A stretch of 64,000 nt of DNA from Geosiphon pyriformis uo1 (lineage: Eukaryota > Fungi > Glomeromycota), in contig JAAOMT010000648.1 in NCBI GenBank assembly GCA_016748015.1, forward strand, positions 62,001-126,000, given 5' to 3'. Positions 1-64,000 of this stretch are shown here, piece by piece. The translations under genes were made by a program, and so were the position numbers. How positions within the stretch are numbered: position 1 is the first letter of the stretch; every line of letters begins with the position of its first letter. Under the pieces are notes generated by a model. It made no database searches. It saw only the letters and a list, made by a program, of their open reading frames with translations, and had not been told where the DNA came from.

Positions 1-539
1 TAGTCTAAATATTAATATTTTTAATAAATATAATTTCTAAAATAATATATAAGACTATTTTAATAAGTTTAAATAAACAAAAAAAACAGTTAAATATATA
101 ATTTTAAAATATGTATATAAACTATTTTTTATAAAATTACAAATATTATTAAATCTTTATAGTATTATTTAAAAGTTTTTTATTAAACAATATATATACA
201 ATAAAAAAATATTATTATTAATTAAAATAATAAACTAATAAATAATAAAATAAAATAAAATTATATAATAATAAAATTAATAAAAAAAAAATTTAACTTT
301 AATAAGCAAATTGAATTAATAAAAATTTAATATTTAAGATTAGTTTTATAAATATTTTAATTATTATTTTTTTCAAAAAGTAACAAAAAAATATGGAAAA
401 AAAAAACTTTTTTCTCTTTTACCTCCAAAATTCTTCAAAAAGCACGTTTTCTGTTAAAGAAGTTTTCTAATTTTTTCTTACTAGTTTTTTCAACATTTCT
501 TTAAGTGATAATCCTTTCATTATAAATTTAAAGACTGCT

Positions 540-2455
540 TTGGCTAATAACCCTTTTGTGGTGGACCTGAAAGCTGCTTCAAATAGCAGTATGTCAATGA
601 AAAAGGCTCTTAAAGATGCTCTTTATGATCCTGTAGGTGGTACTTTTTCTCAGAAGAAAAAGGTCTCTGTTGGCAATATAAAACACTCTGGTGATGAAAG
701 GGAAATTTTTCTCACCAAACCTAGTGTCAATAATGGCATGTACTCGGATATAGACAGTAAGTTAGGTGATGATGAGCTCAATAGTGCTGCAATAAGTTCT
801 GGTGGTGGCTCTTTTCTCAATTCAGCTGCGACAACTCCTAAAGCTAAAAGAATCAGTAATAATTTAGTCAGTAGCTTCCCTATTGGTACTATTAGCTTTG
901 AAATGGATGAGAATATGGTTCATCTCCTCCTTCTTCTTAATATCTCTTTTGACAAGAGGTGGATTGATTCCAAAGTGGTGAAGACTCAGGTTGAGATGCC
1001 CATTAAAAAATCTTTTGCTTTGGATATCAATCTCTCAGCTGTGGAAAGTAAATCAGTGATGGCAAAAACTCAGTTTATTCGAAAATTTTTTTCAAATATC
1101 AATGGTTTTGGGGGGCCACCACCCTCTCAAAATTTGAAGGGATTATTCAATCTACTTTTACTTCTGAAGAAAGCATGAATAAGGCTGCTTCATTGACCAG
1201 AGAGAATAAGATTGTCATGAACACCAATTTCAAGAAATCAGGAGTATGCTTAGATTGGGCCATAGTAATCAAGAAAATTCTCATAAATACCCCAAAAAAA
1301 ATGATTGTTGCCGCAGTCACTAAATTTGGTAAAATTAAGTCAATCAGAATTCAATTGATTGGCATGTAGCAGAAGACTGTAGTAGAGTTTGCCAAATCAA
1401 GTCAAGTCGATCAGTTGGCCTCAAAGTGGTTATTCCTAATCAGAAAAGATTTGGTGCGTGTGGCCAAAGCTGTGGATGATCATGATATCTGGGCTTTTAA
1501 AGATCAGTTCAGAGTGCTTTTGTTTACTTTGCCAGTGGGAACAACTGCATATAATCTTGGTACTCTTTTGGATAGAACTGGTGGGAAAACTTGCATCATT
1601 AATCAATTATTGGTAACTGGCAATAGGGTTTATTGTGCTGTAGTAGGCTTTGAATCTGAAGTGGAGTTGGACTCTGCCTTTTGTACTGAGCCTATTTTTG
1701 GTGGTGTGTAACTATCATGGACTAGGTTGGATTTAATTTGGTATGGGAAATATGGGAGATTTGGTCATTCAGTCTTGGAATGTGATGCTTCTGATGTTTC
1801 TGTTCCTGTGCCTTCTGTTTCTTTTAAAAAAAATGCTCTTGGTATAGATCATCTTTAATTAGCCAAGTTGTATGTGAAGAAAAATGTTCCTATCTCTTGC
1901 CCTGCTGCTTTTGGTAGCAAATTGTAGGCTCAAGTAGTTTTTCTTGATTTCTCTTCTGGTAGCTCTTCTTCTAATTCTGGTCATGGTTTTGGCATCTCTT
2001 CATCTGGTGCTTTGGCTTCAGGTTTGGGTGGTGGTGCTCCCTCTTTTCCATTTGATGAGTCTCCCTTAGATGCTTGTTTGGCATCTTTGGAACACTCTCT
2101 TAAACTTTTGGCTAAGCAGATTTCTGGTATTTTTAGGAAATTGAGTTTTGTTGAATTGGTGCTCATGGTACCATTTTCTGGTGCTCCTTTCCTGATTGGC
2201 TCTGTGCCTGTGGCTCCTGTTTTGGATTTGGATATGGCCTTGGATGGTGTGTTGGCATTTTTTTCTCCCCCTCCCTCAAGTGTTGAATTGGATGCTAGTC
2301 TCGATTCAAGTAGTTCAAAAGTTCTGACCACCAAAGTGGACAGTTTGGAATCTAAAATATTAGCTCTAGAGGCTTCAGTTGGTTCTGTTCTGGTGAAATT
2401 AGATCTCTTGTGTTCTGGTTTGAATTCTCCCTCCCTCTTTTGTTCCAATAAGTAA
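540..2455 (+). pseudogene. LINE-1 ORF1 (gag-like nucleic-acid-binding protein), disrupted
   Basis: Fragments 540-1178, 1175-1369, 1415-1711 and 2012-2455 match ORF1 of the other copies (FALDI, NGFGG, IKIQLIG, LPVGT). Confidence 0.85.
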
Positions 2456-5400
2456 TCTGGTTTGGAAGTTTGCTATATGTAATGTTCGTGGTATCAATGT
2501 TCCTGTCAAGCAGAAAGATGTTGTGTGTTGGCATCATGATTCTGGCATTTTGGTCTTATTTATCATGGAAACAAAATTAAAGTCTTTTACTAGACTGTGG
2601 ATTGCGAATAAGTTTGATGGAGTGTGAATTTTTTCTTCAGGATTAGATAAAAGTTTCATTGGTGCTGGGGTGGCGATTATTATAAACAATTTTCTAGCTT
2701 ATCATGTTTCTAAGATGGAGAAGATCCCCAGTTAGGTTGTTTTTGTTTGGCTCTTGTTCAAAGGCAAGCTCTTGGTTATTCTTTTGGGATTGTATGCAAG
2801 TGCTTTTTCTGGGGCTAGATTTGATCAGGCTTCTGAAGTTAACTTTTTCATTGCAAAGGCTGTCAACTCCAGCACTTTTGTTGTCTTGGGTGGGGATTTT
2901 AATAAGAATAGATCTGGTCGGAGTGCAAGTTTCAAGTTCTGTCTGGGTTTGGGTTTGGTCAATTTGTTTGTTGATCATTATTTGGCTGGTTCTTATACAT
3001 GGAGCAACTCAAGAGGTGTTGTAAAGACAATTGATCACATTTTTGTTAGTAGTAGTTTGTCTTTTGCTGTTGCTGGTCATCAGGTTGTCCTTGTTTCAGA
3101 TTTTTTCAACACTGATCACAGAGCAGTTATGGTGTTAGTTGGTTTAAATGGGCTCTTAGATGTTCAATTGAATAGCTTGCACAAACAGGCAAATAGGGAT
3201 TGTTAGAAGTTCAAATTCAAAGATGCTGACAGTGCTAAATGGGCTAAGTTTAGGGATCTTTTTTTAATAAAACTCTTGTTATTGGGTGTTATGTTCTCTG
3301 GTGCTAAAGCACATGGTAATATGAATGCTATGTGGGCAATGTTGAAGGAGGCTATAATAGGGTCTGCTGATGAGACATTTTTAAGACATTGGTTCAGCGA
3401 ATTCAGGTGCTCGAAGAACAAACATTTTTCTAAGTTTTTTGGTTTGGAATTGTTGGTGGCCAAGATTGTCAAGAAATTTTGCTCTGGTGGCTTGTTCGAT
3501 ATCAACCTTCTTGTAAGTAAGTGGTTAACTCTAGATAATGCCAAAGCTTGCACTTTCAAAGACTTGGTTAGCTCAGGTGTCAAATCTGAGATTATTGTTA
3601 AGCATTTGTCTTTGGTCTGCAGAGATTACAGAAGAGTGAAGATGTTTGAGTTGAGATTCACTGAGGAAGTTTCTATCAAAAAGGCAATTGAGAGACACAT
3701 GAAGAATTTTTGTTCTGACAAAGATAGTATGATCAGAAGTGTGTTGGACAGATCTTTTTGCAAAGTGGTGCTGAATTATCTAGTGGTTGATGATAAATTG
3801 GTTTTGGAGCCTGAAGAGATAAAAGTGAGTGTGGACAAAATAATAGAAGAGTAGACAAGAAAACATTTGGTGCATTTGGCGGTCCCAGATCTTTGGGCTC
3901 AGCAGTATGAGTCTTTGAGCTATGTTCGAGATGATGCCTTTTCTAATGTTATGCATGAGATCAATATGGACGAGTTGCTTTCTGTTATTGATGTCTGCCT
4001 GATGGCAAAACCACTGGTTTGTCTGGTATTCCAAATGAATTGTGGAAGCATAGTGATAAAGTGGTTTTGGGGTGCTTGTTGGTGCTATTTAATGTGTGTT
4101 TGACTGCTAGTGTGGTGTCTGTTTTGTGGAAAAGGGCATGGGTTTCAATGATTTCTAAGCCTTATGACTGGGATGGAGTCCTTACAAACACTCAGCCTAT
4201 TGTTTTGATTGAAATTGCCAGAAAAATTCTTTTTAAGGTTCTGTCTGATCATATTTCAGTGGCTTGTAGTAAGTTCAACATCCTTTGGAATGACAACTTT
4301 TCGGTATTAAAGGGTACATCTACACAATTTCTGGTGTTTGCTGTTGGTTCAATAGTTGAAGATGCTCTTGAAAAGAATCGGGAGATATGGTTGGTTTTGC
4401 AGAATATGCAGAAGGCTTACAATTCAATTGGGTAACATCATTTAAGAACCAGCTTGTGACATATCAAGATGTGTGAGAGGTTCATAAGGTTTTTTGGTGG
4501 TATTCACGAGAACAGAATTAACAGAATAATGACTGATTTTGGTTTGTCTGGTGGTTACAAGGTACATGATAGGTTGGATCAGGGTGAGATCTTTTTACCT
4601 CTCCTGTGAAGAATCTTTTATGATCCACTTTTGTGCAAGGTCAAAAGACACAAACAATTGTGTGGATACCAAATTGATACTAAGTTTGTTTCAAAAACTG
4701 GCAGGATTGAGAATGGTGGTGGTTTAACTTCATACTTTTTGGCTGGCGCATTTGTTGATGATACAATCTGGGTTGAGAACTGTCAAGCTTTTACTCAATA
4801 TGCACTGAACATTGCCAGTAAGTTTTTTGTGATCAATAATATTTTTATCAACAGTGAGAAGACAGTAGTTATTCCCATAAATCAGGGTGTTAAGATTGCT
4901 TCACTGAGTATTTATGGTCAGCCAATTTCGATTACTAAGAAGGGCAAAGCTCATCATTATCTGGGTATTTTTTTGTTGACTAAGGGATTGTTCAAGCTGA
5001 GTGTTGCCAAAGCTCATGCTGATGTACATTTCTTTGTTAATGTTGTGCTTAAAAAAACTGTTACAGACAAACAATTCTCGTATTTGGTTTTAGCTGTCTT
5101 GCAGCTTATTGTCAGCTATTGTATTCAGTTCAGTTTTGTCCTTTCTAATGTTTGTTACAAGTGGGATGCTTTGGTTAGAAAAGGTCTCAGATCTAAAACT
5201 TGTTTTCTTTGTGATTTTTTTGATGTGGCTTTACATCATTCATTATTGTATGACCTGAAACCTTTTGAACAGATGCAGTCTGAAGAGAAGGTGGCTGCTC
5301 TAATAATGTTCTCCAATGCTTCTGGTATTCTTGGGCATTTGTTTAGTCATAGATTTTTGGATTTGCAGGTTCTTGGTTGGGCTTCTTTAGATCCTCTGCA

Positions 5401-7138
5401 ATTCCCTGTCAGATTGCATGTTAGTCTGGTGAACAATTTTTTGGCTGGGTTGGTAAAGATTTTTTTGGACAATGAGCTATTTTTGGTAAACAATCTCTCC
5501 ACTGTGTTTTGTAGTTCTGGTCACTTTTCTCTATCTTCTGTTCTTAGAGAGTCTCTGTATTTTGATTTGGTCTTTTCTCTTAAGCATTTTGGTGTCACTT
5601 TTTGTGATCAGCTTTTTAATAAAAAGGGTGGTTTGCTGGATTGGAAGACATTTTGCCATTAGAAAAGATTGGATCTGCATGGTCCTGTGTCTTGTTGGTT
5701 CACAGTTTCTTTTAAGTTTTTGAAGAGTCAGAGTTCTTCATTGTCTGATTTTGCTGGCTTTGCTGTGCTGCATGGGCTGAACATTCTGGGGTCTGAAGAG
5801 TTTTTTGCTGTAAGAGATGGATTGCATAATATGTGGTCAGGTTTTTTTGAGGTCTTTATGGATGGGTCTTTAAAGAATTTTGGTTCTGCTGAGGTTACTG
5901 GTGGTGCTGCTGCTTACTTTCTGGTCTTGGATCTAAGTGTTGGTGTTGCTATTCAGGATCTTTTGTCATCTACTATGGCTGAATTACAGGCTGTTGCTTT
6001 GTTTTTGGAGTGTGTTCTTTTTTTAAGTACTGTGGTGTTGTATCTTGACAGCCAGGCTGTCATTAATGCTTGTGTGTCTGAGATGTCTTTGGTCACCTCT
6101 GATTTCCGTAATCAATGCTGGCTAAAGAGATGTCATATTTTCAATTTGGTCAGAGATAAAGATCTTAGTGTGAGTTGGATTAAGGTGAAGGGCCATTCTG
6201 AGATTCCTGGGAATGTGAAGACTGACTTGGCTGTTGAGGCTGCCTCTGGATCTCCATTTTCTCTGTTGGCTGGTGTGTGTGAACATTTTCTGGTTGCTGA
6301 GAGTACTCCTGTCTCTGGTAATGTCCGTCATTTTGTCAGGAATATTTTTTGCTCTGTTTGTTGTGCTTGTTAGGAAGCTGGTCCTGGTTTTGATGTGGTT
6401 CCAAGTGTGATAATTGTTCGCATAAACTGGGTTGTTACAGCAATGGTGTTGCATCCTAATTCTCATATGCTTGCTGGTTTCACTAATCGTAAGTCCTTAA
6501 CACTTTACACTTATCTTATAAAGACTGTACACAGAAGGCTACTGGTTGTGGTCAGAAAGAGATTGTATGACAGACTTTATTCTGGTATGTTGTGTTTGTT
6601 GTGCAGTAATGTGGAGTTCTCCGACCATTCTTTTACTTGCATTCATGAGTTTGGCATTAGTGGTGAGATCTTGGCTAAGGCTTCTGCCCATTGGTCTGTT
6701 TTGGCTGACATTTTTGGCTCTTCTGTGTCTGTTGTGCTACAGGTCTTATCTCAATGTTCCACTGATGTTGGGCTTTATGCTTTGATTTGTAAAGAGTTTG
6801 TGCTGGATGAGTGATATGATAAGGCTTGTTGTGTTTTTGATGATAGGAAGATGGCTGTTGCTTGGTTGGCTGACTTTGTGAGGTTTGTCGTGGAACTGCA
6901 TCATGCTAAAGTGTAGTTAATAAGATCTAGTCACCAGATGAAGATGGAAAAGGCTGGTTTGGTTTATGATGGTGATATTATTTCTGGACTTTTTTGTGGG
7001 ATGTCTTCGGTTTTGTCTGATGGTGTTGTTAGATTGCTTGGTTTGGCTGAGGCCTTTGCTGTTAGCTTTGGTCATCAGAGGCCATGTAGTTTTTTTTCTG
7101 GTCTGAGTGGTGATGTGTTGGTTAATATAAGTGTGTAG
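2448..7138 (+). pseudogene. LINE-1 ORF2: AP endonuclease, reverse transcriptase, RNase H, C-terminal CCHC; many stops
   Basis: APE motifs GGDFN, TIDHI, TDH; RT GIPNE, QKAYN, AFVDD; RNase H MDGS, AELQA, DSQA, KVKGHS; CLLC-x7-H-x3-C. Confidence 0.95.
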
Positions 7139-8147
7139 TGTTGTTTTGTCTGGTCTGAGTGGCTAGCCACATGTAGGAAGTGTGTGAGTCATGTTTAGTT
7201 TGAGCCTCTTAGTTTGGTTCTATGTACTAAATAGTGATTGGACTTTACTCATTAAAAGCATAATAAAAAAAAAAAAAAAAAATGAAAATATAAAAATAGT
7301 CTATATTATTAACAAAAAATAACACACTGATATAATTTTATGCTTTATGTTAACATTCTTAAAATTTAATATTAAATATTAATTATACTTTTTAATAGTA
7401 TTTATTTAATAATCTTTAATACTAAAAATTATATATAAATATTAACAAGTAATTTTTTATTTACAAATATTTCAATATTTAAAAAAATTGAAAAAGAAAA
7501 ATAAGTAAATTAGAAAAAATTAAATATTTTAGAAATAATTTTATTACTTTAATTTATATATGTCTTATATATTGGAACATGTTTTTTTATAACTGAAAAA
7601 TATATTATATATATAGCTATTTAAAATAATTAATAACCAAATTAGTAACTAAGTTAATAATTAAATTATTAATTAAGTTAATGATTAGATTATTGATCAG
7701 ATTAATAATTAAGTTATAATAATTAATAAAAACTATAATTTTTAATTGCAATAATATTATAAAAAAACAAAATATTTAAAAAGATTATAAGTTAATTAAA
7801 AAAATGTTTTAAGAATAAAATTGCTATTTTTTGTAATTTTTTGATTAATTTGATTAGAAAACTGTATTTAAATTATTATTTTTCATTAAAAATACGATAT
7901 TTAAGCATATTAGACATAATTTTTTTGTTTTATATATATAATTTATAATTACTTAATAATTTAAAAATTATTTGTTATTTCTGAATATATTTTTTTCTAT
8001 AGATAAAAATATAATTGTAAATATAAAATCTTATTTAGTATCTAAAATTATAAATACAAAAATTATTAAAAAAAAATAATTAATAATATAATATAATTTT
8101 TAATAATTAAACTTAAATATGTTTATAAATTTTAAACTAAACTTGTT

Positions 8148-8280
8148 ATTTAAGTTCAAGTTAAGTTTAAGTTCAATAATTTAAAGTTTAGTTTAAGTTC
8201 AAATTCAAAATTTAACAAAATATTTGTTTAAATTTAGTTCAATTTAATAATTTAATTAAATTCAAATCAAACTAAACTAA
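8148..8280. repeat. Degenerate short-period (TTAAGT/TTCAAG) repeat block
   Basis: ttaagttcaagttaagtttaagttcaa-type iterations; origin unresolved. Confidence 0.45.
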
Positions 8281-8438
8281 ATATTAAAATTTTATTTACA
8301 GACTTTTTTTTTTATTGCAATTTAACGAGTGAAGCCCAACTGCTATTTAGTACAAAAAACTAAACTAAGTGGCTCAAACTAAATGTGACTTACACACCCT
8401 CTACATGTGGCTAGCCACTCAGACCAGTCAAAACAACA

Positions 8439-11400
8439 CTACATACCTATATGAACCCTAACATTATCACCCAGACCAAAAAAAAAACTGTACAACTTAT
8501 AATGGCCGAAGCTAACAGCAAATGACTCACTCAAACCAAGTAATCTGACCACTCCATCTGACAAAAAAAAAGACACAATGTGGAACAAACCAGAAACCAC
8601 ACTGTCATCATGAACCAAACCAGCCTTTTCTATGACAATCCTGTGCTTAGATCTTACCAACCAAGCCTTCACACGATGCAACTCCACAATGAAACTCACA
8701 AATCCAACTATCTGAACATCTGCTTTCTCCTTATTCTTAAAAGTTTTATAGGCCTTCTCACTTCATTCATCTAAGACAAACCTCTTACACACTGTAGTAT
8801 ATAAACCCACATCCGAGAAACATTGCAATAGCACCCACAAAACAGTGGAAGATAACAAAAGGTGAGCTCCAACCAGAGTAGACCAATGTGTAGATGCTTC
8901 CACCAGAATATTGTTATGAATACCAATGTCACCAGCACAGGTAAAAACATGATCCAAAAGTTCCATCTTCCTACACATCAAGCACAACATGCCAGGGTAT
9001 TTCTTATTATATAATCTCTTTCAAACAGCCACCAGCAACTGTCTATGTATTGCCTTCATAATATACGTGTGCAGATTGGAAGATTTAAGACTAGTAAAAC
9101 CAGCAAGCATATAGAAGTCAGAATGCCATACTTTTACAGTAGCAACCCAGTTCACACCCTTTATCAAATCCTCAGAAACCACATCAAAACTAGGACCAGC
9201 CTTCTAACAAGCATGATAAATGGATTGAAACATATCTCTGACAAAATAACAGGCATTATCTGATACAACAGTGTTCTTAGTAACCAAAAACTGTTCCCAC
9301 ACTCCAGCCAACAACCTAAAAGAAGACTGCACAGTCTCACCAGCCACCAAATCAGTTTCAACATTACCATGGATCCCAGAATGGCCCTTGACCTTCACCC
9401 AACTTATACTAAGATCTTTTTCCTTGACCAAATTAAAGATGTGATGCCTTTTAATCCAGCATTGGTTATGGAAATCAGGTGCAGCAGAAGATAGCTCAGA
9501 AACACAAACATTAATAGCAGCTTGGCTGTCAAGATGCAAAACCACAGTACTCAAAGATGGAACACACTCCAAGAACAATGCAACAGCTTGCAATTCAGTC
9601 ATAGTAGAAAACAACAAACCAATGACAAAAACACCAACACTATGATCCAATGCAAAAAAATTGACAGCAGCCCTACCAGCAACACCAGCAGAGCCAACGT
9701 CTTTCAAGGATCCATCTGTATACACTTCAAACAAACTAAACCATATTTCATGCAAATCATCTTTCACATCAGAAAACCCACTAGATCCCGTAATGTCCTC
9801 AAAGCCAGAATGAACAAACTCAGCAGAGCCCGACAAAGATGCACCTGGGTTCAGCAAATGATTAGAAGCAACCACAAACCAATAAGGGACAGGACCATGA
9901 GAATCCAGCCTCTTTTACCAACAAAAAGTTTTTCAATCCAACACGCCACCCTTCTTATCAAAAAGTCTATCTCTAAAAGCAACACCAAATCACTTTAAAA
10001 AATGCACAGAATTGAAATATAGAGACTTTCTGAGAATTGAGAACAAAGAAAGCCAACCAGAACCACAAAAGGCACTCAGAAGATTGTTTGCCAAAGAAAG
10101 CTCATTGTCCAACAAAATCTTAACCAAGCCAGCCAAGAAATTGTCCACTGGACTAACATGTAACTTGACTGGAAACTGCAAGGGATTCAAAGGAGCCCAA
10201 CCCAAAACCTGTAAATCCAAGAACCTATGATTGAACAAATGCCCAAAAATACCAGAAGTATTAGAGAAGGAAACCAAAGCTGCAACCTTTGCCTCAGACT
10301 GAATCTGTTCAAAAGTTTTCAAACCATACAAAGAGAGATGATGCAATGTTACATCAGGAAAATTCCAGGGCAGCCTAGTCTTTACCTTAAGACCCTCCCG
10401 AATCATAACATTCCACTTGTAACAAACACCTAACAAGACAAAACTGAACTGGATTCTGTAATTAACTATAGGCTGCAAGACAGCTGATACCAAATAAAAG
10501 AATTGTTTGTCTGTGATAGTTTTCCTAAGCACAACATTAATAAAAAATCAAACATCAGAATGAGCCTTGACAACACTCGGCTTAGACAGACCCTCAGTGT
10601 ACAAAAAAATACCTAGTTAACAATGAACTTCATCTTTTCTGGCAATAGAGATAGGCTGACCACAAATGGACAAAGAAGCAACTTTGACACTCTAATTAAT
10701 TGGAATAGCCACTGTCTTATCACTGTTGATAGAAATGTCATTAATCTCAAAAAATTCACTGGCAATGTTCAGAGCAAACTGAGTAGAGGTCTGGCAATTC
10801 CCAATCTAAATAGTATCATCAACAAATGCCCCTGCAGCAAAATAGAAAGTTAGACCACCACAACTTTTGATCCTGTCAGTTTTCAAAACAAACTTAGTGT
10901 CAATATAGTAATCACACAAATGCTCATGTCGCTTGACCTCGCACAGGAGCGGATTATAGAAGATTCTTCAGAGAAGAGGTGAAAAAACCTCACTCTGATC
11001 CAGTCTATCATGCACTTTGTAGTCTTTAGTCAAGCCAAAATCAGTCATCACACAATTAACTCTATTCTCATGTATACCACCAAAAAATCGGATGAATCTA
11101 TCACACATTTTGATTCATCGCAGACTAGCCATTAAGTGAAACCACTCAACAGAATCATAAGCCTTTCTCATATTCTGTAGAACCAGTCATATTTCTTTAT
11201 TCTTTTCAATTGCATCTTCAACCACCAACCCAATGGCAAATATTGGAGACTGTGTGGAAGTGCCCTTTAGAACCAAAAAGTTGTTTCCATAGAGAATTCC
11301 AAACTTGCTACATGCCAGCAAAATACAATCAGACAAGATCTTAGAAAAAATCTTCCAGGCAGTCTCAATTAAGACTATGGGTCAAGTATTTGTAAGGACC

Positions 11401-13130
11401 CCATTCCAGTTATACAGTTTTGGAATCATTGAAATCTACACTCTTCTCCATAAAGTAGGCACCCCACCAACAACTAAGCATGTGTTCAACAGCTTCAAAA
11501 GGCAGCCCAACACCTTATCACCACTATGTTTTCATAATTCATTCGGGATGCCAGACAAACTGGCAGCTTTGCCATCAGGCAAGCCTTTAACAACTGAAAG
11601 CAGCTCATTCAAGCCAATTTCGCACATCACTTCAGCAAAGACATCATTTTGCACATAGTCCAAAAGTGCATATTGGCGAGCCCAGAGATCAGGCAACACC
11701 ATAGGCACTGCTCGCTTCTTTGTCCAACCCTCCATGATATTATCAACACTGACTTTTACCTTCTTTGGCTCCAAAACTAAACTATTATCTACAACTAAAT
11801 GATCCAAAACCACCTTACAAAAAGAACAGTCCAAAACACTTCTGATCATGCCACCTTTATCTGAACAAAACTTGTCCATACATTTCACAATAGCTTCTCT
11901 GACAGAAGCTTCTTTACCTAACCATAACTTATACATCTTAGATTTCTGATATCCTTTTCTGACCAGAGACAAATGTTTAAGAATAATGAAAAGTTTTTTG
12001 TCATCCTGAATTAGGGCCAAAACAACGAAAGCCTTGTCAACATCCAAAATAGACCACTTCTTTAAGAGACAGCCAAGACCAGAAATATCACCTGAGCTCA
12101 ACAACCTAACAATCTTTGCAACCAACATTTCCAGCCCAAAAAACTTAGAAGATTGCTTATTTCTGGAACACTGAAATTCACTGAACCAATGTCTAAAAAA
12201 CACTTTGTTAGCTGATCCTACCATCACTCTCTCCAACAATAACCACATCTGGTCCAAGTCCAAAAAAATACTAGCATTCCGAAATTCTTTTTCAACCTCT
12301 AGAATTCTATTAGAGAAGTGTTTTCTAAAATAAGACCACTTTGCATTGTCAACATCTTTAATTCTGAACTTCCAACAATCCCTATTGGCCTGCTTGCATA
12401 AACTATTCAAACAAACATCTAAAAGTTCACCTAAACCAATGGACACAGTAATAGTCTTGTAATCAGTATCAAAAAAGTCAGAAACAGAACTAATTCCTTG
12501 ACCTGTAACAGCAGAAGACAAGCTTTCACTAATAAAAATGTAATCAATAGTCTTTTTAACTCCCCTTGAATTGCTCCAAATAGGAGCTTTAACCAAAGAA
12601 TGACCAGCAAATGAGTTGACCAGACCCAAATTCAGACAGAACTTGAAACTTGCATTCTTCTCAGACCCATTTTCATTGAAGTCACCACTTAAGACAACAA
12701 AAGTGCTAGAGTTGACAGCCTTAGCAATCAATGAGTTCACCTCCAGAGCCTGACCAAACTTAGCATCAGCAGAAGCACTGGCGTACAACTCCAGGAATGT
12801 AACTGAAAGCTTGTCTTTGAACAAAAGACGCACTGAGACCACCCGACCAAGAACTTCTTCAATCTTAGATACATAATGGGCCAAACAAACATTCATGATC
12901 ACTGCTACTCCAGCACCAAGAAAACCCTTGTCCAAGCCAGATGTAAAGACTCACACATCTTCAAATTTATTAGCAATCCATGGTTTGACACTGGACCGCA
13001 GTTTCGTTTCTGTAACAATTGAGACCAGATTGTCTAATTCCCTATGCCACTGAACAACATCTTCCTGCTTGGCAGGGACATTGACACCTCAAACATTGTA
13101 TGTAGCAATTTTCCAAACTAGATCTGTCAT
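8439..13130 (-). pseudogene. LINE-2 ORF2 (APE-RT-RNase H-CCHC), disrupted
   Basis: 467-aa fragment with SGDFN, TIDYI and GIPNEL; RNase H YTDGS...TELQA...DSQAA...KVKGHSG; CLMC-x7-H-x3-C; ATG at 13130 overlaps the ORF1 stop. Confidence 0.95.
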
Positions 13131-14950
13131 TAGGAAAGATAAAGAGCAGGAACAGAATTGGCATTGTCCATTTTAGCCAAGAGGCTCATAACCATAATTG
13201 AAAGATTTCTTAATGTTTCCTCCATTTTCAAGATAATTGAAGAGTAAAAAACTGCCGTCCTCACAACAGTCCCACCACTAGTGTCCACACCTGAACTTTC
13301 ACTCATTACTATATTCACCTCTTGATTCTGTAATGAAGGGATTACCAATGGTTGACGTCCAGGGCTAAGCTGGGAAACCATTGGTCTAAGTGTATCCAAC
13401 CTCTTAGCCAGCTTATTCACGCACTCTGCGAGACTGGCGAGACTGCACTCAAGAGTGGCAAACCTATTATTCAACACCAAAGACATCTGTAGAGTAGGCT
13501 TCATCTCCGAAGAGAAGCCATTATTCAATGAAACATTTCAAACAGAAAAAGGAGGAAAGGAGGACCTACCAACAATCTTGGCCCATAAGACACCACCAAA
13601 CAAAACAGGATGAGCAACAGGTGCCGAACACTTAGCATAAATGGCTGCCAGCTTGCTTTTATCTACATCTGAAAAAACATGATGAAGCAAGCCACCAAAA
13701 AAAGATTTCTCACCTAAAACACAGCCCAGAGATGTATGACCCAGTTTCCCATACTTTGCACATATAGCAGAAACAAGATAAGACCAATGAAGATGAGTAC
13801 TCTTTAACACAAGTGTGGTTCCCATGACAGCATCCAATGATTCAGCTGACTCAAAACAAACAACTGCACATCTGGTCTGGACATATGTAATTAGATGGCA
13901 ATCAATCATGCATGTTTTTCCATCCACAGAACCAATGAAGTCTCATATGTCATGAGCATTTGTTCCTACTGGAAGAGTATAGAGCAGCACCCTATAATAA
14001 TTTCTCATATCCCATGTCAATTTGTCCAAATTTGATCTGATAATACACACTGCATCTTTCCCAATTAGAATAGACCACCTAATTGCCAAAAAATCTGCTT
14101 GATTTTGCTCTTCAAATTCAACAATTGCCTTCTGCCACAGCTCTACTAACTGCATCTTGATTGACTTAATTGTACCAAATTTAAATAGTGCAGTACACAC
14201 AGCCTCAGCTGATGTTCTAACTGGAATTTTCTTCAACACTACAGTTCAATCTGAGCAACCAGTTGATTTCTTGAGATCGGTGTTTACCAGGATCTTTGCA
14301 TCAGTAGCCAACTTGGTAGCTTTTATTAAACTTGATTCGGAAGTGAACATTGCTCAGATGATCCCAGAAAATTTTGAGGGGATAGAGGCCCTCCCAAAAC
14401 CATTAACTTTTGAAAACAACTTTTTAATCACCATCAGCTTTTTCTGAGAAGATTTCCCAGAGATTTTGTTCAGCCCAATATCCAAAGCAAAAAACTTGCG
14501 AATAGAAACATTGACCACATTTCTTAAGGGAAGAGGCAGATCTAGAGGAGCATCTGAGAGGACATTATTATTATTACCACTAACCAAGAAGTTAATTTTA
14601 CCAAGAGGCTTGTTCAATGCTTTCATCATTTTGACTTTAGAACCTGTAGACGTTTGATTAGGGTCTCCACCAGCAAGAGCTCCACCATCTCCAAAATCAA
14701 AACTGGTCTTCTCAACCAGACACTTCTTCTCCATGTCAATACTGTCAGACTCAGTAATATTGCCAGTCTCTGAACTCTATGAATAACTAATCTGAACTTT
14801 AGGATTAACTATACTACTATTTGAATCCTCTTCAAAAGCACCATCCTTCCTCTTTTTTCTTGGAAAAACAGACTTAAAGCTAGCATTAGAACCAGAAGCT
14901 TTGGCAGTTTTTTTCATAACAGCAATACTACTGCTAACAGTGGCCTCGTA
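13130..14950 (-). pseudogene. LINE-2 ORF1, disrupted
   Basis: Fragments homologous to LINE-4 ORF1, including the decayed knuckle CAKYGKLGHTSLGC; start approximate. Confidence 0.85.
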
Positions 14951-15549
14951 GTTGAGAATAAATGGTTTAGATTTATTGTACTGAATTGTGAAAATAAACT
15001 TCTTTTCAAAAAACTTTTGACTTTTTTTTGGGAATTTTGGACGAAAAAGAGAAAGAAGTTTTACTAATAATATTAAAATACTTTTTACAGACTTGAATAA
15101 AAACTTAAAAAAAAAGTAAATATATTTTATAATTTATAGCTAAATAATTTAAATTTTAATACTTATAATAATATTAATATTTATTGATTTTTTATCAAAT
15201 ATAGAATTTATACAAAATATTAGTTTTTAAAACAACAAGATTTTTAATTTCCAAAAACTTAAAAATTACAATAATAAAAATCAAAAAAATAAGAAATAAA
15301 ATATGTTTAATTATTAATTTAAAAAATTAAATTACTAATTTTAAAAACTATATAATTAAAAAAAATTAATCAAATTGATTTTAAAGATGTTTTTTAAAAA
15401 ATAATTTATTATTATTATTAAAAAAAAAAAAAAAACTTTTTTTCTTTTTTATGATTAAAAAAAAAAGTAAAAAAGCTTTAAATATTGCTTTTTTTATAGT
15501 AATTAATAAAGTTTTAACAAAAAAAAGTTTTATTATTATTAAAACAGCC

Positions 15550-18350
15550 AGACAAAATGTTTTAATAATGTTTTTTTTAAATATCAATAATAATAAGCTG
15601 TATTTGATGGCTTTTAAAACATTTTTTTCATTTTTGGCTAGTGGTTTTTTCTCAGTCAAGGTTTTTTTCAAAAGACATATTTGAGTTAATTTTAGTGTTA
15701 TTTCTATTTTCTTTAAGAATCTTAAAGTTTTTAACAACAAATTAATTAATAAATTGGTTTTTTTTGTTCTTATTATTAATACAATTATTATTATTTTACA
15801 AATAATCAAGAAAACAAAAAACAAAAAAACAACAGCAGTTACTTATGTCTACTATTGTTATATTAAACTTTTTTGTGATTTTAAATAAGATCTTAAATAA
15901 GATTTTTTTAGTAACAACCAGTTTTTTTTTTAATATAAATAACAACAACAATAACATATTTTCTAAAATAAGTTAAGATTAATTATTAGTTGTGTTATTA
16001 AATATAATGTTTTCTGATAAATTATTACTAGTCTTAAATACAAAACAATTTATTAAATTATCTAATTTTAAGAATTAAACTGATCAAATAGAAACTAAAT
16101 TAATCTCTGTTTTTTTGTTTTCTAATATTGTTTTTAGTAATGCTTAGAAAATAATTTCCAGTTATCAAAGATTTTTTGAATGAATAATCTCTATTCTGGT
16201 ATTTGGTATTATTTTTAAAATTAAATTAGTCTTGATTAATTTTTTGTTTTATTTGTTGTTTGGTTTTGTTAGACTTAAGTTAGTTTTTAAAAATAATATT
16301 AAATTGTTTTGTGTAAATTTTGCTTCTAAAGCTTTTTTAATTATTGTTATTAATATTGTTATTAGTAAATTTTTTTTAACTATATTTAAAATTGCAAAAT
16401 TTTTTGTAATGGTTTTTGGCTCTTTTTTTTTTATTGCACTTTGTAATATTTTTTTTAATATATTTTTTAATAACATTAAAAATACTTTTGGTATTTTTGG
16501 TGCTATTATTTCTGTTAAATTAAAGTTTGTTAATTTGTAGCAATATTATTGTTAATTTTAAGAATTTTTTTTTTGTTGCTATTGCTTTTAATAGTAAAAA
16601 AAACAGTGTTTAAATTTTTTTTAATCAAAGAGATTATTACTTTTAAAACCTTATTTAAGATTAAATTGGTTAATTTTTTTTTGGTTATACTGTTTTTAAA
16701 ATTAATATAATGATTTTTTAAATTGGTGATTATACCTATTTTATTTTTTGTTTTTCTGATTTTTATTATTATTAATGCTTTATTATTATTACTTTTGAGT
16801 CTTGTAAAATACTGGAGCTTGTTATAATAAAAATTAATACTTTATGCTATTATTAATAAAAATATAAAACATGATTTAACATAAAATTATTCTTATAATT
16901 CTTATTATTAATTAATATATATTTTTATTTTAATTTATCACTTATTATTTTATCAAATTGTCCAAATTATTATTTAATTAATAATCTAATTTATACAATA
17001 TACAAATTGTAATAATTAGATTACACAATATCTTAAACTATATAATATTCAAGAATTTGTAGAAATTTGTAAAAATTTGCTGAAATAATTAATAGTTTAC
17101 TAAAATACCAAATAATTTATAGAAATAACTTGTAGTTTGCCAAAATATATCTTTAGTTTAATGAAATAATAGCAAAGAGAAAAGTGCAAATTCATAGACT
17201 AGTATTACAACAAGTTGTATAAAAAAAGCTTTTTTTTTTGAAAAAATATATCTTAGTTAAAATTATTTTTATTAAAAATATCTTTTTTAATATCTATACA
17301 AATTACTTTAATAAAATCATAGTAAAAACAACAAAAATTTATAAAGTATTTTATTTAAAATTTTTCGAATTTTAATTAACATTTTGAAATTAATTAGCTA
17401 CTAATTTCAATAATCTGTTAGTAATTCCAGATCTGAACAGAAAACAATTTTTTTAACAAAATTTTTTTTCTTTTACATTTTTTTTCTTATTATAAATTAT
17501 TATGATAGTTTACAGACAAAATTCTTGTAAAAAAGTTAACTTTTATAGCAAAATAATTACATATTTTAATAAGCTTCCAGATAAGCATTTTTTGGAAAAG
17601 AGTTAACTTTTATTACAAAGTAACTATACTAATAACTAATACTAAATTGGTTATTTTACTTATAAGCTTAGCAGTTTAAATAATAAAAGAGAATTTGAAG
17701 ATAAATTTAGTTATTAAAGATTTAACTATTTTTAGTAATTATAAATTAACAAAAAAACAACATTAATAACATACAAAAAAAAATACTAAAAATCTCCAAT
17801 AACAGTACAAATATTGTATTTGATAGAAAACTTTTGAGTGCTGCTATTATTATAAATGTTAAAGTTTGGACTATTTGTTTATTAAATACAAAATATTTCT
17901 TTTTTTTAAGTTGTTTCTTAAGTTTATTCTTGGTTTTAAGTTTTTTAAGTTTTTTTTTGTTAATAAAAAGTCTTATGCTAAGACTTTTGTTTTTTGACTT
18001 TTTTTTACTGTTTTTTTAGTTATCTTTGTTGTTAATTCTGTTGTTAAGTCTAAATTGAATTTTTTAAAAACTTAAATCTTAAATTTGGCTGTTTTAGTAA
18101 AATTTTTTGTTAAGTTTATTGGTTTTTTGGTTATTTTAATTATTAATTTTCTAAATAAACATATTAACAAGCCTTTTTAGATAAAAAAATAATCTGTTTA
18201 CTGTAAAATATGTTGCTAATAATTTTTTTAATTTTCTAGTTAATGTTTTTAAAAATATTGTATGTTTTAAATCTAAAATAAATTTTAATAAAATAGATTA
18301 TAATACAATATTGATTACAAAGTCTTTTTTTTTAAGTAAAAATAATTTTA
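15550..18350 (-). mobile_element. Very old Gypsy relic (gag, protease, Cys-rich region) related to A/B
   Basis: Residual colinear similarity: CLAx codons near 15545-15555, protease-region aagaattaaactgat near 16070, YIAxLTxF-like codons near 16520-16550, and gag N-terminal region near 18190-18330. Boundaries uncertain. Confidence 0.5.
16848..17804. mobile_element. Eroded solo LTR of family D, inverted relative to 53470-54452
   Basis: Reverse complement aligns with 53470-54452 (gaaataacttgtagtttgccaaaatatatctttagt; caagttgtataaaa; end aaaatctccaataaca). Flanks are ATGC and GTAC. Confidence 0.8.
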
Positions 18351-18512
18351 AGTATATTATTGTTTTGTAATACATATTAGATGCTAAAATTAGAAATAAT
18401 ATTAAGACAACTAGATTATTTTTTAGTAAGTTTATTTTTAATTTTAAAAATTTAAATAATATTATTAAGAGAATTTATAAACTGGATTTATTTTTAGCTT
18501 TTTTTGTTTTAA

Positions 18513-18649
18513 TATAGTGTTGTTTTAACTAGTTTAAGTGACTGGTTACATATAAAAAATTTATAATTTATACTTAATTTAGATTATTTAGTTTAATGTA
18601 TTATGTTAAAATATATTTAGATTTTATTTATTAAATATAATAAAAAAAA
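18513..18649 (+). mobile_element. 5'-truncated LINE stub: 3' UTR and poly(A) only, strongly AT-converted
   Basis: atagtgttgttttaactagtttaagtgactggttacatata... aligns to LINE-4 3' UTR gtagtgttgttctgactggctcgagtggctggtcacgtgtg..., differing mostly by C>T/G>A; ends in an A-tail. Confidence 0.75.
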
Positions 18650-20360
18650 TATAATAAAATAAATTCTAATATTATTTTTTTTATCAATATAAATTAATAA
18701 CAACAAAAAAAATTTTTTAAAATAATTAATAATATATTATTACCAATTAGTAAACTTTAACTTAACAAAAAAAATTACCAAAAACATTTAGTATATTTTT
18801 AATAATATTAAAAAATATATTTATATAAATTAATTTTATTTCTATTCTTTTATAAAAAGCAACAATAAAAAAAAAGAAACAAAAATTATTATAAAAGCTT
18901 TATAATCTTAAAAGTAATTAAAAAATAAAATTACTAATAATATTTTTGGTAATAGTATCTAAAAAAATCTGAAACCAAATTTTATACAATTAAAAAATAA
19001 TATTATGTTTAAAAATTTTATTTATTGAGTTTTTTGTATAATAAACAGAAATTTAATTATAATAACAAATAATACTTAATGTTTTTAATACAATAACTAG
19101 TTTATTTTAATGTTTTTATTTTTTTAGTAAATACTATAATCAATTAATTTTATGTTTATTTTTGTATCTTTTATTAGACAATTTTTAATATTGTAATTTT
19201 AATACTTTTAATTAATTAATTAATAAACAAAAAACAAACAATAAAATTATTATTATTATTATTAATTTTGTATTAATGCTATTAAGATCAATTTAAAAGT
19301 AAGTAAATTTTAATAAAATAATTATAGATTTATAAAAGTTAAATATTAGATAATTTAAATAATAATTTTATTAAATAAGTATTTATTTTAAATATTAAAT
19401 TTCTAACTATTAAAATTATTTAATAAAAATTATATTAAATTTGTTTGTTTTTGTTTATTATTATTATTATTATTATTATATATACATAAGTTTTTATAAT
19501 ATAAGATTCTTAATAATTCTTATATTTTTTTTCGAATTATTATTAAAACTTTTAATATTATATGTTTTAATAATTTATATTATATTATTGACTAATTATA
19601 TTATATTTTTATTGATTATTTTTTTTCTGTCTTATTTTATAAGTAATATTATCTTTTTTTTTAATATTAAACTTTTATAAAATCTGTTTAAGTACTTTTT
19701 TTATTATAGTATTGAAAATTTTTGTTTTTAGTTTTTTAAACTACAAATTAGTTATTTTTTTAGTTAATTTACTATTAATATTTTTATAGCTAAATATAAT
19801 AGTATTTTATTATATTCTTAAAACATTAAATATAACTAATATATAATATTTAAGTATATAATTAAGTTATTTTTTCCAATAAAGTATTCTATTTATTATA
19901 TTATTATTTTATTAAATACTTTTTTAAATAAATCCAAGTATTTAGCTATTGTCTTAAATAATAATAACAATATATTATAAAAATTGTTTTTTTCAACTTT
20001 TTTAATATTTTTTATTAATTTTTTAAATTAAATATTTGTTAATAGATTTTTGAAAATTTTTTTATTTTTTTAATAATTTTTTTATATAATTATTTAATTA
20101 TATCTTTAATTTACTATAAGAATTTTTTTTTAAGTATTTTTATAATAAACTTTCTGTTTATTAACTGTTATTTTTATGTCTAATTTTTTGTTTTTTAATA
20201 CTTGAAATAATTATTAAACAATTAAATAAATATTATTTGTAATTTTTATTTTGTTAATTGTTTTATTATATTCTAATTATTATTATCTAAATAAAAAAAC
20301 CAATTTAAAACTATTAAAAAAACATGATTACTATATAATAACATAAAAAAATATAATAAC

Positions 20361-20480
20361 ACAAAATAATACAGAATAATGCAAAATAATGTAAAATAAC
20401 TTAAAATAATACAAAATAATATACAATAATACAAAATAATACAAAATAATTGGTAATAATATAAAATAATTAATTATAAT
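20361..20480. repeat. 10-bp tandem repeat (ACAAAATAAT)n, about 12 degenerate units
   Basis: Directly visible 10-nt periodicity. Confidence 0.85.
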
Positions 20481-21699
20481 ATAAAAAAATAAAAAAATAA
20501 CTAAAATAATAAATAATAACTAATAATAATAAGCAATTAAAAACAATCTTATAAAACTAAAAAATATGTATAAAAACAAGTAATTTTAGTAAATATAAAA
20601 AAACAGAATACACAAGAATCTACTTAATATTTTTATTTTATTCTTAACTTTAGAAACATTTTTTTATTTTTTTATTTTTTATTTATTAAATAAAATACTA
20701 TTGTTTAAATTTACAAATCTATAGTTTTAATAATCTAATTTTTAAGATCTGATTAATTGTTTTTTATTTATTTCAGTTTTAGATTAAATACAATTAGCAT
20801 AAATACTTCAAAATCTTAATAATTTGAACTAATTGCTCTTGATTATAACAATTGACAGAATATTAATTTTTTATTTATTTATTTTTATTTATTTTTTTTG
20901 TGAAATAACAACATTGAAAATTGATTGTTTAAGAATAGATTTTATAATTGTTTGATAAAAAAAGAAAGCTTTTATTAAATTTAAATATTAATTTTATTTT
21001 GTTAACTTATTAAAAAGACAAAAAAACAATATTAAATTCTAGTAACTGTGTTTGACTAAAAAAAACACAATAATTACAACATAATTGAAAAAATAAAATT
21101 TCTGTATCTTATAACAAAAAAGCTTAATAAATAGAATTTTAGACAGAAAAACTTTTAAAAACTAATAATTAATATTATTACTATTATTAATTTATCCAAA
21201 ACTCAATATCAAATTATAAATGTCAAATATTATAAACATATTTCACTAAATTTATTTATAATATTGTATTTATATATATATTTAATTTTATAATATGCTG
21301 ATTTTAATAATAATAATTGGTTTTAAATCTTATAAAATTTTATTTGGTTTAATTAGTATTTTTTGTATTTTAATTATAATATATTAAATAATAATAATAA
21401 CTTAGTATAATATAGTTTTAGTTAAATTATTATGTATTACTTTGATCAAAATTTTAGTTTTTAATTATAATTTATATGTTTTATTATTAAGTATTTCTTT
21501 AATATAAAATAAACTGTTTTATTTTGAATTAAATTTTTTACTTTATTGTTTTTTTACTTTAGGATAATTTATTTTTTTAAATTTAATAAGCGAAGTTCAA
21601 ACACTGTCTAGTGATAATACATTAAAATAATAATCTATACTAAGTGTGAATCATGCTTTTTCTACACGTAACTAGTCACTCAAGCCAACCAGAACAACA

Positions 21700-24600
21700 C
21701 TATACACTCATGTACACAAAAACCAAATTATCTATACCTGAAAAAAACTGACAGGAACTATGCAACCTAAAACTAATACCAAATACATTGTCAATACCAA
21801 GCAATCTAATCACATGGGCCAAAAGTGTCAACATGTCACAAAACATTGAAACAGGGATTGAACCATCACAAAGAATCAGACTGTGTCTTTTCATAAAAGC
21901 ACAATGTTTGGAGCAGACCAGCCAAATATTATTTCTAAAAGACAGGCACAAACTATGAACAAACTCAACCACCTTATCAGATACAGTCTTAAAGTTATCA
22001 AAGCAGAAAGTGGCCTTTCAGTACCAATCCACAAGCATAAAATCTTTGTACAGCAAAGCAACCAGTTCCAAATCAGCCAAACAATTGGATAACATTTGTA
22101 ACACATAAGAGGAGACATGGAATAAACCAGAAACAGCTTTCCAAGCAGAAGCAAAATCAATGAACAATTGAAGCTGAGCAGTTGTATCAAATACACAAAA
22201 GAAAACATGGTCCGACACTTTGACATTACCACAATACAGACACACCACACTGGGGTAACATTTATTGTAGAGGCATTTGTGAACAGCAACAGGCAGTCTA
22301 TGGTGTAAAGCTTTCATAAAATAGGAATGAGAGCCAACAGAGTGGCGACTCATAAAGCCAGCAGCCATATGGGAGTCAAGATGCCAAACAAGAAACAATT
22401 TAAACCAATCAATATCTGTAAGCAGACAACTGTCCACAATTTTGGCACCAAAGCCTAGTTCCCAGCATGCATAATGGATAGACTGAAAAACATTATGAAC
22501 AAAGTGTCTAAAGTTTCCAGAAACAATACTGTTATTAGTCAAAACAAAACATTCCTTGAGCCAGAAAGAAAGAAGCCAGCCTGAATGAGAAGAGATACCA
22601 GCAAGCAAGTCAGCCCAATTATTACCCAAAACACCTGAGTGTCTTTTAACTTTATACCAGTCAACATTCAAATTTTTTTTACATATGATGCCAGCAATGT
22701 GTTGATGTTCAACCCAATATTTGTTCTAAAAATCCAGAGCTAACAACAATAATTTAGCTTTACATGCATCCAAAGCAGCTTGGCTGTCAGAGAATAAACA
22801 GACTGAACTCAAACTAGGCACACATTTAAGGGCCAATGCAATAGTCTGAAGCTCCACCAATGTAGAAGACACCATGCCAGTTACCTCCACTTCAAGACCT
22901 AAGTTAATGTCCTCAAAGAATGCAGCAGCACCAGCTTTCATATCAACACTCTCTAAGTTACAAAGAAAACCATCCATGTACACAGAAAGCCAGAGACACT
23001 AATGCCAGACAATCAATTATACACTGACCTAAACTTAAAAAATTCAAGAATGTTCTTTACAGCAGCATTATCCAGAGGAAAGGAGTAGACATCAAGAGAA
23101 CCAGAATCATGGAGATACCAAATGGTAGTAACAAACTAGACAGGAACAGAACCATGTGGGTCAAGTTTCTTTCACCACTTAAAAGTCTTCCAGTCAAAGA
23201 CAGTACTATTTCAGCACCAAAGCTGCTCAACAAAAGCAATTCCATAATGACAAAGAAAGAAAAGACACCTAAAATACATTGACTCACCAAGGATACCAGA
23301 TAAAAGAGTTCTACACCAGAAGCAAAAAGCATTACACATAAAATTGCCTAAAGATAAACCAGAACTGAGAAAGATCCAAATCATACCTGTCAAAAAGTTG
23401 TTCAAAAAATTAACACTAATGTGAACTGGAGAACACAAAGAATGCACAGGACACCAACTCAAGACCTGTAAATCATGTGACCTATTTGTGAACAATTGGC
23501 CCAAAATCCCAACAGAGTTAGTGAAGCATATCATAGCAGCAACCTTGTCTTTGACTTGGATCTGCTTAAAAGTCTTTAAGCCATAAAATAAGGAGTGGTG
23601 CAAAACATCATTAGAAAAGTTCAGGGGCAGACTTGATTTCAATTTCAGGCCCTTCTGAATCAAAACATTTTACTTTCAGCACACACTAGTAGAAACAAAG
23701 CTAAACTGGGTCCTGTAACCAACAATAGGATGAAAAACTACTAAAACCAAGTAAGAGAACTGTTTGTTCAAAATTGTTTTTTTCAGAATAAAATTGGCAA
23801 AAAACTGAACATCTGAATGTGCTTTAGCCAAGCTAAGCTTAGATAACCCATTGAAAGAAAGAAAAATACTCAGATATTAGTAAGATATCTTCTTTTTGGC
23901 AATAGAAATAAAAGTGCCACTGACAGATAAAAAAGAAGCCATCACTCTGCAATTAATCAAGATTGCTACAGTTTTGTCATTGTTGATTAAGATATTACAC
24001 ATCCTGAAAAATTCACTGGAAACATTAAGAATGTATTGTGTAGCCATCTGACTAGAACCAACCCATATAGTATTATTGACAAATGCACCTGCAGCAAGAA
24101 AAGAGGTCAAACTATTTTGGAAATCTATGCAACCAGTCTTGACAACATAATGCAAATTCAGTCTATAACCACATACTGCTTCTTGTCTTTTTACTTCACA
24201 CAGCAAAGTGTTGTAAAAAATACACCAAAGAAAAGATGAAAACACTTCTCTCTGATTCAAGCCATCATGAACACTATAACCATCAATCAACCCAAAATTA
24301 GTCATCATTCTGTTCATGTGGCCATTGTGAATGCTCCCAAAAAATCTTATGAATCTACTGCACATTTTGATCTTAACCAAACTTTTCCTTAAATGTTCTC
24401 AACCAACCAAGTTGTATGCTTTCCTTATGTCTTACAAAACTAACCAAAGTTCACAATTCTTTTTTAAAGCATTTTTTATTACTAAATCAATAGCAAAAAT
24501 AGGAGACTGTGTTGTTGTATCTTTAAGAACTAAGAAGTTGTCACCATGAAGAATGTCATACTTACTACACACCACAGAGATCCTATTAGAGAGGATCTTA

Positions 24601-26385
24601 GAAAAAATTTTACAGGCAGTTTCAATCAGTGCTATGGGTTAGGTGTTCGTAAAAACTCTCTTTCAGTTATAGGGTTTAGGAATCATAGACATCCAAGCTT
24701 TCTTCCAAGGACCCGAAACAGATTCACAAATCAAACAAGAGTTCAAAAACACCAAAAGCAAATCCAGAACAGACCTGTTACAATGTTTTTACAGCTCATT
24801 TGTAATACCAGAAAGGCCAGTAGCTTTATTATTAGGCAAACTCAAAACCACACTAAGAAATTCTTCCACCTCAATTGGGTGTATAACATTTGAAAAAGCA
24901 TCATCAAAAACATATTCCAAGGGTTAAAGTTGGCAATGCCATTCATCTGAAATGTCATTTACTATCACACACTTTCTGGTTCAGCCCTTCATAATTCTAT
25001 TGACATGAAATTTAACCAGACCAGGCTCCAAAATGAGGTCTTCATTCACAACCAAGTAATCCAATATGACTTTGCAAAATGACCACTCAAGTACACTTCT
25101 AATAATTTGGTCCTTGTTCAACTCAAAGTTTTCCATTCTTTTGTCAATTGTTAGCCTGATTTGAGAGTTTTTAGCATGTTTCAATTCCATTATTTTGAGA
25201 GAATAATAAAACTTTCTAATTTTTGCCAAAGCTAATCTGATAGCATCAAAATGAGATTCCAAAAAAAAAAGATTTGATAACAGAAGCATTAACAGAGTCC
25301 AAAGACACCCAAACATCCAACAAAAAAACAAACTCATTAGATGACACAGAGCACAAAGTCTTCACCAGCTTAGAAACCAAAAGTTCTAATCTATGATAGC
25401 GAGAAGAACACTTGGTAAAACCACTATCAAAATTTTTAGACCAGGTCTTTGAAAAAACTTCATTTGCTGAGAAACAAATGGCTTTGCAAACAACACTCCA
25501 CATGCTGTCCAGATCAGATAAATGATAAGAATCAGCAAATTCAATGGAAAACATGGCAAAATTATCACGAAATGCAATCTTATACCACTCCTATTTAACC
25601 CCATCAACATTTTTGACATTAAATTTTCACTTGTCTCTATTGGCTTGAACACAAATAGCCCTTAAGACAGGATCTAAGATTCCACCAAGACCAATTGTAA
25701 TTTGAACAGAACTATGATTAGTACTAAAGAACTCATCCACATCCATAACACACCCATTAACTAAAGCATTACTCAAACTTTGTAAAACAAAAATGTAATC
25801 AATGGTCTTTTCAACACCCCTGGAATTTTTCTAAGTAAAAGCCTTAATGTAAGAACTATTAACCAATGTATTGACTAGACCTAGATCTATACACTTACTA
25901 AAGCTAAAGCTACATTTGTTCTCATTCTTATTGAAATTACCACTCAAAATAACAAAAGTACTCTTATTACAAGCTCTGGCTATAAAAAAATTGATGAGAC
26001 CAGTCTGAATTGTATGCTTATTCAGAGAAGCCTCTACATATAAACCCAATACAAAAACAGATTGTTTGTTTTTGAATAGCAAACAAATCATCAAAAGTCT
26101 ACTTGGAATCTCAGAGATTTTAGAAACATGTTTGGCTAAATTTTCATTCATAATTAAAGCAATGCTCACACTTAAAAACCCAGCATTCAGACCAGAAGTA
26201 AACATCCTCACACCAGAAAACTTACTCGCAATCCAAGGCTTGATGCTGGAGCGAAGCTTAGTCTTAGTAACTATTGAAATGTCATTATTTGAAACCATGT
26301 GTCATCTAATAATATCATCTTGCTTGGCAGGAACATTCATACTTCTAACATTACAAGTAACAATTTTCCAAGCTAAACTATTCAT
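21700..26385 (-). pseudogene. LINE-3 ORF2 (APE-RT-RNase H-CCHC), disrupted
   Basis: SGNFN, AFVNN (decayed FVDD), YMDG...VELQ...DSQAA, KVKRHSG, CLYC-x7-H-x3-C. Confidence 0.92.
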
Positions 26386-28235
26386 TAGGGAAGAGAAGGG
26401 GTTACCATACTACTGCCAAAACCAAAAGAGTCCAATTTATTCAATATTGCCTTAACTGAATTTTCTAGAACCACCAGGTTAGCCTTCAGGCCACCTATTT
26501 TTACAGTTAAAACACAAGAACCACTTGGAGAAATGTCCTAAGAGATGGCAGTGATCACACTAGGCACAGGAGGAACAAACAATAGAGTGTCAACAGTCAT
26601 GTCTAGCACTAGATTATGTTCAGAGGTAGATAAAACAATAAAACTTACTGACAAAACAGTTAGCAACCTATTTAGTTTACACGAAATGTTGGTTATCTGG
26701 TCAGATATATTCTCAAGCAAATGCTTGAGGACACTAACATGTGAAGCCAGAATTGTAGCCACAGACATCAAACTGTCAACTAAACCTATGCTCGAATTGT
26801 TCCCAACAAGCAGTGTAGAATACAAATTTTTAAGGAAGCCACTTACCACAAAAGCCCAAGTCGCATTACCAAAAAAGACTGGATAAGACACAAGAGCTTG
26901 TTTTTTGGCATAGATGAGCACAAGACATCTCTTATCTGAATCTGAACAAAGAAATCTCTTATTTTTGAAACCTGGCCCAAAGTTTTTCTTACCATTGCCA
27001 CATCCAGAAGAAACATGACCAAAACTACTACATGCAATACACTTAAAAAAGGACAGACCAGCCCAGACAAGGTTAATACCCTTAAACACTGGTATAGAAC
27101 AGATGGCAGTCTCTCTGGCAACTTTAGTATCAAAACATATGACAGCACAGTAGACTTATGTATAAGATACTGAGTTCCTAGAAATATAGCAAGTTTTCTC
27201 ACCATATAACTAGACCAGATCTGAGAGATTGTGGGCAGTCATGCTCATTAGCAAAGTATATAGGAAAGTGCAATAGCTGTCCCTTAAATCCCACATTTAT
27301 TTGTTAGTGTTGGCTTTGACAATGTGTACCAAGTCCTTACCTAGCAAGATTGACCATTTGGATACAACCAGGTCAGTGACTTGAGAACTCTCAAACTTTA
27401 TTAATGCTTTCTGCCAAAGGCCAATTAGCTGCATTTTGATTGAAAAATTTTTTCCATACTTGACCAAAGCTGACTCAATTGCTGATTTGAACAGATTGAC
27501 CAGAATCTTTTTGATAACAATTTCTCGATCCAATTATATGCTGATTTTCTTTAGATCAGCGTTAACAACAAGATTTTCAGACACAGCCAACTGTTTAGCC
27601 AAAGTGAAACTGGATTCAGACATTCAAGACACTCTAATAATGTCTGGAAATTTTGATGGAGTCAACGCACCTCTAAAACTGTCAATTTTATAGAATAGCT
27701 TCCTGACACCCTTGAGTTTGTCATACAGAGTACTTCTGGAAACAGTCAACAGACCAATGTTGAGTGCAAAAAATTTGGTTGGTTCAAAGCAAAGTTTCTC
27801 CTTGACAGAAGCAACCAGACGAAGAGGGGATTCTAAAGGAACAGGTAAAAGTAAGTTCATGTTGACATCATCAACAGCAGAGCCAAAATCACAGGGACTT
27901 AAGGATGAAGCCTTTACTGTACCAGAGTTGAAGCATTTAGCCTTTGAGGTGTTGGTACAAGAGTTTAGCAGTCCATTACTCTTGCTGCCAATACTGTAGC
28001 CCAAGTTCTTGTCCATTTTATGCTCTAACTTTTTGTCAAAAGAGGTATCCATGTTCTTGTACCGGCCGAGATTACTTGAAGATACTTTGAAAGACAAATC
28101 AGCTTTGTCATCTGAGTGTTTAACTTTTCCAAGTGAAATCTTTGATTTTTGCCTCAGACTACCACTCACAAAGCTTATAATGACACCTTTGGCCAATTTC
28201 TTCATGAACATAGCATTGACAGTATCAAATGCCAA
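26385..28235 (-). pseudogene. LINE-3 ORF1, disrupted
   Basis: FALNI, IKMQLIGLWQKA, CCHC knuckle CIACSSFGHVSSGC. Confidence 0.85.
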
Positions 28236-29485
28236 AGAGACAATAAAATAATTGGTGAGTTGAAAAATTGTGAAAACCGAGCAAAATAAAAGATAAGAAC
28301 AGATATAAAAAACAGAAAAAACTTCTTCAAAAAATGTGCTATTTTAGGAATTTGAAATGTAGAGGAGAAAGAAGTTTTTTCCAGTATTTTTATAGTATAA
28401 TATAATAGTATTTTGTTTTTAATTTTGAATTTAATTGGTTTATTTAATAACTAACTATTATGTTTTTTTATTGTATTTTAATATTATTAACTGTTTTTTT
28501 GTTTTTTAATGTTTTTATTAAATTATTTATTTATTTTAATAATGTTTTTTAAATGTGATTTTAGTTATTAGTTTAAATATGTTATTATTTTTATTTTTAT
28601 AGATAATATTGCTATTTTACTATATATTAATTTAAATAATATTATTTAAATTATATTTTTTTTATATTTATTTAATAAGTACAATCTAATTATTATTTAA
28701 TATACAAAAACAAATTAAGTAATTTTAATTAAATATGGCTTATGTATTTACTATATATAATTGGTTATTTAGTTATATTTTGTTTATTGTTTAATAAGTA
28801 ACTAATACTAATAATATAAACAAATCTTATTTTTTTGATTTTTTTGGCTGATTTTAGCTAATATTTTATATAATATTTAATTAAATCTTTTAAATAAATT
28901 ATTTATTTGTTAATAATAATTTTTTACTTTAAATCTTTAATTTAATTTAGCTAATATTCTGTTTACAAAGTAAATTTTTTAATTAAATAACAATTTTTTT
29001 GAATTTTTATATTATTATATCAAGTTTTAATAAATAAATTTAATTATTAATTTGGCTTTTTAAATTGTTTTGGTTTTTACTATTTAATAAAATAATTTAT
29101 AATAATAATAATATATTATTTGTTTTTAAATATTATGATTAATAATTTAATTATATTAATTTTAATTTAATTAAATAATTGTTTTATTTTGATAAATTTT
29201 AGTAATTTACTTGGTTTTATTTTTTTTTAATAAATATTGTAATTTTATATATATTAAATTATGTTTAAATATATTATTAACTAATAATACAAATTTTTGG
29301 TTTTTTTAATTGTTAATTTTTAATTAAAATATTTTAATAAAAAAAACTTCTTTCTTTTGTTCATCTACAAATCCCAAAAAAGAGTCTAAAAAGTTTTTTT
29401 AAAAGAAGTTTTTACTATTCAGTACAATATCTCTAAACTGTTTCTGTTCGATTACAAGACCACTGTTGACCCAAATACTGCTGTC

Positions 29486-31279
29486 ATGAAGAAGGCTGCT
29501 AAGAGTTCTAGTTCTGGTAATGGTTTTGAAATAGTCTTGTTGAGAAAGAAAAAAAGGGGAGGTGTTTTGGAAGATGGTTCCAGTGGCAAAAAAATGGCTT
29601 CTAAAGTCCAGAAGAGCTGTTTATGGGGTTCAAAAACTGGGAACACTACTAAGTCTAAGAGTATTAATATGGAAGAGAAGTGTCTGGTGGAGGAAACCAG
29701 CTTTGATTTTGGTGAAGGTGGTGCTCTGGCTGGTGGGAATCATGATCAGACACCCATGAGTTCAAAAGTTAAAACCAAGAAGACATTGGGCAAGCCATTA
29801 GGAAAGATTGATTTCTCAAAGGATGGTAATGGTAATAGTATTCTCTTGAATGCTCCTCTTGAGCTCCTCCCTCTTTTGAAAAACTTGGTCAATATTTCAG
29901 TCAGGAAGTTATTTGCATTAGATATTGGCTTGAATAAGGTGGCCAGCAATTCTTTTCAAGAAAAGCTTGTGGTGGTGAGGAAATTATTTTCTGGAATCAA
30001 TGGTTTTGGAGAGGCATCTACCCCCTCAAAATTCTTAGAGATCATCAGAATGATGTTCACTTCCGAATTGAGTCTAATAAAAGCTACTGATAAGGCTGCA
30101 AATATGAAGATCCTAGTAAACACCAATCTCAAAAAATCATCTGGGCAATCAGATCGGGCTGTGGTCATAAAAAAAATTCCAATTGGAACATTGGCTGAGG
30201 CTGTGCACGCTGCACTATTTGAGTTTGGAGTTATTAAGGTGATTAAGATACAGTTAATTGGGCTGTGGCAGAAGGCAGTGGTAGAATTTGAGCAACTGGA
30301 TCAGGCTGATTTGGTCACAGCTGAGTGGTCCATTCTAATTAGGAAAAATGCTATATGTGTGGCCAGGGCTAATTCAGACAAAGAGGCATGGGATGCAAGA
30401 GATTGACATAAGGCGCTGCTCTACACATTGCCAATGGGGACTAATGCTCATGATATCTGAGATTTTGTTAAATCTGTGGGTGAGAAAACGTGTGTCATTG
30501 ATCGTCATTCTATTATGTATATTCAGGCCAGATGTGCTGTTGTTTGCTTCAACTCTGCTGAATCATTAGATGCTGCTGTGGGAACCACGCCAGTATTTAG
30601 AAACACCAATCTCCACTGGTCTCGTCTCATCTCTGCTAAATGCACCAAGTGTGAAAAGTTGGGTCATACATCATTGGGTTGTGTAATTGGTGGAAAGTTT
30701 TCTTCTGGTAATTCGCTGCGTAGAGCATTCTCAGACATGGATAAAAGCAGGCTGGTGGCCATTTATGCCAAATGCTCAGCTCCAGTTGCTTGTCTGGTCT
30801 CTTTTGGTGGTCTCTCTTGGGCAAAAGTTGCTCGCAGGTCTTCTTCGCTCCACCTTTCTAGTCAGAAGGTTTTGGTAGACAATGGCTCCTCTTTGGAGAT
30901 GAAGCCATCCCTGCCGGTTACAATGGAGATCAACAATAGATTTGCCACTCTTGAGCACAGTCTCATCTGCCTCGCGGAGCAAGTTGGTAAGCTGGTTAAG
31001 AGATTGAATGCACTTAGGCCAATAGTTTTCCAGCCTAGCTCTGGATGTTAGCCATTGGTGACCCCTTCATCACAGGATCAAGGGGCAGATGTAGTGATGA
31101 ATGGGGGCTCGGGTGTGTCCACTAGTGGTGGGACTGTTGTGGAAGTGATGTTTTTTGATATGTCTTCAGTGTCTAAGCTAGAAAACAGCATGAGGTGTCT
31201 AATGAAAATAGTTCTGGGCCTTTCAGCCAAAGTGGATAGTATAGGTGCATGTTCGGTGTCTCTACCCCTCATTCAATAA
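29486..31279 (+). pseudogene. LINE-4 ORF1, few stops
   Basis: 306, 191 and 74 aa fragments in one frame; CCHC CTKCEKLGHTSLGC. Confidence 0.9.
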
Positions 31280-33534
31280 GCAGTTTGGTTTGGAAAGTTG
31301 CTATGTGCAACGTTAGAGGCATGAACAATCCTGCTAAGCAAGAGGATGTTATTAGGTGGTATAAGGAAATGAACAATTTGGTCTCTATCATTACTGAAAT
31401 GAAATTAAGAAGTAAGATTCATCTGTAGATTGTAGATAGATTTGATGGTGTCTGAGTGTTCACTTCTGGTTCAGACTCTGGTCACTTGGGTGTGGGTGTT
31501 GTTGTTATCATGAATGTTTTTTTGGCTTATTATGTGTGCAAGATTTCTGAGGTGCCTGGTTGGCTTCTGTCTGTTAAATTACTTTTCAAGAATAAACTTT
31601 CTGTGTCGATTCTGGGGCTTTATGCTGGTGCTTTTCTGGCAGTTCGGTTCTCTCAAGCTGGTGAGATTAACTTTCTCATTGCAAAGACTGTCAATGAATC
31701 TTCTTTCATTGTTCTTGGTGGTGATTTCAATGAAGATGGTTTTCGTAAATGTGCAAGTTTTAGGAAGTGCCTTGATTTGGGTCTGGCAAATTCTTTGGTA
31801 GGAAGCCCGGCTGTGAAATTGCCTACTTGGGCAAACTCTAGGGGTGTTAAGAAAATGATTGACTATGTGTTAGTTTCTTCAAATTTGGTTAATGTAATAG
31901 TACACCACAGTGTCTCAGATGTTGATGAACATTTCGAAACAGACCATTAGGCTGTTTCCATGTCTTTGGGTTTAGGTGGTTTATTGGATGTGCAATTGAA
32001 CTCTCTTCGCAAACAGGTAAATAGAGATCGTTGGAAGTTTAATTTTAAGAGTGCTGATGATGCGAAATAGAACAAGTTCAAGGGTGCTACGGCAGCTAAT
32101 GCCACCATGTTCTCTGATGATTTTATTGCCTCTCAGCAATTCTCAAATTTGAATGTGATGTGGGACATTGTTCGCAAGATAATGGTTCTTTCAGCTGATG
32201 AGGTGTTCAAGAAAAAATGGTTTAAGGACTATGATGGTGTTTTCACTAAGGAATCATCCAAATTTCTTAAGTTAGAACTTTTGATATCAAAGCTGGTTAA
32301 AGCTTCTCAGTCAATTTGTCATGACAAATTCATTTCACTGTTGGAAGTCTGGGGTTTTCTTGATAATGATAACGCTTTTGTGGTCAGGTCTCTCTTTCTC
32401 TCTGGCTCTCCTCTTGATACTGTTTGGTCAGCTCTTTTCAAGATCAGAAAAACTTATCACTCACTTAAAATGGCAGAATCGAAGCATGTAGAGGAATCTC
32501 AAATCAAATCAGCAATCTATAAGAGGATGGAAAGTTTCAAGCTGAACAAAGGTCACACTATTCGGAGCATTCTGAAATGCTCTTTTTATAAGGTTGTCTT
32601 GGATCACTTAGTTGTGAATGATAAGCTGGTTATAAAACCTGGTCATGTGAGATTAAGAATGGATGAAATCATGGAAGGATGGACTAGGAAGCGTAGGGTG
32701 GTTTCCGATGTCCCTGATGTGTGGCACTGTCAATATCAGCCATTGGATTATGTTTTTGATGAGGCTTTTTCTGGTGTAATACAGCCAATTGAGTTTTTGG
32801 AATTGATTGGCGTGGTTTCTGATTTGCCTGTTGGCAAGACTGCTGGTCTTTTGGGTATTTCAAATGAGCTGTGGATGCATAATGATAGGTCTGTTCTGGA
32901 TATGCTCTTGGTGCTTCTGAATTCTTGTCTGTCTTATGAATCTGTGCCTGGTCCTTGGAGGGAAGCTTGGATTTCGATGATCTCTAAATCATATGAATAG
33001 GAAGGTGTTCTCATAAATACCAGACCTATAGCCTTGATTGAGACAGCTCACAAGATCCTCTCCAAGATTCTTTCTGACAGGATATCGCTGGTGTGCAGTG
33101 CTCATAATGTTCTTCGTGGAGATAATTTTTCAGTTTTGAAGGGTACGACTACCCAAACTCCTATTTTTGCTATTGGTTTGGTTGTTAAGGATGCTTTGGA
33201 GAAGAACTGGGAGCTCTGGCTGGTGCTGCAGAATATGCAAAAAGCGTATGACTCTGTTGGATGTGAGCATCTTGAAAAGTGTTTAGTCAGGATCAAAATG
33301 TGTAGCAAGTTTATTCATTTTTTCGGTAATATTCATAGAAATTGGACCAATTGGGTTATGACAGATTTTGGTTTAACTGATGGTTATAATGTACATGATG
33401 GGTTGGACTAAGGAGAAGTTTTTTCTCCTCTTCTTTGGTGCATATTTTATGATCCTCTTTTGTGTGAGGTCAAGTGTCAAGAGAATGTGTATGTGTATAA
33501 ACTCAATTCTCATTTTGTTTCTAGGAATGATCAC

Positions 33535-34400
33535 TGTTACAGTTTAAGAATTTAGCAAAAAGAATCATAAAAATAATACAAACTATTCAATCATAATATA
33601 GCACAGTAATAATCTTAGAAAGGTAATGATTAACATAGTAGCAAACACCATCTCGCGATAGTGACAAGCACCAGTTCACAATAGCAGCCAACACCAACTG
33701 GTGATAGCAGCAAGCACCAGGTTGAAATATCAAAAAGAAAGTATTTTCTCGTAGAACTACAAACATGTATATATACAGTAGTTTTAATATTGGGAAAGGA
33801 AAAATCAAGTAATAAAAATCATAACTTATCAAGCAATAAATCCAATTTTATCCAACAAACTCCACTTTAAATCATACTTTCAAATTAAATATCCCAAGAA
33901 ACCTTTAAAATCAAAAAAAAATGAAAAAAAATATTTAAAACTGAACTATCACAACCCAAAGTATTAAGAAACTTACTTGTATTATTTATTGAATGAAACT
34001 ATCATTCATCAACTGAAACCCTTGGAAGAATAATCCTTGATCAAGATTATTCACGTTGTTACTAATTGATAAAAGCTTTATTGTGAGAATTAAAAAAGCG
34101 CTAAAGACCATTAATATTCTGTGTTTCTAGATTAGAGAAACACATCAGGCAATTGCAAAGATAGCCTCAGAGAAGACCCCAGACAGTGGGTAGATTTCAG
34201 TTCAGCCTCTGAGAAGGAGTACATAAACACACACAACAATCAAGAATTAAAGAATAACTTACATTGCAACAGTAAAAAGAAAGCCTTCAGTGTAATAGTA
34301 ACATTATCACACAAATAGAATTGAGGAACTCACGAAAGACTGATTGCAATTAAAGCGGGATATTAGCAATTAAATATAACAAGAAAACCATCCCGTAATA
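33535..34400 (+). repeat. Element A 5' LTR (866 bp), TGTTAC...GTAATA
   Basis: Direct repeat of 40589-41400. Confidence 0.97.
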
Positions 34401-34402
34401 TT

Positions 34403-34418
34403 TGGTAAACCCTACGAG
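34403..34418 (+). promoter_or_regulatory. Primer-binding site of A (TGGTAAACCCTACGAG); cognate tRNA not identified
   Basis: TGG lies 2 nt after the LTR; aligns with the PBS of B (TGGTGCTCCCTATAAG). Confidence 0.75.
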
Positions 34419-34482
34419 AAAAAAAAATCAAAAAGGAAATAATAATTAGCAATAATTCATTGCTAAAAAGGAAAAGACAAAA

Positions 34483-37400
34483 GTGGCAACAAAAACCCCT
34501 AATCTTACTGTTCTTGAATTCTGCCATGCTATTTACACACAAAATCAAAGTGATCTTGGATTACCAGAAGGGTGTTGTCCAGCAGAATCTGCCCTCACTT
34601 ATTATATCAATGCCAGAATAAATTATCATATAGGAAAGGAAGAAGAACCACACGACGCAAAACTTGGATTGTATAGAGAATTATCACAATACACTACAAA
34701 AAAAGTAGCAGTAATAGCCGCAACTATTGTCAAAATCCATCGAGAAATTGAGCAATACGCCAACGAAAATTTTCCAATATCCACAGGAAACATTAGGGAA
34801 CGTGCCAACAAAACCAAAGAAAATTTAGAAACTAATCAGGAAAGTAACCAGCAAAAACTAGAAACACCAGCTCAAATGCCAAAGAAAACTGTCACTCAAT
34901 CAATAAAGAAACAACGTATTTATTCACCAGAAGATAAATCATACCATTTTTCACCAGAAAATAAGATACAAATTCCATTAGGAGCTGCATCATCATCAAC
35001 ATCAACTCCACAAATGCCAAGAACTCCTAGTTATATTGATAAAATTAAACAACGTAACTGGGGAGACATACCAATTACAGGAGGATATTTATCACTATTC
35101 CAAAACCCTCTTTTTCAGCCAAAATTTAGAACGGGGTTTGAAAACCGTGAAGAGAAGTCTGAATCAGAATCCAAAAAAGAGACCAGCGAAAAAACAATCA
35201 CAAGACCAGTCACTGGAACAAGCAACCAGTCCAGAAACCAAGAAACTCGTGATCAAGAGGAAGAACCGGATATAAGGGAAGCCACCTTTAGGAATGCTCA
35301 AGGAAATATCATCCCACCTTCTCTTAGACCAATAAACCCACCAGCAGAAAACGGCAACGAAATGACCACACCATACATTGCAAGACTAACAGATTTCTCA
35401 GGAGAGGAAGAAGAAACGGACGTGCACACATGGCTCAGAGAAGCACAAAAAGCCATCCAGGCAAATAACTGGAATGACCAAAGAGCAATTCAAACATTAC
35501 CTTTCTTCCTGAAAGACACAGCCAACTCGTGGTATTAAAGCCTGGAAACAAAACCCACGAGCTTCGCCGAATTTAAAAATACACTCCTGGAGTATTTTAG
35601 CGACCCAAATGCCGTAATCCAACTACAGAACGAATTCAATACTATCAAGCAAAATACTGGTGAAACTGTCACCCAATACCTTGCTCAATTCAATCGAATT
35701 CGCCGTCAGATTGAAGCGATTGAACAAGGATACTACACTGATCCTCAGGTTTTAAATCAGTTTATTAGAGGATTAAAAAGCAGCATTTTAGGAAGAGTAC
35801 GCCCTGCCCACCTTAATTCCTTACCAGAAGCCGTTACGCTTGCCAGAGCCCTTGAATCGGCTGAGAAAGAAGCTAACCATAGTCAAATAGTTAACATGGT
35901 AATGGAAGAAAATAAGACAGAAACATTAGAGAAAAGAGTAACGCGATTAGGGGAGGAACTCTCTAAGAAAATAGAAAGTTACCTCATCCTGGATCTGAGA
36001 AAAAATACATACCAACCACCCCAAAGATGCAGCCAGGAAGTCAGCGACAGTCGAAATAATCGCTCGTTACGCCAGGAATTCAGAACAGAAACACATGCCT
36101 GCCATTTTTGCAAACGCGTAGGACATTTGATTAGTCAATGTCGAACGCAAATGATGCAGGAAGCATGTGAAAATAATTACTACACGCCACCCCAAATGCC
36201 CAGAAACCAGTACACGCCAATACCACACCAATATCCCACCACGTATCAAAATCAAGGAACTTACCAGCAACAGCCCATGATAGCCAACCTGAATTGGCGT
36301 CCCGAGGCCCGAAATCAGCCCATGTAGAACCAGAATGCGTTGGTCCAGAGGAATCCAAACCATGCCGGAACCAATCAGCAAACCAATCCAAACTACCAAA
36401 ATTATCAACAAACTTACCTTAATATACCGGAAAACCTGATCATCGGAAACAATGACGGTAGAAACATAAACAGAACCAAGAATTCCTCCAAATTGAGCCA
36501 GACAATATCACCAGCAGTTGCCACCGAAGATAGCAGCCTCGCAGCTATTTTTCCTTTTGAATTAGAGGAAAACGAGGCTATGTTCAGTGGAGCAGCATTG
36601 GACGAAAAACGCCTAATCACTGCTATGTATACGGAAGCCACTGTAAACAATACCCCAATCAAACTTATCTTAGACAGCAGATCCGCTGGAAGCATCGTAA
36701 CGCTTCAACTAGTAAACCAACTGGGTTTCAAAGTTGATCGTGCCGCGATGTCCCAAATCATAACAGCCGATGGAAGTACAAAGCTGCTTTATGGCGAAAT
36801 CGACTTATTCCCTTTCGAAATTAACGGCATAGTAATACCTACAAAAGTATTAGTAATGGACGCTACACAATATCAAGCGTTAGTAGGAAATGACTGGCTA
36901 ACAAAAGCCAACGCCACCCTAGACTGGACCACCCAAGAGCTTCTGATCAATTATAATGGCCACCAGGCCAAAATTCCAGCCACCTGTGGCCACTTCCAAA
37001 AACCCAGCGCCAACCAAAGACTTACTTTCGAATTTGAGAAAAATCCAGTACTACCAGCCATCGAAACCTATCAGCTCTCTTGGGCTGATGACCAAAGAAC
37101 AGGACTACCAGCCATACCAACGTGGACCAGCGAAGAAAGATCCGAATGGAACCAGGTAAGTTCATGAAGAAACCACCAGCAACGCAGACCAAAGCTAGAA
37201 TGCTCGGTTTGCAAGAAGAAACTCTCGTCTATGACTGCGTGCAGTGCACCGGACGAAGACCCAAGAAACCCCACCCACTACTATTGTAACCGTTGTAACA
37301 AAGAAAAATACGGTTACCCAGAAAGACACAGAAAATGGGACGAGGAACCGTGCCTCGCTTGTGGAGAACCGTTATCAAGAGGGTGTGACTGGAACGACTT

Positions 37401-40191
37401 ACCAGGCAGAGGAGGAACATGTGACGCAACTTGCCAATACACGATCCTCATCTGTGACTGGGTAAGAAGAGGAATGCCGTTCGAAGCAGCATTCAACAGA
37501 GCATTAAAAAGACTACAGCACTACCCACACGACGAGGACGAGTTGTACAACATCGCACAAGCCAAAGTAAGAGGAGGAACCGCCGAAGAAATACGATGTT
37601 GGAAAGAGTCAGCCGAAGTAGCCGACGAAGTCGCCAGCTACAACATGTTCGACCCAGTGGATGAATTCCAGGACTACTACCAACAACTATGCCCCACTTG
37701 ACAAGAACAAGAACAATACCTCGCCCAAATCAACACTTACTTCTGCGAAAACTGTCTCATCCCGTGCCAAAGTCAGTGCTGTGAAGAGTGTCAAGACAAA
37801 AGGGACTTAGAAAGAAAAATGGAAATTGAGAATCAGCAGTCTTAAAATCAATCAATAAATCAACAAGACTCACTTGACGGTCCCGAGTCAGAAAAATTTG
37901 TAGCCTATACCGACCTAGAACAGGTGACCGACATCCAATACTTCGACAACGGGCACTTAGGAATAATACCCAAAAGAGCCTATCCAACCAACGCTGAATT
38001 CGATCTACGTTATCCAGAAGACCAATCCACAACGTTACCACCCAAGAGCATCACCAAAATCGACCTAAAAATAGTGGTTGAAATTCCGCCAGGAATAATG
38101 GTTCAAATGGCGTTGCAATCAAGCCTCGCGAAAAAAGGAATAAGCGTTCAAGGAGGAGTAATTGACTCCGGATACACTGGAAATTTGATGGTTTTGCTAC
38201 AGAACAATTCAGAAAAGCCTTATACCATTGAATTTAAAGAAAAGATTGCACAAGCAATTTTCCTACCATTGGTAAAAATTGGGAAATTCGTGCCAGTGGA
38301 AAATCGTGAGAAATTGTCACAAACAACAAGAGGAACTTTTGGTTTCGGATCGACAGGAAAAGGAATTGAAGCAAATTTTACTGAAACAATAGAGAAAAAA
38401 AGCGAAGTAATTAAAAATGAGCGGTCCATTATGCTTCTACCATATGGAAAATCAGAAATAAGAATAAAAAGGACAATTAAAGAAAAAAACCTAATATTTG
38501 AGCCCTACTCAGAAACCTGCCAACAGTTTCTTATAGGACTTACTAACCTTTTTATTCCAGCTGATAAAGCTCAATGGATAAAAATTCTTATCGCAAACAC
38601 CACAGAAGAACCCGTTTACATTCCGGAAGATACCATCATGGGATACCTTGGAACGGAGCTAGAAAATGTGTCAACACCACAAGAAATTCTAAATTTCCCA
38701 GAAATTGCCCTCTACTGTAAACTTACTTCAATAAATTGGCAACAACCGGTAGAATGCTATCAATTTACGCCAGAAAAATTGGCCAAATTAAACATTGGAA
38801 CAATGGATCCTGACCAACAGCGACAATTAAAAGCATTAATTTTAAAATACTCTGATATATTTTCAAGAAATGGCGAATTTGGAAGAACCAACTTGGTTCA
38901 ACACCAAATCCCCACTGGAGACGCCAGACCTGAAAAACAACGCGCTTACCGTGTCTCACCAATGGAGCATAATTTTATCAGAGAAGAAGTCCAAAGCATG
39001 TTGGAAAAAGGAATAATACAACCATCAATAAGCCCATAGTCCTCACCAGTTGTTTTAGTAAGGAAAAAGAACGGAAAAATTAGATTTTGCGTCGACTATC
39101 GCAAACTAAACAGCAAAACAACCAAAGACTCATACCCAATACCGTTAATTGACGAAATCTTCGACGTTTTTGGAGGAGCAAAATGGTTTTCTACACTGGA
39201 CTTGACCAGTGAGTACTGGCAAGTAGAAATGGACCCAAAGGACAGGCATAAAACAGCATTCACAACACAAAATGGCAATTATGAATTCAATATAATGCCA
39301 TTTGGATTAACAAACACTCTTGTGACATTCCAAAGACTAATGGACGTAATTTACTCCGGAATCCTGTGGCAATCCATTGTTGTCTACTTGGATGATACAA
39401 ATGTTTTCTCGTCAAAATTCACGGATCATCTCCAACATTTACAACAAGTTTTTGAGAGATTGAGACACGCTGGACTTAAACTAAATCTAGAAAAATGTTT
39501 CTTTGGGAAAAATGAGCTAGCATTTTTAGGACACGTAGTTGGAAAAGATGGAGTAAAACCAGATCCATCAAAAATAGACAAAGTGAAAAATTTTCCAGTA
39601 CCTCGAAACGTTTCAGAAGTTAGAAGCTTTTTAGGACTCGCATCTTACTACCGCCGCTTTGTAGAAAACTTTTCAAACATTGCCAAACCCCTTAATTACC
39701 TACTATCTAAAAATGTGAAGTTTGAATGGACTGAAGCACAACAAAAAGCTTTTGAGTACCTTAGACAAAAGCTCATTGAATCACCAATAATGATCTATTC
39801 AAATTTCAACAAGAAATTCATTTTGGCCACAGATGCCTCTGGAACTGGACTTGGAGCCATTCTGTCACAAAAAAATGATAATGGAAAAGAACGTGTAATT
39901 GCTTATGCCAGCAGAAGTCTCAGTACGGCAGAACAAAACTACGTAGCACATGAACTTGAATGCTTAGCAGTAGTCTGGAGTTGTGTTCACTTTGACACAT
40001 ATTTACGGTACCAACCCTTTGAGATTATGACAGATTATAGAGGTCTGGTCTGGTTAAATAACAAGAAAATGCTAAAAGGAAAATACGCCAGATGGTCACA
40101 AACGTTAGCACCATACGATTATATTATCAAATACAAAGAAGATACCAAAAATGCTAATGCCGACTGTTTGTCAAGAATGAGACACACATAA
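34483..40191 (+). pseudogene. Element A gag-pol in a single frame: capsid, CCHC, aspartic protease, Cys-rich domain, dUTPase, RT, RNase H; point-mutation stops only
   Basis: ORF pieces starting at 34483, 35896, 36340, 37231, 37924 and 39202 share one frame; CHFCKRVGHLISQC; LILDSRS; MPFGL, YLDD; TDAS, HELE, NANADCLSR. Confidence 0.95.
37950..38360 (+). other. dUTPase domain within element A pol
   Basis: Trimeric dUTPase motifs: AEFDL, (R)SSLA, GVIDSGYTG, KIAQAI, RGTFGFGSTG. Confidence 0.92.
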
Positions 40192-40220
40192 AAATCACCA
40201 ACCCACCCGCCACAACAACA

Positions 40221-40547
40221 ATGAACAACCACCTTTACAAAAACCTCAGCCAATACTTAGAAACACTACAAATAGATGAAGAAATGCCAGTAAAAGAGCT
40301 AATTAAGCTCCAAAAATTAGCAAAACACTATTTCATCCAAAATCACATACTTTATTACCGGAATCGACAAAATCCAGATAATCCATTAAGAGTTATAACC
40401 ACGGATGAAAAAGAAACTATCTTATTTAACATGCACTCAGATATTCATTCAGGCCACTTTGGAAAAACAGCAACCATCCAACGTGCAATTAGCTATTACT
40501 ATTGGCCAAAAATGAGCTCAGACATAATCCAATACATAAGAAATTAA
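40221..40547 (+). pseudogene. Element A integrase N-terminus, own ATG, truncated before CxxC and DDE
   Basis: MHSDIHSGHFG...YYWPKMSSDIIQYI, then runs directly into the pre-PPT motif. Confidence 0.9.
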
Positions 40548-40573
40548 CTTCGATTTCGACGGAGCTCAATCTT

Positions 40574-40588
40574 GAAAGGAGGGGATAA
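40574..40588 (+). promoter_or_regulatory. Polypurine tract of A (GAAAGGAGGGGATAA)
   Basis: Purine run immediately 5' of the 3' LTR. Confidence 0.9.
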
Positions 40589-41400
40589 TGTTACAGTTTA
40601 AGAATTTAGCAAAAAGAATCATAAAAATAATACAAACTATTCAATCATAATATAACACAGTAATAATCTTAGAAAGGTAATGATTAACATAATAGCAAAC
40701 ACCATCTCGTGATAGTGGCAAGCACCAGTTCACAATAGCAGCCAACACCAACTGGTGATAGCAGCAAGCACCAGGTTGAAATATCAAAAAGAAAGTATTT
40801 TCTCGTAGAACTACAAACATGTATATATACAGTAGTTTTAATATTGGGAAAGGAAAAATCAAGTAATAAAAATCATAACTTATCAAGCAATAGATCCAAT
40901 TTTATCCAACAAACTCCACTTTAAATCATACTTTCAAATTAAATATCCCAAGAAACCTTTAAAAATCAAAAAGAAATATTTAAAACTGAACTATCACAAC
41001 CCAAAGTATTAAGAAACTTACTTGTATTATTTATTGAATGAAACTATCATTCATCAACTGAAACCCTTGGAAGAANNNNNNNNNNNNNNNNNNNNAAGCG
41101 CTAAAGACCATTAATATTCTGTGTTTCTAGATTAGAGAAACACATCAGGCAATTGCAAGGATAGCCTCAGAGAAGACCCCAAACAGTGGGTAGATTTCAG
41201 TTCAGCCTCTGAGAAGGAGTACATAAACACACACAACAATCAAGAATTAAAGAATAACTTACATCGCAACAGTAAAAAGAAAGCCTTCAGTGTAACAGTG
41301 ACATTATCACACAAATAGAATTAAGGAACTCACAAAAGACTGATTGCAATTAAAGTGGGATATCAGCAATTAAATATAACAAGAAAACCATCCCGTAATA
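40589..41400 (+). repeat. Element A 3' LTR (contains an assembly gap)
   Basis: Direct repeat of 33535-34400. Confidence 0.97.
41076..41095. other. Assembly gap (20 N); about 65 bp missing by comparison with 34031-34095
   Basis: N run; both flanks match the 5' LTR. Confidence 0.95.
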
Positions 41401-44195
41401 TCGCACTGAATTTTGGACTGGGTTTTCTACTTTTTTTGCTGCTGGGGTCTTTGTCGATGACATGATTTGGATTGGCAGCAGTCAGACTGCTACTCAACAT
41501 ATTCTTAATATTGCTAGTGAATTTTTTTGAATTAATGACATTTCAATCAACAATGACAAAACTGTGGCCATTCCTATTAATAGCAGGATCAGCAATCTGT
41601 CTCTTTTTATCAGTGGTTTACCCATTTCCATAGCCAAAAAAGGCAAATCTCATCAGTATCTTGGCATCTTTCTTTCATCTGATGGTCTTTCTAAGCCTAG
41701 TTTGGCTAAGGTGCATTCAAATGTTCATTTTTTCAGCAATTTGGTTTTAAAGAAAGCAGTTTCAGATAAGCAGTTCTTGTACCTGGTGTTGGCAGTTCTC
41801 TATCTTATAGTCAGCTACAGGATGCAGTTCAGCTTTATCCCTGTTAGTGTGTGCAACAAGTGAGATGCTCTAATTCGCAAGGGTTTGAAACTTAAATCTG
41901 GTCTTCCTCTTGATTTTCCTAGTAACACAATTCATCATTCTTCTTTTTATGGTTTGAAGTCTTTCTTACAATGTCAGTTTGAAAGCAAGGTTGCTTCACA
42001 TATTAGTTTTGCAAACTCCTGCAGGATTCTGGGTCAATTGTTTAGTCACAGATTTTATGACTTGCAAGTTCTGTGTTGGCACCCCATTCATCCATTAAGT
42101 TCACCAGCTCGTATCCGTGTTAGTGTTTCCAATAATTTTTTGTCAGGAATGGTACGCATTCTTCTTGGGTGCAATTTGTCTTTAGGTGGCTCTTTGGCTA
42201 GCTCTTTTCGGTTTCGTGATGGGGTGCCCATATCTACTGTTCTGGGCAAATCCTTGTTTTTCAAGTACTTGCCTTCTCTCTGGCATTATGGCATTGCCTT
42301 TGTGGATCAGCTTTGGGATCATCATGGAGATATCTTTGATTGGTACACCTTTAAGCGGTGGAAGAAACTGGATCCTCGTGGCCCAGTTCCTGAGTGGTTC
42401 AGGCACTCTGTTGTATTTCTTAATGGTGCACCTCTCTCTCTTTTGGCTTTGGGTGGTGTTGGCCCTGTGGACATTCATGGTTCTGATGATTTTGTGTCTG
42501 TATGTGATCATCTTTCTCGGGTTAGTGCTGATAGTTTGTCTGTATATACAGATGGGTTGGTGAAAAATTTGGGCATGGCTGGTTGTAGGACTGGGGCTGC
42601 TGCCTTTTTTGAAGACATTAACTTGGGTTTGGGTGTCTGTGTTCAGGATTTGATGTTGTCTACTTTGGCGGAGTTGCAGGCTGTAGCGTTGGCTCTGAAG
42701 TGTGTGCCTGTAGATTGTTCTGTTTGCCTGTTTTCAGATAGCCAGGCAGCTTTGGATGCTTGCAAGTTGGAGGTGAACTTGATGTATTCTGACTTTCGAA
42801 ATCGGTGTTGGGTTGAGTGCCAACATATTAGGAATATTATCCACAAGAAAAATTTGAGGGTTAACTGGCACAAGGTTAAGGGCCACTCTGGTGTGTTGGA
42901 AAATGATTGTGCTGATAGCATTGCTGATGCTGCAGCTCTTTCTGTTTGGCTTCTTTCTTCTCATGTGGATGAACATTTTTTGTTGGCAGATGGTGGTATT
43001 GTTTCTGGTAATTCTAGACACTTTGTTCAAGATGTTTTTCGTGCTGTCTGTTGGGCATGCTGGGAGATTGGTTCTGGTTCTGGGTTTCTAGCTAGTAATT
43101 TGCACTTGGATGTCGATTGGCTTATCTCTTCCAGAGTTTGGCATCTTGATTTGCATATGGCAACTGGTTTCACCAGCAAGCACACTGCTGATATTTGTAC
43201 TTACCTCATAAAGACTTTGCATCATCGGCTTCCCGTGGCTGTTCGAAAGCGTATTTATGATAAATGTTACCCTAGTGTTTTGTGTCTGTATTGTGGTGAG
43301 GTGGAAGTGTCTGATCACATGTTTTCTTGTATAATTGATGATGCGGCTCATCGTCAGGTTTTGGAATTCTGTATGTCTTCTTGAATGGTGCTTTCTGGTC
43401 TCTCCCTCCCTTCTTCAAGCATTTTACAGCTGCTGTCGACCTGTGCTTCAGATTTTCTGGTGTTCTCGGCTCTTTGCAAGGGTTTTGTTTTCAAAGAATG
43501 GCTTCAGAAGGCTGTTTCCATCTTCCGTAATCCCAAAATTGCTGGCATTAAAATTGCTGATTTTGTACACTTTATTTGTATCACTTTCAGGGATGACATT
43601 TGGTTGGTCTGTGCTAAGCATCGTGCATACATGGAAAAGAATGGCCTGATCCTGGTGGATGGCTTGGTTCCTGCCTCACTTTCTGGTTTGGTGTCAAGAT
43701 TCTTGAATGGCGTGGTTAGGCTGCTTGGTGTTACTGAAGCTTTTGGCATCCATTTTGGCTTTCACAAATCTTGCTCTTTTTTTTCAGGTATTGGTAACCC
43801 AGTTTCAGTTAATATAATTGTGTAGTGTTGTTCTGACTGGCTCGAGTGGCTGGTCACGTGTGAAAAATGCATGATTCACGCCTAGTTTAGATCATTTCTT
43901 TGATGTATAGTTTTAGGTAGTGTTTGGATCTTGCTCGTTAAATAATAATAATAAAAAAAAATATTTTAATATTAAGTTTAAATATATGTTAAACAAAATT
44001 GTTTTTTTTATTTTATTATTATTTTTAATAAATTGTTTAATTTTTATTGGTTTTTTTAATATAATGTATTTTGGCAAATAAAATAATATTTAAATTAATA
44101 ATAAAATTAAAAAAAACTTCTTTTTTTCCTTTATCCAAAATTCTCAAAAGGGAGTCAAAAAGTTTTTTCTAAAAAAAGTCTTTTTACAATTCAGT

Positions 44196-46055
44196 ATGAC
44201 AAATCCAAACTCTTTTTGCTTAATTATGAAGCCACTGTTGGTTGTAGTATTGCTGTAATGAAGAAATCTGTTAAAGGCTTTGGTCTTGTTAATAGTAAAA
44301 AAAGTATTGAAAAGAATATTGCTTTTAGAAAGAAAAAGAAAGATAGTGTTTTGAAGAATAGTATTGCTAGTAAACTCATCTTGTCCAATAAAGCTGTTGG
44401 TAATTCTTGGGAGTCTGAAGCTGGTAATACTACTAAATCCAATAGTGTTGATATAGAAGAGAAGTGTTTGGTAAAAAAAACCAGTGTGAATTATGGTAAA
44501 AAGAGTTTGTTTATAGAAGGCAATTCCAACCAAACACCAAAAAGTTCGAGATTGGTGACCAAAAAGTCTTGGATATATTATTGGGAAAAATCAATTTTTT
44601 GGATAATATTAGTAATAATAACATTCTTTTAGATACTCCGGTAATTCTCTCTCTTTCTCTGAAAAATTTGGTCAATGTTTCTGTTTGGAAATTTTTTGCT
44701 ATAGATATTGAACTGGACAAGATGGCTGGGAAATTTTCTTAGAAAAAGCTGGTGGTGGTCAGAAAATTATTCTCAAAAGTCAATGGTTTTGGGGGAGGCC
44801 TTTACTTCCTCAAAATTTTCAGGGATTATCTGTGCTTTCTTCACTTCTGAATCTAGTTTGGCACAGACTACAGAAAAGGCAAAAGCAGTGAATATTTTGG
44901 TTAATACTAATCTTAAGAGATCAGCTAGTCATTCAGATCAAACTGGTGATAAAGAAAATTCCAGTTGGAATTTCGGCTGAGGCTGTGCATATTGCATTTT
45001 TTGAATTTGGTTCTGTTGTGTTGATTAAAATGCAGTTGGTAGGACTTTGGCAAAAGGCTGTGGTGAAATTTGCCCAATCAGATCAGGCTGATTTGGTTGC
45101 AGTTAGATGGTTTATTTTAATTGAGAAAAATGCCATAAGAGTGGCCAAGGCTAATACAGACAAGAAATCATGGGATATAAGGGATCAGCATAGGACTTTG
45201 CTTTATATACTTCTAATAAGCACCAATGTTCATGATATCTGGGACTTTATTGGCTCTGTGGGTAGAAAAACATGTATTATTGATCAACATCCTGTTATAT
45301 ATGCCTGAGCCAGGTGTGCTGTTGTTTGTTTTGATTTTGTTGTTTTAATTAATGCCATCATGGAAACTACACCTGTCTTAAAGGATGTTAATTTGCACTG
45401 GTTTTATCTGGGTTTTGCTAAGTGTGCTAAGTATGGAAAATTGGGTCATATCTTTCTGAACTGTTCTGTAAATAGAAATGTTTCTCCTAGTGGCCCATCT
45501 CATAAGATATTGTCAAATGATGATAAAAGCAGACTGGCTTCCATTTATGCTAAACACTCTGCTCTAATCTTCTATCTGGTTTCTTTTGGTGGTGCCTCTT
45601 AGACCAATGTTGTTAGTAGATCTTTATTTCTTTTTCTTTCTGTATGCAATGGCTTAGCTGTTTCTGGTTTTTTTTCAGAGATAAAACCTACCTTGATAAT
45701 GTCTATAGAATTGAACAATAGGTTTGCTGCTCTTGAGCATAGTTTTGCTAGTCTCATGGAACATGTTGACAAGTTGGCTAAGAGATTAGACTTACCTGGG
45801 CCAATAGTTTCTTAGTCTAGCCTTGAATGTTAGCCATTGGTGACCCCTTTATCACAGAATCAAGGAGTGGATATAGTGATAAGTGAGAGTTCAGATGTGG
45901 TCACTAGTAATGAGACTATTGTAAAAGCAGCAGTTTTTAATTTTTTAGTTATTTTTAAAATGGAAGATACTCTAAACAATCTTTTGATTATAGTTATGAG
46001 TCTTTCAGCCAAAATAGACAATGCTGGTTTGGTTTCTGCTATTCTTTTTTCTTAA
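44196..46055 (+). pseudogene. LINE-5 ORF1, disrupted
   Basis: IKMQLVGLWQKA; CAKYGKLGHIFLNC. Confidence 0.85.
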
Positions 46056-46621
46056 TAATAGATCTAGTTTGGAAATTTGCAACATGCAATATTTGTGGTA
46101 TCAATGTTTCTGCCAAGCAGAAAGACATTGTTTGTTAACATATAGAATCTGGAAGTATAGTTTCTATTATTATGGAAACAAAGTTGAGATCTAATATTAG
46201 GCCATAAATTATAAACAAGTTTAATGGGATGAGAATATTCTCTTTCAGTTTAAACAAAGGGTTTCTTGGTGCTGAAATGGTGATTATTATAAACAATTCT
46301 CTTGCATATCATGTTTTTAAGATTGAAGAGATTTCTGGTCATCTTATTTCTGTTTGGCTCCTTTTTAAGGGCAAGATGTTAATAGTAATTTTGGGCCTAT
46401 ATACTGGTGCTTCTGCTGAGACCAGGTTTGGCCAAGCTTGTGAAATCAACTCTTTTATTGTCAAGGCTGTTAATTCTTCTATATTCACAGTTCTAGGTGA
46501 AAATTTCAATGAAAATGGATCTAAGAAAAGTGCTAGTTTTAAGTTCTGCTTGGATTTGAAATTGGTTAATTTCTTTGGTAAACACTCTCTGGTCAAAGCT
46601 TCCACTTGAAGCAATTCACGG

Positions 46622-47505
46622 TATTACAGATGATTATTTGGAGTCTCAAATCAAATAACAAATTCATAACTTGGTGCTCAATATCTTGACAATGCTGGTG
46701 ATACTAGTATGTTGATTGTATCTGAAGGTTTTAGAGTTGAGTCCTTTGTATAATGAACAGAGATTTAATAATGATATAGTTGGTTGGTAAGTTGTGTTCC
46801 CAATTTCTGTCTTCAGCTTGGTGGCCAGTTTATTCTGGCAGTCATGCCCTTCTGGTAAGCTATCCATTAATATATATATAATTTTACCCTTATTTCTGGG
46901 TCTTTTACCAGGCTATCCATGACATCAATTACTTAGCACTTTAATCCTTAATTAATTAGTATACTACAGTAAAAATCAAAGAAAAAAAGAAATAAAAGAA
47001 AATAAAAAAATAAGCCAAGGCAATGTGCACATTAGTATCTTGTCAATAGTCATAATCAAGAGCTATTGTTCCAGTGTGGTTAGATATCAATTACTATCAA
47101 CATAAAGTGTTGATAGTGGGAAGTGGATTTGGATAGTGAATGATTTATTTATTTTAATATTTGTAAATAGAAGATTTCTTACTAAAAGATTTTTTTTTCT
47201 ACTTCTAACATTACCACTATATATACATAATTGATGTTCTATAAGATTGCTCACATTCTTGAGCAATATGCTATAATTTCTTGAGCAATGCTCATATTGC
47301 TGAGTGATGTATTCTAATTTTCCAATATTGCTCCATATTGCTGAGCAATGTGTCATGTTTTCTGACATTGCTGCACATTGCTGAGCAATGTGCCATGATT
47401 TTTATCATTGCTCTACATTGCTGAGCAATGTGCTTATGTACTACATACTATTCACTCATTGGTCTACTATTCTCTTTATATCTGTTTTTCTTTTTATGAG
47501 TAATA
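46622..47505 (-). repeat. Element B 3' LTR
   Basis: Direct repeat of 56779-57659; termini decayed to TATTAC...GTAATA; PPT (reverse complement) at 47506-47521. Confidence 0.95.
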
Positions 47506-47519
47506 TTATTTCCTCTTTT

Positions 47520-48155
47520 TTAATATTGAGCTCCATTGAAATTTTCATTCTAAATTAGCTCTAATACTTCTTTTTCTAGTATTGTTTGTTCGACTTTATT
47601 TTTCATGTCTTCTATTTGTACATTGTTCATTCTTCCCTATTGGTTAATAGTTATGGTTTCTATGTCAGAGTGTAACAGTATTTCTGGATAGTTCTGAAAT
47701 ATATTGTGCAGTCAGTAAATTGTTCTTACATGTAGTGTTAAGTTCGTCTTTTTCCCAATAAATTCTTCAATTTGCTGTATTATGTTTTGGTTAAATATCC
47801 TCTTGGATTTGTCAATATACAACTCTTGAATATTTAACTTTCGACCTAACTGATAGTAATAGTATGATATTGGAAGTTGTTTTGTCTATTGCTTCCAATT
47901 TTCTTTTGTAAGTTTTTCTGTTGATGCCATAATAGGTATTTTTCCAAAAGTGTTCTTTACTTTTTTTATTATTTTATCTGACCAGTTTTTATCATTCTTT
48001 GGTAACCGCTGATATGGTGTATTCTTTGTCTTTCTTTTGGTGTTTTGATAGCAAATTGTTTGGTTGTTAACAATAATTTCTATGTCTAAAGGTTGTTAAC
48101 TTAAGACCTGGAATAATTGTTGAGTTATAATGTGAATATAATCTGGTATTTCCAT
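47520..48155 (-). pseudogene. Element B ORF3, unknown function, about 211 codons, 5 internal stops
   Basis: Read by hand in one frame from ATG 48155 to TAA 47520: MEIPDYIHIITQQLFQVLS*...YYYYQLGRKLNIQELY...RTIY*LHNIFQNYPEILLH...NENFNGAQY*. Every internal stop is one transition from CAA/CAG/CGA/TGG. Confidence 0.65.
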
Positions 48156-48219
48156 TTTTTTTCCTTGGTTGTCTTTGTTGTGTATACTGTGTTTTTATAT
48201 ACTCTTTCATTGTTTGATT

Positions 48220-49595
48220 TTATGTGTTTGGTCCAATGATTATAATTGGTTCTAGATCTTGTGGAATCTTCTTTGGTTGAACTAGTATTCATTGTACTTC
48301 CAATTGTAGAATGTTATTGGTGAATGATAATGCTATTTGGTAATATGGTTTCAGTCGATTACTATGTGCTGCTTTGGTTAAGATTTTGTTGTTCTATCTT
48401 AATTTATAAGCTCCATTTCCAAGAATTTCTTCATGTAAAATGTTCTATCCCATTTGAGGTCAAATTTTCCACTCCATTGTTTTTCCACTTTGGTACAATA
48501 TAGAAGTACTTTGTCTTCAATCTTGAATTCAACTGGTTTATCTGATAATTGGTTATTGTGTTGTTCTTTTTGCTTTTCTTGAGACTTTTGAATATTATCA
48601 GCTGCTTTTTGTCATCTGTTTTCTAGTGTTTTTATTAGGTCATATGTTCTTTTCAACAATGTTTCTTGGAAATTAGCTTCTGTTATTGGTTCAGTTGGAT
48701 ATGTGTTGATCTTTATCTCAACTGGTAATGTTGCTGTTCTACCATATACTAATTTAAATGGTGTTGCTTGTGTAGTATCTTGTCTCATTGTTCGATAAAC
48801 AAATAATACTGATGGTATAAACAAATCCCATTCATCTTGGTTTTTTTGACTGATTTTGGCAATTGCTTTACACAATATTCTATTGAATCTTTTAACTAGT
48901 CCATTGGTTTGTGGATGATATAGTAATAATAATGGTCTTTTTATCCCAAATCTCTGACTTAATTCTGTTAATGTTTTATTCACAAAATGAGTTTTTTGAT
49001 CTGATAGTAGTTCTTTTGGACATCCATGTTAACATATCAAATCTTAATAAACAAATTTGGCAATGGATTCTGCATCTGCTCTTTAAATGGTTTTTGCTTC
49101 TGGTCATTTTGTGAGATAGTCCATAGCTACTGCAATATATCTGTTGCTTCTACTGGTGATTGTTAATGGTCTGACTAAGTCAATTCCAATGTGATCAAAT
49201 GGTTGTCCTACTTTGATTGATCTTAATAGTTCACTGGATTTTGTTCCACCTCTTCTTTGACAAGCATCACAACTTTGAACATATTGTATAATGTCTGGAT
49301 ACATTGATGGTCAATAGTATCTTTTTCTGGTTCTTTCTATGATTGCTTTTTTATGAAAATGTCCTGCTGTTGGATCTAAGTGCATGTTAAACAATATTGT
49401 TTCTTTTTCTGATTTTGTAATTACTCTGGTTGGTTGGTCTGAATTTCTTCTGTTTTTCTGGTAAAGTATATTTTGATGATTGATGAAATATTTTGATTGC
49501 TGTTTTATGTTGTTTTGTTCTTTTTGAGATAATTTCTCCTTGAACGATTGAGTATTTATATAATGCTAGAGTTGTTGGTATTTTTGTGTGTTTAT
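48220..49595 (-). pseudogene. Element B integrase, separate ORF, decayed
   Basis: MHLDPTAGHF, CDACQRRG, IGIDLV, MDYLTK, YHPQTNGLVKRFN, TPFKLVYGR, C-terminal RLKPYY; no chromodomain seen. Confidence 0.9.
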
Positions 49596-49628
49596 CTTTT
49601 ATTATATTTTTTTTGGGTTGAAATGTTT

Positions 49629-52600
49629 TTAGATTTGTCTCATTTGCGACAATCCATTAGCATTTCTATTGTCTTTTTCTTTTTTATAATGTACTGTATA
49701 ATTGAATGGTGAAAGTTCTATTTTCCATCTGGCATGGCAATTGTCTGCAAATTCTTGTTTCTGAATTGAAGTCAATTCTTTGTGATCCATATATACTTCA
49801 AAATTTTGGCTTAAGTATTCTCTCCATTTGATAACAGCTTAATAGATTGCTAAATGTTTCAGTGCTGAAGTTCTATAGTTTATTTCAGCTGGACTTAAAC
49901 TTCTACTGGTGTAAACTATTGGATGCTCTCTTCTGTCAGGTCTTTTCTGTGATAGTACTGCTCCCAATGCTTGACCTAATACATCAGTAGTAATGATAAA
50001 TGGTTTGTTGTGATCTGAATACATTAATATTGGAGCTTGGATAAGCTTTTTTCTCAATGTGTCGAATGTTTCTTGTTGAGTTTTAGTCCATTTATACTTA
50101 GCATTTTTGGTTTGTAGATGGTGAAATGGCTGAGCTAGTTTAAAAAAGTTCTTGATGAAGCAGCAATAGTAGCCTGCGAATTCCAAAAATGCCTTTAGTT
50201 CTGGCAAATTGGCTGGTACTGAAAAGTTCTTAACTACTTCGATCTTGTTTGAATCTGTTTTAATTTTGTCTTTGCTCACTACATGTCCCAAAAACTTGAG
50301 TTCAGTTTTTCCAAAGAAACATTTGGTTGCATTTAGTTTCAATCCAGCTCTTCTTAATCTTTCGAATACTTGTTAGAGATAATGCAAATAATCATCAAAT
50401 GTTTTTGAGAACACATTGGTATTATTCAAGTATACAACTACCAATTTCCATAGTAATCCAGTATAGACAATTTTCATGAACTGTTGAAATGTTGCTGAAG
50501 CATTCATCAAGCCAAATAACATGACTTCAAACTCAAAATTTTTTTTTCTTGTGATGAATGCTGTTTTTTCTTTGTCAGCTGGATCCATGGCTACTTGCCA
50601 GTAACTACTATCTAAGTCCAGTGTTGAGAACCATTTATTTTCTCCAAAAGCGTCAAATAGTTCTTGGATCTTTGGAGTTAGATAGCTATCACTTTTTGTT
50701 ACTTCATTCAGTTTCCAGTAGTCTACACAAAAATGGATTTTTCTATTTTTCTTACAGACTAGTACTATTGGTGACAACCATAGATTTATTGATGGCTGAA
50801 TTAGCCTATTGTCAAACATCCAGTTGATTTCTTGACAAATGATCTCATGGCTAGCTGGTGATACTTTGTATGCTCTTTGTTTAATTGGCATTGCATTTCC
50901 AGTCTTGATCTGATGCTGGGTGATGTTGGTTCAGCCAAATTCATTTTTGCTAGCAAAAATGTCATTGAAATTGTTGAGTAATATCTTGAGTTGCATTCAT
51001 TGAAATAGATCTAGATTCCTCATGTTCATCTGTTCCAATTGTTCTGGTTGGAGCAGATAACATTCACTTTGTCTGTAGATGGTTTGTAATGTAATATCCA
51101 CATATCTGCAAAGCTATAGAAAATCTGAAATGTGATTTGGTGGTTGATCCTCAACTTTAGTGGTTAAATATCCAATAATAGTTCTCTTTAGTATTTCAAT
51201 AACACTTCCAGTTGTGTTGTAGATAAGAATTTTGATGTTTTTGAGGCTTTTGGCTGATATGTAGAGATTAGTGAATCCAATCTCTTCTGATTCGCAAATA
51301 GTGACTTTTGTTTCAAACAACTAAGCCTGATTCTTTACTTCTCTTTTTATAGGTAACATATACTGGTCATATGGTGGAATGGAAATTAATTAATGGATTG
51401 AAATAATTTCTTCTTTGTTAATAACTTTTTTCTCTGCCATATTAACTGATATGTCTATTCTACCTGTTAATTCGAATCCCTATATCCCTTTAGCAGTAAT
51501 TCTTAATTCTTCTCTGTTTCCCACTGACACTAATTGAGCTATTTTCACCAGAGGTAGGAATATTGTTTGTGCTATCTTTTTATTTGGCTCTATGATATAG
51601 ATCTTTTTAGAGTTATTTTGTAGCATAGCAATGATATTTCCTACATACCCTGTATTAATTATTTCTCCTCTGATGTTGATTCTTTTTTTTGCTAGACTAT
51701 TCCTAAATGCTAATTGAACCATGGTTGTTGCTGGGATTTCCAAAGCTATTTTGAGATCAATACATGTGCGCAAATTTGGTTCCAATTTGATGGCTTTTTT
51801 TCCCAGATATCTCAGATTAAACTCTGTGTCAGTATCATGTGTGCATTCTGGCATGATACCTTCATTATTATCACTATACCATTTGAGTTCCTGCTCCTTA
51901 GATAGATCAGGAAGCACAATATATATTTTGGGGTTTGAATCAGAGTTTGAATCACTGATATTTTCATTGCTATTTTGAACAAAGCTGGAATCATTATTTT
52001 TATCATCGTTATTGTCAGAGTTTGAATTAGAATTGAAAATTGATTCTGATTCTGATGCACAATTGCTGATTGGTTCTTTTTTCTCTGGAATCATGTAGAT
52101 TATGTATGGTGGTGGATTGTAAATAAAGTCACACTCATTACAATATTGAAAGTCACATGGAATTAAACAGTGGTCACATAGTCGAGTGTTGATTTCTTCC
52201 AAGCATTGCTCCTGCTCTTCTTTTGTAGGTGCTAGCTCTTGATAATGTTTGTGAAATTGTTTTGGATTTAGGAGATTTATGACTGGTTTTGGGTCCCAGT
52301 TGAGTTCTATAGGTTTAGGTGGGTTATTTTTAATTGTTTTTATCTTTTCTAGTGTTGCTCCTTTGATTGGTGAGTGCCATTTGCCAGATTTTGTCATTGT
52401 TGTGTAAACATCCATCTAGACATTTGATGGCTCATCTCCAAGCAGTGTCTATGGGCATTCTTTTCCTTACCCAGTCACTTATATTAACATAATTTATCAC
52501 ACATTTTTCTTCGCCCAGGAATGTTATTCCACATTTCTTTATTTAGAAGAGTTTCTCTACAAGCCAAGCATGATTCATTGTCCCATTTCCCAATCCATTT

Positions 52601-55600
52601 TGGTCTTTCAAAGCATTTAATGATGCATAGATGGCAGTAAAATTTTGTTGCTAAAATGTATTCCTCATCATTGCCACAACAAGCACCCATTAATGACAAT
52701 TTTTTGCTGCAATCGATGCATACCAGTTTTGGGTGGCAATAAGTGAATTAGTGGAGTGTAGTATAAGAATTATAAGTGGAGTTGCTGTCGGTTATTGGTT
52801 CTTCTTCTTTCCCCTTTTCTTTTCCCTTTTTGTCTTCTTTCCATTCCTAATTTATTTGTTCTTCCTGGTCATTGTCAGTTTCTCAGGCTTGGTCAGCTTT
52901 CCAGATAAATTCTTTGCTCTGCTTTCTTTTACTGTTATTGTCCCATAAAGATATTAGCAGCAGTTTATTGTGTTTGGTATCAGCCCAAAAAACTTGGTAG
53001 GCTTCCCAGATAGGTTTTTTCTCCTCTTCCTCGAATTCAATAAGTGAAGTTTTCGAATTGGTGGTCTTGAAATGGCCACATGTGGCTGGTACACATGTAT
53101 ATTAGCCGTTCTGGCTAATTTGAAGCTTCTGCATATTTCAATCAAGCAATGCGTTGGTTTTGGATAGCCAATCATTCCCAACAAGTGCTTGGTATTGGGT
53201 GGTTTCCATGACCAGTACTTTGATTGAGACCATAATACCATTAACTTTGATAGGGAAGTTATTGATTTCACCAATAGGAGTTTTTGTTGCTCTATTAGCA
53301 GTTATAATTCTGGTGCTGGCAGTACAATCAACTTAGTAACTTAATTGGTCCATGAGTTGTTTTGTAATGATGTTGTCAGCTGATCCACTGTCTAGAATCA
53401 GTTTGATGGAGTGGCTATCAACTTTGGCATTAATATACATGGTCATAATAAGTTTTTCTTCTAGAGCGGTGTTACCGGAGGTTTTTGGTCTCTTTTCTGT
53501 AATGTTGTTGATACTTATTTGCTGTGAATTCACGTTTTCTGAATGTGGTTGAACCTCCAGTAACTGAATTTATCTTCAAATTATCTCCTATAATTTGAAC
53601 TTGCTGGGCTTATGAGTGGAATGGCCAATTCCATGCCAGTTGCTTTTTGTAGTTACGTTGTAGTAAACGTCAACTCTTTCCCAGGTATTGCTCGTCTGGA
53701 AGCTTACTAAAAATGTGTAGTTACTTTGCTGTGAAAGTCAACTCTTCTACAGGAATCTCGTCTGTAGGCTACCTTAATGATTGTAATAAGAAAAGAAAGA
53801 AAAATAAAAGAAATGTAAAAGAAATAGAATTTTGTCGAGGGAAACGTTTTCTATCCAGACCTGGAGTCACTAACAGTTTACTGAAATTGGTAGCTAATCA
53901 ATTTCGAAATGTTAGTTGGGTTTTGGGGATTTTCTAAGTACAATAATTAAAGAATTTGGTTTCTCGAATTATTTGATATTTATTTCTTTTTTTTGTGTGT
54001 ATAGGAACGGTTTTAAGAGATAAATCTAAAGTAAGATACATTTTCTCGAAGAGAGAAGCTCTTCTTTTATACAACTTGTTATAACACTATTCTATGAACT
54101 TGAACTTTGCTATTTTCTACAATTTCACTGAACTAAAGATACATTTTGGCGAACTACAAGTTATTTCAGCAAACTATTAGATATTTCGGTGAACTATCAA
54201 TTATTTCTACAAATTTCTACAAATTTCGGTGAACTTCTGAATGTTACATAGTTCGGGGTGTTGTATGATTGGTCATCGCAATTAGGTTACATTTGTGTTG
54301 TGTACAATTTGGGTTATTAATTAAATGATAATTTCAGACATTTTTTGCTAATGTAATAAGTGATAATTTGAAATGATAATATATGCTAATTAATGATAGG
54401 AATTATAAGATAGTTTCATGCTAAATAATATCTCTAATTTCATCTGGTAACAGCAGTTCCACTAAATAATGGCATGGTCGACAATTCTTCGAGTTTAAAT
54501 GGGAAGATGGTGTTCAGTAATTTGTTCTCGGTAATAATAGCTGGCAGAATGTTGTTGGTAAATGTTGGTTGTTGGTTGGTCTTCAGATTATTGGGTTGGG
54601 TGTCTTTTGTGGTAACCAAGAGACTTAAATAGTTTTGGGAATTTGGGTTTTGGACATATCTGGTGCCTGAATTCCATTGTCAAGATTCTGCTGGTCATGT
54701 GGAAGAACTGGGAATCAGTTGGTGAACTACTATCAACAATCTCTAACTTTGTTGAATTAATCTTGGTCTTTGGGTTTCATTTTGAGGTAAGTTCTGTGAC
54801 AGTGTTTGAATTTGTTGGGACTGATAGATTACCTGAGGCTGTGGCTAATAAATAGGTTGTGACTGCGGCTGATAAATTGTTGGTGTCATCAGTTGATAAA
54901 TTGGCACTTGATATACTGGTGAATGATAAAGTGACTGCTGTGTCATAGATATGTAATTCTAATAATATGGCTCTGAGTTTAGTAGGTTATTCGAAATTTG
55001 AAACTGGCAATCGGGATTTCAATATTGATTTTCTGATCATTAGTTATTTAAGTGATGGCAGCAATCAATTTGTAGGTGTTCTTGTTTACCACAATAGTGG
55101 CAAACATGCATTTTTTGTTGCCACTGTTGATTGGTCGACGATAATAGACATGACTAATTCTGAAAACAATTTGTGTTTTCAGAATTATTGTGTTGTTGTG
55201 GTGGTTAATAAATTGTGCGATTGTCAGCTAAGTATCTCTTTAATTTCTGATTGATGGAATCACTAAATTGTTTCAATTTGGAATTCAATTCAGATGGTCC
55301 ATTTATTACTAGGTTAATAGCTTGGGCATGGTTAGCTTCGAGTTTAGCAGCTTCAAAATCTTGGGCATTTGTGATGGCTGCTTGCAAATCAATAGGATGC
55401 AATGGACGTACATGTTATAAGATGCTACTGTGTAATCCATGAATAAACTGATTTAGGATCTGGACTACTGTGAAATAATTGGTGTCGATGGTTTGGATCT
55501 GGTGCAAATTCTTGTGGAAGCATCCTAAGTAAGTAGTAACTGCTTCATTTTTTCTTTGTTTAATGGTAGTAAATGTGTTTGCTAGTCTATTAATGCTGTT

Positions 55601-56716
55601 ATTATTGCTGAAGTATCTTAAGAACTCAATTTTGAATGCATTAAAATTTTGGGGTTTGTTGACCAGACTTTGGTACCATAAATCAGCAGTATCCTGGAAA
55701 AAATATGGGATGGCTTGCATGGCTCTGGCATTATTTCATCTATTAGTTGCAATGGCTTTCTCTACATTATTTAGCCATACTTGGGCATCGTCCTTTTTGC
55801 CAGTGAATTTTTTGAGTTTGGCTATTGGTGCATATGCCATTGGATCTAAGTTGGGATGTGATTGCTGTTGAATTTGTTGTTGAGGTAGCAGTTATGGCTG
55901 TTGTTGCTATTAGGCATTTGGTAAAACTGGAGATAAGTGCTAATTAATTACATCGGGGTTTTGATTATTCTGATTTTCCAGAGTTTGATTAACCGGAGTT
56001 TTAATTTCTGAATGTTCTAAGATCAAGTTTTGCTTATTAACTTTCCAATCACTACTTTTTTTTTCCTCAGAGTCAGTTATTTCCCAAGAACTAACAGCTC
56101 CAAAATCTGGTTGTGGTGGTGATAATTGAATTTCTGATGGCATTGGAGATTGTAATTTAAATCTCTCGAAATAATCACCATATGTTCTTAATAACTCTGT
56201 CTTCTTTTGTTTACTTTGGAATGGGATTCTGTTTAGTGGCGTTGTCGCACTTGTTGTAGCTGTGTTTATTATATTGATAGTGCTTCTGGGTGTGTGGTAA
56301 TATGATAGATTAACAGGTGAATCAAACCTTTGTTTCTTCCAAGTGGGTAGTTGGATTTGCTTTGGTGTTCCTGCTGGTGTTTGTAGTCTTCCTTTGTCTT
56401 TGTCTGCAAAAGTAATAAGAAATCTCTGTTTGGTGTATTTTTCAATTTTCCTGTTTATTTCTGTAATTAGAAGTGCAAATAGGTAATTTTGTGGAAGGGT
56501 GGTGCTTTGGAGTAATTCACTGAAGAAGTTGTTGAAGGTGAATTCTGGATTTCTTTGGTCTCTTAAGTGATATACTATTCTTTCATTAACATAGCAATTG
56601 AAAGCTAATTCAGTTGGCCAACTATTATTTGTTAATTCAAGATGAGTGTGATAGTATTGAAATAAAGATTTTGCAAATCCTAAATAGTTTGTTCCTATTT
56701 CTTCAGATTCTGCCAC
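49629..56716 (-). pseudogene. Element B gag-pol (capsid, CCHC, PR, Cys-rich, dUTPase, RT, RNase H), decayed and split by a solo LTR
   Basis: CHYCGKQEHLQIDC; LILDSGS; GEIINTGYVG and KIAQTI (dUTPase); MLFGL, YLNN; ends NANGLSQMRQI*. Confidence 0.92.
53470..54452. mobile_element. Solo LTR of family D (983 bp) inserted just upstream of the B protease
   Basis: Termini TGTTACCGGA...TCTGGTAACA; TSD GCGG (53466-53469) / GCAG (54453-54456); removal restores FSGTALEEK (FSGAALDEK in A). Confidence 0.9.
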
Positions 56717-56760
56717 TGTTTGGATGATTATGGTTGGTGCTGTTCTCTATAGGATTATAT

Positions 56761-56776
56761 CTTATAGGGAGCACCA
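56761..56776 (-). promoter_or_regulatory. Primer-binding site of B (TGGTGCTCCCTATAAG)
   Basis: TGG lies 2 nt inside the 5' LTR boundary. Confidence 0.8.
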
Positions 56777-56778
56777 AA

Positions 56779-57659
56779 TGTTACAGATGATTATTTGGGG
56801 TCTCAAATCAAATAACAAATCCATAACTTGGTGCTCAATATCTTGACAATACTAGTAATACTGGTACATTGGTTGTATTTGAAGGTTTTAGAGTTGAGTT
56901 TTTTGTATAATAAACAAAAATTCAATGATGATGTAGTTGGTTGGTGAGTTGTATTCCCAATTTATGTCTTCAGCTTGGTGGCCAGTTTATTCTGACAGTC
57001 ATGCCCTTCTGATAAGCTATCTATTAATATATATATAATTTTACCCTTATTTCTGGGTCTTTTACCAGGCTATCCATGACATCAATTACTCAGCACTTTA
57101 ATCTTTAATCAGTTAGTATACTACAGTAAAAATCAAAGAAAGAAAAAAATAAAAAAAAATAAAAAAATGAGCCAAGGTGTGCATGTTAGTATTTCATCAA
57201 TAGCCATAATCAAGAGCTATTGTTCTAGCATGGTTAAGTATTAATTACTATCAACATAAAGTGTTGATAGTGGGGAGTAGATTTGGATAGTGAATGATTT
57301 ATTTATTTTAATATTTGTGGATAGAAGATTTCTTACTAAAAATTTTTTTTTTCTACTTCTAATATTACTACTATATATACATAATTGATGTTCTACAAGA
57401 TTGTTCACATTCCCAAGCAATGTGCTATAATTTCTTGAGCAATGCTCATATTGCTGAGTGATGTGCCCTAATTTTCTAACATTGCTCCACATTGCTGAGC
57501 AATGTGCTGTGTTTTCTGACATTGCTCCATATTGTTGAGCAATGTGTCATGATTTCTATCATTGCTCTACATTGTTGAGCAATGTGCTTACGTGCTACAT
57601 ACTATTCACTTATTGGTCTACTATTCTCTCTATATCTGTTTTTTTTTTTATGAGTAACA
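56779..57659 (-). repeat. Element B 5' LTR, TGTTAC...GTAACA
   Basis: Direct repeat of 46622-47505; canonical termini. Confidence 0.96.
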
Positions 57660-60600
57660 ACAGAGTGCTGAGAAGATTATTGATTACATTTTTGTGAGCA
57701 AGAGTTTGTTATTTGCAGTAGCCAGTCATAAAATTGTTTCTGTTTCTGATTTTTTTAACACCGATTATAATGCTGTTTTGGTTTCAGTTGGTCTGGAGGG
57801 TCTCTTAGATGCCCAGTTCAATGATGTTCATATGCAGACTAATAAGGATAAGTGGAAGTTCAAGATCAAGAATATAAATACTGATAAGTGGTCATGCTTT
57901 AGAGAATGTTTGTTAATCAAGTTCTTAGAAAATATAGATGTGTTCAATAATACAAAGAATAATAGAAATTTGGATGCTATGTAAAAAATTCTTAAGGAGG
58001 TGGTTATAAGCTCAGCTAATAATGTGTTTTTTAGACACTAGTTTAGTGAGTTTAATTGTTCAAAAAATAAGCAGTTTTCAAAGTTCTTTAAGTTAAAATT
58101 GTTGATGGCCAAGTTGGTAAAGTGTTTGAGCTCAGATCAGGAATCAAAAACTGTTTATCTCTTTAATATGTGGTCTACTATTGATAGTAAGGGGGTCTTC
58201 AAAGCATACACAATGTTTGATAATAGTAAAAGCAGAGAGAGCATTTTACAGCACTTGTTGGGAGTCAAAAAATTGTACCAAAAGTCCAAATATTATGAGT
58301 CTAAGATTACCAGAGACATTTCAATCAAAAAAGCAATAGACAAACATATGGAGAACTTTAGCTCCAACAAAGAACATATGATCAAAAGTGTTTTGAAAAG
58401 GCCATTTAGGAAGATGGTGCTAAACCATTTAATAGTGAATAATGAATTAATTTTGGAATCTAAGGAAGTAAAATCTGCTGTTGATGTTATCATAGAAAAA
58501 TAGACAAGAAAACAAATTGCTCTCAATTTTTTGCCTGTTCATTGGTCTAATCAGTATGCCCCTTTAAACTATGTTTGTGATAATGCATTTTCAGATATCA
58601 TGAAAGTGATTGAATTGGATGAGTTTCTCTTAGTGGTCAAAAAACTGTCTAATAAAAAAACTGCTGGCATTTCTGGTATTCCTAATGAGCTTTGGAAGCA
58701 TGGAGATACTTAGGTTCTGGGTGGTTTGTTGGATATTCTCAATGCATGTTTAAAATTGGGTGCAGTTTTTTTACAGTGAAAGCAAGCCTAAATTTCCATG
58801 ATACCAAAGCTGTATGATTGAGAAGATATACTTACCAATACCAGACCTATAACTTTAATTAAGACAACCAGGAAGATACTGTCTAAGGTTTTTTCTGACA
58901 GGATATCTCTGGCTTGCAGTGAGTTTAATGTCTTTTGTGGAGATAATTTCTTAGTTTTAAAAAGCATGTCTACTCAAACTCCAATTTTTACTATTGGCTC
59001 TATTGTTAAGAATGCACTTAAAAAGAACAGGAAGTTATAATTAGTACTTTAGAATATGCGAAAGGCTTACGACTTAGTTAGATGGTCCTATTTGTGGAAC
59101 AGTTTAACTAGGATCAAGATGTGCCCTCATTTTATTAAGTTTTTTAGAAGCATACACAATAATCAGACCAACCAAGTAATGATAGACTTTGGACTCACTA
59201 ATGAATATATGATTTATGATAGGTTGGATCAAGAGGAAGTTTTTTTACTATTGTTGTGGAGAATCTTTTATGATTCTCTGCTTTGTGAAATTAAAAGGCA
59301 TGAGCAATTATGTGGTTATAGATTGAATTTGAAGTTTTTCACAAAGTCCAGTAGAGCTAACCCTAAGGGTGGCAAAACTTTTTTTTTTGTGGCTGGTGCC
59401 TTTGTGGATGACACTATTTGGGTTGAAAATTGTCTGGTGGCCACACAATACATTTTGGATATTGCGAGTGAATTTTTTTTGATTAATAACATTGCTATTA
59501 ACACTGACAAAACAATTATCATTCCTATTAATCAAGAGGCCAGAAAAGTTTCACTGTTCATTAGTGGCTCTAAAATCTCCATTGTCAAAAAGGATAAATT
59601 CTACCAATACTTAAGAATTTTTTTTTTTATAAATGGCCTGTTAAAGCCAAGTTTGGCCAAAGCTCATTCAGATATCAAGTTTTTTTCAAATGTGGTTTTA
59701 AGAAAAGCCATCACTGAAAAGCAGTTTTTATATTTGGTTTTTGCTGTTCTGCAGCCCATTATTGATTATAGACTACAGTTCAGTTGTGTTTTCAAGAGTA
59801 TATGTAAGAAGTAAGACAAAATATTGAGAAAAAAATTAAAGCTCAAGGCCAATCTATCCAAGAATTTTTTGAATAAGGCTTTGTATCATCTGGAGCTATA
59901 TAGTTTGAGAACTTTTGAACAAGTACTGACTGAAAATCTATTGGCTGGCTTAGTTGTGTTCACTAATGCTGGTGGAATTCTCAGTGAATTATTTGAGCAC
60001 AGAGCCATGGAGTTGCAGGCCACTAGCTGGATGCCTTGGCACCCTCTTCAAGTTCTGATTAAGTTGCTGATTAATTTTATGAATTGTTTTTTGGCTGGTG
60101 TAACACATGCTCTCAAATTGTGCAACCTATTATTGAGTGGTGATCTGTCTGATGTTTTTCAGGTCAGGAATGATATTGCAGTCTTGGATGTACTTGGTTT
60201 TGAGTCTTATTTGGACATGGTGAAATCTCTTAAAAAATATGACATTGTGTTTGCAAACCAGCTTTTAAACAGACATGGCACATGTTTTATGTGAAACACT
60301 TTTCATAAGTAAAAAAAGCTGGACCCTAAAGACCTAGTTTCTGTCTGGTTTGTTTCTTTGATCAAATTTGTCAATAAAGGTGAATTGTTGAATGGTGTGC
60401 TATTGTCTCTTTGTTCAGTTTTTACTGATTTTCTTTGTAACTTTGGTTACATTAATAAGCATCTACTGAGTTCTGGATTGGGTTTTGTAACCATTTACAC
60501 AGATGGTTCTATTAAAAATTTTGGTTTGTTAAATGCTTGTGATAGTGCTGCCACTTATTTTCTAAATGTAAATACTAGTGTTGGAATTAAGGTAGATGGG

Positions 60601-62578
60601 CTGCTGTCTTCTATTCTAGTAGAACTGTAGACTATTGTGCTTGCTTTGGAGTGTGTGTTTGCTTCTCGATCTGTTAATTTGTTCACTAATAGCCAAGTCT
60701 CACTAGATATGTACAACTCTGGCAGTAGTATGTTTGGTTCTAACTTTCACAGCAAATGCTGGATTAAGAAGAAACATATTCATCATGTCATTTCCAAAAA
60801 GGGTTTGTCAGTTACTTGAAATAAAGTCAAAGATCATTCTGGTGTTGTTAGAAATGAATATGCCAATTTTTATGCTAATGCTACTATCACCTCTAAGTCC
60901 TTCCTGTCTTTTGTGGTTCCTTGTTGTTTTTTTAATGTTGAAGGCAGACCTGTTTTCAGAAATGCTTGTCACATTGCCAAGAAATTATTTAATGCAGTTT
61001 ACTCTGTTGGTTGGGAGGCCAAATATGTTGGTAGCATTATTAGTGTAGATCTCTGTGACTGTTTTGATAAGGCCAGAATCTTTTGTGTTTGGCATTCTAA
61101 TGGCAAGATCAAATCTGACTACATTAACACTGCATCAGTGACACTTTGGTCATATTTTATAAAGGCACTCCACTACTGCTTACCAGTGGCCAAAAAGAAA
61201 AAATTATATAATCTGAATTATCCAAGTATTGCCTGCATTCAGTGTGGTTTGGTAGAGGACTTTGATCACGTGTTTTTTTGCACTTATGATGTTAATATTT
61301 GGAAAACTTTATTGTTTAATACTACTTTGGAATGAAATATATTGCTAGAAGTTTCTGCCAATGAGAATGTGATTGCTGATTTGCTGTATGAAGCTGTTTT
61401 TTCATCAACTTGTACACAACACTGGCTAAGAGTTTTGTGTTGAAGAGTTGAGTGGTTAACACAGTAAGCTGTTTGGATGCTGATTTTGGTAGAAGTGCAT
61501 TGGTTGTTAATTTTGTTTGTTGTTTTGTTGAGAGTTACAGGTCTGCCATTTGGCTATTAATGGCTAAGTTGAGATCCTATTATGAGAAGCATAAGCTTCT
61601 GCCACATAATAGTTCTTTTGTTCTTTTAGTGTCTGGTTTGCCTTCTGTGTGATTTACTGGAACAATCTAGAATTTTGGTTTCAAGTTAGGTATCTATGTG
61701 TATTTTGGGTTGTATTTGTGTTTAACCAAGTCAGATTTTGGTTTCTTAAGTAATGTTCCTGTAATAAGATATCTAAGTGTGTAATGCTGTCTTGATTGGC
61801 CCGAGTGGCTGGTCATGTATAGAAAAGGCATAAGCCATACTTAATTTAGATTCTGTTTTTGATTCTATGTATTTAGATAGTAGTTGGACTGTATTCATAA
61901 AACTTATAATAATAATAAAAAAATTAATTATGTATTTTATTTTGTTTATTCTAAAATAATTTTTTTTTTAATTTTTAAGTATTAATATAATATGATAATT
62001 ATTAATAAACTTAATTATTCATTTAAGATTTTTTGTAATAGTTTAATTAATGTTTTTTTTATATTTATTTTATTCTTAACAAATTGTTAATCTTTTTTTT
62101 TTCTTTTTTTTATATAATAAACTTTGTATTTAAATAACAATAATATTATTTTTTATTTAGTATTTTATTATTTATTAATTTTTTTTTTGCAATAATATTT
62201 AATTTTTGTAATTAGTATAAATATCAAATTTTTTGTTAAGATATTTTTTTTATTTTATGATTACTTAATATTTTTTAATATTAAAATTTTATAGTTTTGT
62301 TTATTAAATTTAAGTTTCTGTTAATATATGTTATTAAATGTTTTTATTATTTAGTTTTTATTATAATAGTATTATTTTTAATATAATTTCAAATATATTA
62401 ATTATAATAATGAATAATTTATTATGATCTAAGTAAATTAAAATTAAAACTTTGTTTTAACTTTTTAAAAGCTTTTTATATATATATATATATTTATAAC
62501 TGGTGTTTTTTATTTGTAATTAGTAAAGTAATTAAGTAATAATTAAGAAATTTTGAATAAATTGGCAATAATATTTAG

Positions 62579-63043
62579 TGTTACAAGTGATTATTTGGGA
62601 TCTCAAAGCAAATAACAAATCTGTAACTTGGTGTTCAATTGATATAATGATGTTGGTTTCTGAAGATTTGGATTGGAGTTCTTTGTATAATAGACAGAAA
62701 TTCAATAGTATTACAGTAGTCTCCTAGAATCACAATTCCATCAAATTTTTTTCTCAGTGTGGTGGCCAATATTCTGGCAGAGATGTCCTTTTAATAAGCT
62801 ATCTTTATATTCTCAATTCTATACTTTTCTTTTAGGGTCTTTTACCAAGCTATCTTTTGACATTAATAATTTAGCACTTAATCTTTAATCAATTAATAAA
62901 AACAAAAAAAAATAACAAAAGAAAATAAAAAAAATAAAAAAAAATAAAAAAATAGGTCAAAGCAATAAATGTTAATATTTTGTTAATAGCCATGATCAAG
63001 AGTTATTGTTTCAGTATGGTTAAGTATCAATTACTATTAACAT
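62579..63043 (-). mobile_element. B-family LTR (3' or solo), interrupted by element C
   Basis: tgttacaagtgattatttgggatctcaaagcaaataacaaat... is colinear with the B LTR up to ttactattaacat; no adjacent PBS. Confidence 0.85.
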
Positions 63044-64000
63044 TGTTACAGGTTGGAGTAACAAGCTAATAGATAGCAAAGGAGAACAGGATTGTAGGGT
63101 AATAGAAATAATCAAAGGGGAATTTAACTTCAAAGAGTGAATTGAATAAGTATGGATTCAATGTGCAAGATCAGTCTCATAAAATATCTCAATCGCTATA
63201 CTTTTCAAAGATAACCAAGAAATCTGAAGGTAGAGAGATAGTCTGTACTGTCAACAAATGATCATATTTAGTATAATTCTATGTCTTATGTCAGCACTCT
63301 TAGAATTCAATATCAAGTATCAGATGTGCTCTTCAGTTATGTTTTATTCAATAATCTTTAAATACTTCATTTAATCGTTTTAGGAAAAGACAGATAAACA
63401 CCAACAAGAGATCTTTTATCCAAAAGATGTTCAGATACTTGAAGGTAGGAAAAGAAAAATTAGTGATAAGAAAATGTTTGAGATAAAAGTTGCTTTATTA
63501 TATTTCTTTGATTGTTGAGAACATATTTTTCTACAATTAAGAGACTTATTGCTTATATAACTATGAAAAATAGTCAACGATTAGGTCAATGATCAGATCA
63601 ATGATTAGGTTAATGATCAGGTCAACGGTCAGATCATTAATCAGGTCAATAATTACTATCTAAAAATAAGTTGGCTAATTATATGACATCAGTGGCTAAT
63701 ACATATAATAACTAATAAAAACTATGAGTTTCAACCATAACATCATCCTCTTCAAAGAGATTGAGCTCCAGCAAAATCAAACTATTTATGGAATATTCTA
63801 ATTGAAGGGTTTTATCTAACTCAAAACTAACTAGTTTGTTAAAGTCTTTTGTGAATAAAGTGTATAGTACTTGAGGTGAAATAAGCTTTGTATTCAAGAG
63901 ACTAAACCTTTGTATAAGAGTTTTGGCTCTTCTGGCAATGGTCAAAACTCTTGGGACATTTAACCATATAATGCCCAAAATTTCCACTTGTATCTCAGAA
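63044..64000 (-). mobile_element. Gypsy-type element C: 3' LTR 63044-63742, PPT, end of ORF3; continues beyond the window
   Basis: Termini TGTTACAGGTTG...CAACCATAACA; on the minus strand GGAGCTCAAT and GAAGAGGATGA precede the LTR; ORF 63712-63987. Gypsy assignment rests on these shared ends, as pol is outside the window. Confidence 0.85.
63571..63652. repeat. 12-bp tandem repeat (GGTCAATGATCA-like) within the C LTR
   Basis: About 7 units; eroded counterpart at about 7625-7715. Confidence 0.8.

Follow-up and report, generated by a model that had tools for sequence, protein, structure and literature searches.

CG-centred 4 bp target-site duplications of nested Ty3/Gypsy elements in Geosiphon pyriformis and the probable target preference of their integrases

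The window analysed here, a 64,000-nucleotide stretch of Geosiphon pyriformis contig JAAOMT010000648.1, holds two LINE copies that are each interrupted by an LTR retrotransposon (elements A and B), a solo LTR (D) lying inside element B and further LTR sequences on either side. The features, including the target-site duplications (TSDs), are as follows, in window coordinates.

16848-17804, minus strand: second copy of LTR D (D2), flanked by ATGC and GTAC, with strong C-to-T and G-to-A decay
28994-33534, plus strand: left part of the host LINE of A (APE, RT, RNase H type); right part at 41405-43961
33531-33534: left TSD copy of A, TCAC, decayed
33535-34400, plus strand: 5' LTR of A, 866 bp, TGTTACAG...CCGTAATA, next to it TT and the PBS TGGTAAACCC
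34401-40588, plus strand: internal region of A
34483-35538, plus strand: gag of A (Pfam), with a CCHC knuckle also present
36340-37167, plus strand: protease of A (Pfam)
37924-38400, plus strand: dUTPase of A (Pfam)
39202-40191, plus strand: RT and RNase H of A (Pfam)
40221-40547, plus strand: integrase H2C2 zinc finger of A (Pfam), followed by the PPT
40589-41400, plus strand: 3' LTR of A, including an assembly gap at 41076-41095
41401-41404: right TSD copy of A, TCGC, ancestral, its CGC being a conserved Arg codon of the host LINE
44084-46621, plus strand: left part of the host LINE of B; right part from 57664 to about 61975
46618-46621: left TSD copy of B, ACGG, ancestral, its CGG being a conserved Arg codon in the LINE endonuclease region
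46622-47505, minus strand: 3' LTR of B, adjoined by the minus-strand PPT at 47506-47521
47506-56778, minus strand: internal region of B
47580-48155, minus strand: ORF3 remnant of B
48453-49595, minus strand: integrase of B, decayed
49839-50342, minus strand: RNase H of B
50373-50891, minus strand: RT of B
51480-52415, minus strand: dUTPase of B
52943-54673, minus strand: protease of B, split by solo LTR D
53466-53469: left TSD copy of solo LTR D, GCGG
53470-54452: solo LTR D, 983 bp, TGTTACCGGAGG...CATCTGGTAACA, within the protease ORF of B
54453-54456: right TSD copy of solo LTR D, GCAG
55415-56716, minus strand: gag of B
56779-57659, minus strand: 5' LTR of B, with the PBS (TT + TGGTGCTCCC, minus strand) at about 56761-56778
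57660-57663: right TSD copy of B, ACAG, decayed
62575-62578: half-site TTAG to the left of B', uninformative
62579-63043: B-like LTR fragment B', cut off by the insertion of element E
63040-63043: half-site of element E, ACAT
63044-63775, minus strand: 3' LTR of element E, followed by a minus-strand PPT and a GAGCTCC motif; the element continues beyond the window end

The elements have the features of Ty3/Gypsy (Metaviridae) retrotransposons, namely direct LTRs, a PBS, a PPT, the order gag, protease, RT, RNase H and integrase, and an RNase H of the Gypsy type; their nearest named relatives are all from Glomeromycotina. In element B and its relatives the Pfam domains follow one another as Retrotrans_gag, RVP_2, RVT_1, RT_RNaseH(_2), Integrase_H2C2 and rve, while the series of element A ends at the integrase zinc finger. 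No integrase core was detected in element A by Pfam or by tblastn with the integrases of intact relatives, of which residues 1-108 alone were matched, and the core is missing in all three copies of family A; element A is therefore likely to have been mobilised in trans. The LTRs of A, B, D and E share the termini TGTTAC...GTAACA, some of them with C-to-T decay (TGTTAC...GTAATA in A), as well as a PPT-proximal motif, and the four have a PBS of the form TT+TGG... and a purine tract preceding the 3' LTR. The LTRs of A, B and D did not cross-match. The three LTR families recognized in the first-pass annotation do not represent three independent integrases, since A lacks the catalytic core. The paired LTRs are ~97% identical in A and 90.8% identical in B. 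Family D is represented by a full-length element at locus L101, and D2 is a genuine D copy in decayed DNA of 11-16% GC. An ORF in the right part of the host LINE of A (41885-43384) is 99% identical to the G. pyriformis protein G9A89_006714.

The length of the duplications could be fixed in two ways. When aligned with four LINE paralogs, which run ungapped through both sites, the flanks of A and of B overlap by exactly four columns, and within the protease of B only a 4 nt duplication at solo LTR D restores the reading frame, which is broken by 3 or 5 nt; the inner LTR ends are set by the positions of the PBS and PPT. These observations bear directly on the possibility that the TSDs or boundaries are wrong, or that a scaffold join over the N gap has paired the ends of two different copies. 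Family-A LTRs do contain gaps repeatedly, at L100 and L101 as well as in the window, and locus L002 lacks a clean TSD, its flanks reading ACGG and ATGC. The gap in the window, however, lies outside coding sequence, inside the 3' LTR, and stands for ~65 bp of the element A LTR (34031-34095). To its left and right the sequence is collinear with the 5' LTR, and beyond the element the host LINE picks up again in register, so that the join is sound, and an artefact of this kind is extremely unlikely. The exact 4 bp length, with a CG in one copy and a CA in the other, as originally read for A, B and solo D, is thus confirmed by the paralog alignment and the protease frame.

At both LINE targets the CG belongs to a conserved Arg codon, CGC for A and CGG for B, where the paralogs read AGG, AGA or TGC; the CG copy is therefore the ancestral one. 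The genome shows CpG hypermutability together with a general RIP-like transition bias: differences between paired LTRs comprise transitions and transversions at ratios of 15:0 and 77:3, and four of the eight CpG sites are altered between the two LTRs of element A. Decay of CG targets to TG or CA is also seen at the site used by the D element of L101, whose homologous site reads ACGT in element B of the window and ACAT in L100. The rarity of CpG in the targeted LINEs, already remarked upon in the first reading, is borne out by observed/expected ratios of 0.06-0.29, with 0.26 for the whole window and 0.72-0.75 for young elements.

The remaining sites of the window had been read as compatible with decayed NCGN, a suggestion that amounts to special pleading. 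The ATAT/ATAT pair at 209/7754 does not bracket an LTR pair, the similarity being no higher than in shuffled controls; the stretch at ~7093-7838 is the remnant of an E-like LTR. The simplest ancestor of the ATGC/GTAC flanks of D2 is GTGC, the proposed GCGC requiring extra changes, and D2 is uninformative on the target. Both LTRs of element B read ACAT at the site homologous to the ACAT half-site of element E, and the target of E was therefore probably never CG.

An independent sample was assembled from the same genome, Rhizophagus and metagenome relatives, and comprises seven complete TSD pairs.

A family, L101: GCGG/GTGG
A family, L100: TCAC/TTAC
D family, L101: ATGT/ATAT
L001 (R. irregularis): CCGG/CCGG
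L004 (R. irregularis): ACGG/ACGT
L003: GTAT/GTAT
L095: ATAT/GTAC, for which two transitions are needed

The R. irregularis family has the termini TGTAACCC...GTGACA. All seven duplications are 4 bp long with a central pyrimidine-purine (YR) step (P = 3e-5 for YR), and the CG enrichment is replicated, with a CG centre in three (P = 1e-5 to 2e-3). For the window insertions A, B and D, which were chosen post hoc, the CG centre is present in 3/3, with P = 3e-7 at the present-day CpG frequency and P = 6e-5 to 1e-4 if that frequency was 4-5%. Taken together, this small sample of ten complete pairs and a few half-sites displays a 4 bp TSD and a YR centre in 10/10 and a CG centre in 6/10, the latter with P = 7e-7 when unconditioned and P = 2e-4 when tested among YR sites with undepleted CpG; CG makes up 3% of YR steps today and would make up 11% were CpG undepleted. 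The preference is leaky: the family-A copy of L100 sits at TCAC, where its paralogs likewise carry CA, and ACAT half-sites flank element E as well as the D-like element of L100. The proposed preference of the integrase for CpG is hence upheld as a bias, which recurs at loci outside the first-pass annotation, and given up as an exclusive rule, CA/TG and TA centres being used as well; the general target rule is a central pyrimidine-purine step.

Such a rule might reflect nothing more than DNA flexibility, with any bendable YR centre being accepted, as by PFV and MLV, and the CG excess arising from noise and post hoc choice. A YR centre in all ten pairs and the occurrence of CA/TG and TA centres would fit this account, and a YR preference of integrases producing 4 bp TSDs is established (PMC4422553). 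It is nevertheless rather unlikely, given the CG centres in six of the ten pairs (P = 1e-7 to 2e-4) and in three of the seven independent ones, a retroviral use of YR of only ~36% compared with 10/10 here, and the location of the close relatives L001 and L004 at NCGG-type sites in both cases.

The best explanation, which we consider probable, is that the integrase of this clade has an intrinsic preference for NYRN targets, strongly biased towards CG, and cuts with a 4 bp stagger; we infer that the integrase itself reads the target sequence. Old LINE copies form an array in G. pyriformis, into which, and into one another, Ty3/Gypsy elements have inserted. The invaders belong to a chromodomain-free Glomeromycotina clade with a dUTPase between protease and RT and TGTTAC...GTAACA termini, and their integrase would cut with a 4 bp stagger, strongly preferring a flexible pyrimidine-purine centre. 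Per available site, CG would be used 5 to 20 times more than CA/TG, yielding TSDs of the form NCGN, often NCGG, and related families in Rhizophagus clarus and a metagenome would prefer (G)TA(Y). The preference would be intrinsic to the complex of integrase and target DNA, of the same kind as in Ginger1, ZAM and Tirant. Element A would have been inserted by the integrase of a related autonomous family, and in each element one of the two TSD copies has since lost its CpG through a C-to-T or G-to-A transition.

The bias may also stem from a chromatin feature correlated with CpG or from a tethering factor of the host. A further proposal, raised for the integrase in the first-pass annotation, is that integration is directed to methyl-CpG, whether by the integrase, by ORF3 or by a 5mC reader of the host, and thereby into silenced repeats, replacing a chromodomain. 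The elements are indeed nested in repeats, and the targeted CpGs decayed afterwards, as methylated CpGs do. CpG methylation reportedly affects retroviral integration in vitro, as the title of a 1992 paper cited in PMC5408687 has it. Dense mCG is found on transposable elements of arbuscular mycorrhizal (AM) fungi (PMC8647823). As first noted, a chromodomain is absent: none was found in the intact integrases of L001, L095, L003 and L096 or in the integrase pieces of B, L004 and L101, so that these elements do not class as chromoviruses, and the integrases of the relatives end past the SH3/GPY module. On the other hand, neither Pfam nor a fold search revealed an MBD, SRA, chromo-like or other 5mC-reading domain in the integrase or in ORF3, a family located after the integrase that has no Pfam match and whose helical model resembles no PDB structure. 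The CGCGCg target of ZAM is bound in vitro by recombinant integrase and Ginger1 produces CCGG/ACGG duplications, with no methylation reading involved, which shows that an integrase or transposase can by itself confer CG targeting, and nesting is in any case expected in TE-dense, insertion-tolerant DNA. The supply of targets is, moreover, the reverse of what the proposal calls for, young elements being 3-10 times richer in CpG than old methylated repeats, and the idea that CG targeting alone steers insertions into old silenced repeats is not supported. Methyl-CpG-directed integration is accordingly improbable, and there is an equally small chance that the clade integrase or ORF3 discriminates methylated CpG, homing to silenced DNA without a chromodomain and having its targets eroded by 5mC deamination.

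We found no report in the literature of CG-centred 4 bp targeting in fungi; it is known for insect errantiviruses and Ginger1. A fungal Gypsy clade with CG-centred TSDs and TA-centred sister families would carry sequence-specific targeting into another kingdom and connect the CCGG/ACGG specificity of the Ginger1 transposase with bona fide Gypsy integrases, while closely related integrases with differing target centres would constitute a natural set for mapping the determinants of specificity. In AM fungi, new Gypsy copies would be predicted in DNA that retains CpG, for instance in young elements or at CGN Arg codons. A TSD-based annotation of LTRs that is set to 5 bp would mis-call these families.

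The parallels drawn in the first-pass annotation with Ginger1 and with ZAM and Tirant hold in the original papers, the targets being CCGG/ACGG for Ginger1 (PMC2836005) and CGCG for ZAM and Tirant (PMC2527525, PMC5408687). Ginger1 TSDs are 4 bp long, with CCGG in 75% and CCGT/ACGG in 24%, its termini are TGTNR, and its transposase, with H2C2, DDE and GPY/F, is closely related to the integrases of Gypsy elements (Bao, Kapitonov and Jurka 2010, PMC2836005). Compared by TSDs and termini, the present elements are similar, with ACGG, GCGG, GCGG, TCGC, CCGG and ACGG/ACGT and with TGTTA/TGTAA, and are less strict in their specificity, both in the centre and at TSD positions 1 and 4. Ginger1 is, however, a cut-and-paste transposon reported from animals, with TIRs and without RT or LTRs, whereas the elements described here are fungal and carry direct LTRs of 0.8-1 kb, gag, RT and RNase H.

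Fungal dUTPase-bearing Gypsy elements include the same protease-dUTPase-RT arrangement (Novikova et al. 2010, PMC2864245). The example TSD of spikemoss SM-Tcn1, AACAC, is 5 bp long and the Tcn1 clade contains a chromodomain (PMC2864245), in contrast to the 4 bp TSDs and the chromodomain-free integrases found here. Among retroviruses, the central YR preference is strongest for those with 4 bp TSDs (Serrao et al. 2015, PMC4422553). PFV and MLV resemble the present elements in the 4 bp stagger and in favouring a flexible YR centre and disfavouring RY; they also disfavour A at the last TSD position, where it occurs in 0/10 here. The retroviral preference is weak (YR ~36%, with 22% expected) and not CG-specific, in contrast to the dominance of CG here.

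Drosophila errantiviruses make 4 bp TSDs. Their target subgroups are TATA, CGCG and ATAT, and sequence-specific integration has been called exclusive to errantiviruses (PMC5408687); the ZAM integrase binds CGCGCg directly (PMC2527525). Errantiviruses and their two-ORF derivatives, among them gypsy, ZAM, Tirant and Idefix, are an insect lineage of Ty3/Gypsy elements, typically with env, whereas the present elements come from a fungus, have no recognised env-like ORF and carry a dUTPase between protease and RT, and their consensus, NCGN, is shorter and leakier than the errantiviral CGCGCg. The likeness lies in subgroup-specific palindromic targets: the TSDs described here are 4 bp long with a short palindromic centre, CG or TA according to family, and some CA/TG, and within this one clade the (G)TA(Y) and CG families parallel the Drosophila subgroups with TATA and CGCG targets.

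At 33% G+C the window is AT-rich; over its whole length CpG is strongly depleted (observed/expected ratio of 0.26), and TG and CA stand at about 1.25. It is made up of old LINE copies in an array, with a mutual identity of 65-70%. These LINEs yield weak APE matches and one RNase H match, RVT_1 being found in their genomic paralogues; the LINE ORF at 41885-43384 matches the Geosiphon pyriformis protein G9A89_006714 (NCBI) at 99% identity, and its more than 100 paralogues belong without exception to G. pyriformis, so that the window is assigned to this species (Glomeromycotina). Blocks of 11-26% G+C in the 14000-22000 region have a RIP-like look. The LTR elements lying in this array, with their 4 bp target-site duplications (TSDs), are the following.

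LTR elements of the window
33535-34400 and 40589-41400, plus strand: LTRs of the Gypsy element A, about 97% identical, termini TGTTACAG...CCGTAATA; TSD left TCAC (33531-33534), right TCGC (41401-41404)
46622-47505 and 56779-57659, minus strand: LTRs of the Gypsy element B, 90.8% identical; TSD left ACGG (46618-46621), right ACAG (57660-57663)
53470-54452: solo LTR D, within the protease ORF of B; TSD left GCGG (53466-53469), right GCAG (54453-54456)
16848-17804: D2, second copy of D, heavily decayed
62579-63043: B-like LTR fragment, cut by the 3' LTR of element E
63044-63775: 3' LTR of the Gypsy element E, which extends past the window end

The first-pass annotation held that the TSDs of A, B and D are exactly 4 bp long, with CG at the centre of one copy and CA in the other, and both statements are borne out. 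For A and B, each flank was aligned separately with four LINE paralogues, which run ungapped through the two sites, and the flanks overlap by exactly four columns. For D, the protease ORF of A aligns seamlessly to that of B only if the four nucleotides are counted once, and counting three or five breaks the reading frame of B. For A, a TSD of 5 bp (ATCAC/ATCGC, the LTR then ending in ...GTAAT) was rejected, as it is contradicted by the paralogue alignment and by the spacing of the primer-binding site (LTR...TAATA + TT + TGG), which equals that in B and in the metagenome relative L002. In both LINE hosts the CG is part of a conserved arginine codon (CGC at A, with AGG, AGG, TGC and AGA in the paralogues; CGG at B, with AGA, AGG, AGG and AGG), so that CG represents the ancestral state of the site and CA the derived one. 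Three central CGs would arise by chance with a probability of 3e-7 if CpG was as frequent as it is today, and of no more than about 1e-4 if it stood at 5%.

Since these three cases had been chosen post hoc, further loci carrying related elements were fetched.

TSDs of related elements outside the window
G. pyriformis, family A in L101: GCGG/GTGG
G. pyriformis, family A in L100: TCAC/TTAC
G. pyriformis, full D-family element in L101: ATGT/ATAT
G. pyriformis, D-like 5' LTR in L100: ACAT, half-site only
R. irregularis L001: CCGG/CCGG
R. irregularis L004, one family with L001 (pol identity 88%): ACGG/ACGT
R. clarus L003, LTRs 99.6% identical: GTAT/GTAT
Metagenome relative L095: ATAT/GTAC
Metagenome relative L002: ACGG and ATGC, no clean TSD

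All complete pairs, window and independent together (n = 10, a small sample), are 4 bp long and have a central pyrimidine-purine (YR) step. Among the independent pairs a YR centre is found in 7/7 (P = 3e-5) and a CG centre in three of the seven (P between 1e-5 and 2e-3, according to the CpG frequency assumed); over all pairs CG accounts for 6/10 (P = 7e-7, or 2e-4 given YR with undepleted CpG). The proposed CG bias thus recurs in insertions independent of the window, but exclusive use of CG does not hold. The family-A target in L100 aligns to CCAT and CAAA in paralogous empty sites and is for this reason a true CA site, and the R. clarus element has a TA centre. The target of the D-family element in L101 aligns to ACGT in element B and to ACAT in L100, which catches this site in the course of its decay from CG; the D-like half-site in L100 also reads ACAT in its paralogue. 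In G. pyriformis, insertions fall on CG centres some 5 to 20 times as often, per available site, as on CA/TG centres, and the small sample from this species contains neither TA nor non-YR centres.

A scan of IMG/VR with the RT-RNase H alignment retrieved only distant relatives (34-47% identity). The metagenome scan returned 80 loci, with the close relatives on short contigs, and its only complete pairs, from the distant L027 and L088, were left out of the TSD counts. These two, with an RT-RNase H identity of 40-47%, show a 3 bp overlap AAT (L027, 886-7187) and a 5 bp TSD GTAAC (L088, 4432-9646), so that the 4 bp rule is specific to the closer clade. No usable LTR pair was found in L005, L093, L094 or L096-L099. 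The L094 contig, in which four bacterial MacB/FtsX permease genes (1-9000) are joined to a dUTPase-RT-integrase Gypsy fragment (9400-13600), is probably a chimeric assembly.

The further window sites that had been read as decayed NCGN targets fared less well. No LTR pair flanks ATAT/ATAT at 209/7754, where the similarity does not exceed that of shuffled controls; at about 7093-7838 there is a remnant of an E-like LTR. The flanks of D2, ATGC/GTAC, lie in DNA of 11-16% G+C, and their simplest ancestor is GTGC and not the proposed GCGC. The half-site ACAT beside E is probably a CA site, because the homologous position reads ACAT in both LTRs of B, and the half-site TTAG is uninformative as to target.

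The manner in which the LTRs themselves have decayed bears on the unequal TSD copies. Differences within LTR pairs are almost all transitions (transitions:transversions of 15:0 in A and 77:3 in B) and fall in every C context, not in CpG alone. Mutation has hit four of eight CpG sites in the young A pair, in which 27% of the C/G positions in CpG context are altered versus 2-6% elsewhere; in the older B pair 19-28% have changed over all C contexts, and a single CpG site is left, in one LTR copy only. Two processes are thus at work in this genome, CpG hypermutability and a general, RIP-like change of C to T, and each of them would account for a CG in one TSD copy and a CA in the other. To our knowledge, RIP has not been established for the Glomeromycotina.

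Element A encodes gag, CCHC, protease, dUTPase, RT and RNase H between a primer-binding site (TT+TGGTAAACCC) and a polypurine tract (AAAGGAGGGGATAA). Of an integrase it retains the H2C2 zinc finger alone (40221-40547), placed after RNase H and followed by the polypurine tract; the integrase core is absent, and the other two family-A copies fetched (L100, 10379-16495; L101, 9910-15961) gave no integrase match of any kind. As its copies lack the core, family A, which is abundant (about 80 of its gag genes are annotated in the G. pyriformis genome) and, judged by coding content, non-autonomous, must be mobilized in trans. The assembly gap of A lies within the 3' LTR, outside the coding sequence.

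Gaps in family-A LTRs
Window: 41076-41095
L100: 10892-11008
L101: 10240-10641 and 15513-15750

Both sides of the window gap are collinear with the 5' LTR in the same orientation (33535-34030 with 40589-41075, and 34096-34400 with 41096-41400), so that the 20 Ns replace some 65 bp of LTR sequence, corresponding to 34031-34095 of the 5' LTR. A chimeric scaffold join of two different copies was rejected, since the host LINE picks up in exact register beyond A. The gaps, which have arbitrary N lengths, recur in the same part of the LTR: three of the four lie at LTR positions of about 470-690, and the one at L101 10240-10641 begins near 330. This repeated LTR thus poses a recurring difficulty for the assembly.

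Element B comprises gag, protease, dUTPase, RT, RNase H, a decayed integrase (48453-49595) and a remnant of ORF3, the reading frame that follows the integrase. The LTRs of A, B and D show no cross-matches, and the RT-RNase H regions of A and B share about 54% identity. Immediately upstream of the polypurine tract, the motif GGAGCTCA(A/G)TCTTGA is conserved in families without other LTR similarity.

Sites of the motif
Window: 40561-40588
Window: 63776-63805, minus strand
L002: 13595-13622
L101: 5950-5975, minus strand

The full-length D-family element of L101 (4979-20830, LTRs 93% identical) holds a nested family-A element and is itself nested in a B-like element, within its gag region, which gives a three-level nesting as in the window. 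Nucleotide-metabolism modules occur inside pol of A, B and their relatives: a dUTPase between protease and RT in A (37924-38400) and B (51480-52415), NUDIX and deoxynucleoside kinase between RNase H and integrase in the metagenome relative L096 (6969-8252), and a weak P-loop NTPase-like stretch in the same position in R. irregularis L001 (9722-12046).

It had been suggested that the integrase recognizes methyl-CpG and is thereby steered into silenced repeats without a chromodomain. As supposed there, no chromodomain was found in any of the clade's integrases examined, and methylated targets are plausible, given that the transposable elements of arbuscular mycorrhizal (AM) fungi are CG-methylated (PMC8647823). 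However, no 5mC-reading domain was found in the integrases or in ORF3, and an enzyme can by itself confer CG-specific targeting, as does the integrase of the errantivirus ZAM, which binds a CGCGCg site directly in vitro (PMC2527525). Moreover, old repeats are CpG-poor (observed/expected 0.06-0.29 versus 0.72-0.75 in young elements), so that a plain CG preference would favour young or unmethylated DNA rather than old silenced repeats. Methyl-CpG-directed integration thus has no support so far and a low probability, and the nesting that it was to account for needs no special explanation in an array of transposable elements. ORF3 (about 230-290 residues; the protein library contains at least 71 representatives) was also considered as a possible targeting module, and a profile was built for it; it has no Pfam match, and its AF2 model (pLDDT 76, mostly helical) gave no significant match in a PDB fold search.

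ORF3 in the clade
L095: 12795-13589
L002: 12953-13657
Window: 47580-48155
L101: 5924-6310

An intrinsic preference of the intasome is the most economical explanation of the targets. The intasome would cut with a 4 bp stagger and need a bendable YR step in the middle, which is an established requirement in retroviruses that make 4 bp TSDs (PMC4422553); this requirement would be sharpened to a strong CG preference in these families and to TA in sister families, and we infer that the integrase itself reads the target sequence. Such sequence-specific integration by a Gypsy-type integrase would be new to this fungal lineage: the AM-fungal transposable-element literature searched makes no mention of TSDs or target preference, and a full-text search on Gypsy, CCGG and TSD gave the Ginger paper as the only relevant match.

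The elements are Ty3/Gypsy by all structural criteria tested and are not chromoviruses; neither are they Ginger1, because they possess LTRs and RT. Their CG-type 4 bp target choice mirrors that of the Ginger1 transposases, which have a Gypsy-like integrase, TGTNR termini and 4 bp TSDs of CCGG (75%) or ACGG/CCGT (24%) (PMC2836005). Likewise, the division into CG and TA families mirrors the split of target types among the errantivirus subgroups, which target TATA, CGCG or ATAT (PMC5408687).
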